Virus record (IMG/VR): IMGVR_UViG_3300047323_000675
Direction: 5' to 3' (one strand)
Source: a virus
Length of the DNA: 64,000 bases
Shown: positions 1-64,000 of the stretch, in pieces
How positions within the stretch are numbered: position 1 is the stretch's first letter
How the letters are laid out: each line of letters starts with the position of its first letter
Notes under the pieces: generated by a model
Told to the model about the DNA's origin: nothing
Seen by the model: only the letters and a program-made list of their open reading frames with translations
Database searches by the model: none
Position numbers and translations under genes: made by a program

Positions 1-1
1 T

Positions 2-859
2 TTAAATTTTTAATCGTTTAGCACTTATCTTATCATCTTGAATAAGTAAATTATTAATTAACTGTTCAGCTAAATAGACTTGACTCAAAATTGGTTCTTT
101 AGCTATTTTTTCTTCAACTTCAGGATAATTATATATCTTAAAATTGTGAATTAAATGTTTAGCTAATTTAAAAAGTGATTCCTTTTCGTCAGGAAGGCTT
201 AGTGAACTAGTTTTAAATAAATCAAGAATATCAAATTCTTCATTAAGAGCTTTAACTAATAGTTTATCAAATAAATCTAACTTATCTAACATAAATACTG
301 TGATTAAATCTTCAAATTTAGTTTTTGGATGATTTTTTAATTCGTGAGATAGAAAAAGATATTCTATTAAATCCATGTTAGGTTCAAAATTATATAATGC
401 ATTTGTTAGTCCTGATTCTAGAACATCATGGGTTATGACAGCTTTGCCAAATTGTTTAGAAAGTATTCGATGATTGATGCCATTATCCTCACCTATAATA
501 TGTTGATATTTTTTATCAAATTCAACTAAATACTTCACTACTTCTATATGGTTATATGTACAAGCTTTAATGAATCCTGAAGCCGTAGCAATGCCACGAA
601 GATAGTTGTTTTCATGATTAAAACTAGATTTTTTTAAAGCACTTTTTACAAAATTAAAATTTCCTACTTGGCATATTTTAGTAAATATTGAGCTATAGTT
701 TTTATATTGTATATGTGTAGGATGATAATGGTCATAAAAAAGGTAAAATGGTGTTAATTCATTATTTAACAGTTTATCAAATTCAGCAATATTATTGTAA
801 CTCAATAATTCTATAACTTTATCTTTTAAATTCTCAAGTTTTTTATCATCTATATCCAT
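2..859 (-). CDS. divergent ankyrin-like protein with basic tail
   Basis: ICQVGNFNFVKSAL and ACTYNHIEVVKYLVE repeats; ends KRLKI. Confidence 0.7.
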   Translation of the reverse strand: MDIDDKKLENLKDKVIELLSYNNIAEFDKLLNNELTPFYLFYDHYHPTHIQYKNYSSIFTKICQVGNFNFVKSALKKSSFNHENNYLRGIATASGFIKACTYNHIEVVKYLVEFDKKYQHIIGEDNGINHRILSKQFGKAVITHDVLESGLTNALYNFEPNMDLIEYLFLSHELKNHPKTKFEDLITVFMLDKLDLFDKLLVKALNEEFDILDLFKTSSLSLPDEKESLFKLAKHLIHNFKIYNYPEVEEKIAKEPILSQVYLAEQLINNLLIQDDKISAKRLKI

Positions 860-876
860 ATTTATATCTGTTCTTT

Positions 877-1023
877 TTATTTAGTTTTTTTATGTAAAAG
901 ATTGGGTGAAAGTTTCTCACTTATTTTAGGTGATACCATGCCCTTCACAGCATCTAAATTGCCAGCCATACATTGTGAAATAAATTTGTTGCTTAGAGAC
1001 TCACTAATACTATTGGCATTTAT
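877..1023 (-). pseudogene. collapsed ankyrin-family remnant (48 codons, ATA at the likely start position)
   Basis: Hand translation: INANSISESLSNKFISQCMAGNLDAVKGMVSPKISEKLSPNLLHKKTK*; resembles the family N-terminal half-repeat joined to a basic tail; not in the ORF track. Confidence 0.55.
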
Positions 1024-1073
1024 ATTCTTACCTTTTATTTTAATTATACTAGAAATATTTATTTAATAACAGT

Positions 1074-1706
1074 TTATAGCTTTATTCTTTTAGTATCATT
1101 TTTATTCATAATTGGCTGACTATCAATTTCAGCCTTCAATCGCCTATATTCAAATAGTGTTTTTATATCTTTATCCCTTAAGATAATTCTTCTAATTTCT
1201 CTAGTAGGTTTAATTTTTACATTTAAGATAAGGTATTCGACCATATTTTTTTGATTATTTTCATAAGCTGCAAAAAATGCATTTTCTTGTGAGTTAAAAA
1301 AATCAATAGGCTTTTCTAATTCAGGAGATGCTAAAAAATATTTAACGATATCTATATGACCATTTTTACAGGCTACTAAAAACCCTGCTTTAATGGTTTT
1401 ACTCAACTGAATTGATTCAGGAGATGTTAATAAATATTGAACAATACCAAGATATCCTTTATTACAGGCATATATTAAATCTATGTGGGCATGATTTACC
1501 AATTCAGGAGATTTAGTTAAATATTTAATCATTATTGGATCATGCTGTGAAGCTATAAGTCCCTTATTTAAAAATTTATCATTATGTTTATGGTATTTAT
1601 TGACCATATATTTAATTGTAGAGAAATCACTATTTTTACAAGCTTCCAAGAATTTTTCTAATACTTTATCTGTATAATTGGCGAATATTTCGTTTAGTTT
1701 ATCCAT
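1074..1706 (-). CDS. ankyrin-repeat protein
   Basis: ACNKGYLGIVQYLLTSPE, ACKNGHIDIVKYFL; ends KRIKL. Confidence 0.88.
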   Translation of the reverse strand: MDKLNEIFANYTDKVLEKFLEACKNSDFSTIKYMVNKYHKHNDKFLNKGLIASQHDPIMIKYLTKSPELVNHAHIDLIYACNKGYLGIVQYLLTSPESIQLSKTIKAGFLVACKNGHIDIVKYFLASPELEKPIDFFNSQENAFFAAYENNQKNMVEYLILNVKIKPTREIRRIILRDKDIKTLFEYRRLKAEIDSQPIMNKNDTKRIKL

Positions 1707-1711
1707 ATTTA

Positions 1712-2566
1712 TTATAACTTCATTCTTTTAGGTGTTTTGGCAATTGAATTATCTTGATTACCATCTTTTAAATGTTCTCTTAAATCTCGCACATCAAAAA
1801 TTTTTTTAATAATATTTTTATATGCAATTTCATCTTTAGTGCTTAAATATTTTTGATTGGAATTATTTAAAAAATTTTCAATGATGGTAGTTTTAGGAAT
1901 ATTTAAATCTAAAATAAAATATTCAATAATTCCTTGAATCATATTTAAGTCAGAATATGGCTTTGTAGCTGCTAGTCCTAATTTAAATATCATTGATATT
2001 GTAAGATGATTGGGATCTCTATCTCTAACACTAAGTGCATTCATATAATCATTACAAACAGATAAAAATGCTTCATCACTTTCTAAATATAATTTAGTAT
2101 GTTTTTTAAGTTCAAGAGCAGATGTGCAAAACTTGATTAGATCAAAATTAAGAGTATTACATGCTAATATAAATACTTTATTTACAAATATATCTGCATG
2201 ATTTTCTAATTTAGGTGATGAAAGTAAAAATTTAATTATATTATTTTTTCTATTGATACATGTATCTCTAACCCAAAAATCACTTTCAATATGTATATTG
2301 TGGAAGGATTTCTTTGTATTAGGTGATGTTAATAAATATTCGACAATATTTAAATGACCTTTTTCGCAGGCATTTTCAAAAGCTAATTTTAAAACAGGTT
2401 TAATTAAAGATGTAATTTTTATTCTTTTAACATTTAATAAGTTATCTAAAGCTTTTAAATTACCTCGTTTACAAATTTCAGTTAAACTATTGAGATCATC
2501 TTCATTAAATTTTGGTTTTAAAAATCCTTTAAATATTTGTTTAAATTTTTCCATATCCATAATCAT
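1712..2566 (-). CDS. ankyrin-repeat protein, FKQIFK subfamily
   Basis: ACEKGHLNIVEYLLTSP; N-terminus MEKFKQIFK shared with 8543..9355; ends KRMKL. Confidence 0.88.
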   Translation of the reverse strand: MIMDMEKFKQIFKGFLKPKFNEDDLNSLTEICKRGNLKALDNLLNVKRIKITSLIKPVLKLAFENACEKGHLNIVEYLLTSPNTKKSFHNIHIESDFWVRDTCINRKNNIIKFLLSSPKLENHADIFVNKVFILACNTLNFDLIKFCTSALELKKHTKLYLESDEAFLSVCNDYMNALSVRDRDPNHLTISMIFKLGLAATKPYSDLNMIQGIIEYFILDLNIPKTTIIENFLNNSNQKYLSTKDEIAYKNIIKKIFDVRDLREHLKDGNQDNSIAKTPKRMKL

Positions 2567-2853
2567 AATTTAGGTTTTTTATTTTGCTTATCAACTTCGA
2601 AATTATTTAATTTATTATTTAATTCCGCATTCAAATCTCGCATTTCAAACAATTTTTCTATTGCAGGATTAGGGTAGGTTTTTAATAATTTTTCAATGTT
2701 TTTATTTTTTTCTATTTTAGCTTCAAGAATATAATATTTAATAACATCAAATTTTTTAGCATCTAATAAGTAATGAAATATGAGATTATTGTCTTCATGA
2801 AAATCAGGATGTTTATCCTGATCAATATAAATAGGTATTATGTTTTTTTTCAT
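2563..2853 (-). CDS. short ankyrin-family protein (last partial repeat plus C-terminal module)
   Basis: HPDFHEDNNLIF...YYILEAKIEK...FEMRDLNAEL; ends KKPKL. Confidence 0.65.
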   Translation of the reverse strand: MKKNIIPIYIDQDKHPDFHEDNNLIFHYLLDAKKFDVIKYYILEAKIEKNKNIEKLLKTYPNPAIEKLFEMRDLNAELNNKLNNFEVDKQNKKPKL

Positions 2854-2912
2854 ATGATTAATTTGTTCTTACTATTTATTTTATCAGATAGTAATTATTG
2901 TTTCAAATTTAA

Positions 2913-3629
2913 TCATATTTTAGTTTTCTTATTGTTTGGTGCATTAGTAAGTAATTCTTGATGTAATTTTTTATTTAACGCTTGTTTTTCAAAAATACTA
3001 TTTACAGTTTGTATTTGTACAGAAATATCAGGATTAGTGGATGTAGAACTTTGTTCTTCTAGGAATTTAGAAATATGTTCATTTTTAGGTATTTCTCTAT
3101 AGGTAACTAAGAATTCTATAAAACTCACATGTTGATGAATAAATAAATTAAAAAAAATATCATTTTCATAATTAAAAAGAAACATATTAGGTAAGTTTTC
3201 TTGAAAGTAATCTACAAGATAAGTAAATATTTCTAATTCATCAGACTCTGCTGCTATAATTATCATTTGCAAGCTATTTTCATAATCAATTTGTTTTAAT
3301 GAAGGATGATTTAAGAAATATTTTAATATATCTAAATATCCATATCTAATCGAATTAACAATTGCTTCATAATCATTATTTTCAATAATAGCATGTTGCT
3401 TCAATTTGGGACTATCTAACATAAATTTTATGACCTCTAAATTACCAAAGCCAGCAGCTAATTCTAAACCAACACCATTGCAAGTATTAATATCAACATT
3501 CTCTTTTAAATTATTACTAGTAAGAAGATATTCAATATCTTCTATACTTTCAGTTTGGCAAATATCAATGAAAATATTTTCTAAATTATCCAAAGTTTGT
3601 TGGTTATAGTATTCAGGTGAATGTATCAT
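2913..3629 (-). CDS. ankyrin-repeat protein
   Basis: GLELAAGFGNLEVIKFML; ends KKTKI. Confidence 0.88.
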   Translation of the reverse strand: MIHSPEYYNQQTLDNLENIFIDICQTESIEDIEYLLTSNNLKENVDINTCNGVGLELAAGFGNLEVIKFMLDSPKLKQHAIIENNDYEAIVNSIRYGYLDILKYFLNHPSLKQIDYENSLQMIIIAAESDELEIFTYLVDYFQENLPNMFLFNYENDIFFNLFIHQHVSFIEFLVTYREIPKNEHISKFLEEQSSTSTNPDISVQIQTVNSIFEKQALNKKLHQELLTNAPNNKKTKI

Positions 3630-3636
3630 TATTATA

Positions 3637-4449
3637 TTAAACTTTATTTCTTCTATTAGGATTATTATTAATCATTAAATTTTGGTTTAGTTCATTATTA
3701 ACATCACTAAGCTCAAACCATTGTTCAATTTGAGGATTTGGATCATTAGCTAATATACTTTCAATATTTTTATTTTTAATTAATCCTTTTTCAAAAATTA
3801 AATATTTGATAATATCTAAAGTATTATTTGAACTAAATGCAGCAAAAAATATCATTTCATCATCCGAATAAATTGGAAGATTAGGAAATTTAGAATAAAA
3901 TTTTTCAATAACTTCAATATTGCCTATTCTTAGTGCATTAATAAATGCAGTTTCAGGATTTGAATGAGTCTTTAACTCCAAAGAATATAAAAGATAATCA
4001 ATTAATTCTTTATAATCATTTTTAACAGCATTATATAATGTTTTATCAGCTTGGGCATTGATATCAGCATGTTGTTTTAATTCAGGTGAAGTTAATAAAT
4101 ACTTTACAATTTCTATATTTCCTTTTGATGCGGCAAAAATCAAAGCATCATTATCATGAACGCTAACGGGAACATTCGTGGTTAAGCTAGAATCAGTTAA
4201 TAGATATCTAACAATATTTAGATGGTTAGATATACATGCATTGATTAGACCAGTTGTTAAGTGTGGATGAATTAAATGTTTATGATGAGTAGATTGAGTT
4301 AAATATCTAACTGTATCCATATCATTTTCACTACAAGCTAAAGCAAAAATAGAAAATAATTGAAATTTATCTTGTATATTTCCGAATTTTTTTTCCAAAT
4401 CATCCATTTTCTCTTTTATTCTATAATATTGTTCTTTTACATTATTCAT
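3637..4449 (-). CDS. ankyrin-repeat protein
   Basis: ALIFAASKGNIEIVKYLLTSPELKQHA; ends RRNKV. Confidence 0.9.
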   Translation of the reverse strand: MNNVKEQYYRIKEKMDDLEKKFGNIQDKFQLFSIFALACSENDMDTVRYLTQSTHHKHLIHPHLTTGLINACISNHLNIVRYLLTDSSLTTNVPVSVHDNDALIFAASKGNIEIVKYLLTSPELKQHADINAQADKTLYNAVKNDYKELIDYLLYSLELKTHSNPETAFINALRIGNIEVIEKFYSKFPNLPIYSDDEMIFFAAFSSNNTLDIIKYLIFEKGLIKNKNIESILANDPNPQIEQWFELSDVNNELNQNLMINNNPNRRNKV

Positions 4450-5357
4450 ATCTTAATTTTCTTTGCATTTAATTCATTAATAGATAAATCTTGATGAAGG
4501 TTGTGATTGAGATCTCTTAACTTAAACATATTTTCAACTACTTCGCGCTTATAAGTTAATCTGAATTCTTTTATAGCTTCAGTTTCATCAATATTTAAAT
4601 CAAAAATAAAATATTGGAGCATGTCTAAAGGTTTATCTTTTCTTGCTTGTATTATCAAAGTGCGAAAAATTTCATCACGATCATTATGAATATCAACATG
4701 TTTGGCAAGATTGGGTGAGTTAAATATATATTTAATCTGTTCTATATTATTTGAATAACAGCAACTATATATTACTCCTTCTAGCATAGCACTAATTACT
4801 GTATTAGAATATTTTGTTCCTAATTCGATAAAAGATTTAAAAAAATCAAAATCATTAGAAGAACTTGCGGCTCCTGCTGCTTTAGAAACATGATTTAAAA
4901 AACGATCATCTTTATCTTTAGAAACAGAAATTAAATACTCAAATAATTCTAGATTTTTACTTTGAACAGATAAAACTACTGGATTGTTATTTGCGGTATT
5001 AACAAATGGTATTTGAGGATGTTTTTCTAATTCAGGAGATTCAAATAGATATTTAACAATATGTAGATGTCCAGCTTCACAGGCAGAAGATAAGACAGAA
5101 TCGTAATCATCATTAATATCAAAATGATTCTTAGTTTCATGTGAAGTTAAAAGATACTTTACAAGTTCAATATTTCCACTAAAGCAAGCTGAAACTAATA
5201 CTCCATTGGTTCCGATAAAGTTAATATTATCTTGTATTTGTGGTTGAGCAAATAAAATTTTAACCTTTTCTAAGTCACCTTTACTTGCACACTCATATAG
5301 AATATCAGTTAATTCATAATTATCTTTTGCTGCTAGAGAGTCTATAAATTCTTTCAT
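4446..5357 (-). CDS. ankyrin-repeat protein
   Basis: ACFSGNIELVKYLLTS, ACEAGHLHIVKYL; ends KKIKI. Confidence 0.9.
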   Translation of the reverse strand: MKEFIDSLAAKDNYELTDILYECASKGDLEKVKILFAQPQIQDNINFIGTNGVLVSACFSGNIELVKYLLTSHETKNHFDINDDYDSVLSSACEAGHLHIVKYLFESPELEKHPQIPFVNTANNNPVVLSVQSKNLELFEYLISVSKDKDDRFLNHVSKAAGAASSSNDFDFFKSFIELGTKYSNTVISAMLEGVIYSCCYSNNIEQIKYIFNSPNLAKHVDIHNDRDEIFRTLIIQARKDKPLDMLQYFIFDLNIDETEAIKEFRLTYKREVVENMFKLRDLNHNLHQDLSINELNAKKIKI

Positions 5358-5845
5358 ATTTTAGTCTTTTTATTTATTGTTTTATTTTTATCAGATAAGT
5401 CATCTTTTAACAAATTATGTAATGTTCTTGTGTTAAAGAGTTGAGCAACAGTATTACGGTAATCTGTATTACTGTAATTTAAAAAATCTTCCATAAATTT
5501 AGTTTTTTCAATATTTAATTCTAGAATTAAGTATTGAATCATTGGTATATCCTCATTAATTCTTATTGCATCTAAAACAAATTTATTTTGAATATATGAG
5601 AGAGCATTTTCTCCTAAGTAATTATTTTCTACTAAATACTTAACAACATTTATATGACGGTTTTGAACTGCCTCAAGAATTGCACCAAATTTATTAAAAT
5701 CAGTAGCATTATATTTTAACTCAGTTGAGTTAAGTAAATAATCCAAAATTTCAATATCACCTTTAGCACAGTTATCTAAAAAAGCATCATTGATCTTTTC
5801 TTTACTTAAATTCTTAAATTGTTGATATAGTTTTGGATTAATCAT
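5354..5845 (-). CDS. ankyrin-repeat protein (short)
   Basis: CAKGDIEILDYLL, AVQNRHINVVKYLVE; ends KKTKI. Confidence 0.85.
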   Translation of the reverse strand: MINPKLYQQFKNLSKEKINDAFLDNCAKGDIEILDYLLNSTELKYNATDFNKFGAILEAVQNRHINVVKYLVENNYLGENALSYIQNKFVLDAIRINEDIPMIQYLILELNIEKTKFMEDFLNYSNTDYRNTVAQLFNTRTLHNLLKDDLSDKNKTINKKTKI

Positions 5846-6333
5846 AATTTTGAACTTTTTGATTTAGCATTATTAGTAACAAGCTTTTCTTTTAAGTCCA
5901 TCATAATATCTCGTGTTTCAAATAATTTTGATGCAATTTCATAATAATCTGAGTTAATATGCTTAAAATCATCAATATTTAAAAAAATTTTATCCATATT
6001 CATTTCAAATATAAAAAACTTTAGAATTTCTATATTTTGAGTTTGTATAATAGTTTCAAGTATAATATTATTGTCATGATATATATGAGCATGCTCTTTT
6101 AACTTGGAAGAAGTGCATAAGAATCTTACAATATCCAAATTTTGAGAACACAAAGCAGTTCGTAATGCATTATCTTCATCCATGTGGATATTTAGATGAT
6201 TTGATATATCATCATTAGTTAGAAAGTATTTAACTAAATCTAAATTTCCCCATCGACATGCACCAATTAAAGATTTTTGAAGTTCTTCCTTTGTATAATA
6301 GTGATACCTAGTATATATCTCATTTGTAATCAT
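5842..6333 (-). CDS. ankyrin-repeat protein (short)
   Basis: ACRWGNLDLVKYFLT; ends KSSKL. Confidence 0.85.
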   Translation of the reverse strand: MITNEIYTRYHYYTKEELQKSLIGACRWGNLDLVKYFLTNDDISNHLNIHMDEDNALRTALCSQNLDIVRFLCTSSKLKEHAHIYHDNNIILETIIQTQNIEILKFFIFEMNMDKIFLNIDDFKHINSDYYEIASKLFETRDIMMDLKEKLVTNNAKSKSSKL

Positions 6334-6404
6334 ATTTTTATACTAATTCTTTAACAATAGATTGATTAATCAATTTAGCTTATTAAATTTGAATTTTGGA
6401 TTAA

Positions 6405-6788
6405 TCATAATTTAAATATTTTATCAATTTGATTAACTGAAAGCAATTCTTTGTTTAGTTCTCTAATTTGAAACATGCTATTAGCTAATTTGGAATGCTT
6501 ATTATTAATTTTATATATTATTTTTTCAATTTCCTCTGTTTTTTGAATATTCAAATTAAATATTAGATGTTTTAATATTTCATCATCTTCACTACTTAAT
6601 GCAAATATGAATGGACCATTTGATGTAGAATATATATCTGCACGAAAAGGTAATTCAGGGCTATTTAAAAGAAAGTCTGTAAGAGGCCAATCTTTATTTC
6701 CGATTGCAAAAAGAAAGGATAAATTTATCTGCTCTTGATTAAAATCTTGATAATATTTTAATCCATATGGTGGAATATAATTTGTCAT
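6405..6788 (-). CDS. ankyrin-family protein (short, divergent)
   Basis: FLLNSPELPFRADIY...LIFNLNIQKT...FQIRELNKEL; ends KIFKL. Confidence 0.75.
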   Translation of the reverse strand: MTNYIPPYGLKYYQDFNQEQINLSFLFAIGNKDWPLTDFLLNSPELPFRADIYSTSNGPFIFALSSEDDEILKHLIFNLNIQKTEEIEKIIYKINNKHSKLANSMFQIRELNKELLSVNQIDKIFKL

Positions 6789-6801
6789 AATAGCTTTCTA
6801 G

Positions 6802-7707
6802 TTAAATCTTAGTAATTTTTTCTTTATTATCAGGATTGTGAGCTAATTCATTATTTAGATTTTCATTTAATTCAAGCATTCTAAAAAAGCTATCCATATC
6901 ATCAGACATATATTTTGGAGTGGGATTAGCAATAATTTTTTTAATATATTCTGTTTTTTTAATTTTAGCTTGGAATATAAGATACTTTAATATATGAACA
7001 TGACCGTTACGAAAAGCTTCATAAAATGCTGAATCAATAGATTTTTCTATGTTGATATTTTCTTTAAGCTCTTTGGAGAATAATAAATAATCAACAATAT
7101 CTAAATTCCCACTCTCACATGCCTCTGAGAGTGCATTTTCCATAGTAACTTTATCTTCAAAGTTAATATCTGCATGTACTTTCAATTCAGGATTGGTGAG
7201 AATATACTTCACCTCTTCTAATTCTCCTTTTCTACAAGCAGATAAAAGTTCATAATTCATACTACTTTTAGATTTTTTACGATATTTTATGAAAAATTTA
7301 TTGTGAGATTGAATTTTTTGCTCAAGATATTTAAAAGATACTCTTCTAACAGTTTTTGATTTTAATGTATAAAATAAAGCCTTAAAAAAATTTACATTTC
7401 TTCTTTTTCTAAAAAGTGAAAATGCTTCAATTGTGTCTGACAATAAGACAAAAATTTCGCAAGCTCCAATATATGCACAAAATAGCCCTGCAATAATAGT
7501 GAAGAAAGCAGGAATAACAATAAAAGGAGAAAACACTAATGTTACCGCCTGAAGTAGAGAAAAATTAATAACATTATTAGTTTTGAAAATTATAATTGTT
7601 ACCCCAATACTAATTGAGCAAACAAACATAAAAAAACCTAGAAAATTAAATAATATTTTCTCTATGATTTTAAGAATGTCTTTAATTTTTATGTAAATGT
7701 TTTTCAT
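6802..7707 (-). CDS. membrane-anchored ankyrin-repeat protein
   Basis: Hydrophobic N-terminus (approx. aa 18-90, about 2 TM segments), then ACRKGELEEVKYILTNPEL repeats; ends KITKI. Confidence 0.8.
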   Translation of the reverse strand: MKNIYIKIKDILKIIEKILFNFLGFFMFVCSISIGVTIIIFKTNNVINFSLLQAVTLVFSPFIVIPAFFTIIAGLFCAYIGACEIFVLLSDTIEAFSLFRKRRNVNFFKALFYTLKSKTVRRVSFKYLEQKIQSHNKFFIKYRKKSKSSMNYELLSACRKGELEEVKYILTNPELKVHADINFEDKVTMENALSEACESGNLDIVDYLLFSKELKENINIEKSIDSAFYEAFRNGHVHILKYLIFQAKIKKTEYIKKIIANPTPKYMSDDMDSFFRMLELNENLNNELAHNPDNKEKITKI

Positions 7708-7709
7708 GA

Positions 7710-8450
7710 TTATTTCTGCTTTAAATAACGGTTTACTTTTTCATAAGTATATAACTGCCAGCTAACATTATACCCTTGATTTTTCATTTTTTTAACAGAA
7801 TCAATAAAAAGATTATCCATAATTAGTTTATAGAAATAGATCGAATCATCTAAAGTTGGGCTATTTTTATTAACACTCATATAATCAGCTTTACTATTAA
7901 TTGCAGTAAAGGTTGATTCAATACTTTCAAAATATTCAAGATCTGAGCCATCAACAGCTTTAAGATATGGTAAAATATTGTAGGCAATAATATCGAAAAA
8001 ATAATAATCATTATAAGCAGCACCAGCAAAAATATAGCAATCAGATAGATTACTGATTTCATTTATATATTGGCGGATAGTTCCGTAATCCTTTGTATAG
8101 TCTGCGGCATTGTCATTAATAACATCTTCATTATAAATGATAATGGAATAGGGTGTGTTTTCAAATGAAAATTGAAGATAGTAAAAGATATCTTCAGGCT
8201 CATCATTGGCAATATCTTCAGATTGAAGCATTACCATTTTATTAAGGATATCTTTAACTTGTGCTAGTTTATAATGATGCACAAAATGGATATTAGCTGT
8301 ACAACAAGATGAGCCAATCAGATTATCAATTCCACCATTAAACTTAGTAAATTTTTGAAGAGAATCTAGAATAAAATTTTCTGTATTTTCTAAACAATGA
8401 ATAAAAGCATCTTTACCTGCAATTTTAGTCTGCACAGTAATCATTTTCAT
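7710..8450 (-). CDS. hypothetical protein (non-ankyrin, no basic tail)
   Basis: 246-aa ORF with GGAG Shine-Dalgarno upstream of the ATG; no family recognised. Confidence 0.75.
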   Translation of the reverse strand: MKMITVQTKIAGKDAFIHCLENTENFILDSLQKFTKFNGGIDNLIGSSCCTANIHFVHHYKLAQVKDILNKMVMLQSEDIANDEPEDIFYYLQFSFENTPYSIIIYNEDVINDNAADYTKDYGTIRQYINEISNLSDCYIFAGAAYNDYYFFDIIAYNILPYLKAVDGSDLEYFESIESTFTAINSKADYMSVNKNSPTLDDSIYFYKLIMDNLFIDSVKKMKNQGYNVSWQLYTYEKVNRYLKQK

Positions 8451-8477
8451 ATGAATTCTCCATTATAGTATTGAGGA

Positions 8478-8486
8478 ATTATATCA
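8478..8486 (-). promoter_or_regulatory. extended -10 promoter element (TGATATAAT)
   Basis: TGnTATAAT about 28 nt upstream of the 8450 start. Confidence 0.45.
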
Positions 8487-8542
8487 TATTTCTAATAAAT
8501 ATAATGGGTATTCTTTGACAAAAATTATGATTTTTTAGTTAT

Positions 8543-9355
8543 TTATAGCTTTATTTTTTTATAAGGTTTGATGTGATTTAATGGAGAAATATTGTGATTT
8601 AAAGATTCAGTTAAATCACGATAATCAAACATTGTATTAATCTCTTTTGCTGTATTGTTTTGTTCTTTTAATTTTTTTTGTAAGAAGTTTTCAATTGCTT
8701 CAGATTTAGGTATTTTTAATTCCAGAATAAAATAATCAATTATATCTTTAATTATTTTGGGTTCAGAGTAAGCATTTATTTTATGAATATTTGAACCTAA
8801 AGCGATCCTTACAAAATCTATATTGTCAATACTCATGGCCTTAATATAATCCTCACAAATAGAAATAAAACTAGAATCATTTTTTGTACGGATATTTGCA
8901 TGTTTTTTTAATTTTGGAGAAGAAGTAAAATATTTAATTAAATCAAAATTAAGTCCGTCACAAGCTGCAATAAATGCCTGATCATTACCCTTATGTATAT
9001 CAACATGATATTTTAAATCAGAGGAAGTAAACAAATATTCTATAACATCAAATTGTCCATTTTTACATGAAGGATTTATCCAGTAAGTGCTGTTAATATG
9101 CATGTCATGAAATGAACTTTTTGTATTATGTGAAGTTAATAAATATTTAACTATATCTATATTCCCGGCTTCACAAGCATATGAAAAAATCATTTCTAAA
9201 GAAGCACCATGTAAATATCCAATTTTTTTGATTGCAAATAGCTCACTAACAGCTTTAAGATCGTTTTTTTTACATGCAGTAGCAAGCTGAGAAAAATCAT
9301 CTTTAGTGAAATTAGTTTTAAATAGATTTTTAAAAATTTGTTTAAATTTTTCCAT
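8543..9355 (-). CDS. ankyrin-repeat protein, FKQIFK subfamily
   Basis: ACEAGNIDIVKYLLTS; paralog of 1712..2566 and 40199..41023; ends KKIKL. Confidence 0.9.
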   Translation of the reverse strand: MEKFKQIFKNLFKTNFTKDDFSQLATACKKNDLKAVSELFAIKKIGYLHGASLEMIFSYACEAGNIDIVKYLLTSHNTKSSFHDMHINSTYWINPSCKNGQFDVIEYLFTSSDLKYHVDIHKGNDQAFIAACDGLNFDLIKYFTSSPKLKKHANIRTKNDSSFISICEDYIKAMSIDNIDFVRIALGSNIHKINAYSEPKIIKDIIDYFILELKIPKSEAIENFLQKKLKEQNNTAKEINTMFDYRDLTESLNHNISPLNHIKPYKKIKL

Positions 9356-9358
9356 ATT

Positions 9359-10030
9359 TTATATCTTTAATTTTTTATTATTTTTATTTTCTATATTAAG
9401 TTCTTTTTTTAACTCTCTAGACATAAAAATAGATTCAATTTGAGAATTAGGAAGTTTTTTTAAATGTCTTTCAATATGTTCTGTTTTTTCTATATTACAA
9501 TTAAAAACTAAATAGTTAATTAATTCGAATCGTTTATTGTAACAAGCAGATATGAAAGCAGCATCATGATGCATATGTATATCAATTTTTTCTTTCATAT
9601 CAGGTGAATGAAGAAAATAATCAACAACATTTATACGGCCACCGGAGCAAGCCATGACAAGAGCATTACAATTATTATCTGCAATAAAAGCATGTTCTTT
9701 CAATTCTGATGAAGTCATTAAATATTTCACTATTTCTAAGTGTCCATAACATGCAGCCCACTGTAATGCCTCATTATCTTTAGAAAATATATTAGCATGT
9801 TTTTTTAATTCTGGAGATGTAAGAAGATATTTGATAACTTCAAAGTTTCCATGAATGCATGCTCCTCTTAGACAAACATCTGAATCATAATCTACTTCAG
9901 CATTAATGTTCAATTCATTTGTTGTTAATAAATATCTAACAGTATCTAAATCATTATTTTCACATGCTTGTGCTAAACAATAATTTAAATTATCTAAATT
10001 TAAATCTTTAAAGTCTGAATAATAACTCAT
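9359..10030 (-). CDS. ankyrin-repeat protein
   Basis: ALQWAACYGHLEIVKYLMTS; ends KKLKI. Confidence 0.92.
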   Translation of the reverse strand: MSYYSDFKDLNLDNLNYCLAQACENNDLDTVRYLLTTNELNINAEVDYDSDVCLRGACIHGNFEVIKYLLTSPELKKHANIFSKDNEALQWAACYGHLEIVKYLMTSSELKEHAFIADNNCNALVMACSGGRINVVDYFLHSPDMKEKIDIHMHHDAAFISACYNKRFELINYLVFNCNIEKTEHIERHLKKLPNSQIESIFMSRELKKELNIENKNNKKLKI

Positions 10031-10512
10031 AATTTAAGTTTTTTTTTCAATGAACCATTAGAATTTAATTCTTTATGTAATTTTTTTGCTGTTTCTCTTT
10101 TTTCAAACATTAATTTAGCTTCTATACAGGCATCTTTAACTTCTTGTCTTACACTAGTATCTGAAATATTTGTGTTTAAATAATATTCTATTTCTTTAGC
10201 TAATGGTATATCTAATTCAAATATTAAATATTGGATGGCAGATAATTGAGTATTAATACATAATGCTTTAAACGGTTGATAATTTTCTGCATGAAGATGA
10301 GCATGTTCTGTTAATTCAGGTGATGTTAAAAGATATTGAATGATCTCTATATTACCTTTTTCACAAGCTAAGATTAAACATGCCTCATCAAAAGCATGAA
10401 TGTTAGCCTTTATTTCAAGAGTGGGACTTGTTAATAGTCGCTTTATTTCTGGCAAATTACCAAACATAGCCTTACTAAATAATTCATTATCAATTTCGCG
10501 TTGAGTAGTCAT
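10027..10512 (-). CDS. ankyrin-repeat protein
   Basis: ACEKGNIEIIQYLLTSPELTEHA; ends KKLKL. Confidence 0.88.
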   Translation of the reverse strand: MTTQREIDNELFSKAMFGNLPEIKRLLTSPTLEIKANIHAFDEACLILACEKGNIEIIQYLLTSPELTEHAHLHAENYQPFKALCINTQLSAIQYLIFELDIPLAKEIEYYLNTNISDTSVRQEVKDACIEAKLMFEKRETAKKLHKELNSNGSLKKKLKL

Positions 10513-10540
10513 ATTTTTATTATATTAATCAATCACTAAT

Positions 10541-11107
10541 TTACAATTTTAATTTTTTATTTGAATTATATTTATTAGATATTAAATCTTTATTTAAATC
10601 GTTATTTATTTTTCTTAATTCAAATATTTGTTCAATTTTTGGATTAGGGTAATTATTTAAATACTGATTAATATGTTCAGTTCTAGGAATATTAATTTCT
10701 AAGATAAAATAGCTTAAAACATGTAATTGTTTAAGCTGAGCAGCAAATGCAAAAGGTAAATCATTATCTATATGAATATCTGCATGTTCCATTAATTCAG
10801 GTGAAGTTAATAAATACTTGACAATATCTAAATGTCCATATGCAGATGCACATATTAGCGGCTTACCATTTTTATAATTTATATCAATATATTCTACTAA
10901 TTCAGATTTATTTAATAAAAATTTAACTAAATCCAAAAATCCTTTCTCACAAGCTTGTTTTAAGGTATTACCTAGAATATGTGGAAACTCTTCAAAATTA
11001 TCTAAATCAGGTTTAAGCAACAAATTTTTTATTTTAGGAATATCGCCTATTTGGAAAGCATTATCTAAACTTTCTTCAATTTCATAAATTAATGATGACA
11101 ATCTCAT
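10541..11107 (-). CDS. ankyrin-repeat protein
   Basis: PLICASAYGHLDIVKYLLTSPEL; ends KKLKL. Confidence 0.9.
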   Translation of the reverse strand: MRLSSLIYEIEESLDNAFQIGDIPKIKNLLLKPDLDNFEEFPHILGNTLKQACEKGFLDLVKFLLNKSELVEYIDINYKNGKPLICASAYGHLDIVKYLLTSPELMEHADIHIDNDLPFAFAAQLKQLHVLSYFILEINIPRTEHINQYLNNYPNPKIEQIFELRKINNDLNKDLISNKYNSNKKLKL

Positions 11108-11808
11108 ATTTTAACTTTTTTTTCTTTATTATTTTGCATATTTACTAAATCATTTTTAAGATCATTTTTTAAATCTCTTACCTCAAACATTTTTTGTAGT
11201 TCATGAGCAAATGGTTTTTTAAGTGTTTCTTCAATATAGCTAGTTTTTTCTATATTTAAATCAAAAATTAGATAATGAGCTAACTCAAGTTTATTATCCT
11301 GATTTGAACTTGCTACACTTCTAAAAAAAGAATCTTTATCGTAATGAATATCTATATGTTTTTTTAAATCAAAAGAATGTAATAAATAATCAACAATTTC
11401 CATATGATTATTATGAAGGGCCATCTTGAAGGCATGACAATTGTATGCATAAATATCTGCATGTAGTTTTAACTCAGTAGATGATAGAAGATATTTCACT
11501 ACTTCAAAATGACCATTTTCACAAGCCGTAGTTAATGGATCACCATGATCAGCATTAATGTTTGCATGTTGTTTTAACTCAGGAGATGTTAAAAGGTATT
11601 TAACTATTTCCATGTGGCCTTTATTACATGCTAAGCGTAAAGCTAAATCATCGCCACTATGAATAGATGGGTTTTGTTTTAACTCTTTACTTGTTAATAA
11701 ATACTGCACATGGTCAATTTGGTCGTTCTCACAAGCATTATATAATGCGGTAACAAGATTAAATGGTGGTAAATCTTTATATAACTCATATAATTGTGAA
11801 TTATTCAT
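11104..11808 (-). CDS. ankyrin-repeat protein
   Basis: ALRLACNKGHMEIVKYLLTSPEL, PLTTACENGHFEVVKYLL; ends KKVKI. Confidence 0.92.
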   Translation of the reverse strand: MNNSQLYELYKDLPPFNLVTALYNACENDQIDHVQYLLTSKELKQNPSIHSGDDLALRLACNKGHMEIVKYLLTSPELKQHANINADHGDPLTTACENGHFEVVKYLLSSTELKLHADIYAYNCHAFKMALHNNHMEIVDYLLHSFDLKKHIDIHYDKDSFFRSVASSNQDNKLELAHYLIFDLNIEKTSYIEETLKKPFAHELQKMFEVRDLKNDLKNDLVNMQNNKEKKVKI

Positions 11809-12440
11809 ATTTTAATCCTTTTATGCATCACTTCAACTTTAGAAACTTCTTTATTTAATTCTTCTTTTATTTCTTTATGTAATCCAATTATTTCATCCCT
11901 TATTTTAAACATATGCTCTATATTTTGTTTAATACTTTTGTTATCAAAGTTTATTATTTTAGTAATACTTTCCGTTTTAGGAATTTTGTAATCGAGAATT
12001 AAATATTCTAAAACCTCCATTCTTTCACAAATATATGCCATCATAAATGGTCTGTCTTTTGCATAATAAGAAACATTGCCTTTAGCATGAATATCGGAAT
12101 GTTCTTTTAAAGTTGGTGAAGTAAGAAGATATCTTACCATTTCCGTATCACCATTTTCACATGCTTGTATTATTGCAAAATCATGTTGAGTGTGGATGCT
12201 TAGGTTTTCTTTTAATTCTGGAGAGTTAAGTAAATAATCTATTATATGGTAATGAAGATTATTTACTGCACAAATTAATGCATCTCCTTCATGACGAAAA
12301 ATATTAGCATTATAAGGAAGTTCAGGAGAAGTTAAGAGATATCTTACTTTATCTAATTCACCACTTTTACAAGCCTCATAAAATTTCTCTTGTAAGGCAT
12401 TAAGAGAAAGATCTTTATATTCTTTAAATAAAGCATTCAT
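11805..12440 (-). CDS. ankyrin-repeat protein
   Basis: ACKSGELDKVRYLLTSPEL, ACENGDTEMVRYLL; ends KRIKI. Confidence 0.9.
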   Translation of the reverse strand: MNALFKEYKDLSLNALQEKFYEACKSGELDKVRYLLTSPELPYNANIFRHEGDALICAVNNLHYHIIDYLLNSPELKENLSIHTQHDFAIIQACENGDTEMVRYLLTSPTLKEHSDIHAKGNVSYYAKDRPFMMAYICERMEVLEYLILDYKIPKTESITKIINFDNKSIKQNIEHMFKIRDEIIGLHKEIKEELNKEVSKVEVMHKRIKI

Positions 12441-13222
12441 AATTTTTGCTTTCTATTAGCTAGGTTTTTGGATGAATTACAGTTAAGTTCAATATTGAGA
12501 ATATTATTTAATTCTCTTGCATTAAATAAATTTTTCACCTCAATATCGTCAGTAAAGTTCAAAATAACTTCTATATCGTAAGTTTTCTCAATATTATATT
12601 CAAAGATAAAATAAATAATGACATCTTTTTGCTTTTTTCTACAAGCTGAAATAAAAGCTTGGTTGATATCATAATTAGTGATATCATTTTTTAGGTATGG
12701 TGAATTTAATAAGTAATTAACCATATTTACTTTGTTAGTTGTACATGCTAAATTTAATAGAGAACTTGGCTTTATTTCAAAATCATAAATTTCTTTAATC
12801 TCAGGAAGGCTATAGATGTAGTTTATAATATCTATATTACCTTTTAAGCAAGAAACATAAAGTGCAGCCTCATTACTTATAGCTAATTGTGGGATAAATT
12901 CTGGATGAGTAAGAATATATTTAACAATGTTTAAATGATTATTTTCAGATGCAGATATTAAAGCAGACTCATTATTGATATTTGCTATTAATTCAAAAGC
13001 ATTAAAACTTAACAAGGATTTAGCAAGTTCAAGATTACCAAATTTGCAAGCCATTACAAAAGTTCTATCCATATGATGTTGAATCTTATCTTCTTTTTTA
13101 ATATGTGGGTGCTGTAAAAGATATTTTACTTTAGTATTATCATTAGCTTTTATTGCTTCAGATATTTCATTTTCTAATTCTGAGTAAGGTATATTTTTAA
13201 GCGATGGTAAATTAAATGGCAT
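12437..13222 (-). CDS. ankyrin-repeat protein
   Basis: ALISASENNHLNIVKYIL; ends RKQKL. Confidence 0.9.
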   Translation of the reverse strand: MPFNLPSLKNIPYSELENEISEAIKANDNTKVKYLLQHPHIKKEDKIQHHMDRTFVMACKFGNLELAKSLLSFNAFELIANINNESALISASENNHLNIVKYILTHPEFIPQLAISNEAALYVSCLKGNIDIINYIYSLPEIKEIYDFEIKPSSLLNLACTTNKVNMVNYLLNSPYLKNDITNYDINQAFISACRKKQKDVIIYFIFEYNIEKTYDIEVILNFTDDIEVKNLFNARELNNILNIELNCNSSKNLANRKQKL

Positions 13223-13233
13223 ATATTATTAAT

Positions 13234-13563
13234 TTATGCAAAAATTAAATGAGTAAATAATTTAGAAAGAACCATGATTATTATTCCCAAAAAAAGACAA
13301 AATGAAGCCCATAAAACAGCAAGTTTACGATTTTTTGCCAAAATTGCGAGAGGAAATAAACCAAAAATAATAATTCCAATCCCAATTACAATAGACTCCC
13401 TTCCTTCTATTAAAATTTCCACATTATATCTAGAAGAATAAGCATAATAGCGATTATTAATAATACTTAATAAGCCTGGTAATGCAAAAGCAATACTCAT
13501 AAGAATTGTAAGGAATTTCACCAACGGGTTTACTGTGTTTTTTTTAACATTTGAATCATCCAT
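13234..13563 (-). CDS. small membrane protein, about 3 TM (non-ankyrin, no tail)
   Basis: Three hydrophobic stretches; AGGAG Shine-Dalgarno upstream. Confidence 0.75.
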   Translation of the reverse strand: MDDSNVKKNTVNPLVKFLTILMSIAFALPGLLSIINNRYYAYSSRYNVEILIEGRESIVIGIGIIIFGLFPLAILAKNRKLAVLWASFCLFLGIIIMVLSKLFTHLIFA

Positions 13564-13605
13564 AGCATAATCTCCTTTTAATTATTGTATTAATAAATTA
13601 TGTAA

Positions 13606-14502
13606 TTACAACTTATTTTTTTTACTATGGTTATTATTTTTATTTAATTCTTGGTTTAGTTCTTTATTAATATCTCGCAATTTAAACCAATTTTCTACTT
13701 GTATTAATTTTGGTTCATTAATTGGTCTATTAAATAAATAATTATTTATTGATTCTGTTTTATCCATATTTAAATCAAAAATAAAGTATTGAATTAAGTC
13801 TAAATAATCAAAAGAATAAGCCCATTTAAATGCATCATCATTAAATGCATGAACATTTGGTTTCTTCTTAATTCTTTGACATGTGCAGAAATATTTAATT
13901 AATTCCAAATTATTATTATGTACAACAGTCCTAAATGCTTGCTCATCATTAGCATTCAAATCTGTATTTTCTTTTAGTTCATTAGATGTTAATAGATAAT
14001 CTACGATATCTAGATGATTATATTTACAAGCTTCAATAAGAGCATTATTATCTTGTGCATGGATATTGGCATGTATTTTTAAATCAGGTGATGTAAGCAA
14101 ATACTTTACAACTTCTAATTGACCACTTTCACAGGCGCGAACTAATCCCTCATCATTTTTAGTATTAATATCAATATGTTCTTCTAATTCAGGCGATGTA
14201 AGCAAATATTTTACAACCTCTAAATGACCATTTTGGCATGCATCTATAAAACCTTCATCTGTCCAAGCATGTATATTTACATTGCCAACAGTTGAAGCTA
14301 ACTCAGGTGAAGTTAAAAGGTATCGAACAACATTCAATTTACCTGCTGCACATGCTGAGATAAAACAATAGTAATCATCAGACTTAATATCTGCATGAAC
14401 TTCTAATTCATTTGAAAATAAAAGATATCTAACAAAATCTAAATCACCATTCTGACAAGCAATTTGAAGTTGTTCATTTATTTCATCATATTGATCAGTC
14501 AT
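13606..14502 (-). CDS. ankyrin-repeat protein (many repeats)
   Basis: ACQNGHLEVVKYLLTSPEL, ACESGQLEVVKYLLTSPDL; ends KKNKL. Confidence 0.93.
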   Translation of the reverse strand: MTDQYDEINEQLQIACQNGDLDFVRYLLFSNELEVHADIKSDDYYCFISACAAGKLNVVRYLLTSPELASTVGNVNIHAWTDEGFIDACQNGHLEVVKYLLTSPELEEHIDINTKNDEGLVRACESGQLEVVKYLLTSPDLKIHANIHAQDNNALIEACKYNHLDIVDYLLTSNELKENTDLNANDEQAFRTVVHNNNLELIKYFCTCQRIKKKPNVHAFNDDAFKWAYSFDYLDLIQYFIFDLNMDKTESINNYLFNRPINEPKLIQVENWFKLRDINKELNQELNKNNNHSKKNKL

Positions 14503-15290
14503 ATTTTATTTCTCTTTTGTATGTTATTATCATTATCATTGTCAAGTTCAAATGTTAATAAATGAGCTAAATCTCTTTTATTAAATAATTCTAAAACACT
14601 ATTATTGAATTCAATATTATCCCGTTCTTCATCTAGTAAATATTCCATAATGTCAGAACTTTTAGGGACACTAAGAGAGAAAATAAAATATTTTACAGCC
14701 TCTAATTCTTCAACTTCACAACAAGTTATAAATGGCAAATCATTATCAAAACTGATATCAAAATTATCTTTCCATTGTGAATGGAGTAGATAATCAATAA
14801 GTTCTACATTACCACTTCTACAAGCATAAACAAATAGATTATTATCTTTTTTTATTTGCTCACCCCATTTTGGTGAATTAAGAAAATATTTAACAATATT
14901 AATGTTCCCAGTATTACAACACTCCTCCATAACTATAGATAATGCTGTAGGAGCATGATTAATTGCAATAGGTAAAAATTCCTCAATAGAATCTATATCA
15001 TCTTGTTTCGCTGCTATTTCCGTAAGTCGAATTGCATATGGTGAAATATTAATAGGTTTTTTAATTTCTTTTGGGTTAGCTAGAAATTTTATAATCTCTA
15101 AATGATCACGGCTAAATGCCATTTTAAATGCTAAATCATCTTCGTAATGAGGATTTGCATTAAATCTTAATTCAGATGAATTTACGAGATACCTTACACG
15201 ATCTAAATCATCATTAAGGCAAAATTGGAGAAATGCTTCATTGATTTCTTTTTTGGATAAATCTTTAAATTCTTCGTAATAACTATTCAT
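14499..15290 (-). CDS. ankyrin-repeat protein, PY[AS]I subfamily
   Basis: CCNTGNINIVKYFL, ACRSGNVELIDYLL; paralog of 15287..16051; ends KRNKI. Confidence 0.88.
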   Translation of the reverse strand: MNSYYEEFKDLSKKEINEAFLQFCLNDDLDRVRYLVNSSELRFNANPHYEDDLAFKMAFSRDHLEIIKFLANPKEIKKPINISPYAIRLTEIAAKQDDIDSIEEFLPIAINHAPTALSIVMEECCNTGNINIVKYFLNSPKWGEQIKKDNNLFVYACRSGNVELIDYLLHSQWKDNFDISFDNDLPFITCCEVEELEAVKYFIFSLSVPKSSDIMEYLLDEERDNIEFNNSVLELFNKRDLAHLLTFELDNDNDNNIQKRNKI

Positions 15291-16051
15291 AATTTAATTC
15301 TCTTTTTTTCTTGTTTAAAATCTGATTTTAAAGATTGATTTAATTCTTTACTAAGAAATAAAGTATTAATATATCGGTTAAACTCACAATCATTTTCTTT
15401 TAAATACTCATCAATAGGGAAGCTTTTTTCTATGTTTAATTCAAGAATGAAATATTCAGAAATAGCTATACTTTTACTTTCACAACAGGTTATAAATGGT
15501 AAATCATAATCATCATGAACATCAAACTTATCTTTCCATTTAGAATTAAGTAAATATTCAATAAGCTCAACATTATCACCTCTACAAGCACTATTAAACA
15601 ATCCATTATCAATTATGAACTGCTTAGACCAATGAGATGATTCAAGCAAATATTTAACTATATCAAGATTTCCAAATTCACAACATTTATGTATAAATAG
15701 AAATACTGAGTATTTACTATGTTCAATTGCAATAGGTAGTAAATCCTCTATCCAATTATAATCTTTTGTTTGACAAGCTACCTCTAGAAGTTTGATTGAA
15801 TATGGCCGTATATCAATATAGTTTTTAAGTTCTTTAGAATCGGATAAATATTTAATAATATCTGCACTGTTATTTTCTATTGCAGTTCTGAAGGCCATAT
15901 TACCGTTATACTGAGAATTTGCATTAAACTTTAATTCAGGAGAACTAATAAGATATTTAACTCTACCTAAATCGTGATTATAGCAAGCAGAAACCAAAGC
16001 TTCATTTAGTTCTTCCTGATTTAAGTTTTTATATTCATTGTAATATTTCAT
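15287..16051 (-). CDS. ankyrin-repeat protein, PY[AS]I subfamily
   Basis: CCEFGNLDIVKYLL, ACRGDNVELIEYLL; ends KRIKL. Confidence 0.88.
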   Translation of the reverse strand: MKYYNEYKNLNQEELNEALVSACYNHDLGRVKYLISSPELKFNANSQYNGNMAFRTAIENNSADIIKYLSDSKELKNYIDIRPYSIKLLEVACQTKDYNWIEDLLPIAIEHSKYSVFLFIHKCCEFGNLDIVKYLLESSHWSKQFIIDNGLFNSACRGDNVELIEYLLNSKWKDKFDVHDDYDLPFITCCESKSIAISEYFILELNIEKSFPIDEYLKENDCEFNRYINTLFLSKELNQSLKSDFKQEKKRIKL

Positions 16052-16740
16052 TAGACTTTATTTTTCTTCATTTTGAATTCGTTTGAATATAAATCTTTAT
16101 TAAGTTCTTTATTTAAATCTCTTAAATCAAACATATGTTCTACTCTTTCATTTGGTAACTCTTTAAGGTGCTGAACAATATATGCACTTTTAGGAATATT
16201 TAATTCAAAAATAAAATATCTTATGATATCCAAATGATTATTTTTACAAGCCCAACGAAATGCTTCATCTTCATTTTTATGAAGATCTGCATGCTTATTT
16301 AACTCAGGTGAGGTTAATAAAAATTTCACAATTTCTAAATGATTATTTACACATGCCCAAGACAATGGACTACCAGCACACTCTAAATTTATATTTGAAT
16401 TTTCTTTAAGTTCTTTAGAAGTTAATAAATACTTTACAACATCAAAATGACCATTTTCACATGCAGTCCAAAGAGCACCTTCATTTTGAGCATGAATATC
16501 AGCATGTTCATTTAATTCAGGAGAAGTTAAAAGATATTTTGCAATGTGTAAATGCCCTTTATAACAAGAGTTTCTAAATGCATAATCTTCACCATAATGT
16601 ATTTCTGCATTATACTTAATTTCTTTGGATAATAATAAATATTTAACTTCTTCAAGATTGCCAATTGAACAGGCATCTACAAAACATTGATTAATACCAA
16701 ATTGATTAATATATTTATAATCATCATAATAGCTTTTCAT
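16051..16740 (-). CDS. ankyrin-repeat protein
   Basis: Clear 35-aa repeats (ALWTACENGHFDVVKYLLTSKEL); ends KKNKV. Confidence 0.93.
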   Translation of the reverse strand: MKSYYDDYKYINQFGINQCFVDACSIGNLEEVKYLLLSKEIKYNAEIHYGEDYAFRNSCYKGHLHIAKYLLTSPELNEHADIHAQNEGALWTACENGHFDVVKYLLTSKELKENSNINLECAGSPLSWACVNNHLEIVKFLLTSPELNKHADLHKNEDEAFRWACKNNHLDIIRYFIFELNIPKSAYIVQHLKELPNERVEHMFDLRDLNKELNKDLYSNEFKMKKNKV

Positions 16741-17462
16741 AATTTATTTTTCTTTTTTTTAGGATTTTGAAGTATTAATTCACTATTAAGTTCTGTATTT
16801 AGTTCCCTCTGTTCAAACATTTTATTTATTTCATTAGTTAAATCATTAAAATCTTTTGAACTATTTTTTAATACATTTTTAATTATTGGAGTTTTTTCTA
16901 TATTTAAATCAAAAATTAAACAATGTATTACATCTAATCGTTGTCTACTAAATGCTGCAATAAATGGTGCATCTTTTTTTGCATGAATATCAGTATGTAT
17001 TGCTAGATCAGGAGAAGATGCTAAATATTTCATAACTTCAATATTTCCATTACTGCATGCATAAATAAAAGGTAAATGATTAGATACACTAATGTCACAA
17101 TGTTCTTTTAATTCAGGAGAAGCGGATAAATATTTAACTATTTCAAGTTGGTTATATTTAGCAGCAAGAATTAAAGCAAAATCATTATTTGTATGAATAC
17201 TTACTAGTTTTTTTAAACTTGGATTAGTTAATAAATATTTCACAACATGCAAGTGTCCATTTCGACAAGCACCAAACAAACCAGTTTCTTCATCAAAGTC
17301 AAAATCAATTTTCTTTAAAAGAACATCGTTTTCACAAACAAACTTAACTTTTTCTAGATCACCATTTGCGCATGCTTTTTGCACAACAGCATTTAGATGA
17401 TGATTTTTCAATGAGAACAAGCTTTGGTATTTATCAGTCATAATAAGATAATTTTGTTTCAA
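16737..17462 (-). CDS. ankyrin-repeat protein (real start probably ATG at 17441)
   Basis: ACRNGHLHVVKYLL; the track start is TTG and lies at the predicted transcription start; ends KKNKL. Confidence 0.88.
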   Translation of the reverse strand: MKQNYLIMTDKYQSLFSLKNHHLNAVVQKACANGDLEKVKFVCENDVLLKKIDFDFDEETGLFGACRNGHLHVVKYLLTNPSLKKLVSIHTNNDFALILAAKYNQLEIVKYLSASPELKEHCDISVSNHLPFIYACSNGNIEVMKYLASSPDLAIHTDIHAKKDAPFIAAFSRQRLDVIHCLIFDLNIEKTPIIKNVLKNSSKDFNDLTNEINKMFEQRELNTELNSELILQNPKKKKNKL

Positions 17463-17467
17463 TACTA

Positions 17468-17476
17468 ATTATATCA
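17468..17476 (-). promoter_or_regulatory. extended -10 promoter element (TGATATAAT) restarting the array
   Basis: TGnTATAAT in the divergent gap between the ankyrin gene and the HTH gene. Confidence 0.5.
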
Positions 17477-17582
17477 AAAACAAATTAGTTTTCTAGTTTT
17501 TAGTAGTTGTGTACATAGAATAAGAATTAGTATATGATATAGTTTATGTTATTTCCATAGAATAAATTGATAGGATGAATTT

Positions 17583-17718
17583 ATGAATGAAACAGACAAC
17601 CATATTATTAGAGTAATGACTTCTCAAGAAGTTAAGGAGATTCGTTCAAAATTACAATTAAGCCAAAAAGATTTTTGCCATCGTTATGGCTTACCTATTG
17701 GAACATTTAGGAATTGGG
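17583..17718 (+). pseudogene. XRE-family HTH regulator (HigA/MqsA-like), 5' part, interrupted by IS
   Basis: Hand translation MNETDNHIIRVMTSQEVKEIRSKLQLSQKDFCHRYGLPIGTFRNW, broken at TGG G; joins in frame to 19637-19758. Confidence 0.85.
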
Positions 17719-17764
17719 TCTGAAACAGTTAGCATAAAATCTATTCATAATTGTTCAATAAATA

Positions 17765-17793
17765 TTGACTTATTTCATTATTTAAAGTATTCT
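17765..17793 (+). promoter_or_regulatory. sigma70-type promoter of tnpB
   Basis: TTGACT-17 nt-TATTCT, 23 nt upstream of the ATG at 17817. Confidence 0.6.
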
Positions 17794-17816
17794 AAGCTCA
17801 TGTTTTTTATTTAATA

Positions 17817-19601
17817 ATGCAAACTACTTTAACTGCTTCTCTAATTGATGATTCTCATGCTGATTTTATTAATCAGAAATTAGATCAATTTAATACTTTA
17901 TTTAATAAAACTAAAAGAAATCTTTATAAAGATATTATTAAATTCTATAGTCAAAATAATACCAATAAGCTTTCTACCTCAAAGATTAATCAATTAAAGT
18001 CTTCTTATCAAACTATTTTTTGTATTAATTCTAGACATTACAATTCTATTTTTAATGACCTTTTGGGCAATATTAATTCTATTCTTGAACTTAATAAAGA
18101 CTATATTGTTGACACTAAAGATAATATTACATCTTTGTCTAAATCATTAAAATCTAAACAATCTATTTTAGATAGTCTTGTTAAGAAAATGTCTGCAAAA
18201 AATTATATTGAGAATAATATTGATAAAACCAATAAGGATAAGTTAGTTAATAAAATTTTCTATCTTAAAAAAAGATTAAATAAAGCTAATAATAAACTAG
18301 TTAAATTATTAGATATTGAAAAATCGGGTAATCCCCATTTATGTTTTGGTTCTAAAAAGTTATTTAATCAACAATTCATGATTAATACTAAAAATAATTT
18401 AACTTCATTTAAATTCCAGGAGGATTGGAAGAAAGCTTGGATTGAATCTAGAAATAGAAATTTTATTTTTATTGGCAGTAAAGATGAAACAGCAGGTAAT
18501 TCTAACTGTCAAATAAAACATATTGAAAATGATATTTATCAGGTAACTGTTAATGTTGATCCTAAAGCTACAAAACATAAAGATAAATATATTACTTTTA
18601 ATATCAAAGTCTATAATGATAAAAATAATTATCTTTTAAATTCTATCAATAACAATTCAGAGAAAGATAAATCTAAACATCAAGCTTTAACTTATAGATT
18701 TTATAAATATAATGGTAAATATCAGGTATTTATTAGTTTAGATAAAGATAATCAACAGCCCAAGATTATTAGTCATAGATTATCTGGAGCTATTGGTATA
18801 GATATCAATTCAGATCATTTATCTGTTTCTGAAATTGATAGATTTGGTAATTTAAAGAAGACTTGGAATATTCAACTTAATCTTAAAGATAAAACTACTG
18901 AACAATCTTTAGATAATATTGCTTGTGCTGTGAAAGAAATTACAGATTATGTTGTTAAAGTAGGTAAACCAATAGTAATAGAAAAACTTAACTTTAATCA
19001 AAAGAAATCTGAATTAAAGTCAGGATTTAATAAAAAATATAATGTAATGTTATCAAGCTTCGCCTATCGTAAGATAATAGAGTTAATTAAAAGTAGATCA
19101 TTTGACAAAGGTATTGAGATTATTGAGGTTAATCCAGCTTACACTAGTAAAATAGGCAAATTTAAATATCAAAACCAATATAAATTAACAACCCATCAAG
19201 CAGCTAGCTTTGTCATAGCAAGAAGAGGTTTATTGTCTTATGAAAAATATAAAAATATCAGAACAACTAAAATAAATAAAGAAACAAAAATAAAAGCAGA
19301 AATTATAGAAAGAAAGCCTGTAACAGTAGTACATAAAGAAAAACCAATTTCTAACCGTAGGAGTAAATATTATCCTTTTGGTTTACCTGTAAGGAATAGT
19401 CAAAAACAAGATGGTATTTATTGGAAAGAAATTGAGCAGAATTATCTCAAAGCGAAAAAGCATAGAATCGTACTGAAAAGGAAGAAACTTATCCTTGGCA
19501 ATAATGGCAGTAAATTATTATCAAGAGAAACAACTGTAGTAGCTGATAACTCTGAGGTAGACCGTGACCTATCCACAAATCTATTATTTCAACCTTTTTA
19601 G
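17817..19601 (+). CDS. tnpB: TnpB-family RNA-guided nuclease-like protein, 594 aa
   Basis: RuvC-I GAIGIDIN, RuvC-II PIVIEKL, NVMLSSFAY, VNPAYTSK; RuvC-III position reads HQAASFVIARRG. Confidence 0.85.
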   Translation: MQTTLTASLIDDSHADFINQKLDQFNTLFNKTKRNLYKDIIKFYSQNNTNKLSTSKINQLKSSYQTIFCINSRHYNSIFNDLLGNINSILELNKDYIVDTKDNITSLSKSLKSKQSILDSLVKKMSAKNYIENNIDKTNKDKLVNKIFYLKKRLNKANNKLVKLLDIEKSGNPHLCFGSKKLFNQQFMINTKNNLTSFKFQEDWKKAWIESRNRNFIFIGSKDETAGNSNCQIKHIENDIYQVTVNVDPKATKHKDKYITFNIKVYNDKNNYLLNSINNNSEKDKSKHQALTYRFYKYNGKYQVFISLDKDNQQPKIISHRLSGAIGIDINSDHLSVSEIDRFGNLKKTWNIQLNLKDKTTEQSLDNIACAVKEITDYVVKVGKPIVIEKLNFNQKKSELKSGFNKKYNVMLSSFAYRKIIELIKSRSFDKGIEIIEVNPAYTSKIGKFKYQNQYKLTTHQAASFVIARRGLLSYEKYKNIRTTKINKETKIKAEIIERKPVTVVHKEKPISNRRSKYYPFGLPVRNSQKQDGIYWKEIEQNYLKAKKHRIVLKRKKLILGNNGSKLLSRETTVVADNSEVDRDLSTNLLFQPF

Positions 19602-19617
19602 GTTTTGAATAGATTTG
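19576..19617 (+). ncRNA. hairpin at IS right end, probable part of the omega/reRNA scaffold
   Basis: caaatctatt (19576-19585) pairs with aatagatttg (19608-19617), inner stem aacct/aggtt; TnpB guide scaffolds are encoded at element right ends. Confidence 0.5.
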
Positions 19618-19636
19618 ACTTTGGTTTTAAGAACGG

Positions 19637-19758
19637 AGCAGGGTAGAGTTTCTCCTGATATTGCTACTAGTTTATATTTATTTAAAATATATAAATCACC
19701 CATAGCAACAGCAAAAATGTTAAGGCTTGGATTAAAGTTTGTAATAATTAAATCTTAG
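19637..19758 (+). pseudogene. XRE-family HTH regulator, 3' part
   Basis: Translates (E)QGRVSPDIATSLYLFKIYKSPIATAKMLRLGLKFVIIKS*, a typical WEQGRxxP continuation. Confidence 0.85.
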
Positions 19759-20224
19759 GACTTTTAGTTTTATTAGTGCCAATACTTAGATTATTTTCCA
19801 AATCTTTGATCAATGCTTGTTTTTCAAATAATTCATTTACAAAAGGATGGTGGTATCTATTTAAATAATCTGTAATATCTTGATTTTTTTCCATCCTATA
19901 ATCCAATATGAGATATTCTAAAATATCATTGTTTGAATACATGCATGCTGCTTTAAATGGTGTTGACTGATTCTGGTAAATATTAGAATGTTCATTTAAT
20001 TCAGGTGAAGTTAATAGATATTTAACTATATTTAAATGATTTTTCTTCAGCGCTAAAGTTAATCCATTATCACTTTCAGTATGAATGTTAGCATGCATAC
20101 TTAAGTCAGGTGAAATTAATAAATATTTTATTTTTTGAAATTCACCATGTAAGCATGCCCATACAAAGAAATCATCTAATGTATCTTGAGGCTCATCCTT
20201 AAATTCATCATAAAAATTATTCAT
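19748..20224 (-). CDS. ankyrin-repeat protein
   Basis: ACLHGEFQKIKYLLISPDL; ends KSPKI. Confidence 0.88.
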   Translation of the reverse strand: MNNFYDEFKDEPQDTLDDFFVWACLHGEFQKIKYLLISPDLSMHANIHTESDNGLTLALKKNHLNIVKYLLTSPELNEHSNIYQNQSTPFKAACMYSNNDILEYLILDYRMEKNQDITDYLNRYHHPFVNELFEKQALIKDLENNLSIGTNKTKSPKI

Positions 20225-20892
20225 AATTTAGCTTTCTTTTGGGAAGATTCTTGAATGTTAAGTTCGTTATTTAATGATTGTGTTAACTCTTTAGTTTCTA
20301 ACATTTTCTTTACTTCTTCAGGAATTCTATCAGAGAAGACCTCTCTAATAATAGGACATAAGTCTCTTGATTCATTAAAAATAAAACATTTAATTATTTT
20401 CAAAAAATGTTGTCCAAAATTCAGACTATTAAGTGTATCACGAATACTATCTGAATTTAATGCTTCTGATTTTAATAAATATTCAATAACTTCTAATTTT
20501 TCACCGTCACAAGCATTTTTTAATGGACAATCATAAGTATTCCTAGCATTTATATCAGCATGTTCTTTAAGTTTAGGAGATGTCAAAAGATATTCGACAA
20601 CATCTAATTGTCCCTGATAGCAAGCAAAGATAAGAGGTTGATTTTCTCTAAAATGTATATCGGCTTTTTCTTTTAATTCAGTAGAGGTTAATAAATAATC
20701 TATAATCTCCAAATGGCCATACCAGCAAGCTTCAGTTAATGCAGTATTATTGTCATTGCTATAATTAATAGAGGCATGTGTCTCAAGTTCAGGTGAAGTC
20801 AATAAATACTTAACTTGTGTTAAATCACCTTTTTTACATGCACTCATTAATTTGTAATGTAATTCATCTTCTTCGCTATTTAAGTAATTCAT
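20221..20892 (-). CDS. ankyrin-repeat protein
   Basis: ALTEACWYGHLEIIDYLL, PLIFACYQGQLDVVEYLL; ends KKAKL. Confidence 0.92.
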   Translation of the reverse strand: MNYLNSEEDELHYKLMSACKKGDLTQVKYLLTSPELETHASINYSNDNNTALTEACWYGHLEIIDYLLTSTELKEKADIHFRENQPLIFACYQGQLDVVEYLLTSPKLKEHADINARNTYDCPLKNACDGEKLEVIEYLLKSEALNSDSIRDTLNSLNFGQHFLKIIKCFIFNESRDLCPIIREVFSDRIPEEVKKMLETKELTQSLNNELNIQESSQKKAKL

Positions 20893-21677
20893 AGTTTATT
20901 CTTCTTTATTATATTTAATTTTTCAGTTTTTAATTCAGCAGTTAAATCACAATTTAACTCTCTAATTTCGAACATTTTTTGAACTTTAATTTTGTTTTCA
21001 AGACAAAGTGTGTCTTCCTCTAAATATTCCTTAATGCTTGAACTATACGGTATATTTAAATCAAATATAAAATATTGCATTACAGTTAAATCTTCTGACT
21101 CATATCCTAAGCTAGCATAACAATTTAAAAAAGCTCTATCATCAGTTATATCAATATTATTTTTAAAATTTTTTCTTAAAAAGTCTATAATATCAACATT
21201 ACAACCAAAACAAGCATCATGATATAAATCATTATCAACTTTTATCTTATCTTTCCATTTAGAATTAATTAAATAATTGAAGGTATCATAATCACCTTCA
21301 CGACAAGAAAAACCTATTAAATTTTTCAAATGTTGATTTTCATCATTAACAATGATTGGTAAAAGAAATTCTAACCATTCCCAATCTTTATTATTTTTTG
21401 CAAAATTTAAAATTCCATAAGAATAAGGCTTAACATCTATATGTTCTTTGAGATCTGGAGAACAAGAGAGATATTTAATAATATCAACATGTCCGTTATG
21501 GAAGGCTAATTTAAAGCAAGCAGTATCATCATAATATATATTCGCATTGTATGGCAGTGATGATGAATTTAAAAGATACTGAACTTTAGCAAAATCACCA
21601 TCAGCACATGCAGAAACAAAAGTTTCATTTATATCATGCTCAGAATATGAATTGAATTCTTCATAGGAAATATTCAT
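20889..21677 (-). CDS. ankyrin-repeat protein, PY[AS]I subfamily
   Basis: AFHNGHVDIIKYL; PYSYGIL motif related to 14499..16051; ends KKNKL. Confidence 0.88.
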   Translation of the reverse strand: MNISYEEFNSYSEHDINETFVSACADGDFAKVQYLLNSSSLPYNANIYYDDTACFKLAFHNGHVDIIKYLSCSPDLKEHIDVKPYSYGILNFAKNNKDWEWLEFLLPIIVNDENQHLKNLIGFSCREGDYDTFNYLINSKWKDKIKVDNDLYHDACFGCNVDIIDFLRKNFKNNIDITDDRAFLNCYASLGYESEDLTVMQYFIFDLNIPYSSSIKEYLEEDTLCLENKIKVQKMFEIRELNCDLTAELKTEKLNIIKKNKL

Positions 21678-22168
21678 AATTTATTTTTTCTTTCTTTGCA
21701 TGTATTAACAGATGATAAATCATGAGTAAGTTCCTCATTTAAATCTCTTATTGAAAACATTTTTGAAATTTCTTTATAGAAAGGATTGTAATAGTTTTGA
21801 TGAAGATATAAATCCATTGAATTATTTTTGGGTATTTTCACTTCATAAATTAAAAAATTAATTATACTATTATCTCTATAAAAATATGCTTTGTTAATAG
21901 CTATTTCAGCAGTAATATTTTCTTTAATATCTTCTGATGATAATAAATAATTAACCAACTCTTTATCTTTTATTTTACATGCAAAATAAATACCTAAATC
22001 ATTGCTAGTATGGATATTGGCATGATTTTTAAGTTCAGGAGAAGCCAAAAGAAACTTAACAACATTCAAATCTCCTCTTGAACAAGCCTCAGTGAAATAA
22101 TGATCTAGAGCATTCTGATCTGCTTGAATAAGTTTTTCATAAAGATAATCATCAATACCATGTTTCAT
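21674..22168 (-). CDS. ankyrin-repeat protein (short)
   Basis: ACSRGDLNVVKFLLASPEL; ends RKNKL. Confidence 0.87.
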   Translation of the reverse strand: MKHGIDDYLYEKLIQADQNALDHYFTEACSRGDLNVVKFLLASPELKNHANIHTSNDLGIYFACKIKDKELVNYLLSSEDIKENITAEIAINKAYFYRDNSIINFLIYEVKIPKNNSMDLYLHQNYYNPFYKEISKMFSIRDLNEELTHDLSSVNTCKERKNKL

Positions 22169-22863
22169 ATTTTATTTTTTTTAGTAATGTTTTTATTAAT
22201 TTTTAATTTTTTATTTAAATCCTTATTTAATTTTTGAATTTTAAATAGTTGATTAACTTCTTTAATTATAGGATTATTTTTTCTTTGTTTCAATTCTTCT
22301 TTTATATAAGAGCTTTTTTCAACATTTAAATCAAAAATCAAGTATTTAATCATATCTAAATGTTCATGTTGAAATGCTAGTCTAAAAGCAAAATCCTCTT
22401 GAGCATGAATATTAGGATGCTCTTTTAATTCAGGTGAATGCATTAGATATTGAACTACATCAATATGTCCATGACAACATGCAAGAATAAAACCATAATC
22501 ATTTTGTGCATGAATGTTAGCATGTTTTTTTAATTTTTTAGATGTTAAAAAATATTCAACTAAATTTAAACGACCACTATTGCATACATCAACAAATGCT
22601 TGATCATCTTTTGCATGTATATCTATATGCTCTTTTAATTCAGGTGAAGTTGATAGGTATTCTATAATAGTTAAGTTTCCATTATGGCATGCTGCACGAA
22701 GAGCATATCCTTCTCTAGTATTAATATTTGCATGTATGTTTAGCTCAGAAGAAGTTAATAAATATCTTATTTCATCTAAATTACTACATTGGCAAGCTTC
22801 AATAAAGCTAGTATTAATTTCTTTTTGTGATAAATCTTTAAATTTTTCGTATAAGGAATGCAT
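22165..22863 (-). CDS. ankyrin-repeat protein
   Basis: ALRAACHNGNLTIIEYL, ACCHGHIDVVQYL; ends KKNKI. Confidence 0.92.
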   Translation of the reverse strand: MHSLYEKFKDLSQKEINTSFIEACQCSNLDEIRYLLTSSELNIHANINTREGYALRAACHNGNLTIIEYLSTSPELKEHIDIHAKDDQAFVDVCNSGRLNLVEYFLTSKKLKKHANIHAQNDYGFILACCHGHIDVVQYLMHSPELKEHPNIHAQEDFAFRLAFQHEHLDMIKYLIFDLNVEKSSYIKEELKQRKNNPIIKEVNQLFKIQKLNKDLNKKLKINKNITKKNKI

Positions 22864-22869
22864 TACGGT

Positions 22870-23589
22870 TTATAGTTTACATTGTTTTTTATTAGAAGGT
22901 GTTAAGATTAACTCCTTGTTTAACTCTCTATTTAAATCTCTCATATCGAAGAATTTATTTATTTGAATTGCCAAATCATCTTTTACATCTAAGTATTGAG
23001 TGATCAATTTAGTTTTTTCTAAATTTAATTCAAATATTAGATAATTTAAAATTTCCATACTTCCAGGCTCATTAGTATATGCATTTTGTAGAGCTAATCT
23101 AAAACCTAAATCATGCTTTGAATGAGGATTAATATGTTTATTCAACTCTGGTGAAGCTGTTAAATATTTAACTAATTCTAAATTTCCCTTATTGCAAGCA
23201 ATAATAAAACCTTGCCCATCATCAACATTAATATCAGCATGCCTTGTTAACTCTTTTGAAGTTAATAAATATTTTACTAATTCTAATCCTTTTTTACCTG
23301 GTATCATACAAGCACCAAGAAATCCTTCATCAATATTGTTATTGATTACTATATGTTCTTTTAATTCAGGTGAGTTAATTAAATACTTAACTATATTTAA
23401 ATCCCCACCTTCACAAGCAAGTTGTAATGCATGGCCATTTTCAGTGTTTATTTCTGCATTAGTTTTTAGTTCTTTGGAAGTTAATAAATAACGAACAACT
23501 TCCATATGTCTATATTGGCAAGCATTAAGAAATTTTTGATTTAACCCTGAGAGCCATAAATCCTTAAAGTCATTGTAAAAAGGGTGCAT
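22870..23589 (-). CDS. ankyrin-repeat protein
   Basis: ALQLACEGGDLNIVKYL, ACNKGNLELVKYL; ends KQCKL. Confidence 0.92.
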   Translation of the reverse strand: MHPFYNDFKDLWLSGLNQKFLNACQYRHMEVVRYLLTSKELKTNAEINTENGHALQLACEGGDLNIVKYLINSPELKEHIVINNNIDEGFLGACMIPGKKGLELVKYLLTSKELTRHADINVDDGQGFIIACNKGNLELVKYLTASPELNKHINPHSKHDLGFRLALQNAYTNEPGSMEILNYLIFELNLEKTKLITQYLDVKDDLAIQINKFFDMRDLNRELNKELILTPSNKKQCKL

Positions 23590-23603
23590 AATTATTTTCG
23601 TTA

Positions 23604-24167
23604 TTATATTTTATTTTTTGGTTTATCTATAGAATTAATAGGTAATTCTTTTTTAAGAGAATTATTTAATAGGTAACTTTGAAGTTTTTTATAATATTGC
23701 TGATAATCTTCCAATAAATAAACTGCGTTTCCATTATTACTCATATTTATTTCATTTATGACTTCTTTTATATTATCTTGTAATTGATAATCTCTGAATT
23801 CAAAAATCTTTTTATTTTTATAAAGAATATCAAGCCCAATATTCATTAAATCATTAAATACCTTTTCTTTTTCTTGAATAATACTAAGATTATAAACATG
23901 ATATATTGTGTTTTGAAAGAAGCGTTCGCTAAATCCATTAGCAATGTTAAAAAACTTAAGATATCCTTCTCCATTGTTTTCAATAGTTTGATCTATCAAA
24001 GATGCTGCAACTAAATAACTAAGATAATCTTTACTATTACTACCTAATGATGTATTAAATTCTGTAAATTTTTTATTAATACATTGATATATAAATATAC
24101 TTTCAACTTTTTTAAAATCATCTTTGGTAAGATAATCTTGAAATTCAAATAGTTCAAATGCTTTCAT
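23604..24167 (-). CDS. hypothetical protein (non-ankyrin) carrying the family C-terminal module
   Basis: No ACxxG repeats; ends YLLNNSLKKELPINSIDKPKNKI. Confidence 0.8.
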   Translation of the reverse strand: MKAFELFEFQDYLTKDDFKKVESIFIYQCINKKFTEFNTSLGSNSKDYLSYLVAASLIDQTIENNGEGYLKFFNIANGFSERFFQNTIYHVYNLSIIQEKEKVFNDLMNIGLDILYKNKKIFEFRDYQLQDNIKEVINEINMSNNGNAVYLLEDYQQYYKKLQSYLLNNSLKKELPINSIDKPKNKI

Positions 24168-25651
24168 ATTTTTAACCTTTTTGTATTGTTAGATGTATTA
24201 TGTCCTAAATCATTATTTAATTCGGCATATTCTAATGCTTTCTCCATTTTTAAAACACTTTGTTGTTGCTCTGGACTTAAGTAATTATTATATATAGAAT
24301 CAGTTTTTATTAATTTAATAAGTATTTCACCTGGCATAATTTTTTTATTATTTGGACTAATTAGCACTTCAATATCATTATTAACTAAGAATTGAGCAAT
24401 ATTAAACATTGCCTTACCATTACTACTATTATTTTGTGTTTTAATAATTTTTTCAAAGAAATTTGCTAAATAATGTGCGAAATTATTTCCTTCTTCGTCT
24501 TTAATTTGCCAATCAATATATTTTTTTTCTGACAGCTTTATTATTGTACTTTCTATTTCAGTTGTTTTACCTAAGCAAAATAAAGAGCAAACTGAAGAAT
24601 ATATTTTCAGATTATTTAACTCCTTATTTGTTTGATACCATTGATTAAGTATTGATGTATTATAATGAAATTTTTTTATAGCATTATTTTCTAAAAAAAC
24701 TTCAGAATTAGTTGAGTTTTTCATATCTCTATATACTTCATCTTTAATCTCTGAAACACTCCAAGAGTCACGAGCAGTCATAACAATATTCTGTTCTGTG
24801 ATTGGTTTAGCATTATAGTAAAGCTCAAAATCCTTCCAATTATTATTATGAAGGCAATAAGCCATCATTAATTCTTGAAAATTTTTGGAAATGGAATCAT
24901 TTTGAATATTTCTAACTAAAAAATCATTTAAAGTGCTATGTAATAAAGTGTCTGTTCCAAGTTCTTTACTAAATCTATCAAAAAAATTTAAATTTTTATT
25001 ATCATTAATTTTTAGATTAACTCTAGAAAAAAATGATAATAAGAAATTTTTAACTAATTTTTTTTCTTCTATTTTTTCTAGATATATTTTAGCAAACTCG
25101 TTAGATTTATTTGAATATATGGAATCAAAAATTGGCATATTATTTACCATATATAACGGATTATCTAATTTATCTAACAGTTTTTTTGCCAAATTTACTC
25201 TGCCTTTAATTCCAAAACGAGCAGCACAATGTTCTATTTGTTCTTTATCATTCAATAAATCCGTAGTTGTTTTTCCTGGGAAAAATTTTGCACATATCTC
25301 ATTCATTGTATTCAATATTTGATTATTTTTTATGTAATAAAACGCACACTGTACACCCATAGATGGTATTTCTGGTTTTATAAATAACCTTTCAAAATAA
25401 TAACTTGCTGAACGAGTGTTATCAAAAAATTCCTTAAAGCAAGCGGAAGCACCATATTCTATACAAGCTTTTAATGTGCAATCTAATTGAATATGAGGAT
25501 ATCTATCTAAATAAGCTTTAAAGGCATCTGGTTTATCATAAAAGAAAATTAAATCTAATGACTTAGGTATATAGGATAAATATTTATGTTCAGATGGAAC
25601 TGTTAATCCCAATTTTTGAGTGAATTGTTTTTCTTCAAAAGACATGTACAT
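24164..25651 (-). CDS. 495-aa helical hypothetical protein carrying the family C-terminal module
   Basis: No 35-aa repeats (only a weak ankyrin-like DEEGNNFAHYLA); ends YAELNNDLGHNTSNNTKRLKI. Confidence 0.8.
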   Translation of the reverse strand: MYMSFEEKQFTQKLGLTVPSEHKYLSYIPKSLDLIFFYDKPDAFKAYLDRYPHIQLDCTLKACIEYGASACFKEFFDNTRSASYYFERLFIKPEIPSMGVQCAFYYIKNNQILNTMNEICAKFFPGKTTTDLLNDKEQIEHCAARFGIKGRVNLAKKLLDKLDNPLYMVNNMPIFDSIYSNKSNEFAKIYLEKIEEKKLVKNFLLSFFSRVNLKINDNKNLNFFDRFSKELGTDTLLHSTLNDFLVRNIQNDSISKNFQELMMAYCLHNNNWKDFELYYNAKPITEQNIVMTARDSWSVSEIKDEVYRDMKNSTNSEVFLENNAIKKFHYNTSILNQWYQTNKELNNLKIYSSVCSLFCLGKTTEIESTIIKLSEKKYIDWQIKDEEGNNFAHYLANFFEKIIKTQNNSSNGKAMFNIAQFLVNNDIEVLISPNNKKIMPGEILIKLIKTDSIYNNYLSPEQQQSVLKMEKALEYAELNNDLGHNTSNNTKRLKI

Positions 25652-25718
25652 ATTAAATCTACCTATTAATTTATAATTAAATTATAGTAGATTATTTCAA
25701 AGAATCAAAACTAGAAAA

Positions 25719-26384
25719 TTAAATTTTAAGTTTATTATTTTTATTTATAGAATGATTTTTTATTAGTTCGTTATTAAGATCACGAGTAATAAATATATTT
25801 GATATTGATGATAATCCATTTTCATCAAGAAAGTTAGTTATTTTCTTGTTCTTTTTAATACTTAATTCAAAAATCATATATTCTACTATATCAAAATTTT
25901 TGTATTTGCAGGCATCCATAAATGCTTGTGTTAGTTTATTTTGTTTTTTGATATCATCAGATGAAAGGAAAAACATTATAATCTCTTTATGATTATATTC
26001 ACAAGCAGCTTCAAAACACGAATTTAATCCAACACTAATAAAAGCATGTTCTTTTAAATCAGGAGAAGTTAATAAGTACTTCACAACATCAACATATCCC
26101 ATTTTAGAAGCCCAATATAACCCACAATCCATTCTTGCATGAATATCCGCATGCTCTTTTAAATCAGGAGAAGTTAATAAATAACTAATAATTTTTAGGT
26201 TCCCATTTCCGCATGCATTGATAAATCCAGCATAATCATTATATGAAATATTAGCATGTTCTGTTAATTCAGGAGAAGTTAATAGATATTTAATTTTTTC
26301 AAAGTCATCTACACGAGTTGCGTTTACAAACGCATGGTTTACATCTATTTTTAATATTTCTAAATTAGGCCAATATGATGTCAT
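25719..26384 (-). CDS. ankyrin-repeat protein
   Basis: YLLTSPDLKEHA twice, GLYWASKMGYVDVVKYLL; ends NKLKI. Confidence 0.92.
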   Translation of the reverse strand: MTSYWPNLEILKIDVNHAFVNATRVDDFEKIKYLLTSPELTEHANISYNDYAGFINACGNGNLKIISYLLTSPDLKEHADIHARMDCGLYWASKMGYVDVVKYLLTSPDLKEHAFISVGLNSCFEAACEYNHKEIIMFFLSSDDIKKQNKLTQAFMDACKYKNFDIVEYMIFELSIKKNKKITNFLDENGLSSISNIFITRDLNNELIKNHSINKNNKLKI

Positions 26385-26387
26385 AAA

Positions 26388-27938
26388 TTAAATCTTTATT
26401 TTTGCTTTTTTATTAAATTCATTATCGGTAGAAAAACTATATTCTACTAAATTATGTAATGTTTGCTTATATAAAATTTTCTGACTACGAGTTAACTTAG
26501 GGAAAAATATTCCATATGTTTTATTTTTTAATGTAGTTGCTCTATTAATACTTTGGACATGTCTAGCAAGTATTTCAGGAGTTTCAGTCCAATATCCCAG
26601 ATTAATATTTTTTTCATTAGCATGTTTAATTATTGTTTTCATATAAGGCGAAGTTCCAAAAAAGCCTCTACTTCCTTTAAATGGATTATTTAAATTACAG
26701 AAATTATTTTCTTCCAACCATTCTTTTAAAATTTTGCTAATTTTTTCTTTTGCTAAATTTTTATTATTTTGTATAGACTGAAGTTGTTCCTCATTTAACT
26801 TTAATGAAGAAATAAGACTCTTGAGTATATTGCTTGTTGGGGAAAAAAATGATTCCATATTAGCATTGATCATAGTAATGCCAGTTAACGCATAATATTT
26901 AAAATGATCTTTGATACTAGATACTAATTTTTCTTTTTTTTCAGAATCAAGATTATCTAGTTTAGATTTCAAATCACCTAATAATGAGGATAAAATTATC
27001 TCAGTAGAAGAATCAAAAAATAAAGATGATTTAGCTTCATAATTTTGAGAGATTTCTATTATTGACTCATCACTAACCATTTTAACTATAGTTTCTTGAA
27101 AATTATTTAAAAATTTATTGTTAAGTTTATTAATGTTAATATTATCTTTAAATAAATCCATTAATACAAAGCTAGATAAATAACCGTTTTCAAATGCTAA
27201 ATTTCTTTCTTTTGATGGCACAGAATACAATTTATTAAATGCAAGATGATCAAAAATATGTGTATATTCATGAATGAGTGACTCTAAAAACCAATATGGC
27301 TTATTAGGCTTTACTGTAAGAGTAAAATAACCATCATCATTATCTAGGCATGCTCCTTGTGACTCATTTGGAGTAAGCAAAGATGTACAATGTAGAGTCA
27401 ACTTACCATTTAAATTAATTTTTTCTTTTGATAGATTGAAATCTTTCATAAATTTAGTTAAAGATTTTCTTGTAAGTTTCGCCCAATAACTTACCTTATC
27501 CCAATTATCTGTTTTATGGATAATTATTGTTTGAAGATTAAAATCGTTTTTTAATTTATCAACTAAATTTATTGCGATATTTTTATCGCCTTTTAAAGAA
27601 ATAGGCTCATAATTTTTTATAGGGTTTTTCAATATTTTTTCTATTTCTATTTTAAGTACATTCATAATATTATTGTTTATAATATCCAATGTTCTTAAGT
27701 TATCAGAGACTTTCTGATTTTCTTCCTGAATATATATTTTTACATTTTTTCTAGTTTTTGATATACTCTTTTTAATTATCTTTAGATCCTCAATATTTTC
27801 TAAATTATCTAAGTTTGATTTCCATAAAGAAATTATTTCTTTGAAAAATAAATTGCAATTTGGAGAGCCAGAAATATAAATATCAAAAAAATCATCAATG
27901 AATGATTTTAAATAATTAATTTTTTCTTGAGTTATCAT
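26388..27938 (-). CDS. zincin-like metallopeptidase, LPD1 (large polyvalent protein domain 1)-like, with basic tail
   Basis: INLNGKLTL, LIHEYTHIFDH (HExxH) and YWTETPEILAR resemble LPD1 motifs (recognised from memory, no search run); ends KAKIKI. Confidence 0.65.
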   Translation of the reverse strand: MITQEKINYLKSFIDDFFDIYISGSPNCNLFFKEIISLWKSNLDNLENIEDLKIIKKSISKTRKNVKIYIQEENQKVSDNLRTLDIINNNIMNVLKIEIEKILKNPIKNYEPISLKGDKNIAINLVDKLKNDFNLQTIIIHKTDNWDKVSYWAKLTRKSLTKFMKDFNLSKEKINLNGKLTLHCTSLLTPNESQGACLDNDDGYFTLTVKPNKPYWFLESLIHEYTHIFDHLAFNKLYSVPSKERNLAFENGYLSSFVLMDLFKDNININKLNNKFLNNFQETIVKMVSDESIIEISQNYEAKSSLFFDSSTEIILSSLLGDLKSKLDNLDSEKKEKLVSSIKDHFKYYALTGITMINANMESFFSPTSNILKSLISSLKLNEEQLQSIQNNKNLAKEKISKILKEWLEENNFCNLNNPFKGSRGFFGTSPYMKTIIKHANEKNINLGYWTETPEILARHVQSINRATTLKNKTYGIFFPKLTRSQKILYKQTLHNLVEYSFSTDNEFNKKAKIKI

Positions 27939-28534
27939 AATTTAATTTTAGAAGGCTTATTAATTATCTTATCACAAATTAATTCTTTTTCTAGAGATTT
28001 TTTTATTTCTCTCTTATCAAACAATCCTTCAATATAATTTTTAAAATCATTATTAGAATACTGCTTTAAATATTCTGTAATATATCCGCTTCTTTCAATA
28101 TTCAATTCAAAAATTAGATATTCTAGAACAGAATTTTGTTTATTAGCTAAAGCATTACTAAATCCATACTCTATGGCTTCATTTAAACTAACATTATTTC
28201 TATATTTTTGATTAGATAATAAATATTTTGCAATTTGTAATTGTCCTTGATGGCAAGCATAACAAAATGCAGCCCCATTATTAGTTTTTATATCAATATC
28301 AGGATCTTCTAGTAAATATTTAACAACATCCAAATGCCCTTCTTTAGCAGCAAATATTAACGGATATGAATAGGTATTCATGTATTTAACATTGATATCT
28401 GCATGAAGAAATATTTCAGGTGATGTAAGTAAATATTTTACTTTATCTAAATGACCATATTTACAAGCAAGTAAAAAACTTTTATCTATTTCTTCTTGTT
28501 CTAATTCTTTATATTCTTCGTATAATGCATTCAT
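27935..28534 (-). CDS. ankyrin-repeat protein
   Basis: PLIFAAKEGHLDVVKYLL; ends SKIKL. Confidence 0.92.
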   Translation of the reverse strand: MNALYEEYKELEQEEIDKSFLLACKYGHLDKVKYLLTSPEIFLHADINVKYMNTYSYPLIFAAKEGHLDVVKYLLEDPDIDIKTNNGAAFCYACHQGQLQIAKYLLSNQKYRNNVSLNEAIEYGFSNALANKQNSVLEYLIFELNIERSGYITEYLKQYSNNDFKNYIEGLFDKREIKKSLEKELICDKIINKPSKIKL

Positions 28535-28536
28535 AA

Positions 28537-29022
28537 TTACAATTTATGCTTTTTTCCTATATTTAAATTTTCTTTAAGTTCCAAACTTATTTCTTTTTTT
28601 AATTCTCGTTGTTGGAAAAAATATTCAGCTTTTTCAATAAACTCAACACAATCGAAACTTTTAGCCTCTTTATATGCCTTTTTATACCATGATAAATGTT
28701 CAGTAATTTTTTCTGTTTGTTGAATATTTAAATCAAAAATTAAATAAGTTAAAACTGATATATCTCGCCAAATACATAATATTCTAAAGGCTTCATCTTT
28801 ATGACTATGAATATCTGCATGATCTTTTAAATCTGAAGAGGATAAAATAAATTTAATTTTGTCAAAATCATTCTCATTCATTGCATCTATAAATGCTTCA
28901 TTTAACTCATCTTTAGTTAAATATTGACAGTGCTCACAATAATTATCAAATTCACTCATTTTATAGTTTTGCTTTCTTAATTTTACTTTTATCTTCCGTA
29001 GAAAGAGTGATTCCAAGTTCAT
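28537..29022 (-). CDS. ankyrin-family protein (real start probably ATG at 28959)
   Basis: HADIHSHKDEAFRILC; tandem paralog of 28961..29392; ends KKHKL. Confidence 0.82.
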   Translation of the reverse strand: MNLESLFLRKIKVKLRKQNYKMSEFDNYCEHCQYLTKDELNEAFIDAMNENDFDKIKFILSSSDLKDHADIHSHKDEAFRILCIWRDISVLTYLIFDLNIQQTEKITEHLSWYKKAYKEAKSFDCVEFIEKAEYFFQQRELKKEISLELKENLNIGKKHKL

Positions 29023-29392
29023 CTTTTAATAATCTTTTTTCTAATGCTTGATTAACTTGATCAATAAAGAAGACCTTTTTTTCTTCGCCATAATGTTTGT
29101 ACCAACCTCTAGCAGTTTCTAGATGCTCAACAATAAATTCAGTTCTTTCTATATTCATATCAAATATAAAGAAATTTAAAATCTCCATATTTCTTTTCCT
29201 GCATAAGATTCTAAAAGCTTCATCTTCATCATAATGAATATCAACATAATCCTGTAAGTATGGCGAAGTTAAAAGTAATTTTACATCCTCAATTCTTTCT
29301 TCTTCTACAGCTTTAAGAAATTCTCTATTTAATTGCTCAGGAGTTAATCCCTTACAATAACTTTTGAATAATTTCGGCATTTGTTTAACCAT
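28961..29392 (-). CDS. ankyrin-family protein (short)
   Basis: LLLTSPYLQDYVDIHYDEDEAFRILC; ends KKAKL. Confidence 0.82.
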   Translation of the reverse strand: MVKQMPKLFKSYCKGLTPEQLNREFLKAVEEERIEDVKLLLTSPYLQDYVDIHYDEDEAFRILCRKRNMEILNFFIFDMNIERTEFIVEHLETARGWYKHYGEEKKVFFIDQVNQALEKRLLKDELGITLSTEDKSKIKKAKL

Positions 29393-30294
29393 TATAATTT
29401 CACCTTAACTTTATCTAATCTGTTATCATGTAATTCAGTTTCTAATTCTTTATTTAAATCTCTCATTTGAAAAATTGAGTTCACTTTTGCACAAAAACTA
29501 GCTGTTTCATGAATAAAATAATCGCTAGAAAGATATTCTTCTATGTGTTTACTTTTTTCTATATTTAATTCACAAATCATATACTCTACTATGTTAAGTT
29601 TATGATATCCACAAGCTTGAATAAAAGCTCTATCTCCCATTGAGTGTAGATTTGCATGTTTTCTTAGTTCTTTAGAGTGTAATAAATACTTTACTATATC
29701 TAAATGACCATTTTGGCATGCAGATATAAACCCCCTATCATTTTGCATATTAACATCTAAATTCTCTTTTAGTTCAGAAGATGTTAACAAATACTTTACT
29801 ATATCTAAATGACCATTTTGGCATGCATAAATAAATATATTATCATCCGCTTTTGCATGTTCTTTTAATTTAGGAGATGTTAAAAGAAATCTTATAATAT
29901 TTAAATGCCCATATTCACAAGCTTTAGTTACTAATTTATCAGTTAAAATAGCATGGTTAGTTAATTCTGAAGATGTTAATAAATATTCAAGAATATCTAA
30001 ATGACCAAGTTTACAGCACTGAATTAAAGGTATGTCAGAACAACTATTTATAGCTATATGGGTTTTTAATTTCGGTGAAGTAAGCAAATATTTTACTAAT
30101 TCAAGATTACCACTAATACAAGCTTTAACAAGAATCCAACCTTTATCAGTTTCAATATGAGGATTAAATTTTAAATCAGGGGATGTTAACAAATAATGCA
30201 CTTTCTCAATATCACCTTGCTCAGCAAAAGATAAAAGAAGCATTCCTAATTCATTAAAGTTTTTATTTTTTATATCTTCTTGAAACATTTTCAT
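29392..30294 (-). CDS. ankyrin-repeat protein (many repeats)
   Basis: ACQNGHLDIVKYLL twice; ends KVKVKL. Confidence 0.93.
   Translation of the reverse strand: MKMFQEDIKNKNFNELGMLLLSFAEQGDIEKVHYLLTSPDLKFNPHIETDKGWILVKACISGNLELVKYLLTSPKLKTHIAINSCSDIPLIQCCKLGHLDILEYLLTSSELTNHAILTDKLVTKACEYGHLNIIRFLLTSPKLKEHAKADDNIFIYACQNGHLDIVKYLLTSSELKENLDVNMQNDRGFISACQNGHLDIVKYLLHSKELRKHANLHSMGDRAFIQACGYHKLNIVEYMICELNIEKSKHIEEYLSSDYFIHETASFCAKVNSIFQMRDLNKELETELHDNRLDKVKVKL
29684..29827. repeat. perfect 39-bp direct repeat at 105-bp spacing
   Basis: aaatactttactatatctaaatgaccattttggcatgca at 29684-29722 and 29789-29827. Confidence 0.9.
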
Positions 30295-31097
30295 ATTTTT
30301 GTTTTTTTATTATTTTTATTACTAGGATTAAGCTGTTCATTAAGTTCTTTATTTAATTCTCTTGCAGTAAACATGCCTTCTAAATTTCTAGCGAATGGCT
30401 CCTGATATTGCCACAACAAATCCATTGTATCTTTATTTCTAGGTATATTAAAATCAATAATAAGATATTGTGCTATTTCTAAACTTTCGTTCCAGCGTGA
30501 TGAAAACAAAGCTGCATTGAGATCTGCTATTTCTTTAAAATTAGTATTTGTTAAAAGAAAGCGAACAATTTCTAAATGACCGTTCTCACATGCAAGATTT
30601 AAAATATCTTTACTATTTTCATTAATATCATATTCTTTTAAATATTCTGAATTAAATAAATACTTTATAACATCAATACTTCCATTCTCACAAGCTAGAG
30701 ATATTCCCCAGTAATCATTCTCGCTAATAGAAGCATGTTCTTTCAAATCAGGTGATGTAAGTAAGTATTCTACAATATTGGCGTGTCCATATTTACAAGC
30801 AATCTGTAAACCTGTATCATCTCCTCTATTTCTAGAGTAAATACTTTGGTGGTATTTTAATTCGGGAGATGTTAATAAATACTTTACAAGATCTAGCCAA
30901 CCATACTTACATGCATATAAATAACCATTATAATCAGATTCACTATCAGTAACATCAATATTTGCATGATCTGACAACTCAGGAGAAGTTAAAAGATATC
31001 TTACTTTTTCCAAATCACCATCAATACATGCTTTTAAAAATGCATTATTTTTTTGATAATGGGTTGTATCTTTAAATTCTTCGTAAAAACTATTCAT
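30291..31097 (-). CDS. ankyrin-repeat protein
   Basis: ACKYGWLDLVKYLL, ACENGHLEIVRFLL; ends KKTKI. Confidence 0.92.
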   Translation of the reverse strand: MNSFYEEFKDTTHYQKNNAFLKACIDGDLEKVRYLLTSPELSDHANIDVTDSESDYNGYLYACKYGWLDLVKYLLTSPELKYHQSIYSRNRGDDTGLQIACKYGHANIVEYLLTSPDLKEHASISENDYWGISLACENGSIDVIKYLFNSEYLKEYDINENSKDILNLACENGHLEIVRFLLTNTNFKEIADLNAALFSSRWNESLEIAQYLIIDFNIPRNKDTMDLLWQYQEPFARNLEGMFTARELNKELNEQLNPSNKNNKKTKI

Positions 31098-31165
31098 GAG
31101 GAAATATTTTAATTATACTTAATTATATTAAATTATTATTATCTTTCCAAACTATTAGAGTATTT

Positions 31166-31783
31166 TCATAATTTTATTTTATTATTTATTTTTGTTGGGT
31201 TGTGCTTTAATTCTTTTTCAAGCTCATTTTGTATTTTTTTATTTTCAAACCAATTATTTATTTCTTCAACTGAAAAATCTAAATGATATTCTTGGAGATA
31301 TTTTTCAATCTCACTAGTTTTTTGCATATTTAATTCAAAAATAAAATATTTAATCATATCAAGATAACCTCTTTTACAACATATTTTGAATACTTCATCA
31401 TCTTGAGAATGAATATCAGCATGTTCTTTTAAATTAGGTGAAGATAATAAATATTTAACAATATCCATATGCTCATTTTCACATGCCCATCGAAAAGCAT
31501 ATCCATCACGAGCATTAGGGCTAATATGATCTTTTAAAAATGGAGATGTTAAGAGAAACTCGACTAATTTAAAATCTCCATTTGTGCAAGCCCAAACTAA
31601 TGCATAATCATTACAATGATGTATATCTGCATTAAGTTTTAATTCGGGCGAAGTTAAAAGATATATAACTTTTTCAAATCCTGTTTTGTATTGAAAAGAA
31701 GCAAAAATGAATTCATCATTAATTTCTTTTTGATTTAAATCTTTAAATCTATCGTATAAAGATATCTCTGTATTATTTTCCAT
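31166..31783 (-). CDS. ankyrin-repeat protein
   Basis: AFRWACENEHMDIVKYLL; ends NKIKL. Confidence 0.92.
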   Translation of the reverse strand: MENNTEISLYDRFKDLNQKEINDEFIFASFQYKTGFEKVIYLLTSPELKLNADIHHCNDYALVWACTNGDFKLVEFLLTSPFLKDHISPNARDGYAFRWACENEHMDIVKYLLSSPNLKEHADIHSQDDEVFKICCKRGYLDMIKYFIFELNMQKTSEIEKYLQEYHLDFSVEEINNWFENKKIQNELEKELKHNPTKINNKIKL

Positions 31784-31788
31784 ATTAT

Positions 31789-32073
31789 TTAGATTTTAGG
31801 TTTCTTTTCCATAGAGTTATTAATTGGTAAATCCTTATTTAACGATTTATTTAATTCCCTTTGCTCAAATAATTGTTTTACAATATTAAGCTGTTCATCA
31901 GAACAAAATGCAAAATAAGCTTCAGTAGCTTTATTATATTCGTAATTCTCTTCAAAGATCATCTTTTTAATAGTATCTAAATCATTTGCTTGACAAGCAG
32001 TAAGAAAACGAACAGTATCTAATTGATCTTTATTATGATAAAGTTTTGTTGATCTTGATTCATTATTACTCAT
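31789..32073 (-). CDS. minimal family member (N-terminal half-repeat fused to C-terminal module)
   Basis: FLTACQANDLDTIKKMIFE...LFEQRELNKSL; GGAG SD upstream; ends KKPKI. Confidence 0.8.
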   Translation of the reverse strand: MSNNESRSTKLYHNKDQLDTVRFLTACQANDLDTIKKMIFEENYEYNKATEAYFAFCSDEQLNIVKQLFEQRELNKSLNKDLPINNSMEKKPKI

Positions 32074-32127
32074 TTTTTACTCCAGATAATTTAGAAAATA
32101 AATTGTATTATAACTTATTTATTTTAT

Positions 32128-32916
32128 TTACAACTTAATTTTTTTTAAATTAACAATATGATATTCTAATAATTCAGAGTTAAGTTCCTTGTTAAGTTTC
32201 CGCATTTCAAACATATTTTTAATTTCTGTTCCAAATTCTCTATTATTTAAATATTCTTTAATATGCTCAGTAAATTCAATATTGAGTTCAAAAATAAAAT
32301 ATTGAATGACATCTATATGTCCTTCATCACAAGTTACTTTAAAAATACTATCATTGTCTGCATGAATATTAGATTTTTCCTTTAAATCATCAGAGGTTAA
32401 AAAAAACTTAATTAAATCTAAATAACCATGATAACAAGCATTGTTTAAAGCTTTATCATTTTTAGCATGAATATTTGCATGCTCTTTTAATTGTTCAGAT
32501 GTTAATAAATATTTGACAGACTCTAGTAAACCATGTCCACAACAAGCACGAAGAGCAAAATCATCATCAATATGAATATTTATATTTTCTTTTAATTCTG
32601 ATGAAGTTAGTAAATAATGAACAATATTTAAATGTCTTCCAAGTGCAGCACTTACTAAAGCATTACCGTTATCTGCATTTATATTAGCATGTTCTTTAAG
32701 TTCAGTTGAAGTTAGTAGATACTTTACTATCTCTAAATGACCATATTGACATGCCTCATTTAAGCCTTTATCAGAATTGTAATGAATATCAGCATGCTGA
32801 GTAAGTTCAGGTGATGTAAGGAAATATTTAATTTTTTCAAGATTTCCATTTCTACATGCTTCAATAAACTGAACATTTAAATAAATATCTTGGTGATCAG
32901 AAAATAAATCACTCAT
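32128..32916 (-). CDS. ankyrin-repeat protein
   Basis: ACQYGHLEIVKYLLTSTEL; ends KKIKL. Confidence 0.93.
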   Translation of the reverse strand: MSDLFSDHQDIYLNVQFIEACRNGNLEKIKYFLTSPELTQHADIHYNSDKGLNEACQYGHLEIVKYLLTSTELKEHANINADNGNALVSAALGRHLNIVHYLLTSSELKENINIHIDDDFALRACCGHGLLESVKYLLTSEQLKEHANIHAKNDKALNNACYHGYLDLIKFFLTSDDLKEKSNIHADNDSIFKVTCDEGHIDVIQYFIFELNIEFTEHIKEYLNNREFGTEIKNMFEMRKLNKELNSELLEYHIVNLKKIKL

Positions 32917-33485
32917 AACTTTAATCTCTTTTGATCAGAGCTAGTATTACGAAGTTCTTTATTTAATTTATCATTAAATTTACGAATATCCCAATATTTA
33001 GTAATTTCTTCTTTTCCTTTCATATATTTATTTATATGCCATGTTTTTTCAATATTCATATCAAATATGAGTAATCTTGCTAATTCTAGATTAGAATGTT
33101 CACATGCAATTTGAAATGCTCTATCTTTTTGCGCATGAATATCAGCATGTTCTTTTAATTCTGGAGAAGATAATAAATATTTCACAACATTTAATTTATT
33201 GCGCCAACATGCATTTAAAAAACCCATATTATCATTAGTCTTAATATTTGTATGTGTTTTAAGTTCAGGTGAGGTTAAAAAATATTTTACAATATCTAAA
33301 TGACCATTGGAACAAGCCAAAAGAAATCCACCATCATTTTGAGCATGAATATCAACATTAAACTGTAATTCTTTTGAATGAAGTAAATATTTTATTTCAT
33401 TTAAGTCTCCATCAACACAAGATTTGATAAATCTTTCTTCAAAAGGTTTAATTATTTGTGCTTTATATTTATCGTAAATATGCAT
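32913..33485 (-). CDS. ankyrin-repeat protein
   Basis: ACSNGHLDIVKYFLTSPEL; ends KRLKL. Confidence 0.92.
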   Translation of the reverse strand: MHIYDKYKAQIIKPFEERFIKSCVDGDLNEIKYLLHSKELQFNVDIHAQNDGGFLLACSNGHLDIVKYFLTSPELKTHTNIKTNDNMGFLNACWRNKLNVVKYLLSSPELKEHADIHAQKDRAFQIACEHSNLELARLLIFDMNIEKTWHINKYMKGKEEITKYWDIRKFNDKLNKELRNTSSDQKRLKL

Positions 33486-33487
33486 GA

Positions 33488-34279
33488 TTAAATCTTTATT
33501 TTTTTAATTGTTAATAATTTATTATCGCTAGATATTATTTCTGAATTTAGTTCATTAAATGATTTTTTTGATTCAAACCATTTATTTACTTCCTCACCTT
33601 TATATCTTTCAATATAAGTATTGATTGTATCATTTTTCTCTAAATCCATTGAAAATATAAGATAATGAATAATATCATAATGTTTATTAATGATTGCTTG
33701 TTTAAATAAATCATCATTATTATAATGTATATTTAATTCTTTTTCAGAATATACCGAAGAAACTAAATATTTAAAAGTTTCTAAATGTCCATTTTTACAT
33801 GCCATTATCAAAGCTTCATTCCTATCATCAACTTTAGCATGCTCCTGCAATTCAGAAGATGTTAATAAATATTTAACTATTTCTGTATGTCCGTAAGAAG
33901 AAGCTGCAATTAAGGCCGAATCATTTTCTGCATTTATTTTTGCATGCTCTTTTAGTTCAGGTGATGTAAGTAAATATTTAATAATATGTAAATGTCCATG
34001 TGCGCAAGCTGCCCTTAATCCATGATAATTACAGGCTGAAATATCTGCATGTTCCGTTAAGTCGGTAGATGTTAACAAATACCTACAACTATCTAAATTT
34101 CCACAAATACATGAAACTCTAAATAGGAAGTCATCATCAGCGTGAATTTTTACACGACCATCAAAATCAGGAGAGGTTAATAAATATTTTATTTTATTCA
34201 AATCTCCTTTTTTACAAGCTTCTACAAGTTGTTCATTTAATTCTTCTACAGATAAATATAAATTTTCATTATTTTTCAT
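33488..34279 (-). CDS. ankyrin-repeat protein
   Basis: ALIAASSYGHTEIVKYLL; ends KKIKI. Confidence 0.93.
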   Translation of the reverse strand: MKNNENLYLSVEELNEQLVEACKKGDLNKIKYLLTSPDFDGRVKIHADDDFLFRVSCICGNLDSCRYLLTSTDLTEHADISACNYHGLRAACAHGHLHIIKYLLTSPELKEHAKINAENDSALIAASSYGHTEIVKYLLTSSELQEHAKVDDRNEALIMACKNGHLETFKYLVSSVYSEKELNIHYNNDDLFKQAIINKHYDIIHYLIFSMDLEKNDTINTYIERYKGEEVNKWFESKKSFNELNSEIISSDNKLLTIKKIKI

Positions 34280-34782
34280 ATTTTATTTAATTTATGCTTT
34301 TTATTATTAATATTTAAGTCTTTTCTTAATGATTTTTCTAATTCTCTTTTCGCAAACAATTTTTCAACAGTTATTTTAAAATCAATTTGAGCATTGGCTT
34401 GTGAATCATCTATTACTGAAAAAAAATGTTTTATGTTTTTATTTTTTGATATGCCACAATCAAAAATTAAATATTCAATCATTTCTAATCGTTTATATAC
34501 AAAAGCAGTTGTAAATAATTTATCCTTATAAGCATGAATATTTATATGATCTTTTATTTTAGGAGATGAGACTAAAAACTTCATTAATTCTATATGGTTA
34601 TGAGAACAAACTAGATTTGTAATTAAATCATTAGAAATATGTATATCCGCTATTCTTATTAGATTAGGTGATGTAAGAAGATACTCTACTTTAGCTAAAT
34701 CACCAGCTTCACATGCATTAAGAAGTTCAACATCTATTTGCTTAGTGGTGTAATTATTAAAAAATTTATCAAAATCATTCAT
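34276..34782 (-). CDS. ankyrin-repeat protein (short)
   Basis: ACEAGDLAKVEYLLTSP; ends KLNKI. Confidence 0.87.
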   Translation of the reverse strand: MNDFDKFFNNYTTKQIDVELLNACEAGDLAKVEYLLTSPNLIRIADIHISNDLITNLVCSHNHIELMKFLVSSPKIKDHINIHAYKDKLFTTAFVYKRLEMIEYLIFDCGISKNKNIKHFFSVIDDSQANAQIDFKITVEKLFAKRELEKSLRKDLNINNKKHKLNKI

Positions 34783-35291
34783 AATTTAGGCTTTTTTTCT
34801 TTATGATTGCTACCATGAGCATTTAACTGTTTTTCTAATTCTTTTGTTTCAAAAATATTAATTATATTTTGAAATGTATCTTTATGATGTTTAAAAATAT
34901 TTATTGGTTGATAATTGAGATTTGGCGAATCAAGAAAAAATTTAATTTCATCATTAAATTCTATTTTTTCGTTAAATATTAAATACTGAATAATATCTAA
35001 TCTGTTATAAAAACAAGCTGATTTAAATCCATCTTCTATATTTTTATGTTTAATATGATCACTAAATTCAGGAGTATGAAGAAAATATTTAACAATATGA
35101 AAATGATTATTGGCACAAGCATAATCAAAAATTTCATTAAATTCGCCATTTAAATTAGAATGAATTTTTAATTTAAAACAAGTAATCAAATACTTTACCT
35201 CATCAATGTTTCCAGAAATACAGGAATCAATGACTGCTTCATCTAATTGGTCAGGAGACATATTGTTAAATTTTTTATATAATTCAGACAT
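34779..35291 (-). CDS. ankyrin-repeat protein (short)
   Basis: ACANNHFHIVKYFL; ends KKPKL. Confidence 0.87.
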   Translation of the reverse strand: MSELYKKFNNMSPDQLDEAVIDSCISGNIDEVKYLITCFKLKIHSNLNGEFNEIFDYACANNHFHIVKYFLHTPEFSDHIKHKNIEDGFKSACFYNRLDIIQYLIFNEKIEFNDEIKFFLDSPNLNYQPINIFKHHKDTFQNIINIFETKELEKQLNAHGSNHKEKKPKL

Positions 35292-35394
35292 AATTTTAAA
35301 AGTTTAGGTAATTAAATATAAAAAATAAGAGATAATATATTCATTAATTAATATTAACAAATATAATTATCTCTTTCAATGAAAGTAGGATTAA

Positions 35395-35949
35395 TTATCT
35401 AGGAATGCATGAACAAGGCCAACTAAACCAATAAACATCATTAGGAATACCAGTCATAATTAAATATTGGAAACCTTCTCCATACATAAGTGGATCATCC
35501 TCTTTTTTGAATCTAGCTTCCGCTTCCTCTAAAGAGGAAAAACTTCCAATATATTCATTCCAGGGAGTAGTGCTATTAGTTAATTCACTACGGTAAATAG
35601 AATACATGCCAACAGGAGGTGCTGGAGGAACAACAGTTCTATTAGGTGCTACAGCATGGGTATAAGGGTCAGATGGCTGTGTTGGACTCACTATAGGTGG
35701 TATTGGATTATCTATTACTGGTGGTGTTGGGTCAACAGGCATAGGATCAGGAATGACTATTGGCTCAAGTGGAGGAGGAGGTTGGGGAATTTCAACAGGA
35801 GTAGTCCCAACAGATGGTTCAGAAGGAATAGGGTTTTGATTTGGTGGAACAGTTTCAACAGGATTGGTAGTAGATGATTGTGTATCACCACCGCCACCAC
35901 CACAAGAAATCAATGATAAACAAAAGATACAAGCTAATACATGTTTCAA
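35395..35949 (-). CDS. proline-rich lipoprotein (non-ankyrin, no tail)
   Basis: Signal peptide with lipobox LIS-C followed by GGGGG; Pro-rich stalk; TTG start with GGGAG SD. Confidence 0.78.
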   Translation of the reverse strand: MKHVLACIFCLSLISCGGGGGDTQSSTTNPVETVPPNQNPIPSEPSVGTTPVEIPQPPPPLEPIVIPDPMPVDPTPPVIDNPIPPIVSPTQPSDPYTHAVAPNRTVVPPAPPVGMYSIYRSELTNSTTPWNEYIGSFSSLEEAEARFKKEDDPLMYGEGFQYLIMTGIPNDVYWFSWPCSCIPR

Positions 35950-36026
35950 AATAAAATCTCCATAATAGGAGAATATTTTATTATTTATTTTTAAAATAAG
36001 AAATGTTTTATTTGCAACATTATAAA

Positions 36027-36746
36027 TTATATTTTAATTTTTTTTCTTTCACTACCAATATTATGTTTTAACTCATTATTTAAATCTTGACTCAAATTCC
36101 TAACTTCAAACATATGTTTAATATGGATAAGATAAGGATCGTTTTGTTTATGCAGTTGAGGATTATTTAGGAACTCAGTTATATCTTTGGTTGCTTCTAA
36201 TTTTCTATCAAATATTAAATACTCCAAAAATTCATCTTTTCGATTATTATATGCTTGTATAAACAAAATATCTTTGTTTGTATGAAGATCCATCTTGTCT
36301 TTAAATAAAGCTGAATTAATGAAGAAATTTATACTATCAAAGTGTAACATTTGTGCCAAGTTATCTAGAACTTTATTCTCTTTATTATTAGATATATGGT
36401 TTTTGATAGTATTTGGTAAGGTTAAAAGATACTTAATCAAATCTATTTGATTGTTTATTGATGCCCATTCTAAAGAACGATCAAGTGAGACTTCTGGTTG
36501 TTGAAATTGTTGAGTATTTTCAGATGTTAATAAATAATTCATAATATCAACTCGTCCATACATTGATGCACTGCTTAAAATAGATTGAATAGGTAAAGGG
36601 TTTATTCTAAGTGTTTTCTTTTTAAATAGTTTATCTATTTTTTTTAAATCCCCATTCTGACAAGCAGCCATTACAATATTTAAGTCATCTTTTGTAAATG
36701 ACTTAAATTGAGAAAAGATAGACTTAAAAGCTTTAAAAAGTTTCAT
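36027..36746 (-). CDS. ankyrin-repeat protein, FKQIFK-related subfamily
   Basis: FKSIFSQFKSFTKDDL N-terminus; ACQNGDLKKI; ends KKIKI. Confidence 0.88.
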   Translation of the reverse strand: MKLFKAFKSIFSQFKSFTKDDLNIVMAACQNGDLKKIDKLFKKKTLRINPLPIQSILSSASMYGRVDIMNYLLTSENTQQFQQPEVSLDRSLEWASINNQIDLIKYLLTLPNTIKNHISNNKENKVLDNLAQMLHFDSINFFINSALFKDKMDLHTNKDILFIQAYNNRKDEFLEYLIFDRKLEATKDITEFLNNPQLHKQNDPYLIHIKHMFEVRNLSQDLNNELKHNIGSERKKIKI

Positions 36747-37240
36747 ATTTTTATTTTATTATTATCTACTGAATTTATTTCAGAATTTAATTCACTTTCT
36801 AATGAGGATTTTAAATTACGCATTTCAAATATATGTAGAACATAAGCACAAAAAGGAGTTTTTTTACTTTTAAAATAATTTTCCATATTTTCATTTTTTT
36901 CTATTTTAAATTCATTAACAAGATATTCTACAATATGAAGATGCTGCGAATTACAAACGGCTCTAAAACATCTGTTTTTATTAGAGTAGATGTCAGCATG
37001 TTTTTTTAATTCAGAAGAGGTTAATAAATATTTTACTATTTCTAAGTTTCCTGACTGGCAAGCTAAATAAATTGGGTTATTGTTGTGAACATGAATATCT
37101 ATATGTTTGTTAAGTTCAGTAGATGTTAATAAATAACGAACATCATCTAAAAAACCATTTATACATGCAGTTTCTAATGCATTGTGTAATTCTCTATGAT
37201 CTAAATTTTTAAATTTTTCATATAAAATCTTATGGGTCAT
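36743..37240 (-). CDS. ankyrin-repeat protein
   Basis: PIYLACQSGNLEIVKYLL; ends NKIKI. Confidence 0.9.
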   Translation of the reverse strand: MTHKILYEKFKNLDHRELHNALETACINGFLDDVRYLLTSTELNKHIDIHVHNNNPIYLACQSGNLEIVKYLLTSSELKKHADIYSNKNRCFRAVCNSQHLHIVEYLVNEFKIEKNENMENYFKSKKTPFCAYVLHIFEMRNLKSSLESELNSEINSVDNNKIKI

Positions 37241-37956
37241 ACTTTCACTTTCTTTTTAGATTCTATTACTTCATTTTGTTTAGAAGATTCAAGCTCCCGA
37301 TTTAATTCTCTTGATTGAAACATGCTTTCTGTAACTTTAGAAAAATTTCTTTTATGATTTTTAAGAACTAAATCAATTTCACTACTTTTCTCTATGTCCA
37401 TTTCAAAAATAAGATATTTTAATATTTCTGCTTGTTCTGTTTCCAAACAGCCTTTTACAGCTTTAGCTAAACTTTTAGGTAGATGTGTTTTTTCTTTAAT
37501 TCTATTATCATTTAAAAACCATTTTACTAAATCAAAGCTTCCATTATAACAAGCGGAATATATTGCTTCACAATCATCACCATTAATATTTGCATGTTCT
37601 TTTAAATCTGGAGAAAACAACAAATAATCTATTATTTCCATATGTTCATAATTAACAACTAGATTGATTGCACAATCATCCTTAGCATGAATATCAACAT
37701 GCTCGTTGATTTCAGTGGAAGTTAGTAAATACTTTACAATATTAATATTTCCTCGTTCACATGCGTCAAAAAAGCCTTGATAGTTGTTATAACTCACTTT
37801 AGCATGTTTTTTTAAATCGGAGGAAGTTAATAGATATTTCACTTTTTCTAAATCCCCATTAATACAAGCACGAATAAAAAGAAGACTTAAAAGGCTTATT
37901 GCTTCTTCCTTTTGGCTATCTCTTTCTACTTGTTTAATAAATTTTTCATCTATCAT
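37237..37956 (-). CDS. ankyrin-repeat protein
   Basis: ACINGDLEKVKYLL, ACERGNINIVKYLL; ends KKVKV. Confidence 0.92.
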   Translation of the reverse strand: MIDEKFIKQVERDSQKEEAISLLSLLFIRACINGDLEKVKYLLTSSDLKKHAKVSYNNYQGFFDACERGNINIVKYLLTSTEINEHVDIHAKDDCAINLVVNYEHMEIIDYLLFSPDLKEHANINGDDCEAIYSACYNGSFDLVKWFLNDNRIKEKTHLPKSLAKAVKGCLETEQAEILKYLIFEMDIEKSSEIDLVLKNHKRNFSKVTESMFQSRELNRELESSKQNEVIESKKKVKV

Positions 37957-38432
37957 AATTTAGGTTTTTTTATATTTTGGCTATCTGTAGTCAATTCATT
38001 GTTTAAATCTTTATTTACTTCGCGTAAGATGAACATATTTTTAATAGTTTCATTAAAGCTCTGACTAGATGTATTCAAATATTCTTTTATTGCAGGAGTT
38101 TCTTCTATATTATACTCAAAAATAAGGTATTGAAGCACTTCTGTGCTTCCACCATTACATGCATCTTTAAATGCTTGCTGTTCATTTTCGTAAATATTTG
38201 CATGTTCTTTTAAATTAGGTGAACTAAGAAAATATTTAACCATTTCAGGAAAGTTTGAGTTACAAGCAATACGCAGAGGCTCATTATCTGCTGTTAAGCT
38301 TGGGTGATACATTAATTCGGGTGAAGTTAGAAGATATTTAACGGCCTCCAAATTATTATTTGAACATGCCAACATAAAAAACATGTCTAGGTCCTCATTA
38401 GATGCATCTTTATATTGCTCAATAAAATTCAT
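37953..38432 (-). CDS. ankyrin-repeat protein
   Basis: PLRIACNSNFPEMVKYFL; ends KKPKL. Confidence 0.9.
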   Translation of the reverse strand: MNFIEQYKDASNEDLDMFFMLACSNNNLEAVKYLLTSPELMYHPSLTADNEPLRIACNSNFPEMVKYFLSSPNLKEHANIYENEQQAFKDACNGGSTEVLQYLIFEYNIEETPAIKEYLNTSSQSFNETIKNMFILREVNKDLNNELTTDSQNIKKPKL

Positions 38433-39025
38433 ATTTTCATTTTTCTTGTATTTTCTGTTTCAGTAGATAACTCTTTTTCTAAGTTTTCACCTAATTCTCT
38501 TAATGAAAATAGATGATTAACTTGTTCTATAAAGCTTTTATCATTATCTTTTTCGTTTAAATAATTCTTGATATGTATTGTTTTATTTATTTGCATATCA
38601 AAAATAAAGTATTGGATAATATCTAAATGATGATTCTTACATGCTAATATAAACCCATCATCATGATATTCTATGTCAATATGTTGCTTTAGAATAGGTG
38701 CCGACAAAAGGAATTTTACCATATCTAAATTACCATCAACACAGCATTGTAAAAGAACACTACCATGAGAAACATTTATATCCGCATGTTCTTTCAAGTT
38801 TGTTGAGGATAGAAGGTATTTTACTAAATCATAATGTTTTCCATCAAAAGCATATATTAATCCTTGATCCCCTCTAGTATGAATATCAGCATGCACTTTA
38901 AGATCAGGAGAAGTTAATATATAAGATACCTCTTCTAAATTACCGCTTAAACAAAGTAAAGTAAATCTAAGATTTAAAACTTTTCGGCTTAAATCTTTAT
39001 ATTTTTCGTAAAGTTCTTTGTTCAT
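38429..39025 (-). CDS. ankyrin-repeat protein
   Basis: CCVDGNLDMVKFLL, ACKNHHLDIIQY; ends RKMKI. Confidence 0.9.
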   Translation of the reverse strand: MNKELYEKYKDLSRKVLNLRFTLLCLSGNLEEVSYILTSPDLKVHADIHTRGDQGLIYAFDGKHYDLVKYLLSSTNLKEHADINVSHGSVLLQCCVDGNLDMVKFLLSAPILKQHIDIEYHDDGFILACKNHHLDIIQYFIFDMQINKTIHIKNYLNEKDNDKSFIEQVNHLFSLRELGENLEKELSTETENTRKMKI

Positions 39026-39609
39026 AATTTTATTTTAGGCTTTTTACTAGGTGTACAAGCCAACTCTTTTTCTAAAGATGCTTTTAATTCGCGTTGATTA
39101 AACATTTTATCAATTTCTTTGATGTGTTCAATTATATTTCTTAGAAAAATATTTTCTGCTAATTTTTTAATGTTTCTTTCGTAAATAAAATAATAAACAA
39201 CATTTAAATGACCATTTTTACATGCAGCAAGAAAAGCTCTATCTTCATGAGATTTCTTATTTTGTTTTTTAAACTGTGGAGATTCCAGTATGTATTTAAC
39301 TATACTTAAATTATTATTTAATGAAGCTACTGCTAAAGGTGTTCCATCGTCATAACTAATGTCAGCATGATCTTTTAATTTAGAAGATGATGTGAGGAAC
39401 TCAACTATTGATAAGTGTCCATTCATACATGCTGCCCTTAACCCCATTTCTTTATCACAATGAATTTCTGCATGAAATTTTAATTGAGGAGAAGTACATA
39501 AGTATTCAACTCTTCCTAAGTCACCATTAAGACATGCAGATTGAAATGCAACATTTATTTCATCTTGGTCATACTTTTTAGATTCTTCTAAAAATTTTTC
39601 ATTAATCAT
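39022..39609 (-). CDS. ankyrin-repeat protein
   Basis: GTPLAVASLNNNLSIVKYIL; ends PKIKL. Confidence 0.92.
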   Translation of the reverse strand: MINEKFLEESKKYDQDEINVAFQSACLNGDLGRVEYLCTSPQLKFHAEIHCDKEMGLRAACMNGHLSIVEFLTSSSKLKDHADISYDDGTPLAVASLNNNLSIVKYILESPQFKKQNKKSHEDRAFLAACKNGHLNVVYYFIYERNIKKLAENIFLRNIIEHIKEIDKMFNQRELKASLEKELACTPSKKPKIKL

Positions 39610-40202
39610 AATTTTAATTTCTTTTTATTAATTCTATCAGAAGAAAGTTCTTTTACTAGTCCATTAGCTAATTCTCTTTTATCAAACATATCTTTGATTT
39701 GTTTATTAAAGTCATTTTTATTTTCATCCAAAAAGTCTTCAATATATGAAGTTTTTTCAATATTATATTCAAAAATTAAATAAGTTATAATTTCAATTTC
39801 ATGATCAGAACAAAGTGTACAAAATATTCCATCATTATTTGCATGGATATTTGCATGCTCTTTTAACTCTGGTGAAGATAGAAGATATTTTACAATATTA
39901 AGATTTCCATTTATGGCAGAACAATATAAAGCGTGATCACTATTTGCATGAATATCCGCATGATTTTGTAATTCAGAAGAAGTTAAGATATATTTTAGAA
40001 TATCCCAATGCTCATTTGTGCAAGCATAAGTCAGAGAACTACAAGAATGATAATTAATGTCCGCATGAATTTTAAGTTCAGGTGAAGTTAGTAAATACTG
40101 TACCTTTTGAAACTCCCCATAGTTACAAGCAGTCATATAATGATTATTTAATTCTGCTTGAGAACAATTTTTATAAAGTTCATAAAATTTTTTATCATTC
40201 AT
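39606..40202 (-). CDS. ankyrin-repeat protein
   Basis: ALYCSAINGNLNIVKYLL; ends KKLKL. Confidence 0.92.
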   Translation of the reverse strand: MNDKKFYELYKNCSQAELNNHYMTACNYGEFQKVQYLLTSPELKIHADINYHSCSSLTYACTNEHWDILKYILTSSELQNHADIHANSDHALYCSAINGNLNIVKYLLSSPELKEHANIHANNDGIFCTLCSDHEIEIITYLIFEYNIEKTSYIEDFLDENKNDFNKQIKDMFDKRELANGLVKELSSDRINKKKLKL

Positions 40203-41023
40203 AACTTTAACCTTTTGTGAGTAGGCTTTTCTTTATTAGTTACAAGTTCAGAAACTAATGAATTATGTAAATCACGGTTATCAAACATTGCATTTATGGT
40301 TCTCTGTAAGTCTACCGCTTTATCTTCTTTTGAAAACGAATTTAAATAATCTATTATATTATTATTTTTTTCTATATTTAAATCATAAATAAAATATTTA
40401 ATTATTTCCATTATCAATGCAGGATTTGCTAAATTATTGGCTTTATTACCATAATTGTCTCTCATAAATGCATACTTCATATATGTTCTTTTATTGAAGG
40501 TACTAGCACGATAATAATCATTACAAATAGAGATAAAGGCATAATCATTTTGAGCATGAATATTTGAATGCTCCTTTAATTCTTTTGAAGCGGCCAAGAA
40601 TTTAATCAATTCAAAATTAAGCCCATTACAAGCTGCTACAAATGCTTCATCATCTCTAACATGAATATTAGGATGAAATTTTAGTTCATCTGAACAAAAT
40701 AAATATTTTATAATGTTTAAATTACCATTTTCACAAGTATTTTTAATCCAGGAATCATTTTTTATATGAATTCTGTCAAATATATTTTTTGTATTTTCTG
40801 AATTAAGAAAATACTTAACAACATGAAGATGCCCATTAATGCATGCTTTATTAAAAACAGCCTCTAGATTATAATTATCAGTTGATTTAATTTTTTTGCT
40901 TAAAAATAATTTTTCAATAACATCTAAATTACCATTCTCAGAGGCTTTTAACAAAACATCAAAATCATCTCTTGTAAAATCTTTTTGATAAAAATTTTTA
41001 AATATATCTTTTAATTTGTTCAC
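40199..41023 (-). CDS. ankyrin-repeat protein, FKQIFK subfamily (GTG start)
   Basis: ACINGHLHVVKYFL; AFISICNDY insert as in 1712..2566 and 8543..9355; ends KRLKL. Confidence 0.88.
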   Translation of the reverse strand: MNKLKDIFKNFYQKDFTRDDFDVLLKASENGNLDVIEKLFLSKKIKSTDNYNLEAVFNKACINGHLHVVKYFLNSENTKNIFDRIHIKNDSWIKNTCENGNLNIIKYLFCSDELKFHPNIHVRDDEAFVAACNGLNFELIKFLAASKELKEHSNIHAQNDYAFISICNDYYRASTFNKRTYMKYAFMRDNYGNKANNLANPALIMEIIKYFIYDLNIEKNNNIIDYLNSFSKEDKAVDLQRTINAMFDNRDLHNSLVSELVTNKEKPTHKRLKL

Positions 41024-41048
41024 AAGCCAACCTATTTTTAAATGACTT

Positions 41049-41603
41049 TTAAATTTTATCAGAATTTAATTCATATTCTAGATCACGGTTAAAACTTCTT
41101 ATTAAAAACATTTTTTTAACCATTTCTATAAATGGATTACTTCGATTGTTAAGGTAGTCAGCTATATATGGATTTAAAGATATATTGAAGTCAAAAATAA
41201 GATATTTTAAAACTTCAATTCTTCCTGAAAAAAGAGATGTAAAAAACACTGCATCTTTATATGAATGAACATCTACTCTGTTTGTTAAATCTTTAGATGT
41301 TAATAAATAATGAATTATTGACAAATGACCATTTCTACATGCACTTTTAATTGCGGAACTATTGTCAGCATAAATATTTGCATACTTCTTTAATTCTAAA
41401 GAAGTTAGCAGATATTTCACTAATTCTAAATGACCATTTTGGCAAGCATACTTCAAAGGAGAATCATTAAAACAATTTATGTTTGCATGGACTCTTAATG
41501 TAGAAGATGTTAATAGATACTTAACTTGCTCTACATTTCCCTCCTTACAGAATTTAAGTAATTTTAAATTTAACTTTTTTTGTTTTTGAATATCAAATCT
41601 CAT
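41049..41603 (-). CDS. ankyrin-repeat protein with shortened tail
   Basis: PLKYACQNGHLELVKYLL; ends ELNSDKI without the KKxK part. Confidence 0.88.
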   Translation of the reverse strand: MRFDIQKQKKLNLKLLKFCKEGNVEQVKYLLTSSTLRVHANINCFNDSPLKYACQNGHLELVKYLLTSLELKKYANIYADNSSAIKSACRNGHLSIIHYLLTSKDLTNRVDVHSYKDAVFFTSLFSGRIEVLKYLIFDFNISLNPYIADYLNNRSNPFIEMVKKMFLIRSFNRDLEYELNSDKI

Positions 41604-41666
41604 AATATACTTTTTGAGTTTGATTTTAATTATAAATCAGATATTAACTAAATGTCTACAAAATAT

Positions 41667-42263
41667 TTATATTTTAAGTTTCTTTTTTATGTCTTTATAC
41701 TGATTAAGTGCTAAATTAAGTTCTGTATTTAATTCTCTAGATTTAAACATTTTTTCTACTTCATAATTAGGAATATTATGTAAATGTAAATGAACAACTT
41801 TATTCTTTTCTATATTAAGATCAAAAATAAAATGCTTTAATATTTCTATTTGATTGTATTGTAAACAAGTTAAAAAACCAATATCTTGTATAGTCTCTAT
41901 TTCGATATGTTGGTTTAAGTTGGGAGAAGATGTTAAGTATTTTACTACTTCTATAAATCCGTTATTACAAGCCATTTGAAAACCTAAAAAATTAGGTGAT
42001 TTAATATCCGTATATTTATTGATATCTTGAGAAGTTAATAAATATTGGACTATATCTAAATGACCGAAAGCACAAGCTAATGTTAATGGGCCTGTGCTTT
42101 TTGATAAATCAATATCTTTAGCTAACTCTTTATTTTTAAAAATTGATTTGATAGTTTCCAAATCAGCTTTTTGTATAGCTAATTCTAATTTGGCAATAGG
42201 GTTTTTCCCCTTATAAGTATTTTCTCTAGATTGATTCATAATAACTTTTGATGTTATAGGCAT
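41667..42263 (-). CDS. ankyrin-repeat protein
   Basis: PLTLACAFGHLDIVQYLL; ends KKLKI. Confidence 0.9.
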   Translation of the reverse strand: MPITSKVIMNQSRENTYKGKNPIAKLELAIQKADLETIKSIFKNKELAKDIDLSKSTGPLTLACAFGHLDIVQYLLTSQDINKYTDIKSPNFLGFQMACNNGFIEVVKYLTSSPNLNQHIEIETIQDIGFLTCLQYNQIEILKHFIFDLNIEKNKVVHLHLHNIPNYEVEKMFKSRELNTELNLALNQYKDIKKKLKI

Positions 42264-42300
42264 TATGAATCAATTACCATATTAATTCAACAATAATATT

Positions 42301-43329
42301 TTACAGTTTTAATTTGTTATTTTTCAATTCTTGATTAGTAGATATTTCATCATTTAATTCTTTATTAATTTCCCGCATATCAAACAATTTTTTTATTTGG
42401 CCATCAGTATCATATTCTTCAAGAAGGGATTTTATCTTAGTTGTTAATTTAATGCCATAATCAAAAATTAAAACATTTAATAAATCAAAATTTGTATTGA
42501 TGATTGCTGTAGTAAATGCACTATCATCATTTGCATGAATATCTATATTTTGATTATAATCTTTATGCATCAACAACATTTTAGTAAGATCTAAGTTATT
42601 ATTGCCATATGCTAGTTCTAAATGTGATTGAGTTATATTAAGTTTATAATAGTTGTTAATGTTTGGAGATTTAATTAAATATTGTATCATCTCTAAATCT
42701 CCTTTAACACAAGCTGTATTTAAAAGGTTTTCGCTAATTTTAGAAATATTAATTTGTTTATTATCTATAGAATTAATTAAATATTGTACAATATCCATTT
42801 TTGAACAATAACATGCTTGGTTTAATGCATTAAAATAATAATATTCGCTATACATTGAACTACTCCAAGCGAATTTTTCCATTTTTGGTTTGTGAAAGTT
42901 CAATAAGTATTGAACGACTTCTAAATAGCCATTTCTACATGCTATACAGAAGCCTTCATTAATTGTGAATTTATCACTATCTTTAATATCATTCAAAGTA
43001 AGAAAATACTTAATAATATTTAGTTGTCCAGAATTACATGCGGAATTAAATGCAGAAATCAATGGTTGAGAGCCAATTGTGTTTATCGAAAAAGAATGTT
43101 TACAATCATCAGATGAAAGAAAATATTTAATCAGATTTAGATGACCTCTAGAGCATACTAATCGTAATCCACGATCATTTTCACAATGAACATCGGCAGT
43201 GATTTTTAAATCATCTGAAGTAATTAAATATTTAACTTCGTCTAAATTTCCATTATCACAAGCATCTAAATATGCTTTATCAATCTTTGATGGTGAGAAA
43301 TTTTTAAATTTTTCAAATAAACTATTCAT
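42301..43329 (-). CDS. ankyrin-repeat protein (largest ankyrin member, 342 aa)
   Basis: ACRNGYLEVVQYLL, ACVKGDLEMIQYL; ends NKLKL. Confidence 0.92.
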   Translation of the reverse strand: MNSLFEKFKNFSPSKIDKAYLDACDNGNLDEVKYLITSDDLKITADVHCENDRGLRLVCSRGHLNLIKYFLSSDDCKHSFSINTIGSQPLISAFNSACNSGQLNIIKYFLTLNDIKDSDKFTINEGFCIACRNGYLEVVQYLLNFHKPKMEKFAWSSSMYSEYYYFNALNQACYCSKMDIVQYLINSIDNKQINISKISENLLNTACVKGDLEMIQYLIKSPNINNYYKLNITQSHLELAYGNNNLDLTKMLLMHKDYNQNIDIHANDDSAFTTAIINTNFDLLNVLIFDYGIKLTTKIKSLLEEYDTDGQIKKLFDMREINKELNDEISTNQELKNNKLKL

Positions 43330-44027
43330 ATTTTGCTTGTTTTTGATTTGATTTGATTTTCTGAAGATAATTCAGATTGAAGTTCCTGATTTAAGTCTCT
43401 TAATTTAAATAAATTTTCAATTTCTGCAATTGGTTCTTTTTCTAAACACTTTCTAATGAACTCAGTTTTTTCTATATGAAGGTCAAAAATAAAGAATTTT
43501 ACAATCTCTAAAAACCCTTTTTCATAGGCACAAAATAAAGGGCGATCTTCATGAACATGAATATTAGAATGTTCTTTTAAGTCAGGTGAGGATGTAAGAT
43601 ATTTAACAATTTCTAAATATCCTTTTTGACAAGAAAGTAATAGAGCATAATCTTGCGAACCCATATAGTTTGCATGAATATTAGGATGGGTTTTTAATTC
43701 TTTAGAAGTAAGGAGGTATTTTACTAATTCAAGATTTCCACTATAACAAGCCAAAATAAGAGCCGTATCATTTTCATGATGCAAATCTGCATGTTTTTGT
43801 AATTCAGGTGATGTTAATAAATACTGAACAATATCTAGATGCCCATTTTTGCAAGCAGTGCGTAATGCAGTCTCACCACGGTATGATATATCTGCATTAT
43901 GTTCTAACTCCTTTGATGTTAGCAAATATTTGACAATATCTAAATGACCATTTTCACAGGCTTGTACATAATCTGCATTAATTATATTTATGCTGCAATT
44001 TTTATATATATCAAAGAGATTACTCAT
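43326..44027 (-). CDS. ankyrin-repeat protein
   Basis: ACENGHLDIVKYLL, ALRTACKNGHLDIVQYLL; ends KTSKI. Confidence 0.93.
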   Translation of the reverse strand: MSNLFDIYKNCSINIINADYVQACENGHLDIVKYLLTSKELEHNADISYRGETALRTACKNGHLDIVQYLLTSPELQKHADLHHENDTALILACYSGNLELVKYLLTSKELKTHPNIHANYMGSQDYALLLSCQKGYLEIVKYLTSSPDLKEHSNIHVHEDRPLFCAYEKGFLEIVKFFIFDLHIEKTEFIRKCLEKEPIAEIENLFKLRDLNQELQSELSSENQIKSKTSKI

Positions 44028-44917
44028 ACTTTTAATCTTTTATTGTTAGTTTCATTAGAATTTAGTTCACTAATGACTTCTTTTTTTATTTCTCTTAAAT
44101 CAAATAACTTATTTACTAAGTTAACTGAAGGATTTGATGATGCTCGCTTAAGCGAATTATTTATGTCAGTATTTCGTTCAATATTAAGTTCTAAAATAAA
44201 ATATTCTAAAATATTGATTCTATGATTTCGAAGGGCAATATCAAAAGTTGAATATTTATTATAATTTGAATTAGCATTAACATCTAAATCTTTAGATTTT
44301 ATTAAATATTTAACAACATCTAATTGTCCTGTTGCACAAGCATCAAACAATGTTTCATTAATTTCTGGATATACTTTTTCTCTTATTTTAGAATTATCAT
44401 TTGTTAAAAAATATTGAACTACATTTAAATGACCACCCATACCAGCAATTGGTAAACATCTTGGTAAAATAGATGAATGTTCTTTTAATTTAGGTGACTC
44501 AAGCAAATATTTTATAATATCTAAATGGCCACTTGAACAAGCATGGAACAAAGCATTATCAGAATCGGCATGAATATTAGGCTTTAATGTTAAATCATTT
44601 GAAGTAAGTAAATAATCAACAATTGATAAATGTCCATACATACAGGCATATTTTAAGGCACTATTTAAGTAATCAAGTAATTCAGAATCATTTTTTAACT
44701 CATTTAGCAAACATTTTACAATATCTAAATGACCATAAACTGCGGCTTTATCTAATCCATGAGCTTTTTTTAATAAAGAAGTATCTTCAGTGATTGAATT
44801 GTAATCAATCAATAAATGCTTAACTATTTCTATATTACCATTTTGGCACGCCTCAATAAAAACATCATTTAATTCAGATGCATTTTTATCTTTAAATTTT
44901 TCAGATAACATATTCAT
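44024..44917 (-). CDS. ankyrin-repeat protein
   Basis: ALKYACMYGHLSIVDYLL; ends KRLKV. Confidence 0.93.
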   Translation of the reverse strand: MNMLSEKFKDKNASELNDVFIEACQNGNIEIVKHLLIDYNSITEDTSLLKKAHGLDKAAVYGHLDIVKCLLNELKNDSELLDYLNSALKYACMYGHLSIVDYLLTSNDLTLKPNIHADSDNALFHACSSGHLDIIKYLLESPKLKEHSSILPRCLPIAGMGGHLNVVQYFLTNDNSKIREKVYPEINETLFDACATGQLDVVKYLIKSKDLDVNANSNYNKYSTFDIALRNHRINILEYFILELNIERNTDINNSLKRASSNPSVNLVNKLFDLREIKKEVISELNSNETNNKRLKV

Positions 44918-45834
44918 AATTTTATCCTTTTATTAGTATTAGACTTAGTAGCATTTAATTCTTTATTAAGCTGCTTATTCACCTCTCTTAAATTAAACCA
45001 ATCATTTATTTTATTGGTAAAATTACAAGGATTTTCTTTGAGATATTTTTTAATATGTTTATTTTTTTTAATTTCTAAGTCAAAAATTAAATAACTTAAT
45101 AGTTCACTTTCTTCATGTTGCATTAATTTAGCAAAAGCATCATCTTTTTTTACATGTATATTAGGTCTATATTCTATCTTATCTGTAGTAAATAAAAACT
45201 GTACAATATCTTTTCTTCCATATGAACAGGCTTCAGTGAATGCGAAATTAATTCTTTTTTGTGTTGCATATCCTGGAAAAGTAAGAATATATTCTACGAC
45301 TTTTAATTGATCGCCTAAACAAGCCATTCTTAAAGGTGAGTCAAAATGAACACCAATATCAGCATGTGTTTTAAGTTCAACTGAAGTTAAAAGATAATCT
45401 AGTACATCTAAATATCCATGCAAACATGCACCAGATAATGGATTTCCACCTCCGGCTAATTTAATATCAGCATGCTCTTTTAAATCAGGCGAAGTTAAAA
45501 GATATTTAACTACATTTAAATGACCACTATTACAGGCAATTTGAAGAGATTCATCATGTTCGAAATGTATGTCAGCATGTTCTTTTAACTCAGGAGAAGC
45601 CAAAAGATATTTAACTATATCTAGATGTCCTTTAAAACAAGCAGATTTTAATGGGAACATTAAATCATAATCCCCATCATGACATTGAGCTTTAGCATGA
45701 AGATTTAATTCAGGAGAAGTAAGAAGATATTTAACTTTTTCTATTTCTCCATCTCTACATGCATTAATTAAAGATAAATTTAATTCTTCAATGTTTTTAT
45801 CTTTGAATTGTTCATAAAAATTATTTCTGCTCAT
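44914..45834 (-). CDS. ankyrin-repeat protein
   Basis: PLKSACFKGHLDIVKYLL, PLSGACLHGYLDVLDYLL; ends KRIKL. Confidence 0.93.
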   Translation of the reverse strand: MSRNNFYEQFKDKNIEELNLSLINACRDGEIEKVKYLLTSPELNLHAKAQCHDGDYDLMFPLKSACFKGHLDIVKYLLASPELKEHADIHFEHDESLQIACNSGHLNVVKYLLTSPDLKEHADIKLAGGGNPLSGACLHGYLDVLDYLLTSVELKTHADIGVHFDSPLRMACLGDQLKVVEYILTFPGYATQKRINFAFTEACSYGRKDIVQFLFTTDKIEYRPNIHVKKDDAFAKLMQHEESELLSYLIFDLEIKKNKHIKKYLKENPCNFTNKINDWFNLREVNKQLNKELNATKSNTNKRIKL

Positions 45835-46418
45835 AACTTAACTGGTTTTATATATATTTTAGCAGAAGAAAGCTCTTTTACTAGTTCTTTATTAACTTCA
45901 CGCATTGAAAAAAGCTTTTCTGCATATGCATAAGGAGTAGTATTTAAGTATTTACTTATCTGTTCATTTTTGGGCATATTCATTTCGACAATTAAAAAAT
46001 CTAAACAGGCATAATGATTTTCTTCACAAGCATTTATAAATGCTTCTTCATAATGTGAATCCAAACTAGCATTTTTTTTTAACTCTGGAGATGTTAATAG
46101 GTATCTAACCATATCAAGATTTTCACAATTAAAATAAAACATTAGAAGGCAGTTATTATTAGCTGTGACATCTGCATGTTCTGTTAACTCAGGTGAAGTT
46201 AATAAATATGAAATTATGTTTTTATGATTCTTTCCACATGCAAATTGTAATCCAAGATCCTTTTGATAATGAATGTCAGCATGTTTATTTAAGCTAGAAG
46301 AAGTTAATAATGTTTTAACTTTTGTGAAGTCGCCATCATTACAAGCTTTAAGAAATAATTCATTTGCTTTTTCTTGAGAGTTTTTATTTATATATTCGAA
46401 AAATAAATCAGGAATCAT
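45831..46418 (-). CDS. ankyrin-repeat protein
   Basis: ACNDGDFTKVKTLL, YLLTSPELTEHA; ends KPVKL. Confidence 0.9.
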   Translation of the reverse strand: MIPDLFFEYINKNSQEKANELFLKACNDGDFTKVKTLLTSSSLNKHADIHYQKDLGLQFACGKNHKNIISYLLTSPELTEHADVTANNNCLLMFYFNCENLDMVRYLLTSPELKKNASLDSHYEEAFINACEENHYACLDFLIVEMNMPKNEQISKYLNTTPYAYAEKLFSMREVNKELVKELSSAKIYIKPVKL

Positions 46419-47206
46419 AATTTTGTCTTCTTTTGATATAGTTTATCAGAAAGAAGTTCTTTTTCTAGTGATTCATTTGTTTCACGCATTTCAAACATAT
46501 GCTTAACTTTTTCTACAAAAGGATTAATTTCGCTTTTTAAATAGTTTTTTATATTTTCATTAACATCAATATTTAAATCAAAAATCAAATATTGAATTAT
46601 TTTTAGATTGCCTTGATTACAGGCCGAAATAAATATTAAATCATTTTCTGCATGTACATTTAATTTTTTAGATTCTAAAAGAAATTTAAGAATATCAAGA
46701 TGTCCATTTTCAATAATAATTTTATAATTAGAATATGGATGAATATGAGCATGTTCATCTAATTCAGATGAAGTAAGCATATATTTAACAACTTCTAAAT
46801 GACCATTCGCACAAGCCAAATGAAATGCATAATCATCATCTGCATGAATATTTGCTTTATCTTTCAATTTAGGTGAAGTAAGTAAAAATTTGACAATCTC
46901 TAAATCTCCTACTTTTGCAGCTAAACTTAAAGGCCAATCTAAACAAGAATGAATATCAGCATGTTCTTTGAGCTTAGGCGAAGTAAGTAAATAATCAACA
47001 ACTTCTAAGTTGTGATTACTACAAGCATTATGTAGTCCCGCGTCATCATCATAATGAATATTAACATTTCTACTTAATTTAGAGCTTGTTAAAAAGAATT
47101 CAATTTTATTTAAATTCCCATCCCAACAAGCTTGTCGGAATTCACTACCTAAATCAATAATGCTAAAATTTTGGTATTGATTATAAAGGAAGTCTTCATT
47201 ATCCAT
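46415..47206 (-). CDS. ankyrin-repeat protein
   Basis: PLSLAAKVGDLEIVKFLL; ends KKTKL. Confidence 0.93.
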   Translation of the reverse strand: MDNEDFLYNQYQNFSIIDLGSEFRQACWDGNLNKIEFFLTSSKLSRNVNIHYDDDAGLHNACSNHNLEVVDYLLTSPKLKEHADIHSCLDWPLSLAAKVGDLEIVKFLLTSPKLKDKANIHADDDYAFHLACANGHLEVVKYMLTSSELDEHAHIHPYSNYKIIIENGHLDILKFLLESKKLNVHAENDLIFISACNQGNLKIIQYLIFDLNIDVNENIKNYLKSEINPFVEKVKHMFEMRETNESLEKELLSDKLYQKKTKL

Positions 47207-47904
47207 TAAACTTTATTCCTTTTAGAACTATTGGTATTGATAGATAAATCATTAATTAAATCTTTATTTAAATTTCTTAATTCAAATATCTTATTGATTT
47301 CATTTTTTATTGGTGAATTTATATATTCTAAACACTGTTTCATAACTTCAGTAAACTCAATATTTAAATCAAATATAATATAACTTAAAGCTTCTATATT
47401 TTGTTTTTCAATAAGAGTTCTAAAAATAAGATCTTCATCTAAATGAATATCAAATTTTTCCAATTTTTTTGATGTAAGTAAATATTTAAGAATATTTAAA
47501 TGACCTCCTTGGCAAGCATATGCAATAGGTTCATAATTATTTGCAGAAATATTAGCATGTTCTTTTAAGTCAGGAGATGTAAGTAAATAATTTACGGTTT
47601 CTAAATGTCCATATTTACATGCTAAGCTTAAAGCCATATCATTTTTTGAATGAATATTTGCATGATTTTTTAGGTTAGGTGAGGTTAATAAAAATTTTAT
47701 TATTTCTAATTTTCCCTTTTTACTTGCTGATGTTAATGGCAATCCATTATCATAATTAAGACTCGCATTAATTGGTAAATCAGAGGAAGTTAATAAGTAA
47801 GAAATTTCTTCAAGCCATCCTTTTTCACATGCTAAACAAAGCCGTGAATTTAACTCAAGATATGAACAATCTTTAAATTGTTCGTAATATTCAGGATATT
47901 TCAT
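47206..47904 (-). CDS. ankyrin-repeat protein
   Basis: ALSLACKYGHLETVNYLL; ends KRNKV. Confidence 0.93.
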   Translation of the reverse strand: MKYPEYYEQFKDCSYLELNSRLCLACEKGWLEEISYLLTSSDLPINASLNYDNGLPLTSASKKGKLEIIKFLLTSPNLKNHANIHSKNDMALSLACKYGHLETVNYLLTSPDLKEHANISANNYEPIAYACQGGHLNILKYLLTSKKLEKFDIHLDEDLIFRTLIEKQNIEALSYIIFDLNIEFTEVMKQCLEYINSPIKNEINKIFELRNLNKDLINDLSINTNSSKRNKV

Positions 47905-48719
47905 AATTTTATTTTCTTTTTACTATATAAAGATACATTTGGAAGTTCCTCGGATAAGCTATGAGCAAGAAATCTTTTCTCAAACATATCTTTAATTTCA
48001 ATAACAAATTTTTCTTGCTCTTTTGCTGGTTCTTCTAAAAGTTTTTTGATATTATCTGTCATTTCTATATTCATATCAAAAATTAAGTAGCTAATGCACT
48101 CTCTTGCATCATTATAAATTCCGTGTTTAAAAAGAAGATCTTCAGAAGCATGGATATCCTCCAATTTACTAACATTATCTAGGGTTAATAAATACTTAAG
48201 GATATCTATTTGATTCTTTGCTATAGTAGCAAGCAATACATTCATGGTTATATCTGAATGCTCTTTTAAATCAGGAGAAGTAAGAAGATATTTAACAATT
48301 TCAAAATGACCTTTTTCGCATGCTGCACTAAGAGGTGGCATAAATACCCAGTTTATAAGTGCATGTTCTTTTAAATCAGACGATGTAAGTAAATATTTTA
48401 CTATTTCAAAGTGGCCTGCGCCACATGCATTAAGTAAAGCACCACAACTTTTTTCTTTGTGATCATTAAGATTTGCATGTTCTTTTAAATCAGGTGAAGT
48501 AAGTAAATACTTTACTATATCAAAATGTCCGTGCCAACAAGCATCCGATAATCCTGCATCTTCATAATGATGAATATCTGCATGTTCTTTTAATTCTGGT
48601 GAGGTTAATAAATATCGAACTTCATCTAAATTACCTTTTTCACATGCAGAGCAAAATGCACTACTTAATTTTTCTGGTGATGAGTATTTATATTTTGAAT
48701 AAAAAGATTCATGTATCAT
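47901..48719 (-). CDS. ankyrin-repeat protein
   Basis: Three near-identical GHF[DE]IVKYLLTSxDLKEH repeats; ends KKIKL. Confidence 0.93.
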   Translation of the reverse strand: MIHESFYSKYKYSSPEKLSSAFCSACEKGNLDEVRYLLTSPELKEHADIHHYEDAGLSDACWHGHFDIVKYLLTSPDLKEHANLNDHKEKSCGALLNACGAGHFEIVKYLLTSSDLKEHALINWVFMPPLSAACEKGHFEIVKYLLTSPDLKEHSDITMNVLLATIAKNQIDILKYLLTLDNVSKLEDIHASEDLLFKHGIYNDARECISYLIFDMNIEMTDNIKKLLEEPAKEQEKFVIEIKDMFEKRFLAHSLSEELPNVSLYSKKKIKL

Positions 48720-49402
48720 AATTTAAAAGATTTTTTGTTAGGTTCTTTATTTTTGATTAATTCTTGATTTAATGCAGTATATTCGTCGCGTTTAGCAAAC
48801 ATTGCTTCAATTCTTTTTGAAAAAGTATCGCTACGATAATCTAAATGAGTTTTTATGCTTACACTCATTTCTATTTTAGCTTCAAAAATAAGGTATTCTA
48901 AAATATCATTATGCCCTTTACTATATGCAATCATAAATAGATTATTCGTATCAAAGTCTATTTCATTTTTTAAATCATTTAGAAAATACTTAACTATATT
49001 TAAATGACCACTAAGAAATGCAGCTTTAACAATATATTCATTATTTTTTAGATTTGCATGCTCTTTTAACTCTGGAGATTTAAGTAGATATTGGATAACT
49101 CCCAATTGCCCCCCTTCCACAGCAGAATAAAGCATCTCATCTTGCCGAGCATGAATATCTATATCAACTATTTTTTGTTCCAATAGAAAGTAACGAATAA
49201 TATTAATATGCCCATTACGAGAAGCAAAAGATAAACCTTTATTTTTTACATAGTCTAATTGTGCATGCTTTTCTAATTCAGGAGAGAATAATAAATATTG
49301 TATAACTTCAAAATCACCTTTACCACATGCACTACAACAATGAACATTTAAACTATGTTGGCTCATATCTTTAAACTTTTTATATAAAGTAGGATTTTTC
49401 AT
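48716..49402 (-). CDS. ankyrin-repeat protein
   Basis: ASRNGHINIIRYFL; ends KSFKL. Confidence 0.9.
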   Translation of the reverse strand: MKNPTLYKKFKDMSQHSLNVHCCSACGKGDFEVIQYLLFSPELEKHAQLDYVKNKGLSFASRNGHINIIRYFLLEQKIVDIDIHARQDEMLYSAVEGGQLGVIQYLLKSPELKEHANLKNNEYIVKAAFLSGHLNIVKYFLNDLKNEIDFDTNNLFMIAYSKGHNDILEYLIFEAKIEMSVSIKTHLDYRSDTFSKRIEAMFAKRDEYTALNQELIKNKEPNKKSFKL

Positions 49403-49458
49403 AGTTCTTTGTATAATTTTAATATGGATTAAATTAAGGTTATACTAACATAATTCTA

Positions 49459-50142
49459 TTATAACTTCATTTTCTTTTGTTGCTCATTATTCTCTTGTAA
49501 TTCATTTTTTAAGGATTGATTTAATGCTGCCATTGCAAACATTTTTTCAACTTCTAAATTAGAATGGATATTTAAATATTCTATTAATGACTTGTTTTTT
49601 TCCATTTTCATCTCAATAATAAAAAACTTTAAAATTTCATACTGATTATTCTCTAATGCCCATCTAAACCCTTTATTATCTTCTGCATATAGGTTGATAT
49701 TTTCTTTTAAATCAGAAGAAGTAAGTAAATATTTAACTATTTCCAAATGTCCATCGGAACATGCATTAGCAAATCCAGATATATCTAAGTTAGAATGTGT
49801 TTTCAAATCAGATGAAGTTAACAGGTACTTAACAAGTTCTAAATGCCCTATTGAACATGCCATATTAAATGGATAATTATCTTTAACCAAAATATTTGCA
49901 TGTTCTTTTAAATCAGTTGAGGTTAAATAATAATGAACCAAATCTAATTGCCCTCTTCTACATGCTGTTCTTAATGCATAATCTTCTTTCATATGTATGT
50001 TAGCATTATATTGAATTTCTGTAGAGGATAGAAGATATTTAATTAAATCTTTTTCATTGTTTGTGCAGGCTAAATCAAATAATGAATCTATTTGTCTTTG
50101 AGATAACTTATCTAAATTGTGATATTTTTCTTTAATATTCAT
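49459..50142 (-). CDS. ankyrin-repeat protein
   Basis: ACSIGHLELVKYLL, ACSDGHLEIVKYLL; ends KKMKL. Confidence 0.93.
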   Translation of the reverse strand: MNIKEKYHNLDKLSQRQIDSLFDLACTNNEKDLIKYLLSSTEIQYNANIHMKEDYALRTACRRGQLDLVHYYLTSTDLKEHANILVKDNYPFNMACSIGHLELVKYLLTSSDLKTHSNLDISGFANACSDGHLEIVKYLLTSSDLKENINLYAEDNKGFRWALENNQYEILKFFIIEMKMEKNKSLIEYLNIHSNLEVEKMFAMAALNQSLKNELQENNEQQKKMKL

Positions 50143-50205
50143 AAATATATATTAGCAAATTAAAATTTCATTACTAGTTTAATATTTTAAATTGGATAAT
50201 CATGA

Positions 50206-50682
50206 CTATATTTTTAATTTTTTATTTTGGGCTTCTTCCTTGATGGATATCTCATTTTCTAAAGATTCTTTATCTTCTCTAGCTTTAAACATATTTTTAA
50301 CTAAGCTAATAAAATTATTATTACTTTTACTAATTCTATTAAAATAGGCCTCGAAATTTTCAGAAACTGTTAACAAATTTTCTATTGCACCATTTTTAGG
50401 CATATTCAAATCAAAAATAAAATATGAAACAACATTTAAACTGCTACCAATCAAAGCTTGTTCAAAACCACTCTCTATATGTGTTTCTAAATTATTATAA
50501 GTTGATAATTCAGTATCATTTAAACAATATTTAACAAGTTTTAAATCATCAGATTTACAAGCATGAAAGAATATGGGTATTAAATATTGGTAATCTTTAT
50601 TTCTTTTAAGATCTTCAATCATAGCAGGAGTTATGATAAATCCATCTTCATTTGCATCATGAATATTTAATATATTAATCAT
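50206..50682 (-). CDS. ankyrin-family protein (short, divergent)
   Basis: ACKSDDLKLVKYCL...YFIFDLNMPK; ends KKLKI. Confidence 0.8.
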   Translation of the reverse strand: MINILNIHDANEDGFIITPAMIEDLKRNKDYQYLIPIFFHACKSDDLKLVKYCLNDTELSTYNNLETHIESGFEQALIGSSLNVVSYFIFDLNMPKNGAIENLLTVSENFEAYFNRISKSNNNFISLVKNMFKAREDKESLENEISIKEEAQNKKLKI

Positions 50683-51491
50683 AATTTCATCCTTTTATGT
50701 TGGCTTTCAGATACATTTACAGGTAAATTATTAGTTAAAGACTTATTAACATCTCTAAGGGTAAAAAATTTTTCTACTTGTTCTTTAAGTTTGTTTTCTT
50801 TTGTATTTATATAATTTTTAATACCTACTGTCATTTCTATATTTAAATCAAAAATAAGATATTGCAAAACTTCTAATCTTTGTTTTCTATAAGCAGTTCC
50901 AAAAAGGTCTTCTTGCCATTCTTTTATATCAAATTTTTCTATTAATTTGTCACTTGTAAATAAGAAATTAATTATATTTAAATGTCCTTTCATACTAGCA
51001 CAAACTAAAGCATAATCTGAACTAGCATGAATGTTTGGTCTATCTTTTAAATCAGATGAAGTCAGTAAGTATTCAACTACCTCTAAACTTCCATGATCAG
51101 CAGCAGAAGTATATGCCCAATCTGAACTAGCATGAATATTTGCATGTTCCTTTAATTCATGTGAAGTTAATAGAAATTTAACTAATTCTAAATTATTTTT
51201 ATCAGCAGATTTCTTTAACGGCAAACCATCACCTGAGTTGATGTCAGCATGAGTTTCTAATTCAGGTGATGTTAACAAATATTTTACTATTTCCAATTGA
51301 CCATATTCACACGCTAGTTGAAGATTTGTATCAAGTTGTCTTTGAATATCTATAGGAGCATTTAATTGCGCTTTAACTAAAAGATGACGGACAATATCAA
51401 ACTCACCATTCTTGATGGCATATTCCATATCCATAAGTTTATTGTTTTTAGTATCACCTCTAATGTTATTATTTTGTGGTAGTAGAATCAT
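50679..51491 (-). CDS. ankyrin-repeat protein
   Basis: ACEYGQLEIVKYLLTSPEL; ends KRMKL. Confidence 0.92.
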   Translation of the reverse strand: MILLPQNNNIRGDTKNNKLMDMEYAIKNGEFDIVRHLLVKAQLNAPIDIQRQLDTNLQLACEYGQLEIVKYLLTSPELETHADINSGDGLPLKKSADKNNLELVKFLLTSHELKEHANIHASSDWAYTSAADHGSLEVVEYLLTSSDLKDRPNIHASSDYALVCASMKGHLNIINFLFTSDKLIEKFDIKEWQEDLFGTAYRKQRLEVLQYLIFDLNIEMTVGIKNYINTKENKLKEQVEKFFTLRDVNKSLTNNLPVNVSESQHKRMKL

Positions 51492-51970
51492 AATTTTAAC
51501 CTTTTATTTTCTAGAGTTATTTCATTTATAGGCATACTATTATTCAAATCTCTAAGGATAAATAAATTTTCTATTTGAGGATTAGGAGAATATTTAAAAT
51601 ATTCATCTATATAGGGTTTCCTTTCTATATTTAATTCAAATATAAAGTATTCTATAATTTTTAATTGGTTAGCACTTAAAGCATTAACAAAAGGAGTATG
51701 GATATAATCATGTTCATATGCATGTAAATTAGCATTTTTCTTAAGTTCAGGAGAAAATAGCAAATATTTAATTAATTCTAGATGACCTCCTGAGCATGCC
51801 AACTCTAATCCTGAATCAATAAATTTTTCTGCATCAGCATGAATTTGCAATTCTGGGGATGTTAGCAAATATCTTACCTCATCTAAATTGCCAAACCTGC
51901 ATGACATCATCAATGCGCAATTTAAACCATTTTCATCACAATTGTTAAACTTTTTATATAACGGACTCAT
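51488..51970 (-). CDS. ankyrin-repeat protein (short)
   Basis: GLELACSGGHLELIKYLL; ends KRLKL. Confidence 0.9.
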   Translation of the reverse strand: MSPLYKKFNNCDENGLNCALMMSCRFGNLDEVRYLLTSPELQIHADAEKFIDSGLELACSGGHLELIKYLLFSPELKKNANLHAYEHDYIHTPFVNALSANQLKIIEYFIFELNIERKPYIDEYFKYSPNPQIENLFILRDLNNSMPINEITLENKRLKL

Positions 51971-52752
51971 AATTTTGGCCTTTTATTATTTTCTTTATCC
52001 AATATATTATCACTTAGCTCATTATTCAAATCTCTAACCATAAACATATTCTCTATATCTTTATTTGAGTTATTTTTTAGTAAATATTCAATGAATTCGG
52101 TTTTTTTAATTCCATATTCTATTACTAAATATTCAATCATATCCATTTGTTTATTGGAATATGACTCATGAAAAGCATGGTGAGCTAATGATTCAATATC
52201 AGCTTTTTCTTTTAATTGAGGATTGGTTAATACAAACTTTAAAATATTTAAATTTCCACTTCCAATAATTCCCTCTATTGGTCTATTGTCATTACCATGA
52301 ATATATGCATGATCGTCTAGCTCTGGTGATGTTAACAAATATTCAACAATGTGTAGATGTCCACCCAAACATGAAGAATATAATGCATAATCGTCATCAG
52401 CATGAATATTTGGATTATTTATATTATCTGAAGTTAATAGATATTTAACAACTTCTAAATGACCATTACTACAAGCAGAGCCTAATAGACTACTATCTTC
52501 TGAAAAAACAAAACCATGATTATCTAATTCAGGTGATTCTAATAAATATTTTAAAATTTTTAAGTTACCTTTTTCACAAAGATAAACTAAACCAGCTTGA
52601 TTCTGAGCATCAATGTCTGGATGGATCTCTAACTCTGTTGCAGTAAGTAAATAACAAATAAGATTGAAATCTTGGTCATAACATGCATCTATAAATGCTT
52701 GATCTAAAGAATCTTGTGAATAATGTTTGTAATCTTTATATGCTTCATTCAT
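51967..52752 (-). CDS. ankyrin-repeat protein
   Basis: ACSNGHLEVVKYLL; ends KRPKL. Confidence 0.92.
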   Translation of the reverse strand: MNEAYKDYKHYSQDSLDQAFIDACYDQDFNLICYLLTATELEIHPDIDAQNQAGLVYLCEKGNLKILKYLLESPELDNHGFVFSEDSSLLGSACSNGHLEVVKYLLTSDNINNPNIHADDDYALYSSCLGGHLHIVEYLLTSPELDDHAYIHGNDNRPIEGIIGSGNLNILKFVLTNPQLKEKADIESLAHHAFHESYSNKQMDMIEYLVIEYGIKKTEFIEYLLKNNSNKDIENMFMVRDLNNELSDNILDKENNKRPKL

Positions 52753-53555
52753 AATTTAACTTTCTTTTTATTAAGTTTAGCAGAAGAAAGTTTTTTTTCT
52801 AGTTTTTGTTCATTGACATATAGTTCAACATTTAGTGCTTGATTTAATTCTCTTATATTAAAGAAATCTTTTACTTTATTATGTTGTTCATCATTAAATA
52901 GGATTAAAGCTTCTTGTAAATGCTCACTAAAAGGTATATTTAAATCAAAAACACAATATTTGGCAATATCAAAATGTCCACCACTGACAGCATTTAGGAA
53001 GAAATTATCCTCAAACTTTTTATCTGTTCCTTTAGGGAAATGAAACTCAACTACATTTAAATGGCCTTTAAGGCATGCCCATTGAGTGGAATGCATTTCA
53101 AATTTATTAAGATTACGACTGCTTTTAATAACGGAATGATTAATAATAAACTCAACTATATTTAATTTTCCATGTTCTGAAGCATCACTAATAAGACCAA
53201 AAAATACAATATCTAATTGTGATTCTGGATAATATTTTTCAAAATTTTCTGTAAAGTATTTAAAGATGTTTAAGTAACCATTTTTTGCAGAAATTTTTAG
53301 TGGGTTTTCAATTCCAGATAAACTAGGGTTTTCACTTAAATCTGATGATGTAAGCAAATAATCTACAGCCGCTAAGTAGCCATGTTTTACAGAATGGAAA
53401 AGTGCTGCCTGTAAATAAATTTCAGAAACCTCCTTATCAATTAGGTTTTGATTTTTTAAAAGTTCTTGGATAAGACTTATATCATTTTTTGATTGAGCTA
53501 ATGTAAAAACTAGTTCGAATTCATTCAATAATTCTTGTGGTGTCTTTTTATTCAT
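52749..53555 (-). CDS. ankyrin-repeat protein with doubled tail helix
   Basis: ASEHGKLNIVEF, ACLKGHLNVVEF; ends ALNVELYVNEQKLEKKLSSAKLNKKKVKL. Confidence 0.88.
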   Translation of the reverse strand: MNKKTPQELLNEFELVFTLAQSKNDISLIQELLKNQNLIDKEVSEIYLQAALFHSVKHGYLAAVDYLLTSSDLSENPSLSGIENPLKISAKNGYLNIFKYFTENFEKYYPESQLDIVFFGLISDASEHGKLNIVEFIINHSVIKSSRNLNKFEMHSTQWACLKGHLNVVEFHFPKGTDKKFEDNFFLNAVSGGHFDIAKYCVFDLNIPFSEHLQEALILFNDEQHNKVKDFFNIRELNQALNVELYVNEQKLEKKLSSAKLNKKKVKL

Positions 53556-53580
53556 ATTTTATTTCCAATAATTGAATTAA

Positions 53581-54369
53581 TTATAGTTTTGGCTTTTTAA
53601 TATTAGAATCATTATTTAAGTCATACTTTAATTCAGAATTTAAGTCTTTAACATTGAATATAGTTTTAATAACTTTATTTTCTGGTTGATTAATATATCT
53701 ATCAATATCTACTGTTTTTTGTAAATTTTTTTCTAGAATAAGATATTTCATGACATCTAATCTTTTATTAATATAGTCTTTTACTTGTTCACTATTGCCG
53801 CCAACATGATTGGATGAGAAAACACTACATAAATATGAAAATCCATAAAAATCTTGTATTATTTTTAATGAAGCAGGCTCTTTTAATTTTGGGCTTTCCA
53901 AAAGAAATTTTACAATATTTAAATGACCTTTCTCACAAGCTACCATTAAAGGGGATTGAATATAGTTTATATTTGCTAATTTATCTAATTCAGGTGAACT
54001 GGATAAATATTCAACAACCTCAAATGACCCATTAGATGAGGCAAGATACAGTGAATAATCTAAACTTCTATATAAATATTCTTTATCCACATTAAGATCT
54101 GTAAAGATAAAATGAACAAGGTCATAATAATTTTTTTCACTAGCAGCAAGAAGAATCATTTCCTCAAGCGAAAGACGAAGATAATCAATAGACTCTTTTT
54201 TATAAATCTTTCTCTCTTCTTCTAATTCCGGTGATATTAAAAGAAATTTCAAGAAATTTATATCTATACTTTTTTCCTTAAAAGATTCAGATATAGCTTC
54301 ATTTAAACCAATAACAATATCTAGATGATTCTTGCTTAAGGATTTATATTTCTCAAAATAAACACTCAT
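53581..54369 (-). CDS. ankyrin-repeat protein
   Basis: SPLMVACEKGHLNIVKFLL; ends KKPKL. Confidence 0.9.
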   Translation of the reverse strand: MSVYFEKYKSLSKNHLDIVIGLNEAISESFKEKSIDINFLKFLLISPELEEERKIYKKESIDYLRLSLEEMILLAASEKNYYDLVHFIFTDLNVDKEYLYRSLDYSLYLASSNGSFEVVEYLSSSPELDKLANINYIQSPLMVACEKGHLNIVKFLLESPKLKEPASLKIIQDFYGFSYLCSVFSSNHVGGNSEQVKDYINKRLDVMKYLILEKNLQKTVDIDRYINQPENKVIKTIFNVKDLNSELKYDLNNDSNIKKPKL

Positions 54370-55007
54370 AATTTTGCTCTCTTTTTATACCCTTTTTCAA
54401 TGATTAGTTCTTGCTTTAATGACTCATTTAAATCTCTTGCTTCAAACATTTTTTCAATTTGGACATTAGGCCACTTGGTAAGATAAGATTTAATATTTTC
54501 AGTTTTTTTAATATTTTGCTCAAAGATAAGATATTCTGCAATATTTAAACTGTTTTTTTGGCAAACATAAATGAATAAATAATCATTATTTACATGCATA
54601 TCCAATTTATTTTTTGGATTAGAGTGGTTAATTAAATAATCAATAATTTCTACATAATCATTATCACAAGAAAACTCTACTAAAGAACTATTAGGAGATA
54701 CATTAATATGATGATGAGCGTTAGAATTAAGAAAATGTTTAACAGCATCTAAATCATTTTGCCATGCAGATGTAGCAACAGCAGTATTAAAAATTTCTTC
54801 AAGTTTATCGTCTTTAGGAAAATTTAAGATTTTTATAGTAATTTTTTCAATGTTTATTAAATCATGATTAACACAAGCATCATAAAGTAACTTACTTAAC
54901 TCTTTTAGATCTGCCCTATTTTTTAACTCGATATTTGATTTACCAAATAAAGATATTGTCGTAAAGGATAAATTTAAAAACCTTTTTAACTTCGTATAAA
55001 TATTCAT
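54366..55007 (-). CDS. ankyrin-repeat protein (divergent)
   Basis: ACVNHDL, SCDNDYVEIIDYL, DMHVNNDYLF; ends KRAKL. Confidence 0.82.
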   Translation of the reverse strand: MNIYTKLKRFLNLSFTTISLFGKSNIELKNRADLKELSKLLYDACVNHDLINIEKITIKILNFPKDDKLEEIFNTAVATSAWQNDLDAVKHFLNSNAHHHINVSPNSSLVEFSCDNDYVEIIDYLINHSNPKNKLDMHVNNDYLFIYVCQKNSLNIAEYLIFEQNIKKTENIKSYLTKWPNVQIEKMFEARDLNESLKQELIIEKGYKKRAKL

Positions 55008-55480
55008 ATTTTAGACTTATTTTTTTCTTGTTTATTAGTTAAAAGTGTTTGATTTAATTCTCTAGCTTGAAACATGCTTTCGGCTTTTTTTGTAATATCC
55101 ATTAAATTATACTCATTTAAAATTTGATCTATAATTGAATTTTTTTCAAATTTTAAATCAAAAATATAAAATTGCAGAAGCTCTTCAGAATTATTATTTA
55201 TTGCTTCTCTAAAGGCATATTCAGAATTTGCATGTATATCTGCATGTCGTTTTAATTTTGGACTAGACACTAAATATTTAATTGCTTTAATTTGGTTTTT
55301 TTTACAAGCCCATCTTAAAGGATTATTGTTATTTAATCTTATATATGGATGAAATTGCAATTCAGGTGATAAAAGCAAAAATTCAATTAATTCTAATTGA
55401 CCAAAAGCACAAGCTTTAACAAGTGAAGAATTAAGATCTTCTACTCCAAGACGCTTATATAAATCAATATCTATTTTCAT
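55004..55480 (-). CDS. ankyrin-repeat protein (short)
   Basis: PLRWACKKNQIKAIKYL; ends NKSKI. Confidence 0.88.
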   Translation of the reverse strand: MKIDIDLYKRLGVEDLNSSLVKACAFGQLELIEFLLLSPELQFHPYIRLNNNNPLRWACKKNQIKAIKYLVSSPKLKRHADIHANSEYAFREAINNNSEELLQFYIFDLKFEKNSIIDQILNEYNLMDITKKAESMFQARELNQTLLTNKQEKNKSKI

Positions 55481-56073
55481 AATTTAATTTTTTTAGACAT
55501 ATGTTCTGTTATTGTTAATTCTTCATTTAACTCTCTAGCTAAAAACATACTATCAATATGTTTATGATAATTCATATTGCCATTATAAGTGATGACTTTT
55601 TGTAAATGTTCTTTTATATCATCGGTATATGGTATTTTATAATCAAATATAAGATATTTTAATACTTCTTCTTTTTCTCTATAAAAAGCTAATTTAAAAG
55701 CATTATCATTACCCTCGTGAACATTTGCATGTTCTTTTAAATTTGGTGAAGAAAGCAGATATTTTACTAAAGAAATATCACCATTAACACAAGCATAACT
55801 TAAACCACTAACTTCATGTTCTTTTAAGCCATTGTTAATATTAGAGTGATTTTGTAATTCTGTAGATGTAAGAAGATATTCTACAATATCAAAACTTTGG
55901 CTTCTACAAGCTTCACGGAAAGGTTGATCATTATTAAAATTAATATCAACATCTTTTTTTGTAATTAGATATTTAACTCTATCTAACCTACCTAAACAAC
56001 AAGCATCAACTAAACATCCTGCTAATTGTCCAGGACTGCGATCACTATATAAATCTTCTAAATCATTATTCAT
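55477..56073 (-). CDS. ankyrin-repeat protein
   Basis: GLSYACVNGDISLVKYLL; ends KKIKL. Confidence 0.9.
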   Translation of the reverse strand: MNNDLEDLYSDRSPGQLAGCLVDACCLGRLDRVKYLITKKDVDINFNNDQPFREACRSQSFDIVEYLLTSTELQNHSNINNGLKEHEVSGLSYACVNGDISLVKYLLSSPNLKEHANVHEGNDNAFKLAFYREKEEVLKYLIFDYKIPYTDDIKEHLQKVITYNGNMNYHKHIDSMFLARELNEELTITEHMSKKIKL

Positions 56074-56726
56074 AATTTTATTTTCGTTTTATATATCTTA
56101 TCAGAATAAAGTTCTTTTTCTAGCTCCAAGTTTAATTCTCTTTTCTGAAACATTCCTTCTACAAATAGATCAGGAGTTGCCTTTAAATATTTTATGATAT
56201 CGTCATTTTTAGGAATATTTAAATTGAAAATAAAATACTCAAGTATATGGTAATGCTTTTTCATACAACACATCTTGAAAGCATGATCATTCTTTGCATG
56301 AAGATTAGCTTTATAAATTAAATCACGAGATTCTAATAAATACTTTACAACATCAAGATGACCATTAATACATGCCCATCCTAATCCATTATCATCATTT
56401 GCATGGATATTAGCTTTAATCTGTAAATCTTTGGATGTAAGTAAATATTTAACTATATCAAGATGTCCGTAAGCACAAGCTATTCTAAATCCATATGCAT
56501 CATCTCTAACTAAGTAAGCATGCTCCTTTAATTCAGGACTAGTCAACAAATATTTAACTATATGTAAATGCCCATTGGAACAAGCTTGTTTAAATGCAAT
56601 ATCTCGATCATAATGAATATCTGCATGTTGTTTTAAATTAGGAGAAGTTAACCAATATCTAACATCGTCCAAATCTCCTTCTTCACAAGATTTTCGTAAA
56701 AAATCATTAAGTCTATCTTGATTCAT
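56070..56726 (-). CDS. ankyrin-repeat protein
   Basis: GLGWACINGHLDVVKYLL; ends TKIKL. Confidence 0.93.
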   Translation of the reverse strand: MNQDRLNDFLRKSCEEGDLDDVRYWLTSPNLKQHADIHYDRDIAFKQACSNGHLHIVKYLLTSPELKEHAYLVRDDAYGFRIACAYGHLDIVKYLLTSKDLQIKANIHANDDNGLGWACINGHLDVVKYLLESRDLIYKANLHAKNDHAFKMCCMKKHYHILEYFIFNLNIPKNDDIIKYLKATPDLFVEGMFQKRELNLELEKELYSDKIYKTKIKL

Positions 56727-57442
56727 ATTTTTACTTTTTTTGTTGATATTGATTTACAGTTTAATTGATTAGTTAATTCAGAATTAATTTCTTGTAATTC
56801 AAACATTTTTTTAGCATGCACATTAAGAGGTAAGTCATTCTTAAGAAATTCTTCAATATACTTTGTTTTAGCAATATTGAAGTCAACAATAAGAAACTGC
56901 ATTAATTCTTTATGGTTATTAGTAACAACATATCTAAATACCAAATCATTTCGACAATGGACATTTATATGTTCTGTAAATTTTTCATGTGTTAATAAGT
57001 ATTTAAGAATATCATATTGCCCTTCTCTTGCAGCAGTAATTAAAAAATCATTTCCATAAGTCTCGATAGAAATTTTCGGTGATTCTAAAATATTTTGTGG
57101 TAAGAGAAAAAAATTTAGTATTTTTAAATTTCCTTCTTTTGCGGCACTATCAAAAGAATAAAAAAGCATTTGTTCAGGTATAACAATATTATGTGATTTT
57201 TCTAATGAGAAAAGATATTTGAGTAATTCAAGATGATTATAGGTGCAAGCAGCGTTTATTGCTCGTCTTACTTGTTCATGCAGATCAGGTAAACAAGGAG
57301 CTTCATCTGAATGAAGCAAAAACTTAACTGCTTCTATATCCCCAAATTTACATATTTCATAAAATTCACCAATTGGATCAGTTAAATGAGAAATTCCAAT
57401 TTGTCCTTGATGATATTTATTGTTATATTCTTGTAAATTCAT
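56723..57442 (-). CDS. ankyrin-repeat protein
   Basis: AAREGQYDILKYLL; ends KKVKI. Confidence 0.88.
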   Translation of the reverse strand: MNLQEYNNKYHQGQIGISHLTDPIGEFYEICKFGDIEAVKFLLHSDEAPCLPDLHEQVRRAINAACTYNHLELLKYLFSLEKSHNIVIPEQMLFYSFDSAAKEGNLKILNFFLLPQNILESPKISIETYGNDFLITAAREGQYDILKYLLTHEKFTEHINVHCRNDLVFRYVVTNNHKELMQFLIVDFNIAKTKYIEEFLKNDLPLNVHAKKMFELQEINSELTNQLNCKSISTKKVKI

Positions 57443-57482
57443 TTAATTTTTATCTTTGTTGTAATTTGTCTAAAACTTTTAA

Positions 57483-57491
57483 ATTATACCA
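57483..57491 (-). promoter_or_regulatory. extended -10 promoter element (TGGTATAAT)
   Basis: TGnTATAAT in the 64-bp gap upstream of 57442. Confidence 0.45.
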
Positions 57492-57506
57492 AAAAAGAAA
57501 AAAATA

Positions 57507-58349
57507 TTAAATTTTTGATTTAGTAAATTGTTTGCAGTTATAATTGATAGTTAATTCTGAATCTAAGTTATTGTGTAATTCACGCTTAAACAATAATTGT
57601 GCTGCTATATGATTAGAATTATTTTCCATAAATTCTTTAATTGGGGGAAGGATTTTAATCTTATAATCAAATACTAAATAGTGCCAAACACCTTCTTTAC
57701 AGTTTGAAGGAGTATTGACTAATTCAAAAAATGGCTGGCAATTATCATCATAAATATTAGCATGTTCTGTAAGCTTAGGGCTTGTAAGTAAATATTTAAC
57801 CATATGTTCATTTGGTAATGAGCTACGAAATGCCCATCGCAATGCTCTATTCCCATATGCATGAATATTAGCTCTTTCTTTAAGTTTTTTGTGAGTTAAT
57901 AAATATTGAGCTATAGTTGGTTGACTGCCACGACAAGCAGTGGCTAAAACTTCTTCATTATTATAATGAATATCAATAGGAGTGGAAAAATTGTCAGCAG
58001 TAAGTAAATAACGAATAGTAGGGAAGCAGCCATATGTACAGGCACTAACCAATGCCTTTTCTTTTGCAAAGTCAGCAACCCTAATACATTCTAATCCATC
58101 GTGTTCTCCTAAACAGTTTATAGAATTACTAAACAAACACTTTGATTTATTTGCATCATCACTATGAGTTGATATTTCAGGAGAAGTTAATAAAAATTTC
58201 ACAACATCTACAGCATTTGTTCCTGCTGCAAACATAAGTAATTCATTATTATTAAAAAAAATATCCACACCTAATTGCGGATCGTTTAAGTAATCTCTAA
58301 GTTTTATTAAATCATTTTCTTTAACTGCATCATATAATTTTTGGCTCAT
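57507..58349 (-). CDS. ankyrin-repeat protein
   Basis: NIHAYGNRALRWAF, ACTYGCFPTIRYLL; ends TKSKI. Confidence 0.88.
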   Translation of the reverse strand: MSQKLYDAVKENDLIKLRDYLNDPQLGVDIFFNNNELLMFAAGTNAVDVVKFLLTSPEISTHSDDANKSKCLFSNSINCLGEHDGLECIRVADFAKEKALVSACTYGCFPTIRYLLTADNFSTPIDIHYNNEEVLATACRGSQPTIAQYLLTHKKLKERANIHAYGNRALRWAFRSSLPNEHMVKYLLTSPKLTEHANIYDDNCQPFFELVNTPSNCKEGVWHYLVFDYKIKILPPIKEFMENNSNHIAAQLLFKRELHNNLDSELTINYNCKQFTKSKI

Positions 58350-58364
58350 TATTCTTGGAAATAG

Positions 58365-58751
58365 TTATAATTTAAATTTTTTATTCTCATAATCATTATT
58401 TGTCAAATTACAATTCAATTCTTTTTTTAAATCTCTAGTAATAAACATTTTACCAATTATTTCATCTTGTGATGTTTTAAGTATTTTATCTATATGTTCA
58501 GTTTTTTGTATATTCATATCGAAAATAAAAAATTTTAGAAGTTCTATATGATTATATAAATAAGCTTGTCCAAAAGGAGAATCCTGACCACAATGTATAT
58601 CAGCATGAAATCTGAATTCTGGAGTAGTTAATAAAATTTTTGCTTGGTCTATATTTCCACTAATACATGATTTAACTAAAGCATGATTTAGTTCATATTG
58701 ATTGAAATTTCTACATGATTTAATAAATAAATTTTTATTTTTTTTGTTCAT
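58365..58751 (-). CDS. ankyrin-family protein (short)
   Basis: SCISGNIDQAKILLTTPEF...HADIH; ends KKFKL. Confidence 0.82.
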   Translation of the reverse strand: MNKKNKNLFIKSCRNFNQYELNHALVKSCISGNIDQAKILLTTPEFRFHADIHCGQDSPFGQAYLYNHIELLKFFIFDMNIQKTEHIDKILKTSQDEIIGKMFITRDLKKELNCNLTNNDYENKKFKL

Positions 58752-59650
58752 TATAATTTAGGTTTCTTATTTTTAACACTATCTTTATTTTCTAAACTAA
58801 GCTCTTTATTTAAATCCCTGGTAATAAACCAAGTATTTATTTCTTTAAGATTATAGTCTTGGATATATTTTTCTATAAAAGAAGTTTTTTCTATATTATA
58901 TTCAAATATTAAATAATGAATAATATTCATATTTTTTTCTTCTATAGCACATATAAATGGTGAGTCACTATTATTATGAATATCTATATAATTTTTAGCT
59001 TGTGGTAAATTTAAAATATAATTAAGAGTATCTAATGCCCCTTCATAACAGGCATGGAATATTGCTTGATTTATACATTTATGAAGATTAATATTTTCTT
59101 TTAAATCTGAACTTTCTAAAACATACTTAGCAATATCTAAATGATTTCCAGCACATGCATAAATAAAAACTTCTTCGTTATTAGCATGAATATCAGCATG
59201 TTGTTTAAGTTCTTTAGATGTAAGTAAATACTTAACTATTTCTAAGTGTCCTCCATAACTTGCTTCAGTAAGTACAGATGGATTTATATTTGAATGCTTC
59301 TGAAGCTCATTACTAGTTAATAAATATTTCACTATATCTAAATATCCATTTCTGCATGCATTTTTTAAAGCTTGCTCATGACTTCCATTAATATCAGGTG
59401 GGTTATTAATCTTTGTAGAAGTTAATAAATATTTTACTATATCTAAATGACCATTTTCGCATGCTTGGTAAAGCCCATTAAAAGGTTCAACACTATTATA
59501 AATACGATTAGGTTCTGCATGAAATTTCAATATTGGATCATGTAAAACAAATTTAACTAATTCTAAATCTCCATTAATACATGCATTTATGAAGACATCA
59601 TTTATTTGTATTTGGTTTTTATTGGCATAAAAATTTTTATCAATTTTCAT
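58751..59650 (-). CDS. ankyrin-repeat protein (many repeats)
   Basis: ACENGHLDIVKYLL; N-terminus MKIDK shared with 59647..60534; ends KKPKL. Confidence 0.93.
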   Translation of the reverse strand: MKIDKNFYANKNQIQINDVFINACINGDLELVKFVLHDPILKFHAEPNRIYNSVEPFNGLYQACENGHLDIVKYLLTSTKINNPPDINGSHEQALKNACRNGYLDIVKYLLTSNELQKHSNINPSVLTEASYGGHLEIVKYLLTSKELKQHADIHANNEEVFIYACAGNHLDIAKYVLESSDLKENINLHKCINQAIFHACYEGALDTLNYILNLPQAKNYIDIHNNSDSPFICAIEEKNMNIIHYLIFEYNIEKTSFIEKYIQDYNLKEINTWFITRDLNKELSLENKDSVKNKKPKL

Positions 59651-60534
59651 AATTTAAGTCGTTTACTTTTATTTTCTTCCTGCGAGATAATTAATTCATT
59701 ATTTAAATTCTGTTTTAAATCTCTTACTTTAAACCAATTTTGAATTTCTATATTATCTTTAATAGACTCTTCAATTTTTTGATCTTTCTTTATGTCATAT
59801 TCAAATATAAAATATTTAACAATTTCAAAATTTTTATCTTGAATAGCTGTAATAAATTGCGAATTAATATCTACATGTTCATTAATATAAGTATTCTTTA
59901 AAAGATAATCCAATGCATCTACAGAACTATATCTTCGAACATTTGAGAAAATTTCTTTATAAGTAGAGGAAGTAATATTTTGTAATAAATCTGTATCTTC
60001 CAATAAGTATTTTGCAACATTTACATAATTATTTGCACAAGCTCTTTGAAATCCTATTACATACTTTTGTGGATCAACATGAACTTTAATATCGGGTGAT
60101 ACCAATAAATACTTAACTATTTCTAACTCTCCACTACCACAAGCAGAAATGAAAGAATTAGGATTTTCGAAAATGTCTATATAATCTACATTATCATCTG
60201 TAAGTAGGAATTTAACAATATCTAAATGACCATAAGCTGCGGAAGTAGATAAAGCTGCCCCAATCTCATTATCAGATCTTTTCGTATTCTTTAAATCCTC
60301 AGAAGTGAGAAGATATTTTGCAATATCTAAATGTCCATTTTTACATGCAATAATTAATGAATTAGAATATTCAAACTGTTTAGTAACATAATATTCTTTA
60401 GCTTTTAATGGTAAATCTTTATCAGTTAAGAGTAATTTAACCAAATCTAAATTACCATTTTCACATGCTTCTGCTAGAGACTCATTAAGTTCATCTTGGT
60501 TTTTATTTATATATAAACTTTTATCAATTTTCAT
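59647..60534 (-). CDS. ankyrin-repeat protein (many repeats)
   Basis: ACKNGHLDIAKYLL; ends KRLKL. Confidence 0.93.
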   Translation of the reverse strand: MKIDKSLYINKNQDELNESLAEACENGNLDLVKLLLTDKDLPLKAKEYYVTKQFEYSNSLIIACKNGHLDIAKYLLTSEDLKNTKRSDNEIGAALSTSAAYGHLDIVKFLLTDDNVDYIDIFENPNSFISACGSGELEIVKYLLVSPDIKVHVDPQKYVIGFQRACANNYVNVAKYLLEDTDLLQNITSSTYKEIFSNVRRYSSVDALDYLLKNTYINEHVDINSQFITAIQDKNFEIVKYFIFEYDIKKDQKIEESIKDNIEIQNWFKVRDLKQNLNNELIISQEENKSKRLKL

Positions 60535-60537
60535 GTT

Positions 60538-61125
60538 TTATAATTTTATTTTTTTTATGTTGTTTTTGTTTTCTATCACTGTTAATTCATTATTCAAATT
60601 TTTATTCAAATCTCTAAGAGTAAAAATTTGATCAATAGTTTCGTCTGGATTTTCGTGTAGAAAATTATTAATTTTTTCAGTTTTTTGTGCGCCCTCATCA
60701 ATAATAATAAATGAAATAACATGATAATGTTTATTGATAGCAGCCTGTATTAAAGAATCACTATAAATATCATTAAGATTAGGAATATTTTTTCCGATAA
60801 TTTCAAAAAAGTACTGAACTATATCAAGATGACCACCTAAACATGCTGATGTTAATCCACCATAATCATCTGAACTAATATCAATATTTTTTTCTAATTC
60901 TATTGATGAAACTAAATACTTAACTAATTCAATATTTCCGGCATAGCATGCCCATTGAAAACCTGTGAGTTCTATTGAAGAAATATTAGCATGGCTTTCT
61001 AATTCAGAAGATGTTAAAAGAAACTTAACAAGTTCTATTTCATTATTTTTACAAGCAGTATTTAAAGCTAAATTAAGCTGATTAATCGTTGAATCATGAT
61101 ATTTATCATAATAAATTTTTTTCAT
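60538..61125 (-). CDS. ankyrin-repeat protein
   Basis: GFQWACYAGNIELVKYL; ends KKIKL. Confidence 0.92.
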   Translation of the reverse strand: MKKIYYDKYHDSTINQLNLALNTACKNNEIELVKFLLTSSELESHANISSIELTGFQWACYAGNIELVKYLVSSIELEKNIDISSDDYGGLTSACLGGHLDIVQYFFEIIGKNIPNLNDIYSDSLIQAAINKHYHVISFIIIDEGAQKTEKINNFLHENPDETIDQIFTLRDLNKNLNNELTVIENKNNIKKIKL

Positions 61126-61129
61126 ATAT

Positions 61130-61822
61130 TCACATTTTCAATTTTTTATCTTGTAAGTTTCTAATATGTAACTCTTGATGTAGCTCATCATGAACATCTC
61201 TTAATTTAAACATTTTTTCAACTTCAGAATTAGGGTAAGTCTGCATTATGGACTTAATATGATCATTTTTATCAATATAATAATCAAATATAAGATATTG
61301 TAGCACATCTAGACTATTTCTTAGTGAAGCTAGTTTAAAACTATCATGTGTTGAATCATTTATATCAGGATGTATTTCTAAATCAGGTGATGTAAGCAAA
61401 TAACGAACAACCTCTACATGATTATTCTGACATGCTAACTGTAAAGCATAATTATTAGCATCAAGAATATCTGAATGCACTTTTAACTCGGGTGAACATG
61501 CCATGTATTTAACAACATCAATATGGCCATTCATACATGCAATTTGAAAACAATAATTATTACTTGCTGTAATATTGCAATGATCTTTTAAATCAGGTGA
61601 AGTTAATAAATACTTTACTATATTTAGTCGTCCATATTCACAAGCTTTTTCTAAAAAATATTCTTTATTAAAATGAATATCTATTTCATCTGCGTTCTGT
61701 ACAAATGGAGATTTAAAAATATATTCTATATCTCCAAGTGAACCTTTTGTAATTGCCACTGTTATCGCAGTATATAAGTCTGCGGCACTATATTCATCAT
61801 ATTTGCTAGGGTCATCTATCAT
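61130..61822 (-). CDS. ankyrin-repeat protein, first gene of the array
   Basis: ALQLACQNNHVEVVRYLL; ends KKLKM. Confidence 0.92.
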   Translation of the reverse strand: MIDDPSKYDEYSAADLYTAITVAITKGSLGDIEYIFKSPFVQNADEIDIHFNKEYFLEKACEYGRLNIVKYLLTSPDLKDHCNITASNNYCFQIACMNGHIDVVKYMACSPELKVHSDILDANNYALQLACQNNHVEVVRYLLTSPDLEIHPDINDSTHDSFKLASLRNSLDVLQYLIFDYYIDKNDHIKSIMQTYPNSEVEKMFKLRDVHDELHQELHIRNLQDKKLKM

Positions 61823-61847
61823 AGCTCTACCTTAATTACCTTTACAT

Positions 61848-61875
61848 ATTATACTTGTTACATTTAGATAATCAA
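61848..61875 (-). promoter_or_regulatory. sigma70-type promoter heading the array
   Basis: TTGATT-16 nt-TATAAT; TAAGGT SD-like site before the ATG at 61822. Confidence 0.55.
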
Positions 61876-61891
61876 TTTAATTACAAAATAC

Positions 61892-61919
61892 TTGCATTAT
61901 GAAACAAGCTTAGTATATT
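61892..61919 (+). promoter_or_regulatory. divergent sigma70-type promoter for the glycine-zipper gene
   Basis: TTGCAT-16 nt-TATATT; AAGGAGA SD downstream. Confidence 0.4.
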
Positions 61920-61944
61920 GTTATTAAATAAATAAGGAGAATAT

Positions 61945-62433
61945 ATGAAGAAAATATCAATTTTAAGCTTAATGTTAGCTGCAAATATGGCCTATGCTGT
62001 TGAAGATACAGCAACAATTAAAAGAGTTGAACCACAATATTCTACTGTAAATAAACCAGTTGAAGTTTGTAGAGAAGAAACTATTCAACCACAAGCTCAA
62101 CCAGAAAAAAGCTATGGTGGTGCTATTTTAGGTGGTCAAGTTGGTAAGGGCAATGGAAAAGTAGTCGCAAGTGCTGCTGGTGCTGTAGCAGGCGCATTAA
62201 TTGGTGACAATATAAGCAATAAAAATGCTGTAGCAAGTGGAAATATTCAATATGAGCCACAAGTGGTAAACCGCCAAGTTCGTCATTGCCATGTAGAAAA
62301 TAGATCTACTGAAGAGTTAACTGGCTACCGTGTTGATTATACATATAATGGTAAACCATATAGCTTTGTTTCTCAAGAAAAACCAGTCGGCTCAAAATTA
62401 AGAGTTAATGTAGATGTTCAGCCTATTTTATAA
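61945..62433 (+). CDS. YcfJ-like glycine zipper 2TM exported/outer-membrane protein
   Basis: Signal peptide; GGQVGKGNGKVVASAAGAVAGALIG; C-terminal GYRVDYTYNGK; strong SD. Confidence 0.85.
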   Translation: MKKISILSLMLAANMAYAVEDTATIKRVEPQYSTVNKPVEVCREETIQPQAQPEKSYGGAILGGQVGKGNGKVVASAAGAVAGALIGDNISNKNAVASGNIQYEPQVVNRQVRHCHVENRSTEELTGYRVDYTYNGKPYSFVSQEKPVGSKLRVNVDVQPIL

Positions 62434-62448
62434 ATGTTAATTGATAAT

Positions 62449-62474
62449 AAAAAAGCCTCAATAGAGGCTTTTTT
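62449..62474. terminator. bidirectional intrinsic terminator
   Basis: aaaaaagcctc-aata-gaggctttttt between convergent genes. Confidence 0.9.
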
Positions 62475-62488
62475 CATAAATAGATTAC

Positions 62489-62893
62489 TTAAACTTCAAT
62501 ACGAATATTGTGGAAATCATTTTGTTTCATTATGATTGTATGAATAAAATTGATAATATCATCATCTTTATTTAACTTATTTTTTCCTAAAATTTTTTCA
62601 ATAATTGAACGCTTTTTTTCTACCATCACACGCCATTCACCTAGATTTGATTCTTTATTTAAATCGTCAGCATTTCCACCAACTCCTATAAAGTAATTAT
62701 GCCTTTTATATTTTATATAAAAAGCCCAACCCCAATCTTCTTGAAAAGGTTCAGTAGTAATTATATTAATTAAATTTAATTCTTGACCTAACCAATTAGC
62801 AAAATCTTCACCAAAACAACAATCATTGATAAAGTCAGGTTTTACTTCTGATAAGTTGAATTTATTGGTATCAAATAAAATATGAATAATCAT
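62489..62893 (-). CDS. hypothetical protein
   Basis: 134-aa ORF with INDCCFGEDFANWL and EDWGW motifs; family not confidently assigned. Confidence 0.7.
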   Translation of the reverse strand: MIIHILFDTNKFNLSEVKPDFINDCCFGEDFANWLGQELNLINIITTEPFQEDWGWAFYIKYKRHNYFIGVGGNADDLNKESNLGEWRVMVEKKRSIIEKILGKNKLNKDDDIINFIHTIIMKQNDFHNIRIEV

Positions 62894-62947
62894 TTTAAAT
62901 CCTGTATTAATAAATTGATACTAACAAATAAAAATAAAATTACAAAC

Positions 62948-62972
62948 AAAAAAAGCCCATGAAGGGCTTTTT
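62948..62972 (-). terminator. intrinsic terminator of infC
   Basis: aaaaagccc-ttcat-gggc followed by a T-run on the minus strand. Confidence 0.88.
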
Positions 62973-62974
62973 GT

Positions 62975-63561
62975 GATTAACAACGAAAACGAATTGATTA
63001 GGGTTTAACCTTTTGGGCTGGTTTTTTTGCAGGCTTAAGAATGAAGTTCATATCTCTGCCACCAAAACTAACCTTGCCATCCAATGCACCAACATCTTCA
63101 ACAGTAGCAAGAATTTTATCAATAAATTCTTTGTTGAGATCTTGCATGGTGCTTTCTCTATAGCTCTTGAATTTGATAACAACTTTAACTTTATGATTAT
63201 CATTTAAGAATTCGGCTACTTTTTTAGCCTTTAAGTTAAAATCGTTATCACCAATAACAGGGCGGAAGCTCATGCTTTTCATTTCTTGGCTACGATTTTT
63301 AAAGTCTTGTTTTTCACGCTTTTTCTTCTCGTGATATAGCCATGACTCGTAATTCAAGATTTTGCAAATAGCCATAGTTTGATTCATGCCAACTTGCATC
63401 AAATCCAACTCTTGTTCATATGCTTTTTCTAATGCCTCTTTTAAAGAAAACTGACCAAGCTTATTGCCTTCTGTATCCAAAAGCATCACCGATGATGCCT
63501 TTATTTCCTCATTTACTAAATGTTCTTTTTCCAAGTTTTTTTTCTCCATTCGTTGTTAATC
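62975..63561. repeat. perfect 13-bp inverted repeat flanking infC
   Basis: gattaacaacgaa at 62975-62987 and its reverse complement ttcgttgttaatc at 63549-63561. Confidence 0.9.
62998..63549 (-). CDS. infC: translation initiation factor IF-3 (divergent, stand-alone)
   Basis: VNEEI, ICKILNY, SFRPVIGDNDFNLK, FLNDNHKVKVVIKF, GRDMNFILKP match IF-3 N- and C-domains; ATG start with in-frame TAA 9 nt upstream. Confidence 0.9.
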   Translation of the reverse strand: MEKKNLEKEHLVNEEIKASSVMLLDTEGNKLGQFSLKEALEKAYEQELDLMQVGMNQTMAICKILNYESWLYHEKKKREKQDFKNRSQEMKSMSFRPVIGDNDFNLKAKKVAEFLNDNHKVKVVIKFKSYRESTMQDLNKEFIDKILATVEDVGALDGKVSFGGRDMNFILKPAKKPAQKVKP

Positions 63562-63567
63562 GTTAAA

Positions 63568-63576
63568 ATTATACCA
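63568..63576 (-). promoter_or_regulatory. extended -10 promoter element of infC (TGGTATAAT)
   Basis: TGnTATAAT predicts a transcription start near 63561. Confidence 0.55.
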
Positions 63577-63766
63577 CATTTTAAAAAAATTCAATAGTTT
63601 TAATTATTTTTATATCAAATTTTTAAGTTTTTGTTGTTCATTACCTATTATATATCTATTTACATATTAAATTCCATTTATAGATTTATTAATAACATGT
63701 ATTAGAAGTAATTAAAAGTATAATTTAACATTAACAAATTGAAAAAATTCGTTAATAAAAAATACA

Positions 63767-63952
63767 TTAATAACTTCCCTTAGATTTTAATTCTGAAATT
63801 AAATCTTTATATTTATTTTCAATATATAGCTTTGCCTCTTTGAATGCTTCTTCTTTATTTTTGAATTCTAAATACATTAAATTAGCTGCTTCAATTTCAA
63901 TTTTTTTATCAATGTCTGCCTTAGATGTAACAGGGCTTTGAACATAGCTCAT
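63767..63952 (-). CDS. small hypothetical protein
   Basis: 61-aa ORF with AGGAG SD upstream. Confidence 0.6.
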   Translation of the reverse strand: MSYVQSPVTSKADIDKKIEIEAANLMYLEFKNKEEAFKEAKLYIENKYKDLISELKSKGSY

Positions 63953-64000
63953 ATTTATCTCCTATTTATTTTTATTATTTAAATTAGTAATTGTTTTGAA

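What the first reader, a model, noticed from the sequence alone, without database searches (positions are those of the whole stretch)
2..61822. A ~62-kb single-strand array of 79 ankyrin paralogs
Seen: 79 ankyrin-family genes in one head-to-tail run with only six non-ankyrin minus-strand genes and one HTH/IS interruption. They share one architecture: N-cap (Y..[FY]KD.S..ELN..F..AC), a variable number of repeats, C-cap (YFIFELNIEKT..I..YL), an RELNxEL helix and a basic tail. Known: ankyrin expansions occur in Wolbachia, Orientia, Legionella, Coxiella, Amoebophilus, Babeliae and giant viruses, typically as genes in many loci. Inference: this is a dedicated, locally expanding library of binders with a constant scaffold and variable target-facing positions, aimed at a eukaryotic host/predator or at competing elements.
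Basis: partly seen in the sequence, partly recalled or inferred. Interest (0 to 1): 0.9.

Follow-up and report, generated by a model that had tools for sequence, protein, structure and literature searches.

The report
Giant tandem array of ankyrin genes
A 62-kb stretch of an uncultured low-GC proteobacterium holds 85 back-to-back genes, about 79 of them small ankyrin-repeat proteins with one shared scaffold and tail; this is probably a large, old and stable set of host-targeting binders, unusual mainly for its size and tight packing.

Summary
Between 2 and 61822 there are 85 co-directional minus-strand ORFs. 79 are mutual paralogs, 73 hit Pfam Ank_2, and 78 carry 301 copies of an atypical 35-residue ankyrin unit. 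An AlphaFold model (pLDDT 91) matches only ankyrin domains in the PDB.

Six ORFs lie outside the family by sequence. One TnpB-type IS element with a small HTH-like ORF interrupts the run. 82 of 85 ORFs end in K-[LIVM], usually K-[KR]-x-K-[LIV]. 45 of 84 junctions are ATGA stop/start overlaps.

It is not an assembly artefact. An independent contig is 100% identical over two sampled stretches (about 22 kb of window 29,798-64,000), paralog DNA is at most 68% alike, and a sister species carries a collinear array.

Variability concentrates on one face of the inner helix, which fits a constant scaffold with a variable binding face. But the array is old: paralogs are at most 50% identical, there are 42 collinear orthologues with unchanged lengths, and dN/dS is about 0.27. 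So there is no sign of ongoing expansion or positive selection.

A more distant relative has one family gene at this site, so the expansion was local. Export into a eukaryotic host is inferred, not shown. No whole genome, reads or secretion genes could be examined.

The scan noted this same stretch in overlapping windows, and a second array in this genome, but not on other DNA.

The parts
2..61822 (-). Array of 85 co-directional ORFs (94-516 aa, median 229). 79 are paralogous ankyrin-repeat proteins. 45 of 84 junctions are 4-nt ATGA overlaps.
32128..32916 (-). Representative member (262 aa): N-terminal capping helix, six 35-aa helix-helix-loop units, C-cap, long C-terminal helix (residues 229-259), tail ending KKIKL.
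   Evidence: AlphaFold2 model has pLDDT 91.3 and pTM 0.81. All top PDB matches are ankyrin domains. Ank_2 scores 67 bits.
17817..19601 (+). TnpB-related ORF (594 aa) of an IS200/IS605-type element. It is the only plus-strand gene inside the array.
   Evidence: TIGR01766 44.6 bits (cut-off 32); guided_TnpB E=8e-13 but below its cut-off; weak Cas12f1-like TNB hit
17583..17723 (+). 46-aa ORF upstream of the TnpB-like gene, weakly HTH-like.
   Evidence: Pfam HTH_92 E=0.025, below cut-off
24164..25651 (-). 495-aa tagged ORF with no sequence match to the family, but ankyrin-like by protein-language features and by the Atlas structure. An orthologue is present in the sister species (57% identity).
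26388..27938 (-). 516-aa tagged ORF of unknown family. Absent from the sister species' array.
23604..24167 (-). 187-aa tagged ORF of unknown family. Orthologue in the sister species (63% identity).
35395..35949 (-). 184-aa Pro-rich putative lipoprotein (lipobox-like LISC). It lacks the tail. Conserved in the sister species (68%). A hairpin plus T-run follows it.
7710..8450 (-). 246-aa untagged ORF of unknown family.
13234..13563 (-). 109-aa untagged hydrophobic (membrane-like) ORF.
35957..35972 (-). One of two minus-strand terminator-like hairpins in the scanned 20 kb and the only one in an intergenic gap (between 36027-36746 and 35395-35949); the other, at 35625-35609, lies inside ORF 35395-35949.
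41629..41658 (-). Best sigma-70-like site (TAGACA-18-TATAAT) in an intergenic gap of the array. A possible internal promoter.
   Evidence: Promoter-like sites are not enriched overall: 128 found against 158 in shuffles.
860..1073 (-). 214-nt gap holding a short remnant similar to family members (likely a gene fragment).
61945..62433 (+). Glycine-zipper (17-kDa-antigen type) outer-membrane protein gene. Right boundary of the array, syntenic in relatives.
62998..63549 (-). Translation initiation factor IF-3. A housekeeping anchor that shows the replicon is bacterial.

Best explanation
The region is a chromosomal 'effector farm' of an uncultured, 25%-GC, roughly 2.2-Mb proteobacterium. It holds about 79 small ankyrin-repeat proteins encoded head to tail.

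Shown:
- Each protein has a constant solenoid scaffold: an N-cap, one to seven 35-residue units, and a C-cap.
- Each displays a hypervariable stripe on the inner helices, which is the likely ligand-binding face.
- Each ends in a shared module: an amphipathic helix, a polar linker, and K-[KR]-x-K-[LIV]-COOH.
- The genes are packed so that the last Leu/Ile codon plus a TGA stop contains the next ATG (TTATGA or ATATGA). Few have a Shine-Dalgarno-like site, and terminators are rare.
- The family expanded at this site after the split from a relative that has one copy here, and before the split from a sister species at dS of about 1.
- Since then it has been kept by purifying selection, with occasional gain or loss of whole genes. 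It evolves about twice as fast as its flanks at non-synonymous sites.

Inferred:
- The genes are made as very long polycistronic units by termination-reinitiation.
- The proteins have no signal peptides, and sibling notes on neighbouring windows report the same tail on LRR, DUF285 and lipase genes. I therefore infer that the tail module is a C-terminal delivery tag for a one-step secretion route, most likely type IV.
- I infer that the proteins act as a panel of binders inside a eukaryotic (protist) host cell.
For: Fold and family.

Repeat unit and variability: searches give position entropies; one search shows a 35-aa period in 127 of 204 consecutive unit pairs.

Shared tail: 82 of 85 ORFs end in K-[LIVM]. 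Position -5 is K in 65 of 82 and position -4 is K or R in 72 of 82.

Gene packing: 45 ATGA overlaps. 45 of the 49 TGA stops lie in overlaps. Only 14 of 85 ORFs have an SD-like site. In 20 kb, only two minus-strand terminator-like sites were found, one of them intergenic.

Reality of the array: an independent Logan contig is 100% identical over the two stretches compared, together about 22 kb of window 29,798-64,000. Internal DNA similarity is at most 68%.

Age and selection:
- Paralogs are at most 50% identical.
- There are 42 collinear orthologues in a sister species, found in about 70 collection blocks.
- dS is 0.65-1.7. dN/dS is 0.13-0.43 (median 0.27), against 0.03-0.24 (median 0.16) for nine flank genes.

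Local origin: a relative with the same methylase-SLT-IF3-glycine-zipper flank has one family gene at this site.

No Sec signal peptides on family members.

Spread of the family: the C-terminal module is found, full length and at the C-terminus, in several hundred small proteins from metagenomes. 694 have E<=1e-10 among 1.84 billion representatives.

Precedent: ankyrin expansions are typical of intracellular bacteria and giant viruses of protists (PMC6561590, PMC5871332).
Against: - No secretion system, host or expression data could be examined.
- The tail does not match known signals. EExxE (the Legionella E-block) occurs in 0 of 85. Generic basic-C-terminus criteria are also met by flank proteins in this Lys-rich proteome.
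- The NCBIfam Dot/Icm AnkG model scores far below its cut-off (36 bits against 500).
- No position shows pN above pS, so an arms race is not demonstrated.
- Between orthologues, amino-acid differences are spread over most non-core positions. Only radical changes are enriched on the inner-helix stripe.
- Organism placement rests on DnaK of a relative (76-80% to Betaproteobacteria), not on the window's own genome.
Confidence: 0.6

Rival explanations
1. The proteins stay inside the bacterium. They act as a library of neutralisers, for example immunity proteins against polymorphic toxins or binders of phage or mobile-element proteins. The basic tail would serve some internal role.
For: Ankyrin proteins serve as immunity or self-protection factors in some bacteria (cited in PMC6561590 for Bdellovibrio; PMC3482391 covers polymorphic toxin systems). 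None of the family has a signal peptide. No secretion system has been seen.
Against: No toxin genes lie next to or within the array. Immunity islands are mixtures of families rather than about 79 paralogs of one. Sibling notes report the same tail on LRR, DUF285 and lipase genes, which fits export better than immunity. The scale matches effector expansions of intracellular bacteria.
Confidence: 0.12
2. The proteins are host-delivered effectors, but the C-terminal K-[KR]-x-K-[LIV] tail is not the export signal. It acts in the host, for example as a classical monopartite nuclear localisation signal (K-K/R-x-K/R) or a polybasic membrane anchor. Export would depend on another feature.
For: The tail fits the K-K/R-x-K/R consensus of classical nuclear localisation signals (my knowledge) and is nearly invariant. 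It does not resemble the E-block.
Against: A strictly C-terminal position with a fixed last hydrophobic residue in 82 of 85 proteins is typical of signals read from the free C-terminus, not of nuclear localisation signals, which work at any position. It is not clear why about 80 different binders would all need one host address.
Confidence: 0.15
3. The array is a decaying swarm of duplicates with little individual function: neutral genomic bloat of a small-population symbiont.
For: Non-synonymous evolution is faster than in the flanks. There is a gene remnant at 860-1073 and one member without the basic tail at 41049-41603. Presence and absence of members differ between species.
Against: All 42 orthologue pairs keep intact frames and nearly identical lengths across dS of about 1. 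dN/dS is 0.13-0.43. The tail and core positions are strongly conserved.
Confidence: 0.05
4. The stretch is an assembly artefact, or it belongs to a giant virus rather than a bacterium.
For: 25% GC and directional ankyrin arrays recall Bodo saltans virus (PMC5871332). Some members weakly hit the African swine fever virus MGF530 model.
Against: An independent contig is identical. There are no near-identical repeats. IF-3, a glycine-zipper outer-membrane protein and, in relatives, GrpE-DnaK-DnaJ or CysS flank the site. The genes are ATGA-coupled. Collinear arrays lie on contigs of 0.36-2.0 Mb from several samples.
Confidence: 0.02

Closest known systems
Ankyrin gene arrays of Bodo saltans virus (a 'genomic accordion'; PMC5871332)
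   Same: More than 100 ankyrin genes, mostly in directional tandem arrays, in a 25%-GC genome of a parasite of protists. They are read as anti-host binders.
   Different: The virus has near-identical recent duplicates at the genome ends and disrupted genes. Here paralogs are at most 50% identical, the array is stable across species, the replicon is bacterial, the genes are translationally coupled, and all share a C-terminal basic tail.
Ankyrin expansions of Dependentiae (Chromulinavorax destructans with 98 copies, Babela massiliensis; PMC6561590)
   Same: About 100 ankyrin proteins take a large share of a low-GC genome of a bacterium that lives inside protists.
   Different: 78% of the Chromulinavorax proteins carry Sec signal peptides. 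Here none does, and a C-terminal tag is present instead. The lineage here is a proteobacterium by DnaK similarity of a relative.
Dot/Icm and other type IV ankyrin effectors of Legionella and Coxiella (Pan et al. 2008, cited in PMC5871332; signal features in PMC3814349)
   Same: Ankyrin binders without signal peptides that are delivered through a C-terminal signal. A basic, hydrophilic C-terminus.
   Different: Those genes are scattered over many loci and have diverse architectures. Their signal is the E-block type, which is absent here (0 of 85). The AnkG model is not met. No type IV system could be looked for.
Orientia tsutsugamushi Ank family (type I substrates with an F-box-like C-terminus; PMC4315096, PMC5957444)
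   Same: Dozens of paralogous ankyrin proteins, each with a shared C-terminal module after the repeats.
   Different: The Orientia module is an F-box/PRANC that binds SKP1, and the genes are dispersed with mobile elements. No F-box or PRANC hit appears here, and the tail is basic rather than type I-like.
Designed ankyrin repeat proteins (DARPins)
   Same: Capped consensus scaffold with a variable number of internal units. Variability falls at the equivalents of positions 13 and 14 of the first helix. DARPin structures are among the fold matches.
   Different: The unit here has 35 residues, a longer first helix and a conserved TSPELKEHA-type loop. The loop tips are conserved rather than variable, and there is no TPLH motif.

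Membership tests
Ankyrin repeat superfamily (Pfam Ank_2 PF12796 and relatives) | Sequence match above the curated threshold | tested here: met
   73 of 85 hit at E<=0.01. Eight of ten members tested singly score 29-106 bits against the 27.3-bit cut-off.
Ankyrin repeat superfamily (Pfam Ank_2 PF12796 and relatives) | Stacked helix-turn-helix-loop solenoid fold | tested here: met
   The model has pLDDT 91.3 and paired helices. All top PDB matches are ankyrin domains, TM 0.5-0.63.
Ankyrin repeat superfamily (Pfam Ank_2 PF12796 and relatives) | Canonical 33-residue period with a TPLH motif | tested here: not met
   The period is 35 aa in 127 of 204 unit pairs and 33 aa in 9. The TPLH place reads [AG]-[LF]-x-x. 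This is an atypical subfamily, not a non-member.
Type IV (Dot/Icm or VirB/D4) translocated ankyrin effectors | A type IV secretion system encoded in the same genome | not testable with these tools
   No whole genome is held, and contig records are not searchable.
Type IV (Dot/Icm or VirB/D4) translocated ankyrin effectors | Known C-terminal signal (EExxE E-block; net positive, hydrophilic C-terminus) | tested here: inconclusive
   EExxE is present in 0 of 85. 83 of 85 have at least 3 basic residues in the last 25, and 40 of 85 have charge of at least +2, but flank proteins also pass.
Type IV (Dot/Icm or VirB/D4) translocated ankyrin effectors | Match to a curated effector model (NCBIfam T4SS_AnkG) | tested here: not met
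   36 bits against a cut-off of 500.
Giant-virus ankyrin 'genomic accordion' | Directional tandem arrays of ankyrin genes | tested here: met
Giant-virus ankyrin 'genomic accordion' | Recent, near-identical duplicates | tested here: not met
   Maximum paralog identity is 50% at protein level and 68% at DNA level.
Giant-virus ankyrin 'genomic accordion' | Viral replicon | tested here: not met
   IF-3, a glycine-zipper outer-membrane protein and DnaK/GrpE/CysS synteny in relatives.
Ankyrin/F-box (PRANC) proteins of poxviruses and Orientia | C-terminal F-box-like domain | tested here: not met
   No F-box or PRANC family is among the Pfam hits of the 85 ORFs.

The most novel reading that the evidence does not exclude
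An undescribed proteobacterial lineage, absent from 185,579 species-representative genomes, keeps well over 150 effector-like proteins. They sit in chromosomal arrays that are translated as coupled trains. All are addressed by one new C-terminal tag: an amphipathic helix followed by K-[KR]-x-K-[LIV]-COOH. The ankyrin array would then be a natural, evolutionarily stable binder panel with a new 35-residue repeat geometry. Its tag would define a new substrate-recognition rule for a secretion system.
Probability: 0.3. Interest if true: 0.8.

Novelty: new variant of a known kind. Interest (0 to 1): 0.6.

Why it matters
Ankyrin expansions are a hallmark of microbes that live inside eukaryotic cells. 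In bacteria the genes are usually scattered and varied in architecture. Here about 79 members of one architecture sit in a single co-directional, translationally coupled run that is conserved in order between species.

This has three uses:
- It is a clean natural experiment on how a repeat-protein binder panel evolves. Births are old, whole genes are lost, scaffold and tail are under purifying selection, and variation lies on one helix face.
- The shared C-terminal module is a directly testable candidate delivery tag. It could allow effector prediction in a lineage with no cultured member.
- The 35-residue unit, with a long inner helix and a conserved loop, is an alternative ankyrin geometry of possible interest for protein design.

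Tried and rejected
- Whole-genome access: none is held. Contig records behind the loci cannot be searched. Secretion systems, rRNA and the rest of the tag-bearing proteome were therefore out of reach.
- GTDB species representatives: scanning with IF-3 found nothing. Scanning with a family alignment found only generic ankyrin hits, for example Ca. Berkiella at 27%. A first alignment was too diverse to use.
- Exact-protein look-ups: three left-hand ORFs and the TnpB ORF were not on record.
- Accession search in papers: no result.
- Atlas search with IF-3: no usable taxonomy.
- XPA_C hits in 17 members: in each of the five such members inspected singly they fall on a 12-23-residue stretch inside the repeat region; no single stretch passes on its own, so they were rejected as spurious.
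- ASFV MGF530 (DUF249) hits: weak, within ankyrin units, and below cut-off.
- Comchoanobacter as the organism: rejected, because its GC is 39-42%.
- S4TE-style type IV signal criteria: they do not separate array proteins from flank proteins in this Lys-rich proteome.
- Promoter scan: promoter-like sites are not enriched (128 against 158 in shuffles).
- tRNA and Rfam scans: both empty.
- Positive selection: not detectable. dS is close to saturation and only two species were available.


Full report
WHAT IS THERE

The window is uniformly AT-rich, 24-28% GC. From 2 to 61822 it carries 85 non-nested ORFs of 94-516 aa, all on the minus strand. By all-against-all blastp, 79 of them hit at least one other member at E<=1e-3. 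73 hit Pfam Ank_2 at E<=0.01. Members tested singly score 29-106 bits against the 27.3-bit cut-off.

The six ORFs with no family match are 7710-8450, 13234-13563, 23604-24167, 24164-25651, 26388-27938 and 35395-35949.

The single plus-strand gene, 17817-19601, passes the TnpB-related model TIGR01766. A 46-aa weakly HTH-like ORF precedes it. The right border is a glycine-zipper outer-membrane protein gene followed by infC. No tRNA or Rfam family lies in the window.

ANATOMY OF THE PROTEINS

A repeat model built from the window finds 301 units in 78 ORFs, 1-7 per protein with a mode of 4. The period is 35 residues in 127 of 204 consecutive pairs and 33 in only 9. The unit reads roughly [AG]-[LF]-x-x-A-C-x-x-G-H-L-[DE]-I-V-K-Y-L-L-T-S-P-E-L-K-E-H-A-D-I-H-x-x-N-D. 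It has no TPLH motif.

An AlphaFold2 model of 32128-32916, made with a 24-sequence alignment, has mean pLDDT 91.3 and pTM 0.81. It shows a 12-residue first helix, a 9-residue second helix and a 15-residue loop per unit, then a C-cap and a long terminal helix at residues 229-259. Foldseek against the PDB returns only ankyrin domains (FEM1, gankyrin, EHMT1, espin, DARPins) at TM 0.5-0.63. This is therefore a real but atypical ankyrin subfamily.

THE C-TERMINAL MODULE

After the C-cap ([YF]-[LF]-I-F-[DE]-L-N-I-type) comes an F-x-x-R-x-L-N-x-x-L-x-x-E-L helix. A polar N/S/K-rich linker of about 8 residues follows, and then the tail. Counted from the end:
- position -5 is K in 65 of 82
- position -4 is K or R in 72 of 82
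- position -3 is variable
- position -2 is K
- position -1 is L (47), I (29), V (5) or M (1)

82 of the 85 ORFs end in K-[LIVM], including three of the non-family ORFs. No family member has a Sec-type signal peptide. Only the Pro-rich ORF 35395-35949 has a lipoprotein-like leader.

A profile of the last 80 residues (79 model positions) was scored against 1.84 billion representative proteins. It finds 1,814 proteins at E<=1e-3 and 694 at E<=1e-10. Most are 100-350 aa and match the whole module at their very C-terminus. The family is therefore real beyond this genome, but modest in size.

GENE PACKING

- 45 of 84 junctions are 4-nt overlaps and 4 more are 1-nt overlaps.
- 45 of the 49 TGA stops lie in such overlaps.
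- The commonest endings are TTATGA (30) and ATATGA (15). The final Leu or Ile codon plus the stop contains the next ATG.
- Only 14 of 85 ORFs have a Shine-Dalgarno-like site.
- In the 20 kb scanned, promoter-like sites are not enriched. Only two minus-strand terminator-like hairpins were found: one in an intergenic gap (35957-35972) and one inside ORF 35395-35949.
- The other gaps are short and AT-rich.

I infer very long polycistronic units translated by termination-reinitiation. Expression itself was not tested.

IS IT AN ARTEFACT?

No.
- An independently built Logan contig (101,898 bp) is 100% identical to the window over the two sampled stretches, 29,798-41,097 and 52,998-64,000. It ends inside one member.
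- The best internal DNA similarity in the window is 68% over about 600 nt, so there is nothing for an assembler to collapse or inflate.
- A sister species carries a collinear array on contigs of 47 kb to 2.0 Mb from several JGI samples. Its genes are listed in about 70 blocks of the collection.

ORGANISM

No whole genome is held. The window's proteins sit on a 2,230,803-bp contig. IF-3 has relatives of 53-91% identity only on unnamed metagenome contigs. One of these is labelled 'archaeon' in NCBI, which is probably a binning error.

Two scans of 185,579 species-representative genomes found no close relative. DnaK of a syntenic relative is 76-80% identical to betaproteobacterial DnaK, such as Gallionella and a 'Betaproteobacteria bacterium'. 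The lineage is therefore an undescribed member of Pseudomonadota. Placement is approximate.

EVOLUTION

Paralogs are old. Median identity is 31.5% and the maximum is 50.4%. Best-hit partners are adjacent 8 times, against 1.9 expected and a maximum of 7 in 2,000 shuffles. They lie within three genes 16 times, against 5.5 expected. This is a trace of ancient tandem duplication.

Against the sister species (IF-3 about 90% identical) there are 42 collinear orthologue pairs over the 54 genes from 23604 to 61822. They are 46-76% identical and have nearly unchanged lengths. The pairs include two non-family tagged ORFs and the lipoprotein.

Twelve window genes have no counterpart, and six or seven sister genes have none here. 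The window-only genes are not recent copies; for the seven window-only genes right of 36027, the best paralog is 27-47% identical.

For 30 collinear pairs, dS is 0.65-1.7 and dN/dS is 0.13-0.43 (median 0.27). Nine flank genes give 0.03-0.24 (median 0.16). Among these, IF-3 gives 0.07, and an isolated ankyrin gene outside the window that also ends in K-M-K-I gives 0.03. dS is near saturation, so these ratios are rough.

A more distant relative (IF-3 72%) has the same methylase-SLT-...-IF3-glycine-zipper flank. It has a single family gene at this site, followed by CysS or GrpE-DnaK-DnaJ. So the expansion happened here, after that split and before the split of the two sister species. Since then the array has been maintained rather than expanded.

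WHERE THE VARIATION LIES

Across the 301 units the highest entropies are at positions 5 (3.96 bits), 8 (3.90), 4 (3.73), 32 (3.46), 33 (3.42) and 9 (3.34). Core positions 3, 6, 7, 17, 18, 24 and 30 have 0.85-1.3 bits. Positions 11, 13, 16 and 20, taken as exposed on the outer helix by analogy with the canonical ankyrin consensus, have 2.1-2.8 bits.

In the model, positions 32-33, 1, 4-5 and 8-9 all fall on the first helix with i/i+3/i+4 spacing, which is one face. Positions 8 and 9 align with DARPin positions 13 and 14. The long loop (TSPELKEHADIH) is conserved, unlike the variable beta-turn tips of canonical ankyrins.

Between orthologues, plain amino-acid differences are spread over most non-core positions (0.35-0.59). 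Radical changes are enriched at positions 5, 8, 22 and 32. No position has pN above pS.

The pattern fits a constant scaffold with a variable binding face, as in ankyrins generally. Diversifying selection is not shown.

HOW IT MOST LIKELY WORKS

Shown:
- a large, stable, tightly coupled array of ankyrin binders
- a shared C-terminal module
- no signal peptides
- purifying selection

Inferred, at about 0.6: the proteins are exported in one step, with the C-terminal helix plus basic tail as the recognition tag, and they bind targets in a eukaryotic host.

Three things support the inference:
- the analogy with ankyrin effector expansions (PMC6561590, PMC5871332)
- the C-terminal nature of type IV and type I signals (PMC3814349, PMC4315096)
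- unverified sibling notes that the same tail sits on LRR, DUF285, HRxDGPA, DUF4116 and lipase genes in adjoining windows, and that a second array of 33-37 ankyrin genes lies 71-95 kb to the left

Known signal definitions are not met or not informative. There is no EExxE, and the generic basicity criteria are also passed by flank proteins. The AnkG model is far below its cut-off. There is no F-box or PRANC hit.

COMPARISON AND NOVELTY

The nearest parallel in layout is the directional ankyrin arrays of Bodo saltans virus. That virus has recent near-identical copies and is a virus. The nearest parallels in biology are the ankyrin repertoires of Dependentiae, Legionella/Coxiella and Orientia, which are either Sec-dependent, scattered, or carry other C-terminal modules (PMC4315096).

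I rate this a new variant of a known kind. It combines a known strategy (ankyrin expansion) with several unusual features: a very large, ordered, coupled array, a 35-residue unit, a distinctive tail, and an undescribed lineage.

Noticed in passing
window 17583-19601 (+): A long (594-aa) TnpB-related ORF with a small HTH-like ORF upstream is the only insertion in the array. No ankyrin remnant flanks it. Whether it is active, or present in the sister species, was not checked.
   Followed up: partly
window 24164-25651 (-): A 495-aa tagged ORF has no sequence similarity to the family. Its ten nearest Atlas structures and most feature neighbours are nevertheless ankyrin proteins (TM 0.36-0.53), so it may be a very diverged solenoid.
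   Followed up: partly
L001:5265-6029 (-), about 4 kb beyond the right end of the window: An isolated 254-aa ankyrin gene ending in K-M-K-I is 94% identical between the two species (dN/dS 0.03) and is also present in the distant relative. It is the opposite of the fast-evolving array members, and the tail is evidently old.
   Followed up: partly
window, all 84 junctions of the array: TGA is used almost only where it overlaps the next ATG (45 of 49). Free-standing genes end in TAA. The protein tail K-[LI] and the junction TTATGA/ATATGA are thus one combined module.
   Followed up: yes
window 6802-7707 (-): One member has a hydrophobic N-terminal segment before its ankyrin units. A metagenomic relative (P0003) has several such segments. 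These are possible membrane-anchored variants.
   Followed up: no
window 41049-41603 (-): This member ends right after the helix, without the K-[KR]-x-K tail, and has no orthologue at its place in the sister species. It is possibly truncated.
   Followed up: no
window 860-1073: The largest gap inside the array (214 nt) holds a short fragment similar to family members, likely a relic of a lost gene.
   Followed up: partly
L001:7492-8127 (-) and L001:6883-7389 (-), right flank outside the window: Two non-ankyrin hypothetical proteins in the conserved flank also end in K-K-I-K-I and R-Y-K-L, so the tail is not confined to the arrays.
   Followed up: no
P0130 / L013-L015: A relative's IF-3 (72% identical) is deposited in NCBI under the label 'archaeon'. 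Its contig carries bacterial GrpE-DnaK-DnaJ and the same flank, so the label is probably a binning error.
   Followed up: partly

Follow-up and report, generated by a model that had tools for sequence, protein, structure and literature searches.

A gene array on a bacterial chromosome

The window, a stretch of 64,000 nucleotides, holds a large minus-strand gene array in which most open reading frames belong to one ankyrin-like family and nearly all end in K-[LIVM]-stop (Table 1). Pairwise identity among the 79 family members has a median of 33% and a maximum of 55%. Pfam Ank_2 matched the ORF at 42301–43329 with an E value of 2e-33, precomputed Ank matches were present on many members, and an AlphaFold2 model of one member (pLDDT 93) was a helical repeat with paired helices. 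Proteins of the Pfam Ank clan are built from repeated helix-turn-helix units of ~33 residues, and the family fits this description.

The region is part of a bacterial chromosome, as indicated by the synteny of IF3, porin, pilus, RecX and chaperone genes together with the absence of capsid or phage structural genes from the ~130 kb of this organism that were covered; infC adjoining the array likewise marks the replicon as bacterial. The source is an uncultured AT-rich betaproteobacterium that probably lives inside eukaryotic cells. Secretion or capsid genes, which the initial annotation had proposed to look for nearby, did not appear: the same ~130 kb contained no T4SS, T1SS or T3SS and no dot/icm, virD4 or virB genes, and the only such machinery found was an MSHA-type type IV pilus cluster, the substrates of which would need N-terminal signals.

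Table 1. Features of the window; "tagged" denotes an ORF ending in K-[LIVM]-stop
Feature	Position	Strand	Remarks
85-ORF array	2..61822	-	79 ORFs of one ankyrin-like family; 82 tagged
Untagged orphan inside array	7710..8450	-	Ends ...Y-L-K-Q-K
Untagged small membrane protein	13234..13563	-	Hydrophobic segments
Probable mobile-element gene, untagged	17817..19601	+	Sole large plus-strand gene; interrupts array (2285-bp gap); weak TnpB/Cas12f-like TNB match (PF07282, E 0.0087, below cut-off)
Tagged orphan, 187 aa	23604..24167	-	Aligns to family profile by tail only; tail profile 18.7 bits
Tagged protein, 495 aa	24164..25651	-	No Pfam match; tail profile 21.1 bits
Tagged non-family protein, 516 aa	26388..27938	-	HEYTH motif at residue 223; ends K-A-K-I-K-I; not ankyrin-like
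Untagged lipoprotein	35395..35949	-	Signal peptide with lipobox L-I-S-C; Pro-rich
Linker end and basic tip (example)	37956..37976	-	Residues 153-159, ...I-K-K-P-K-L; non-helical; AlphaFold2, last block pLDDT 66
Tag helix (example)	37977..38054	-	Residues 127-152 of gene 37953-38432; F-x-x-R-[ED]-L-N-x-x-L-x-x-E-L; AlphaFold2 pLDDT 89-97
Glycine-zipper (17-kDa antigen type) protein, untagged	61945..62433	+	Signal peptide; array border
infC (IF3), untagged housekeeping control	62998..63549	-	Adjoins array

Three tagged proteins fall outside the family, and all three had been described as non-ankyrin. The tag was confirmed on each of them. In hhalign their bodies did not match the ankyrin-like family profile; two aligned to it weakly and by the tail only (E 0.0023 and 0.14), and the third gave no meaningful match. 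The description holds for the product of 26388..27938, a candidate zinc metalloprotease effector, the tail of which scored 16.9 bits against the tail profile compared with a maximum of 10.9 bits among 107 untagged ORFs; the product of 23604..24167 is an orphan. It is doubtful for the product of 24164..25651, since the ESM Atlas neighbors of this protein are all Ank (TM 0.45–0.53), which makes a highly diverged solenoid of ankyrin type probable. The L020 ortholog is 39% identical to it and likewise ends in K-R-L-K-I.

Anatomy and distribution of the C-terminal tag

With an independently compiled ORF list, we reproduced exactly the count of the initial annotation: K-[LIVM] precedes the stop codon in 82 of the 85 minus-strand ORFs, with the same three ORFs lacking it (Table 1). 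By composition, such an ending is expected by chance in ~2.4% of cases (about 2–3%). The final residue was L in 47 ORFs, I in 29, V in 5, and M in 1, and lysine at position -2 was invariant (82/82). Upstream of it, K occupied position -5 in 65 tips and K or R position -4 in 72; K, R, and E were all absent from position -3, which was hydrophobic in 47/82 tips versus 31% in protein bodies. The pattern [KR]xK[LIVM] matched 72/82 tips and K[KR]xK[LIVM] 56/82, in agreement with the earlier description of K-[KR]-x-K as the predominant tip.

The helix and linker reported before the tip were also present, and the whole tag lies within the last ~30 residues. Its helix, patterned with Leu and Glu (roughly L-x-x-[ED]-L-x-x-x-L), lies 13–25 residues before the C terminus and is followed by a linker of ~5–9 disordered polar residues with many N, S, and T (and, in the counts, K). 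The tip is basic and reads K-[KR]-(uncharged, mostly hydrophobic)-K-(L/I/V)-COOH. Leucine peaks at -13, -17, and -21 were separated by E and N, E or D recurred at -14, -18, and -22, and F was found at -26/-27. Positions -8 to -25 carried a median of 3 acidic residues and a net charge of -1, and the lysine-borne positive charge amounted to +3 over the last 7 residues and +2 over the last 25. AlphaFold2 predicted the same ending, a long helix followed by a low-confidence tip, on an ankyrin fold and on a DUF285 fold.

Conservation at the DNA level only, which the initial annotation had named as a finding that would speak against its proposal, was not observed. The last residue of the tagged ORFs is encoded by 11 different codons, and AAA/AAG usage at K(-2) is that of the protein bodies. 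Stop codons overlap the following start in 50 cases, 45 of them as ATGA, and of the 34 ORFs without such an overlap 31 are tagged and 3 are untagged, the latter being all the untagged ORFs. The pattern was also kept between orthologs that are ~50% identical. Because codons vary and the tag persists both without overlaps and in diverged orthologs, it is conserved as protein, independently of the ATGA gene overlaps.

That the window itself shows the tag on unrelated proteins, as had been claimed, is weakly supported, since 79 of the 82 carriers belong to one family; its portability is established from outside the window. On the same contig, 21 of 70 non-array ORFs were tagged against 2.4% expected (p = 1e-17), all 21 with K or R at -4 or -5, and L-x-x-[ED]-hydrophobic occurred at -30 to -8 in 14 of these 21 versus 2 of 49 untagged ORFs (p = 6e-8). 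In related metagenome loci, the tag was found on 27/28 DUF285 proteins and one DUF4116 protein. Altogether, the carriers comprise the ankyrin family, DUF285/BspA-type LRR proteins, one DUF4116 protein, the HExxH protein, and many orphans, on both strands. A search of 1.84 billion proteins with the tail profile (E<=1e-3) matched 163 cluster representatives; the best 150 of these 163 all end in K-[ILVM], and the match reaches the terminus in all of them except ~7, in which it stops 2–6 residues short.

Equal occurrence on housekeeping genes, likewise named as a finding against the proposal, was not seen: no recognizable housekeeping or structural protein on the contigs of this organism carries the tag, which is absent there from IF3, the DNA methylase, SLT, RecX, NUDIX, the AAA protein, pilus genes, porin, Suv3 helicase, and MCD, and in a relative from CysS, GrpE, DnaK, and DnaJ. 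A Sec-like N terminus was found in 2/233 tagged versus 11/101 untagged proteins (p = 6e-5), and the lone ankyrin protein with a signal peptide is untagged. The tag is portable across folds and selectively distributed.

In a related, co-occurring lineage, members of the ankyrin family bear another tail in place of the tag. This tail was found on 20 members, located on 11 contigs (GC 30–35%); it is acidic, ends in ...E-L-F-hydrophobic, and has a net charge of -5, and the two tails never occurred on one contig. Such a wholesale swap within one family points to co-evolution with a single dedicated reader.

Possible functions of the tail

We consider the tail to be most likely a label for export into the host. 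Its build resembles that of C-terminal type IV signals, and we lean toward the view that it is a portable, lineage-specific export or translocation signal that marks the effector repertoire and has its nearest counterpart in Legionella type IVB signals. We infer both that a secretion machine reads the tag and which machine it is: a cytoplasmic receptor would bind both the acidic helix and the tip, which is free and flexible, and would pass the tagged protein to a channel without a Sec signal. The likeliest candidates for this receptor are DotL/DotM-like coupling complexes of type IV systems and VirD4-type coupling proteins. The earlier suggestion that the tail marks cargo for translocation or virion packaging is partly supported in its first part, given a portable, selective address tag on effector-like proteins that spares the recognizable housekeeping and structural proteins and nearly excludes Sec signals. 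The packaging part is not supported, in view of the chromosomal synteny and the lack of capsid or phage genes in the ~130 kb covered.

Export has to be set against the lack of a machine for C-terminal signals in the ~130 kb, the weak acidic block, and a tip that fits a nuclear localization signal (NLS) in 56/82 cases. To our knowledge, no type IV signal described so far comes close to the strictness with which K(-2) is kept, and type IVB systems are not known to inject effectors in Betaproteobacteria. It is conceivable, if rather unlikely, that an undescribed dedicated receptor, for example an adaptor clasping the C terminus, reads the free K-hydrophobic carboxyl end by a secretion route new for such signals, and that lineages swapped tag and receptor together, exchanging a basic for an acidic tip. 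The tail would then be a near-deterministic "effector barcode" and not a degenerate type IV variant.

Secretion might also be specified elsewhere and the tip be read by the host after delivery, either as a c-Myc-type NLS (K-K/R-x-K/R, bound by importin-alpha) or as a C-terminal ligand of Pex5 (PTS1-like x-K-L) or of a PDZ domain (hydrophobic-x-hydrophobic-COOH). The carriers are eukaryote-like repeat proteins, K-[KR]-x-[KR] is present in 56/82 tips, hydrophobic-x-hydrophobic-COOH fits 47/82, and K(-2) followed by L, I, or M at -1 provides the two strongest PTS1 positions; upstream basic residues and a flexible polar linker are known enhancers of PTS1 (PMC9542071). However, the invariant part is K-hydrophobic-COOH rather than the four-residue NLS, which 26/82 tips lack, and an NLS need not be terminal, yet nearly all matches lie at the very end. 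The PTS1 pattern [SAC]-[KRH]-[LM]-COOH fits only 5/82 tips; S, A, or C at -3 (8/82 versus 14% in bodies) is not enriched, and bulky hydrophobic residues dominate there. A single organelle address on at least one-third of genes from many families is hard to rationalize, no host signal of this kind matches the acidic tail that the sister lineage has on this family, and the conserved helix is left without explanation, so that we regard host sorting as unlikely. Dilysine ER retrieval (KKxx or KxKxx) was considered and rejected, with 0/82 fits and K never at -3. Bacterial proteases and PDZ proteins are known to read free hydrophobic C termini, as in ssrA-ClpX and Tsp. The tail might act within the bacterium or the protein: it could hold effector levels down as a degron recognized by a protease of the Clp, Lon, or Tsp type, serve as a chaperone or oligomerization handle, or form a membrane or nucleic-acid binding patch. 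The N-terminal half of the helix, F at -26 included, seems to cap the ankyrin domain with high pLDDT, and no secretion machine was found in ~130 kb. A structural cap, however, would not be common to ankyrin, LRR-type, DUF4116, HExxH, and orphan folds; a degron leaves the near exclusion of Sec-type proteins and the restriction to effector-like families unexplained; and the wholesale tail swap points to a dedicated reader. We therefore hold such an internal role to be decidedly unlikely.

The tail could be a type I signal (ABC transporter, MFP, and TolC): it combines a helix with a terminal motif, and some type I substrates, such as Erwinia PrtG, need an exact C-terminal motif. Orientia and Ehrlichia offer a precedent in rickettsial ankyrin proteins, which use uncleaved C-terminal type I signals (PMC4315096). 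By the criteria of that work, a type I signal is acidic over its last 60 residues, with LDAVTSIF abundant and KHPMWC scarce, and Cys is rare. The tagged proteins do not have this composition: over the last 60 residues, KHPMWC amount to 22% and are not depleted, the pI is 8.2, and LDAVTSIF at 47% is below the bodies (52%), while the median protein has 5 Cys. As no ABC/MFP genes were seen beside the arrays either, we judge type I secretion improbable. Finally, the tail could be a by-product of paralogy or of a DNA-level constraint (A-rich sequences for translational coupling to the following ATG), or could serve to load proteins into phage particles. Paralogs account for 79/82 tagged genes, and the 50 overlaps (45 ATGA) favor last codons ending in A. 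Against this, 31 tagged genes have no overlap, both strands, unrelated families, and varied codons are involved, paralogs are ~33% identical versus 100% conservation of K(-2), and phage structural genes were not seen in ~130 kb. These explanations are already largely refuted and have very little probability left.

In intracellular bacteria, C-terminal secretion signals are usually degenerate, and effectors are guessed by machine learning. The tag, with its invariant Lys, hydrophobic last residue, basic tip, linker, and helix, is near-deterministic, so that sequence could reveal the complete set of effectors in an uncultured lineage; tagged genes apparently account for at least one-third of all genes in the regions covered. 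The 62-kb array shows how fast such a repertoire expands, as a relative has a single ankyrin-like family gene at the same position, likewise adjoining a glycine-zipper gene. The natural swap of basic and acidic tails on the same family could be used to test co-evolution of signal and receptor, an idea raised for DotM, which is proposed to co-evolve with differently charged tails (PMC5802825).

Comparison with known systems

The tip recalls eukaryotic signals in that its K-[KR]-x-K-L fits the consensus of the c-Myc-type NLS (K-R-x-K-L) in 68% of tips, and in that K-L-COOH supplies the last two positions of PTS1 (S-K-L-COOH). It differs from an NLS by being strictly terminal with an invariant K(-2), and from canonical PTS1 by the wrong position -3 (5/82 fit). 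VirB/D4 (type IVA) signals, such as those of Agrobacterium VirF, VirE2, and VirE3 and the Bartonella Bep tails, are positively charged. Like the tag, they are C-terminal, unstructured, and without a Sec signal, and they are read by a coupling protein, as the tag may be. The tag is net positive as well, but its charge is borne by Lys and joined to a fixed K-hydrophobic end; the VirB/D4 signals are Arg-based and loosely spaced, with the last two residues not fixed and no conserved helix.

The type I signals of rickettsial ankyrin proteins (Orientia, Ehrlichia; PMC4315096, PMC3417381) share the setting of an intracellular bacterium with a big ankyrin repertoire exported by an uncleaved C-terminal signal; they have no conserved motif, whereas the tag is Lys-rich and basic. 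Ca. Ichthyocystis, an intracellular betaproteobacterium of fish, has tandem arrays of fast-diverging families, one with ankyrin repeats, that make up about one-third of its genome (PMC4943182). Compared by description, it is likewise a betaproteobacterial intracellular lineage of reduced GC with tandem arrays, but a shared C-terminal tag is not described for it and most of its families are predicted type III effectors (PMC4943182).

The Dot/Icm signals of Legionella and Coxiella, comprising the E-block class read by DotM and the "OSS" consensus peptide, are Glu-rich in Legionella, and the consensus peptide terminates in S-L-K-L, with a change of the final L to E abolishing transport (PMC5802825). 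The tag departs from them in its strongly basic tip (K at -5, -4, and -2), in an acidic block that is weak and predicted to be helical whereas the Glu-rich signals of Legionella are disordered, in an invariant K(-2) as against degenerate signals, and in its betaproteobacterial host. In common with them, it occupies the last 25–35 residues and has a polar linker before a hydrophobic final residue, and in both cases the carriers are eukaryote-like effectors that number in the hundreds, are unrelated to one another, and include many ankyrin proteins. Acidic residues recur ~10–20 positions before the C terminus in both, although a Dot/Icm signal would have a Glu-rich block at about 10–17 and the tag has a median of only 3 acidic residues at -8 to -25. 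The tag lies in the last ~30 residues, 231/233 tagged proteins have no Sec leader, and the final residue is L, I, V, or M in 82/82, as expected of a Dot/Icm signal; the acidic ...E-L-F-hydrophobic tail of the sister lineage fits this class even better.

Anatomy of the tail and the level of its conservation

The initial annotation had reported a shared C-terminal tail on 82 of the 85 minus-strand ORFs between positions 2 and 61822, and the ORF list of the window (GC content, 25%) returned the same count of K-[LIVM] ends, with exactly the three exceptions named there. About 2.4% of ORFs would be expected to end in this way from composition alone. The last residue of the tagged proteins was L in 47, I in 29, V in 5 and M in 1. 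Counting back from the C-terminal end, position −2 was K in all 82, K occupied −5 in 65 and K or R occupied −4 in 72; position −3 never held K, R or E and was hydrophobic in 47. Upstream of this basic tip, where the linker is rich in N, S and K, we found L maxima at −13, −17 and −21, separated by E and N, and F at −26/−27.

The evidence points to conservation of the tail at the protein level rather than the DNA level. The final tagged residue was encoded by 11 different codons, and the lysine at −2 by AAA in 67 genes and AAG in 15, a ratio resembling that of the protein bodies (1393:221). Identity among the paralogs had a median of 33% and a maximum of 55%, and the lysine at −2 was invariant nonetheless. 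Reciprocal-best matching to a related metagenome organism gave 36 pairs, both members of which were required at selection to end in K-[LIVM]; identity across these pairs was 50% in the bodies, 42% in the helix and linker and 63% in the tip. The stop codon overlapped the next start in 50 genes, 45 of them as ATGA, and such overlaps could favor last codons ending in A; among the 34 genes with no overlap, 31 were tagged and the other three were the untagged ORFs. The variety of codons and the 31 tagged no-overlap genes thus contradict the possibility, raised in the initial annotation, of conservation only at the DNA level, and translational coupling as the origin of the tag was rejected on the same grounds.

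Clustering with the tails removed placed 79 of the 85 proteins in one ankyrin-like family, and from the window alone the case for a portable tag is thin. Three tagged singletons had been described as non-ankyrin proteins. None had a Pfam match, and by hhalign their bodies did not match the ankyrin-like family profile, as that description had it; one of the three (24164-25651), however, probably represents a highly diverged ankyrin-type solenoid. In two of them the tail was the only part that hhalign aligned, weakly. With the tail profile the singletons scored 16.9-21.1 bits, whereas none of 107 untagged ORFs exceeded 10.9. Another of the three singletons (26388-27938; 516 aa, not ankyrin-like) carries HEYTH at residue 223 and may therefore be a zinc protease; structural comparison of this candidate protease effector pointed weakly to the folds of SprT, M78, LPD1 and anthrax-LF-like metallopeptidases.

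Carriers of the tag and proteins that lack it

The tail is a real, portable and selectively placed C-terminal tag, and the evidence for its portability is strong outside the window. We walked past the window end on a Logan contig of the same organism (SRR26075501_674685, 101,898 bp), where 21 of 70 non-array ORFs ended in K-[LIVM] (p 1e-17), all 21 with K or R at −4 or −5. These orphans, from several families, lie on both strands and have lengths between 168 and 553 residues. L-x-x-[ED]-hydrophobic occurred at −30 to −8 in 14 of them versus 2 of the 49 untagged ORFs (p 6e-8), and their linkers were 57% polar versus 30%.

A pattern scan of JGI/NCBI metagenomes, run with the ankyrin-family alignment because the 82 tails varied too much to serve as its query, yielded 46 loci with the tag on 161 of 256 ORFs. 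Carriers there included 27 of 28 members of the DUF285/BspA-type LRR family and one DUF4116 repeat protein. A NADAR protein also ended in K-M, possibly by chance, given its tail-profile score of 0 bits. An ankyrin member (pLDDT 93.2) and a DUF285 member (pLDDT 93.7) had like endings in their AlphaFold2 models, a helix of 22-26 residues followed by 7-11 low-confidence residues. The discriminating power of the ankyrin-built profile is confined to the family and its near relatives, and the cross-family pattern was tested instead by position-anchored counts. Because non-family tails in the flank scored ~0 bits, the common element across families is a pattern and not a demonstrably homologous domain.

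Among 1.84 billion proteins, the tail profile matched 163 cluster representatives at E<=1e-3. The best 150 of these all ended in K-[ILVM] (KI 63, KL 54, KV 32, KM 1), and the match was terminal in all but about seven, which stopped 2-6 residues short. The window's own proteins made up only 13 of the matches listed. Literature searches returned no described K-x-K-L tag.

On this organism's contigs, no recognizable housekeeping or structural protein was tagged, which speaks against the earlier alternative that housekeeping genes bear the tail equally; the untagged proteins comprised IF3, a DNA methylase, SLT, RecX, NUDIX, Q_salvage, an AAA protein, a metallophosphatase, the whole MSHA pilus cluster, the porin, a Suv3-type helicase and malonyl-CoA decarboxylase. 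CysS, GrpE, DnaK and DnaJ of a relative were likewise untagged; one relative's IF3 ends in K-M, which we took as chance. A Sec-like N-terminus was found in 2 of 233 tagged proteins versus 11 of 101 untagged ones (p 6e-5), a near mutual exclusion, and the sole ankyrin protein with a signal peptide was untagged.

Features of the window and of further loci (L numbers)
Location	Strand	Feature
7710-8450; 13234-13563; 35395-35949	-	Untagged ORFs of the array
17817-19601	+	594-aa ORF interrupting the array; probably a transposon-borne gene, as its sole match is a sub-threshold Cas12f1/TnpB TNB domain; adjoined by a 46-aa ORF in Logan gene calls
24164-25651	-	Tagged singleton
26388-27938	-	Tagged candidate protease
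28537-29022; 28961-29392	-	Adjoining family genes; 62-base overlap versus the usual 4
41049-41603	-	Truncated-looking; ends early at L-N-S-D-K-I, immediately after the helix, without the basic tip
L028:6590-7294		Stand-alone sdhB of a relative, no sdhA upstream, within a 25-33% GC contig
L054:11278-11778; L055:11278-20171		Array position in the syntenic relative
L056:10762-13019		New orphan family represented by three paralogs in tandem (N-terminus M-N-I-N-E-K-F-L-L); a tail variant of its own (...L-I-L-D-V-E-L-D...K-x-S-K-P-K-L) indicates a pattern kept per family while tail sequence drifts
L058:7503-20420		MSHA-type type IV pilus cluster, apparently complete (secretin, MshE ATPase, T2SSF platform, DUF6701 MshQ-like protein, four prepilin-like genes); distance to the array ~45 kb; Porin_4 gene next
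L059:11145-12182		Ankyrin protein with signal peptide
L059:12241-14493; L059:19166-20626; L051:2965-3849		Untagged eukaryote-type flank genes: Suv3-like helicase, malonyl-CoA decarboxylase, queuosine-salvage protein
L006, L009, L013, L019, L024, L025, L026, L030, L031, L033, L048 (whole)		Acidic-tail loci

Bacterial lineage and the acidic tail of a sister lineage

Relatives of IF3 (53-91% identical) came from metagenomes only, and a search with IF3 across the contigs of searchable species genomes returned none, so that this set of genomes does not include the lineage. IF3 and its neighbors also occur on a contig longer than 1 Mb, and a relative is represented by the 2.34-Mb JGI contig Ga0596938_0000001. 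A relative with a 72% identical IF3 has a syntenic neighborhood and is widespread (39 blocks of the collection); its DnaK is 75-77% identical to those of Gallionella and Sideroxydans and 80% to that of a 'Betaproteobacteria bacterium'. On the contig of another relative, SdhB shares 85-90% identity with Comamonadaceae proteins while its gene has only 36% GC, which reflects vertical descent within the betaproteobacteria with complete AT drift or else an ancient transfer. The Porin_4 gene is consistent with a betaproteobacterial affiliation. Judged from such protein relationships, the organism is a divergent, AT-rich betaproteobacterial lineage, and from its effector-like repertoire we infer an intracellular lifestyle.

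At the array position the syntenic relative has a single family gene, whose product has the end N-K-N-K-L-K, with CysS or GrpE-DnaK-DnaJ after it, an arrangement that marks the 62-kb array as a lineage-specific expansion. Published precedent for tandem family arrays in an intracellular betaproteobacterial pathogen is found in Ca. Ichthyocystis, although no shared tag is described there (PMC4943182).

In a co-occurring relative, a different C-terminal module was borne by 20 ankyrin-family members on 11 contigs of 30-35% GC; these members keep the family repeat Y-L-L-T-S-P-E-L. This tail is acidic, ends E-L-F-(L/I/V) and has a net charge of -5 across the last 25 residues. The K-hydrophobic and acidic tails never occurred on one contig, yet both were found within the same metagenome. 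Such wholesale replacement of the tail, with the protein family unchanged, speaks for an address whose reader is a partner specific to the lineage.

Candidate roles of the tail and known systems

The initial annotation had proposed that the tail marks cargo for translocation or virion packaging. This proposal is supported in part, by the portability and selective placement of the tail; packaging was set aside, as no phage genes were seen in ~130 kb. The secretion or capsid genes sought nearby did not appear either: that DNA showed no genes for type IV, type I or type III secretion, and the MSHA-type pilus cluster was the only export-type machine in it.

Several described C-terminal signals were compared with the tail and rejected. 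Its composition departs from that of type I signals (KHPMWC 22% and pI 8.2 for the last 60 residues; criteria of PMC4315096), canonical PTS1 fits only 5 of the 82 tails and the dilysine retrieval signal fits none of the 82. Sortase- or exosortase-type sorting was rejected because the proteins have no N-terminal leader and the tail no hydrophobic segment. Nuclear localization is a less likely reading rather than a rejected one: the NLS consensus fits 56 of 82 tips, but the part that never varies is the K-hydrophobic pair at the end, and such a pair is dispensable for an NLS. On balance, an export signal is the most likely reading of the tail, with moderate confidence.

The nearest described signals are the C-terminal signals of type IVB secretion, which the tail of the window resembles without belonging to them. 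In that system Glu-rich signals are read by DotM, the consensus peptide ends S-L-K-L, a terminal L-to-E change abolishes transport, and DotM has been proposed to co-evolve with differently charged tails (PMC5802825). The acidic tail of the sister lineage fits this Glu-rich class well; by analogy, the basic-tipped tail of the window would be a new variant of it.

Follow-up and report, generated by a model that had tools for sequence, protein, structure and literature searches.

The question raised by this locus is why a tnpB-like gene with no transposase beside it lies between two short open reading frames (ORFs), and how it came to be there. Within the window, as the whole 64-kb stretch analyzed here will be called, excision in silico of positions 17719-19636 joins 17583-17718 to 19637-19758 and rebuilds one 85-codon ORF (GTFRNW-EQGRVSP, with the hyphen marking the join), reproducing the original prediction of a restored 85-aa helix-turn-helix (HTH) gene. 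All features described below are on the plus strand. The 5' fragment (17583..17718) supplies 45 codons plus 1 nt and the 3' fragment (19637..19758) supplies 40 codons and the stop, as read from the ORF list, the join and Pfam. HTH matches to MqsA_antitoxin (6.8e-5), HTH_3 and HTH_31, all three under the Pfam cut-offs, extend across the junction at residue 39/40 (residues 6-58 of a 79-aa piece of the rebuilt ORF), and the gene is described here as XRE/MqsA-like. The left flank terminates in AATTGGG (17712-17718) and the element in GAACGG (19631-19636), so that GG is common to both junctions, as had been claimed, which leaves the exact boundary free to shift by 0-2 nt. Apart from this GG match there is neither a further target-site duplication nor a long terminal inverted repeat, which is the pattern of IS607 insertions. 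The best explanation, which we consider about 75% probable as a whole, is that 17719-19636 is a 1.9-kb non-autonomous IS607-derived element made up of a left end, tnpB and a right end, without tnpA.

The termini carry the first part of the case. A left end of 98 bp (17719..17816) starts with TCTGAAACAG and is joined straight to tnpB with no intervening tnpA; it is homologous to the left ends of related elements L086, L088, L107, L110, L006, L007, L113 and L114, where T.....[A/G]CAG is followed by the AAATCTATTCA motif. In the window that motif occupies 17737..17747 and its exact reverse complement 19606-19616, each occurring once in the 64 kb and forming an inverted 11-nt pair about 19 nt inward of each element end. 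The subterminal inverted motifs noticed originally are thereby confirmed, as unique in the window and as kept in relatives. Of 20,000 shuffled versions of the element, 101 produced an inverted match of 11 exact nt between their two 60-nt ends. The motif is probably a TnpA binding site. The right-end hairpin was likewise recovered: AAATCTATT ... AATAGATTT (19576..19617), an inverted pair of the end motif, pairs 19576-19585 with 19608-19617 and has an inner AACC/GGTT stem. Because L114, which encodes an unrelated TnpB, ends in an equivalent inverted motif pair, the terminal hairpin probably doubles as a TnpA site or has that as its main role, and its helix may serve TnpA instead of the RNA. Between the left-end motif and tnpB a consensus scan picked out a promoter-like TTGACT-17-TATTCT (17765..17793), not significant alone; TTGACC/TTGACA-17-TATTAT occupies the equivalent position in L086 and L088.

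The absence of tnpA, also part of the original prediction, was upheld: tblastn with two IS607 transposases as queries found none in the element or in the 64-kb window, and the best 120 TnpA matches included none encoded on the 2,230,803-bp contig to which the window belongs. Given that no serine-recombinase TnpA was found, the window copy is a non-autonomous derivative and not a complete IS607 element. Its parentage is legible from its relatives. Two Chlamydiae genomes hold multi-copy elements of 2.29 kb in which a MerR-HTH plus resolvase TnpA, scoring 193.7 bits against NCBIfam transpos_IS607 (cut-off 110), adjoins a homologue of the 594-aa protein encoded by the window element. A TnpA is encoded in L015, in L040 and, as P0137, in L114 (NF033518, 165-194 bits, cut-off 110), and tnpA remnants lie upstream of tnpB in L113, L007, L009, L109 and L111, whose tnpB products are 53-64% identical to the window TnpB. 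Throughout this AT-rich subfamily tnpA is decaying and tnpB is intact. The most instructive relative is L114, an IS607 element with intact tnpA and tnpB in a 2.2-Mb sister genome, which shares the end motifs of the window element and whose unrelated TnpB has the canonical RuvC-III motif DINAACNHI. Following GGG, its left end reads TTACTTGCAG...AAACTCTATTCA, the AAATCTATTCA motif being present with one mismatch, and its right end reads AAATCTATT...TGAATAGATTTGACTTTG...AACGG, so that the window termini are shared with an element that carries its cognate TnpA. IS607 transposases beside relatives, matching ends, upstream tnpA decay and published precedent together support the IS607-like affiliation originally proposed.

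The precise boundaries could be compared in two elements 80% identical to that of the window (L086 and L088), in several relatives at 55-65% identity and in the multi-copy full IS607 elements of Chlamydiae; the viral contigs searched yielded distant relatives only (25-45% identity), unsuitable for end comparison. [T/A]GGG precedes nine of nine left ends of relatives, and NCGG closes 11 related elements, a count that includes the mini-element of L006 and L114. The exceptions are paralogue P0014 and relative L110, where the right end is CGA. At L086 and L088 the left junction follows ATTGGG and the right junction is [T/G]CGG before A, and their removal in silico restores ORFs of 217 and 154 aa; removal of L107 restores a 340-aa ankyrin ORF. 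GG is found at both junctions of these three elements, of L113 and L114, and of the Chlamydiae multi-copy sets, and sequence conservation among relatives ends exactly past CGG at the right end. This comparison, which had been put forward as a check on the boundaries, agrees with them and establishes both the ends and the target motif. The mini-element of L006 was also considered as a tRNA-gene insertion, a candidate rejected when its removal restored no tRNA gene. A special rule of insertion after a Trp codon with the host gene co-oriented was rejected too, as TTGGG is common in the window (n=49, with 14 of 24 coding-strand sites in Trp phase) and L107 lies in the opposite orientation to the gene that it interrupts. 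A search for the empty allele in relatives, the other check suggested, found none by any of three routes: a database look-up with the neighboring 158-aa gene and the window TnpB gave no record, a metagenome scan with the HTH N-terminal fragment gave one distant match (an unrelated 357-aa protein sharing the HTH), and the rebuilt HTH protein matched, in a set of 5.8 billion proteins, only its own 46-aa fragment. No near-identical copy of the window element is known, and nothing therefore points to a recent transposition.

The gene carried between these ends (17817..19601) encodes a TnpB-like protein of 594 aa with RuvC residues D329, E389 and H460, no zinc finger and a tail that is disordered over residues 557-594. 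It contains the NCBIfam TIGR01766 domain (1.5e-11, 44.6 bits, cut-off 32); the match to NF040570 guided_TnpB is partial, covering residues 354-458 only at 48.4 bits (cut-off 100), and that to Pfam TNB is also under its cut-off. A sequence-profile search against solved structures returned marginal matches only (E 0.018), and the fold relationship is therefore taken from Foldseek, which matched the AF2 model (pLDDT 85.3, pTM 0.72, the tail again disordered) with probability 1.0 to Cas12k, Cas12f, Fanzor2, ISDra2 TnpB and ISFba1 TnpB over some 520-650 alignment columns, or most to all of the protein. On this model the protein has the Cas12/TnpB fold, with WED, REC and split RuvC. It departs from the canonical D-E-D triad and C4 zinc finger in that H460 replaces Asp, a correspondence judged by motif position and the secondary structure of the model, not by residue-level superposition, and in that it has no CxxC pairs (NPAYTSKIGKFKYQNQYKLTTHQAAS). 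Across 53 sequences D329, E389 and H460 do not vary, and dN/dS values of 0.17-0.29 indicate that tnpB is under purifying selection. Loss of the C4 zinc finger and a conserved His for the RuvC-III Asp are the two hallmarks of the RIIIr-4 clade stated by Altae-Tran et al. (2023, PNAS, PMC10691335), and by both of these the window TnpB, its His replacement likewise conserved, matches the RIIIr-4 type. Conservation of the rearranged site is taken by those authors to imply retained activity; IS607-type ends, a WGGG target and right-end RNA structure, as found here, are not spelled out in the text consulted. In the literature consulted RII-r5 is the only rearranged clade named as cleaving dsDNA, and no report of RNA-guided cleavage by RIIIr-4 was found.

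Downstream, and overlapping the last 56 codons of tnpB, about 205 nt of structured right end (19432..19636) form a candidate omegaRNA scaffold. RNAalifold and pair counts give helices at 19437-19446/19545-19554, 19451-19453/19542-19544 and 19555-19560/19565-19570, followed by the terminal hairpin described above. Over the RNAalifold alignment 29 pairs were counted, with 95% of cells paired and 10-13 pairs showing compensatory change; none of 500 shuffles scored as high and slid controls were paired to only 27-43%. The single window sequence folds no more stably than its shuffles (z-score -0.89), and the case for structure therefore rests on covariation. A covariance model, R1, scores 227 bits at 19432-19636 and finds no further copy in the window; because it missed the right ends of relatives under about 40% protein identity, the RNA structure applies to the close subfamily only. 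Synonymous change is depressed over the overlap, dS being 2.0-4.7 times lower in codons 520-594, and the disordered protein tail (residues 557-594) is counted in favor of the RNA as well. Covariation, slid controls, R1 and dS describe a structured region that starts inside the 3' part of tnpB and stops where the transposon does, and the covarying multi-helix right end with its depressed dS fits a candidate guide-RNA scaffold.

Tested IS607 systems, backed by this covarying structure, are the grounds on which a TAM and a guide can be assigned. The TAM would be TTGGG/WGGG and the guide the 20 nt of right flank at 19637..19656 (AGCAGGGTAGAGTTTCTCCT), which would equally be the target in the empty allele; both assignments are supported by analogy, and the second also by the stop of conservation past CGG. 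The original suggestion of a TAM near TTGGG/TGGG with a right-flank guide is therefore strengthened by the tested TAMs TGGG and GGG, the [T/A]GGG left ends and the covariation, and the Clostridium TGGG TAM and the GG core that it named are both given in 10.1101/2023.11.20.567912. In the proposed sequence of events, a serine-recombinase TnpA would have crossed over at GG inside TTGGG (17714..17718), at a Trp codon of the small HTH gene, leaving one copy of the crossover dinucleotide as the last GG of this presumed target and TAM and the second as the GG of the right terminus ACGG (19633..19636). Transcription past the right end would yield a predicted RNA of scaffold plus AGCAGGGTAGAGTTTCTCCT, and TnpB with this RNA would recognize the empty site once its halves are rejoined (TTGGG plus AGCAGGGTAGAGTTTCTCCT) and cleave it. 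The occupied site would be spared, as the right end is ACGG, in which C at -3 sets the terminus apart from the TAM. Homing or retention of this kind has been shown experimentally for other IS607 TnpBs, and the proposed TAM, guide and protective C echo the tested systems CboIStron and ISXfa1 described below. For the window element itself, synthesis of the RNA, activity of the nuclease and continued mobility, including the mobilization in trans originally suggested, are predictions.

The closest tested system is CboIStron of Clostridium botulinum, a member of the IS607 family that encodes TnpA(S), TnpB and an omegaRNA and for which the TAM is TGGG, the scaffold end UCGG and the core GG (Zedaveinyte et al., 10.1101/2023.11.20.567912). 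It resembles the window element in the GG core at both junctions, in a G-rich target that doubles as the TAM, in an NCGG right or scaffold end whose C at -3 would keep the occupied site from being cut (TCGG versus TGGG there), and in a right-flank guide by which TnpB targets the rejoined donor site, tested there and read from sequence here. In contrast, the window element has neither group I intron nor tnpA, and its TnpB, at 594 aa with D-E-H and no zinc finger, is of another clade. ISXfa1, an IS607 element of Xylella fastidiosa, has a GGG TAM, close to the WGGG proposed here, a GG crossover and, at its right end, an RNA of about 150 nt that has several stem-loops and enters the flank (Yoon et al. 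2023, PMC10711439), comparable to the multi-helix candidate scaffold of the window; its TnpB differs in having a zinc finger as well as a D-E-D triad whose Glu is relocated, where the window TnpB has a RuvC-III His and no zinc finger. Elements with tnpB and no transposase are a recognized architecture in PMC10691335. The window element shares with IS1341-type elements of the IS200/IS605/IS607 superfamily a lone tnpB between transposon ends, and differs in that its parent can be named from IS607 ends and from tnpA remnants in relatives.

Several other accounts of the locus deserve consideration. It is very improbable that there was no insertion, and that unrelated small ORFs flanking tnpB join in frame by chance: the rebuilt protein has no homologue and its Pfam scores fall under the cut-offs, as this would predict, but several HTH models span the junction, the same boundaries restore ORFs at three other insertions, and the conservation of relatives stops exactly at the ends of the window element. 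Equally hard to credit is an element of IS200/IS605 type, moved as ssDNA by a Y1 (HUH) TnpA and inserted 3' of TTGGG with the shared GG a coincidence. It is usual to class TnpB-only elements under IS200/IS605, and a right-end hairpin is present; nevertheless, the transposases found beside relatives are all serine recombinases of the IS607 model, and GG recurs at both junctions in the copies compared. Least credible of all is an IStron, a group I intron fused to the insertion sequence. Although the element is co-oriented with its host gene in the window and at L086 and L088, and the closest tested system is itself an IStron, L107 is antisense to the gene that it splits, and the reading was rejected as no Rfam family, not even a group I intron, matched the element, whether at the gathering threshold or at E<=1.

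An unlikely alternative that merits greater weight than these is that the window copy has been left behind as a relic or has been exapted, immobile for want of a cognate TnpA, its TnpB and RNA either not yet decayed or turned to another role such as TldR-like RNA-guided binding and repression or altered D-E-H chemistry. The failure to find tnpA in the window, or a contig-encoded TnpA among the best 120 matches, is in keeping with this, as are the decay of tnpA beside intact tnpB across the subfamily, the retention of P0014 at a single locus across 38 collection blocks with a CGA right end like that of L110, the RuvC-III change from Asp to His, and the many exapted TnpBs described in PMC10691335. 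Against it, the window copy retains both ends, its end motifs and its GG cores, and the D, E and H residues are invariant, not eroded. In both respects it differs from a TldR-type exapted TnpB, which would have lost its transposon ends and have an eroded RuvC site. The predicted guide, moreover, would match only the flank of the element itself, and the insertion destroyed a gene instead of adjoining one to regulate. The preferred reading remains a non-autonomous IS607-derived element. It is a routine example of a familiar type, with ends that are unusually legible, and it leaves knowledge of IS607 and TnpB unchanged.

What the locus does offer is a site at which target, crossover dinucleotide, TAM, guide and self-protecting mismatch can all be read from the sequence, with independent sister insertions in agreement, for a TnpB from a large, catalytically rearranged clade; a defined scaffold, WGGG TAM and guide make a cleavage test straightforward. 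One broader and tentative reading, to which we give somewhat less than an even chance, is that zinc-finger-less D-E-H (RIIIr-4) TnpBs would be working RNA-guided nucleases with a WGGG TAM set by the IS607 serine recombinase, and that the module of nuclease and guide RNA would be exchangeable cargo. The latter part would see the TnpA and end system of one lineage, with AAATCTATTCA motifs and a terminus in ACGG, associated either with an RIIIr-4-type TnpB (the window, L086, L088, L107 and L113) or with an unrelated one (L114). If this were true, the four gene-splitting insertions would be natural pairs of TAM and guide with which the activity of the clade could be tested for the first time. For the host, the consequence of insertion is the knockout of an orphan HTH regulator, and the surroundings of the split gene are a 64-kb array of ankyrin-like genes.

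It is clear that the tnpB element at 17719-19636 interrupts a small HTH gene, an observation that is confirmed, and the interpretation originally placed on it is, overall, supported. The ORF at 17583-17723 runs to a stop codon just within the insert, with the second gene fragment at 19637-19758 in the ORF list, and excision restores the 85-aa HTH ORF that had been predicted, joining 17583-17718 to 19637-19758 as a single 85-codon frame (...GTFRNW-EQGRVSP..., hyphen at the junction). In a 79-aa piece of the rebuilt protein this junction is spanned by alignments to Pfam MqsA_antitoxin (6.8e-5), HTH_3 and HTH_31, each under the Pfam curated cut-off. Among proteins of 43-139 aa with common 5-residue words in a 5.8-billion-protein set, the only homologue of the rebuilt protein was its own fragment, and look-ups, an HTH-fragment search and a rebuilt-protein search found no empty allele. 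Two relatives occupying different sites in one metagenome, L086 and L088, match the window element at ~80% DNA identity along its full extent and no further, and their removal restores ORFs of 217 aa and 154 aa, respectively; once another relative, L107, is removed, an ankyrin ORF of 340 aa is restored, lying on the opposite strand. A chance in-frame join is contradicted by these three sister insertions. The ORF restored at L086 (L086:2647-2902 plus 4814-5151) has the C-terminus ...SKKLKI.

With TTGGG closing the left flank and ACGG closing the insert, GG is common to both junctions, as had been proposed; L086 is preceded by ATTGGG and ends TCGG before an A, and L088 is preceded by ATTGGG and ends GCGG before an A. 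The 11-nt subterminal inverted motifs are likewise present, AAATCTATTCA at 17737-17747 and its reverse complement at 19606-19616, each once in the 64-kb window; shuffling gave an exact 11-nt inverted pair between the 60 nt at either terminus in 101 of 20,000 trials. Within the subfamily, nine left ends are preceded by [T/A]GGG, all starting T.....[A/G]CAG and continuing to the AAATCTATTCA motif, and 11 right ends terminate TTTGA..TTT.AA.A.CGG, the point at which similarity ceases. Since the ends of the relatives agree and similarity stops there, the boundaries in the original prediction are right to the base, save for the inherent 2-nt ambiguity of the GG. Every complete right end among the relatives has C at position -3, where every left flank has G. 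Two relatives terminate ...ACGA and not ...ACGG (L004:4750-4752 and L110:3109-3111), and have therefore lost the core dinucleotide; these copies may be immobilised, and one of the two, the paralogue P0014, is retained at one and the same locus across 38 blocks of the assembly collection.

The lack of tnpA was borne out by tblastn, in which two IS607 transposases found no match in the 64-kb window. Two Chlamydiae genomes carry distant relatives (~33% identity), elements of 2.29 kb in multiple copies whose first gene encodes a 203-aa MerR-HTH plus resolvase protein, scoring 193.7 bits against the NCBIfam IS607 transposase model (cut-off 110); identity between copies is bounded by (A/G)GGG before T...AAC.G on the left and by ...GAGCGG on the right, and their flanks share nothing. 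Five relatives with TnpBs 53-64% identical (L113, L007, L009, L109 and L111) carry tnpA fragments or a frameshifted tnpA directly upstream of tnpB, and in the window element, L086, L088, L107 and L110 a left end of ~100 bp is joined straight to tnpB. These data support the view that the window element is an IS607 derivative of the tnpB-only kind. Every transposase associated with the relatives contradicts a Y1-type IS605 element, and the lack of an Rfam match in the element contradicts an IStron. L113:1761-2440 offers a snapshot of a decaying tnpA beside an intact tnpB, with tnpA in at least three frames (MerR-HTH, catalytic-domain and C-terminal LYGKRSHKNK) upstream of a 63%-identical tnpB.

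The window's own 2,230,803-bp contig has no protein among the best 120 matches to the L113 tnpA remnant; among the matches listed is P0137, an intact 199-aa IS607 transposase from a sister genome, on a contig of 2,217,227 bp. It is the TnpA of L114, where 3938-6403 is a complete 2,466-bp IS607 flanked by TAGGG on the left, closing ...AACGG on the right, and bearing the end motifs of the window element. BLAST finds no significant similarity between the window TnpB and that of L114 (560 aa, with the canonical RuvC-III motif DINAACNHI). Judged from sequence, a compatible helper TnpA is present in the lineage, seen in the sister genome, because L114 is a complete IS607 with the same end motifs; and because these motifs and ...ACGG accompany an unrelated TnpB there, one TnpA and end system appears to carry two different TnpB/guide-RNA modules. 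It is possible that the window element is a stranded or exapted copy, the main rival reading, which differs from the best explanation in present-day activity alone; no near-identical second copy of the element is known.

Within this tnpB-only IS607 derivative, tnpB has a dN/dS of 0.17-0.29 against five relatives and is therefore under purifying selection. Among family models its 594-aa product fits TIGR01766 alone ('TnpB-related', 44.6 bits, cut-off 32), besides a partial match to guided_TnpB (48 bits, cut-off 100). Relatives of 480-620 aa number more than 1,400; D329, E389, H460 and R469 are invariant across alignments of 20 and 53 of them, and NPAYTS is separated from the last RuvC helix by 15 residues without cysteine pairs. 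The AlphaFold model (pLDDT 85, pTM 0.72) is confident except at residues 557-594, with Foldseek probability 1.0 to Cas12k, Cas12f, Fanzor2 and ISDra2/ISFba1 TnpB in alignments over most or all of the length. Altae-Tran et al. 2023 (PMC10691335) describe RIIIr-4 as a major TnpB clade that lacks the C4 zinc finger and has His in place of the RuvC-III Asp, and the window TnpB matches both hallmarks exactly, which supports its assignment to this clade. Conservation in RIIIr-4 was taken by those authors to imply activity; a literature search found RIIIr-4 named in no other paper and no reported activity for it, and the sole rearranged clade that the text of Nety et al. 2023 (PMC10278001) names as active in dsDNA cleavage is RII-r5. 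The element is of value as a well-defined test case for RIIIr-4, with predicted scaffold, TAM and guide.

The right-end hairpin of the original prediction recurs in a four-helix consensus structure obtained by aligning the final 260 nt from ten elements: helix 1 (19437-19446 with 19545-19554), helix 2 (19451-19453 with 19542-19544), helix 3 (19555-19560 with 19565-19570) and helix 4, the terminal hairpin (19576-19585 with 19608-19617). Standard pairs fill 95% of 290 pair cells, with compensatory changes in 10 pairs, a level reached by none of 500 column shuffles, and pairing falls to 27-43% when partners are slid 1-3 columns; with a tighter alignment an inner stem also appears, AACC/GGTT or GCCA/TGGC depending on the element. 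Synonymous divergence is 2.0-4.7x lower in codons 520-594 than in codons 1-500, and the structured 3' region of tnpB encodes a disordered protein tail (AlphaFold model, residues 557-594). A covariance model from these sequences finds a single copy in the window, and also matches the right ends of L004 and L110 as well as a mini-element at L006 without tnpB. The terminal hairpin consists of the end motif as an inverted pair, and because the same pair closes L114, with its unrelated TnpB, this helix may serve TnpA binding as much as RNA.

In the IS607 systems tested so far, crossover by TnpA(S) is at GG, with TGGG preferred, the scaffold terminates ...UCGG with the right flank as guide, and the right-end C at -3 blocks self-cleavage (10.1101/2023.11.20.567912; PMC10711439). 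The TnpB TAM is the TnpA target, GGG in ISXfa1 of Xylella fastidiosa (PMC10711439) and, as originally noted for a Clostridium IS607 TnpB, TGGG in CboIStron of C. botulinum (10.1101/2023.11.20.567912). Every sequence feature of this scheme is present in the window: a left-flank TTGGG, a right terminus of ...ACGG with C at -3, and a structured RNA region running to the boundary. By this precedent the TAM and target of the window element would be TTGGG followed by AGCAGGGTAGAGTTTCTCCT at the rejoined site.

The L006 mini-element (L006:4189-4544, 356 bp) is MITE-like, has a full element 53 bp upstream of it and scores 40 bits with the right-end RNA model; TAGGG precedes its left end (TTATTAACAG...AAATCTATTCA), and its right end is ...ATACGG. 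Sequences to the right of both right ends (L006:4136-4160 and 4545-4572; GGGTTCAAGTCC and GCGGTTTGATTCCGC) resemble tRNA T-arm plus acceptor 3' halves, and ARAGORN found no tRNA there with the mini-element kept or removed. In window 1-64000 there were no tRNA or Rfam matches. The rebuilt HTH is an orphan regulator, no toxin partner being seen, and is the only further plus-strand gene near the element. The window is otherwise one array of ~80 minus-strand ORFs (158-516 aa), the exceptions being the element and a plus-strand ORF at 61945-62433. The ~10 array ORFs that were read in the surroundings of the element belong to ankyrin-like paralogues with KYLLTSPELKEHADIH repeats; many array ORFs overlap via ATGA stop-start, and window G+C is 25.7%.

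Follow-up and report, generated by a model that had tools for sequence, protein, structure and literature searches.

A covarying leader/3′-UTR helix predicted to join the ends of the mRNA of a divergent infC-like gene in uncultured lineages

The 64-kb stretch of DNA analysed here, which we refer to as the window, has a GC content of 25% and carries bacterial signals, namely Shine-Dalgarno (SD) sequences, extended −10 promoters and intrinsic terminators. Its minus strand is occupied from 1 to 61822 by ~80 consecutive genes of 160-340 aa, many of them with 4-nt stop/start overlaps, and nine ankyrin-repeat proteins were found among the genes sampled from this array. Larger non-ankyrin ORFs lie within it at 24164-25651 and 26388-27938, and the ankyrin array is interrupted at 17817-19601 by a 594-aa ORF on the plus strand, one of two plus-strand ORFs of at least 150 aa; its weak match to a Cas12f1-like TNB (TnpB-type) family (E 0.009) was below the cut-off. 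Searches for tRNAs and Rfam families gave no match in the 64-kb window, and the Rfam search, at gathering thresholds, covered the L20 leader. The minus strand also carries a divergent infC-like gene for translation initiation factor IF-3, with the following features:

63594-63589, minus strand: −35-like TTGAAT, with a 15-nt spacer to the −10 element
63576-63568, minus strand: extended −10 promoter element TGgTATAAT, read directly in the sequence
63561-63549, minus strand: 5′ helix arm GATTAACAACGAA, beginning at the predicted +1 and ending 1 nt short of the SD
63549-63547, minus strand: in-frame ATG that overlaps GGAG and is probably not the start
63547-63544, minus strand: Shine-Dalgarno GGAG, invariant among homologous loci
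63534-63532, minus strand: TTG start, nine bases past GGAG
63534-62998, minus strand: IF-3 (infC-like) coding sequence, TTG start, 178 aa plus stop, divergent
63000-62998, minus strand: TAA stop
62987-62975, minus strand: 3′ helix arm, +11 to +23 past the stop, separated from the terminator stem by 2 nt
62972-62943, minus strand: intrinsic terminator, its 9-bp stem (4 G-C pairs) capped by a 5-nt loop and followed by a U tract, the hairpin itself at 62972-62950

The infC-like gene is predicted from sequence to be monocistronic, flanked by a promoter and a terminator of its own. Transcription is predicted from the extended −10 element to begin at ~63561 (+1), and the spacing of TGnTATAAT to GGAG is identical in 11 of 12 homologous lineages; a simple promoter scan missed the promoter at 63576-63568 because its spacer is 15 nt. 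Most lineages also share a conserved (T)ATTG(T/C/A)A(A/T) motif 15 nt 5′ of the TATAAT hexamer (63589-63597 in the window), which is either a short-spacer −35 element or a regulator site. The protein matches both IF-3 domains, PF05198 (IF3_N) with 71.4 bits and PF00707 (IF3_C) with 70.7 bits, both scores exceeding the curated cut-offs, and belongs to IF-3 by its score against TIGR00168, the infC equivalog model, a modest 132.7 bits (cut-off 60). The locus itself is not that of a canonical infC gene, having neither an AUU-type start nor an infC-rpmI-rplT context.

The window protein falls in a tight family of ~34 cluster representatives, all metagenomic and 53-91% identical. The nearest proteins outside the family are ordinary IF-3s at ~35% identity or less, and identity to any named IF-3 is only about 30-35%, the family forming a long branch in the IF-3 tree. 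No member turned up when GTDB species genomes and IMG/VR were scanned for the family, and phage and plasmid collections yielded only IF-3 genes at 29-35% identity. Contigs carrying a family member reach 2.2-2.3 Mb in length, and the label of one record reads 'archaeon'. For comparison we used 22 distinct loci together with their flanks. Gene order is conserved: an ankyrin gene is followed by genes of ~92, ~300, 61 and 97 aa and then infC, with a glycine-zipper lipoprotein gene on the opposite strand, and the orientation of infC relative to the upstream 61-aa and 97-aa genes is identical in 22/22 loci from many samples. The neighbours of infC are orphan genes, the glycine-zipper lipoprotein gene and ankyrin genes. 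The 134-aa gene downstream in the window has no family; no rpmI- or rplT-like gene was found among the downstream neighbours examined, of which those with a family match were glycine-zipper lipoproteins. The greater part of the neighbouring genes match no Pfam family; at one locus, L072 (1-20537), 7 of the 26 called genes across 20 kb have one.

The start codon of the gene bears directly on what its leader is. The earlier note had given the leader as "GAUUAACAACGA-AUG"; its +1 at ~63561 agrees with our prediction, but the AUG does not end the leader, the conserved start being the TTG at 63534-63532. In 22/22 loci GGAG is followed at 6-9 nt by TTG or GTG, the latter only in L004, and the entire IF-3 family starts with UUG (GUG once) behind a strong GGAG, AUU being used by no member. 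The ATG, by comparison, lies outside the reading frame in L001, L007, L070 and L011, and its position is taken by ACG, CTG, TCG or TAG in L063, L065, L003, L005, L008, L009, L066, L010, L004 and L072. A cluster member at least 90% identical to the window protein is recorded at 178 aa, the length counted from TTG. By this comparison, the window ATG appears to be merely SD context (A/C-T/C-GGAG). Since UUG is the conserved start, the leader is ~27 nt long with a strong SD, and the stem described below comprises its first 13 nt and does not reach the UUG.

The 13-nt perfect complementarity that the earlier note had pointed out between 63561-63549 and 62987-62975 (minus strand), just ahead of the terminator, is present. 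The exact pair of GATTAACAACGAA occurs once in the 64-kb window, and the 3′ arm begins 10 nt past TAA. The window contains 10 perfect inverted repeats with arms of 13 nt or longer and a spacing of 50-1000 bp, against 9.6 expected from order-2 Markov simulations, so that the repeat alone is not beyond chance and the case rests on its position and on the comparison of homologues. The duplex of the window leader with the 3′ UTR has a predicted energy of −17.4 kcal/mol, a strength that none of 1000 shuffled 3′ UTRs attained. The 3′ UTR also contains a tandem TTCGTT-TTCGTT (62981-62992, minus strand), and with the upstream TTCGTT copy the leader would also be able to pair in a second register (AUUCGUU with AACGAAU), up to the U before GGAG, a possible alternative conformer.

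Folding of the predicted 618-nt transcript places the helix, spanning about 560 nt, in both the MFE and the centroid structures, with a z-score of −4.7. In this full-length fold the window leader pairs with the 3′ UTR with a mean probability of 0.93, the terminator still folds as a hairpin, a single SD nucleotide is paired and the UUG is essentially unpaired. The mean probability of leader/3′-UTR pairing is 0.62-0.94 in nine loci and 0.03-0.42 in loci without the duplex. The proposal that end pairing masks the start codon does not survive this analysis, since the conserved UUG and the SD lie outside the window stem; the suggestion that translation would be limited to nascent mRNA falls with it, the UUG (GUG once among 22 loci) being outside the stem and the ATG not being a conserved start.

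A leader/3′-UTR duplex is found at the same place in about eight metagenomic lineages of the IF-3 family. Across the family, the 5′ arm begins 5-10 nt past TGnTATAAT and ends 1-2 nt ahead of GGAG, the 3′ arm lies 5-13 nt past the stop and always ahead of the terminator, and the helix is 11-15 bp long. The RNase III stem envisaged in the earlier note would be a helix of only this length. When the 20 nt preceding GGAG were tested against the 45 nt past the stop, cognate duplexes of −11 to −19 kcal/mol were obtained for the window, L001, L058, L059, L002/L061, L060, L063, L065 and L003. L008 gave −9.7 kcal/mol, and L070 gave −9.4 kcal/mol with a leader ending at the first SD G and −18.0 kcal/mol (p 0.003) with the full leader. 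Compared with shuffled 3′ UTRs, the cognate duplexes reached p ≤0.007 (21-nt leader). Nine other family loci showed no duplex (−0.1 to −6.5 kcal/mol). The helix is absent from roughly half of the family (L004, L005, L007, L009, L010, L011, L012, L066, L071 and L072) and is therefore dispensable; its gains and losses cannot be ordered because the IF-3 tree has no resolution inside the family. Weak leader/3′-UTR matches in L069, L007 and L072 were judged to be chance (p 0.03-0.23, and 0.16-0.49 in another run), as were other repeats in L005, L009 and L012. At L066-L068 (2037-2052) the terminator and 3′ UTR are gone, a 344-aa gene begins 14 nt past the infC stop and the leader has lost all complementarity; here, loss of the helix accompanies loss of monocistronic status.

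The arm sequences vary by lineage (…TTGACAATGA…, …TAACTACACA…, …TTAAACAACAC…, …TCATTTTATGGAG…), each being complementary to its own partner, and an SD-anchored table shows 2-4 Watson-Crick pair types per position from −15 to −2. Covariation was scored on A3, a MAFFT full-transcript alignment that was not fitted to the structure and that was taken over an earlier MAFFT alignment, A2, in which the UTRs of L065, L060 and L003 were mis-registered. On A3, 93.3% of the cells of the window's 13 pairs are paired and 9 of the 13 pairs show two-sided change, although the lineages are related and counts of compensated cells overstate the independent events. The covariation score is 0.459, compared with 0.181 ± 0.037 for shuffled alignments (0/500 as high), and shifting the partner by 1-3 columns leaves 27-52% paired with 0-1 compensated pairs. 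Swapping partners among nine lineages tells the same arms apart by energy: the cognate pairings sum to −128.2 kcal/mol versus −57.7 ± 8.2 kcal/mol (minimum −93) for the swapped ones, and 0 of 73,527 derangements matched the cognate sum. Flank duplexes computed for 221 ORFs of the same loci have a mean of −6.2 and an SD of 3.1, with the infC genes in the extreme tail; the end-to-end helix is infC-specific and no genome-wide habit. The pairing first noticed in the window is thus borne out by covarying 5′/3′ pairs around homologous infC genes, with compensatory changes in about eight lineages. Judged from these homologues, the end-to-end complementarity of infC is real and under selection.

We propose, with a probability of about 0.6, that the monocistronic infC mRNA forms an 11-15 bp leader/3′-UTR helix of the hbs type that ties its ends together and shelters complete transcripts. 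One strand would take up nearly all of the leader, beginning at the predicted +1 and ending 1-2 nt short of GGAG, and the other would lie 5-13 nt past the stop, right ahead of the intrinsic terminator. The finished transcript would close into a loop in which the paired 5′ terminus sits beside the terminator hairpin and the SD and UUG are left free. RppH, RNase E and RNase J act in 5′-end-dependent decay, and pairing of the very 5′ end should hinder decay of this kind. The helix would put the single-stranded, AU-rich leader, together with the 5′ end, out of reach of both 5′-end-dependent and endonucleolytic RNases, as its counterpart in hbs leads us to infer, and would set the lifetime of complete transcripts.

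The hbs mRNA of Bacillus subtilis provides the closest precedent. There, a 14-nt stretch of its 5′ UTR, in the interval between hairpin hp2 and the SD, is fully complementary (−19 kcal/mol) to a stretch upstream of the terminator (PMC5737220), and the pairing, proven in vivo by compensatory mutants, restricts cleavage of the leader by RNase Y (PMC5737220, Braun, Durand & Condon 2017). The two helices are alike in size and predicted stability (14 bp and −19 kcal/mol in hbs, 13 bp and −17.4 kcal/mol in the window infC) and in geometry, the 5′ strand lying ahead of a strong SD and the 3′ strand just ahead of a Rho-independent terminator in small monocistronic mRNAs. They differ in that the hbs 5′ strand follows two 5′ hairpins in a long leader, whereas the infC strand makes up the entire short leader from the predicted +1. 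They differ also in that the infC helix is found on the gene of an IF-3 homologue and its evidence is covariation in uncultured lineages rather than mutants. By analogy with hbs, protection against decay is most likely the main role of the helix.

Translational repression as the main role, in which the 3′ UTR would block the ribosome binding site as in the earlier note's model or as in icaR, is in our estimate unlikely. In the icaR mRNA of Staphylococcus aureus, a UCCCC in the long 3′ UTR pairs with the SD, blocks initiation and makes a substrate for RNase III (PMC3868564, Ruiz de los Mozos et al. 2013). As in icaR, a 3′ UTR of infC pairs with the 5′ UTR of its own mRNA, and the stem ends 1-2 nt from the SD, within the usual 30S footprint. 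L070 comes closest: there alone CUCC pairs with the whole GGAG in a 13-bp duplex, and the duplexes of L058 and L059 enter the SD partly. In L070, a 61% identical relative, the duplex (1480-1500 / 2039-2053) is shifted 3′ so that CUCCAU pairs with AUGGAG. The SD is, however, left free in the window, as it is in the majority of lineages, an anti-SD lying inside the duplex only in L070. The window stem stops before GGAG, with no icaR-type pairing of the SD by the 3′ UTR. The 3′ UTR pairs with no more than one nucleotide of the SD, and with none of the UUG, in the window and in L001, L063 and L003. The conserved core of the helix is the pre-SD leader, and the ATG supposed to be masked is not the conserved start. 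The full, icaR-like anti-SD of L070 suggests a divergence of function among family members, and where pairing enters the SD (L070, and partly L058 and L059) the helix may damp initiation as well.

In a different arrangement, the 3′ arm and terminator would be freed as a 3′-UTR-derived sRNA whose seed pairs with other infC leaders in trans. In 3′-UTR-derived sRNAs, the seed is found directly ahead of a Rho-independent terminator with a U tail, and the segment at 62987-62943 has this layout; covariation, moreover, fits cis and trans pairing equally. Neither a processing site nor an internal promoter is evident, however, and pairing in cis is kinetically favoured, with a predicted probability of about 0.9, which together make release of a trans-acting sRNA improbable.

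The arms could also act as a DNA inverted repeat, either as the recombination sites at which an infC segment could invert or as two operator copies through which one protein loops the gene. Watson-Crick covariation alone cannot tell RNA pairing from a DNA inverted repeat and is compatible with this reading, as are the strand-symmetric energies in L003 and L061; the 5′ arm overlaps the predicted +1, a common position for a repressor, and the repeats bracket the whole ORF. One-sided changes give a sense-strand G·U in five cases (L058, L059, L063, L070 and L003) versus an A·C in one (L003), and the energies are split, the sense strand being better in L058, L059, L063 and L070 and the antisense strand in L003 and L061. 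Against inversion, the single infC orientation holds in 22/22 loci, and no recombinase or transposase family was detected among the called neighbours within 1.5-3 kb (10 kb in L072), so that neither mark of an inverton, a recombinase nearby or the presence of both orientations, was seen in the 22 loci. Against operators, the arms are not palindromic half-sites and their sequences change between lineages. Both arms, furthermore, always lie within the predicted transcript, and several of the pairs are G·U on the sense strand. Pairing at the RNA level is favoured by these asymmetries of placement and of strand, none of them statistically decisive, and a role of the arms as DNA sites is in our judgement quite improbable.

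An additional function that the helix might have, which we regard as a long shot, is to close a loop in which ribosomes at the stop side re-initiate on the same IF-3 mRNA, re-initiation falling as IF-3 rises. IF-3 strips 30S subunits off mRNA after recycling. The closed loop would place the stop ~10 nt from one end of the helix and the SD 1-2 nt from that same end. This geometry agrees with the start of the 3′ arm in the window clade, at +10 or +11, just clear of the region that a ribosome covers at termination. If true, closed-loop re-initiation would be a new autoregulatory circuit in place of AUU discrimination. Lastly, a chance inverted repeat in AT-rich DNA would agree with the near-expected number of such repeats in the window, yet the position is kept with compensatory changes in about eight lineages, and the SD-anchored pair table, the partner-swap permutation and the alignment shuffles rule it out, leaving it a next to negligible likelihood.

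The proposed helix sits on a gene that departs from known infC control. Canonical infC is autoregulated through its AUU start and lies in an infC-rpmI-rplT operon controlled by L20 through an L20 leader. The product described here resembles canonical infC in having both IF-3 domains; its gene differs in its UUG start, in having no rpmI/rplT-like downstream neighbour and in the absence of an L20 leader match in the window. UUG is a class I start codon, against which IF-3 does not discriminate. For the earlier idea that the helix replaces AUU autoregulation we found no evidence.

To our knowledge, hbs and icaR are the characterised bacterial cases of end-to-end pairing, each established by mutation in a single species, and our literature search did not bring up an infC helix of this sort. 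On the comparative evidence, the infC helix appears to be a third case, with the geometry of hbs, in the small class of bacterial 5′/3′-UTR interactions. Its phylogenetic covariation shows that end-to-end mRNA helices can face long-term selection. A recipe for finding more such mRNAs follows from its layout, namely a comparison of the leader from +1 to the SD with the stretch ahead of the terminator. Since the gene concerned encodes a translation initiation factor and lacks both classical controls, AUU and L20, the helix points to another means by which IF-3 expression could be set in this family.
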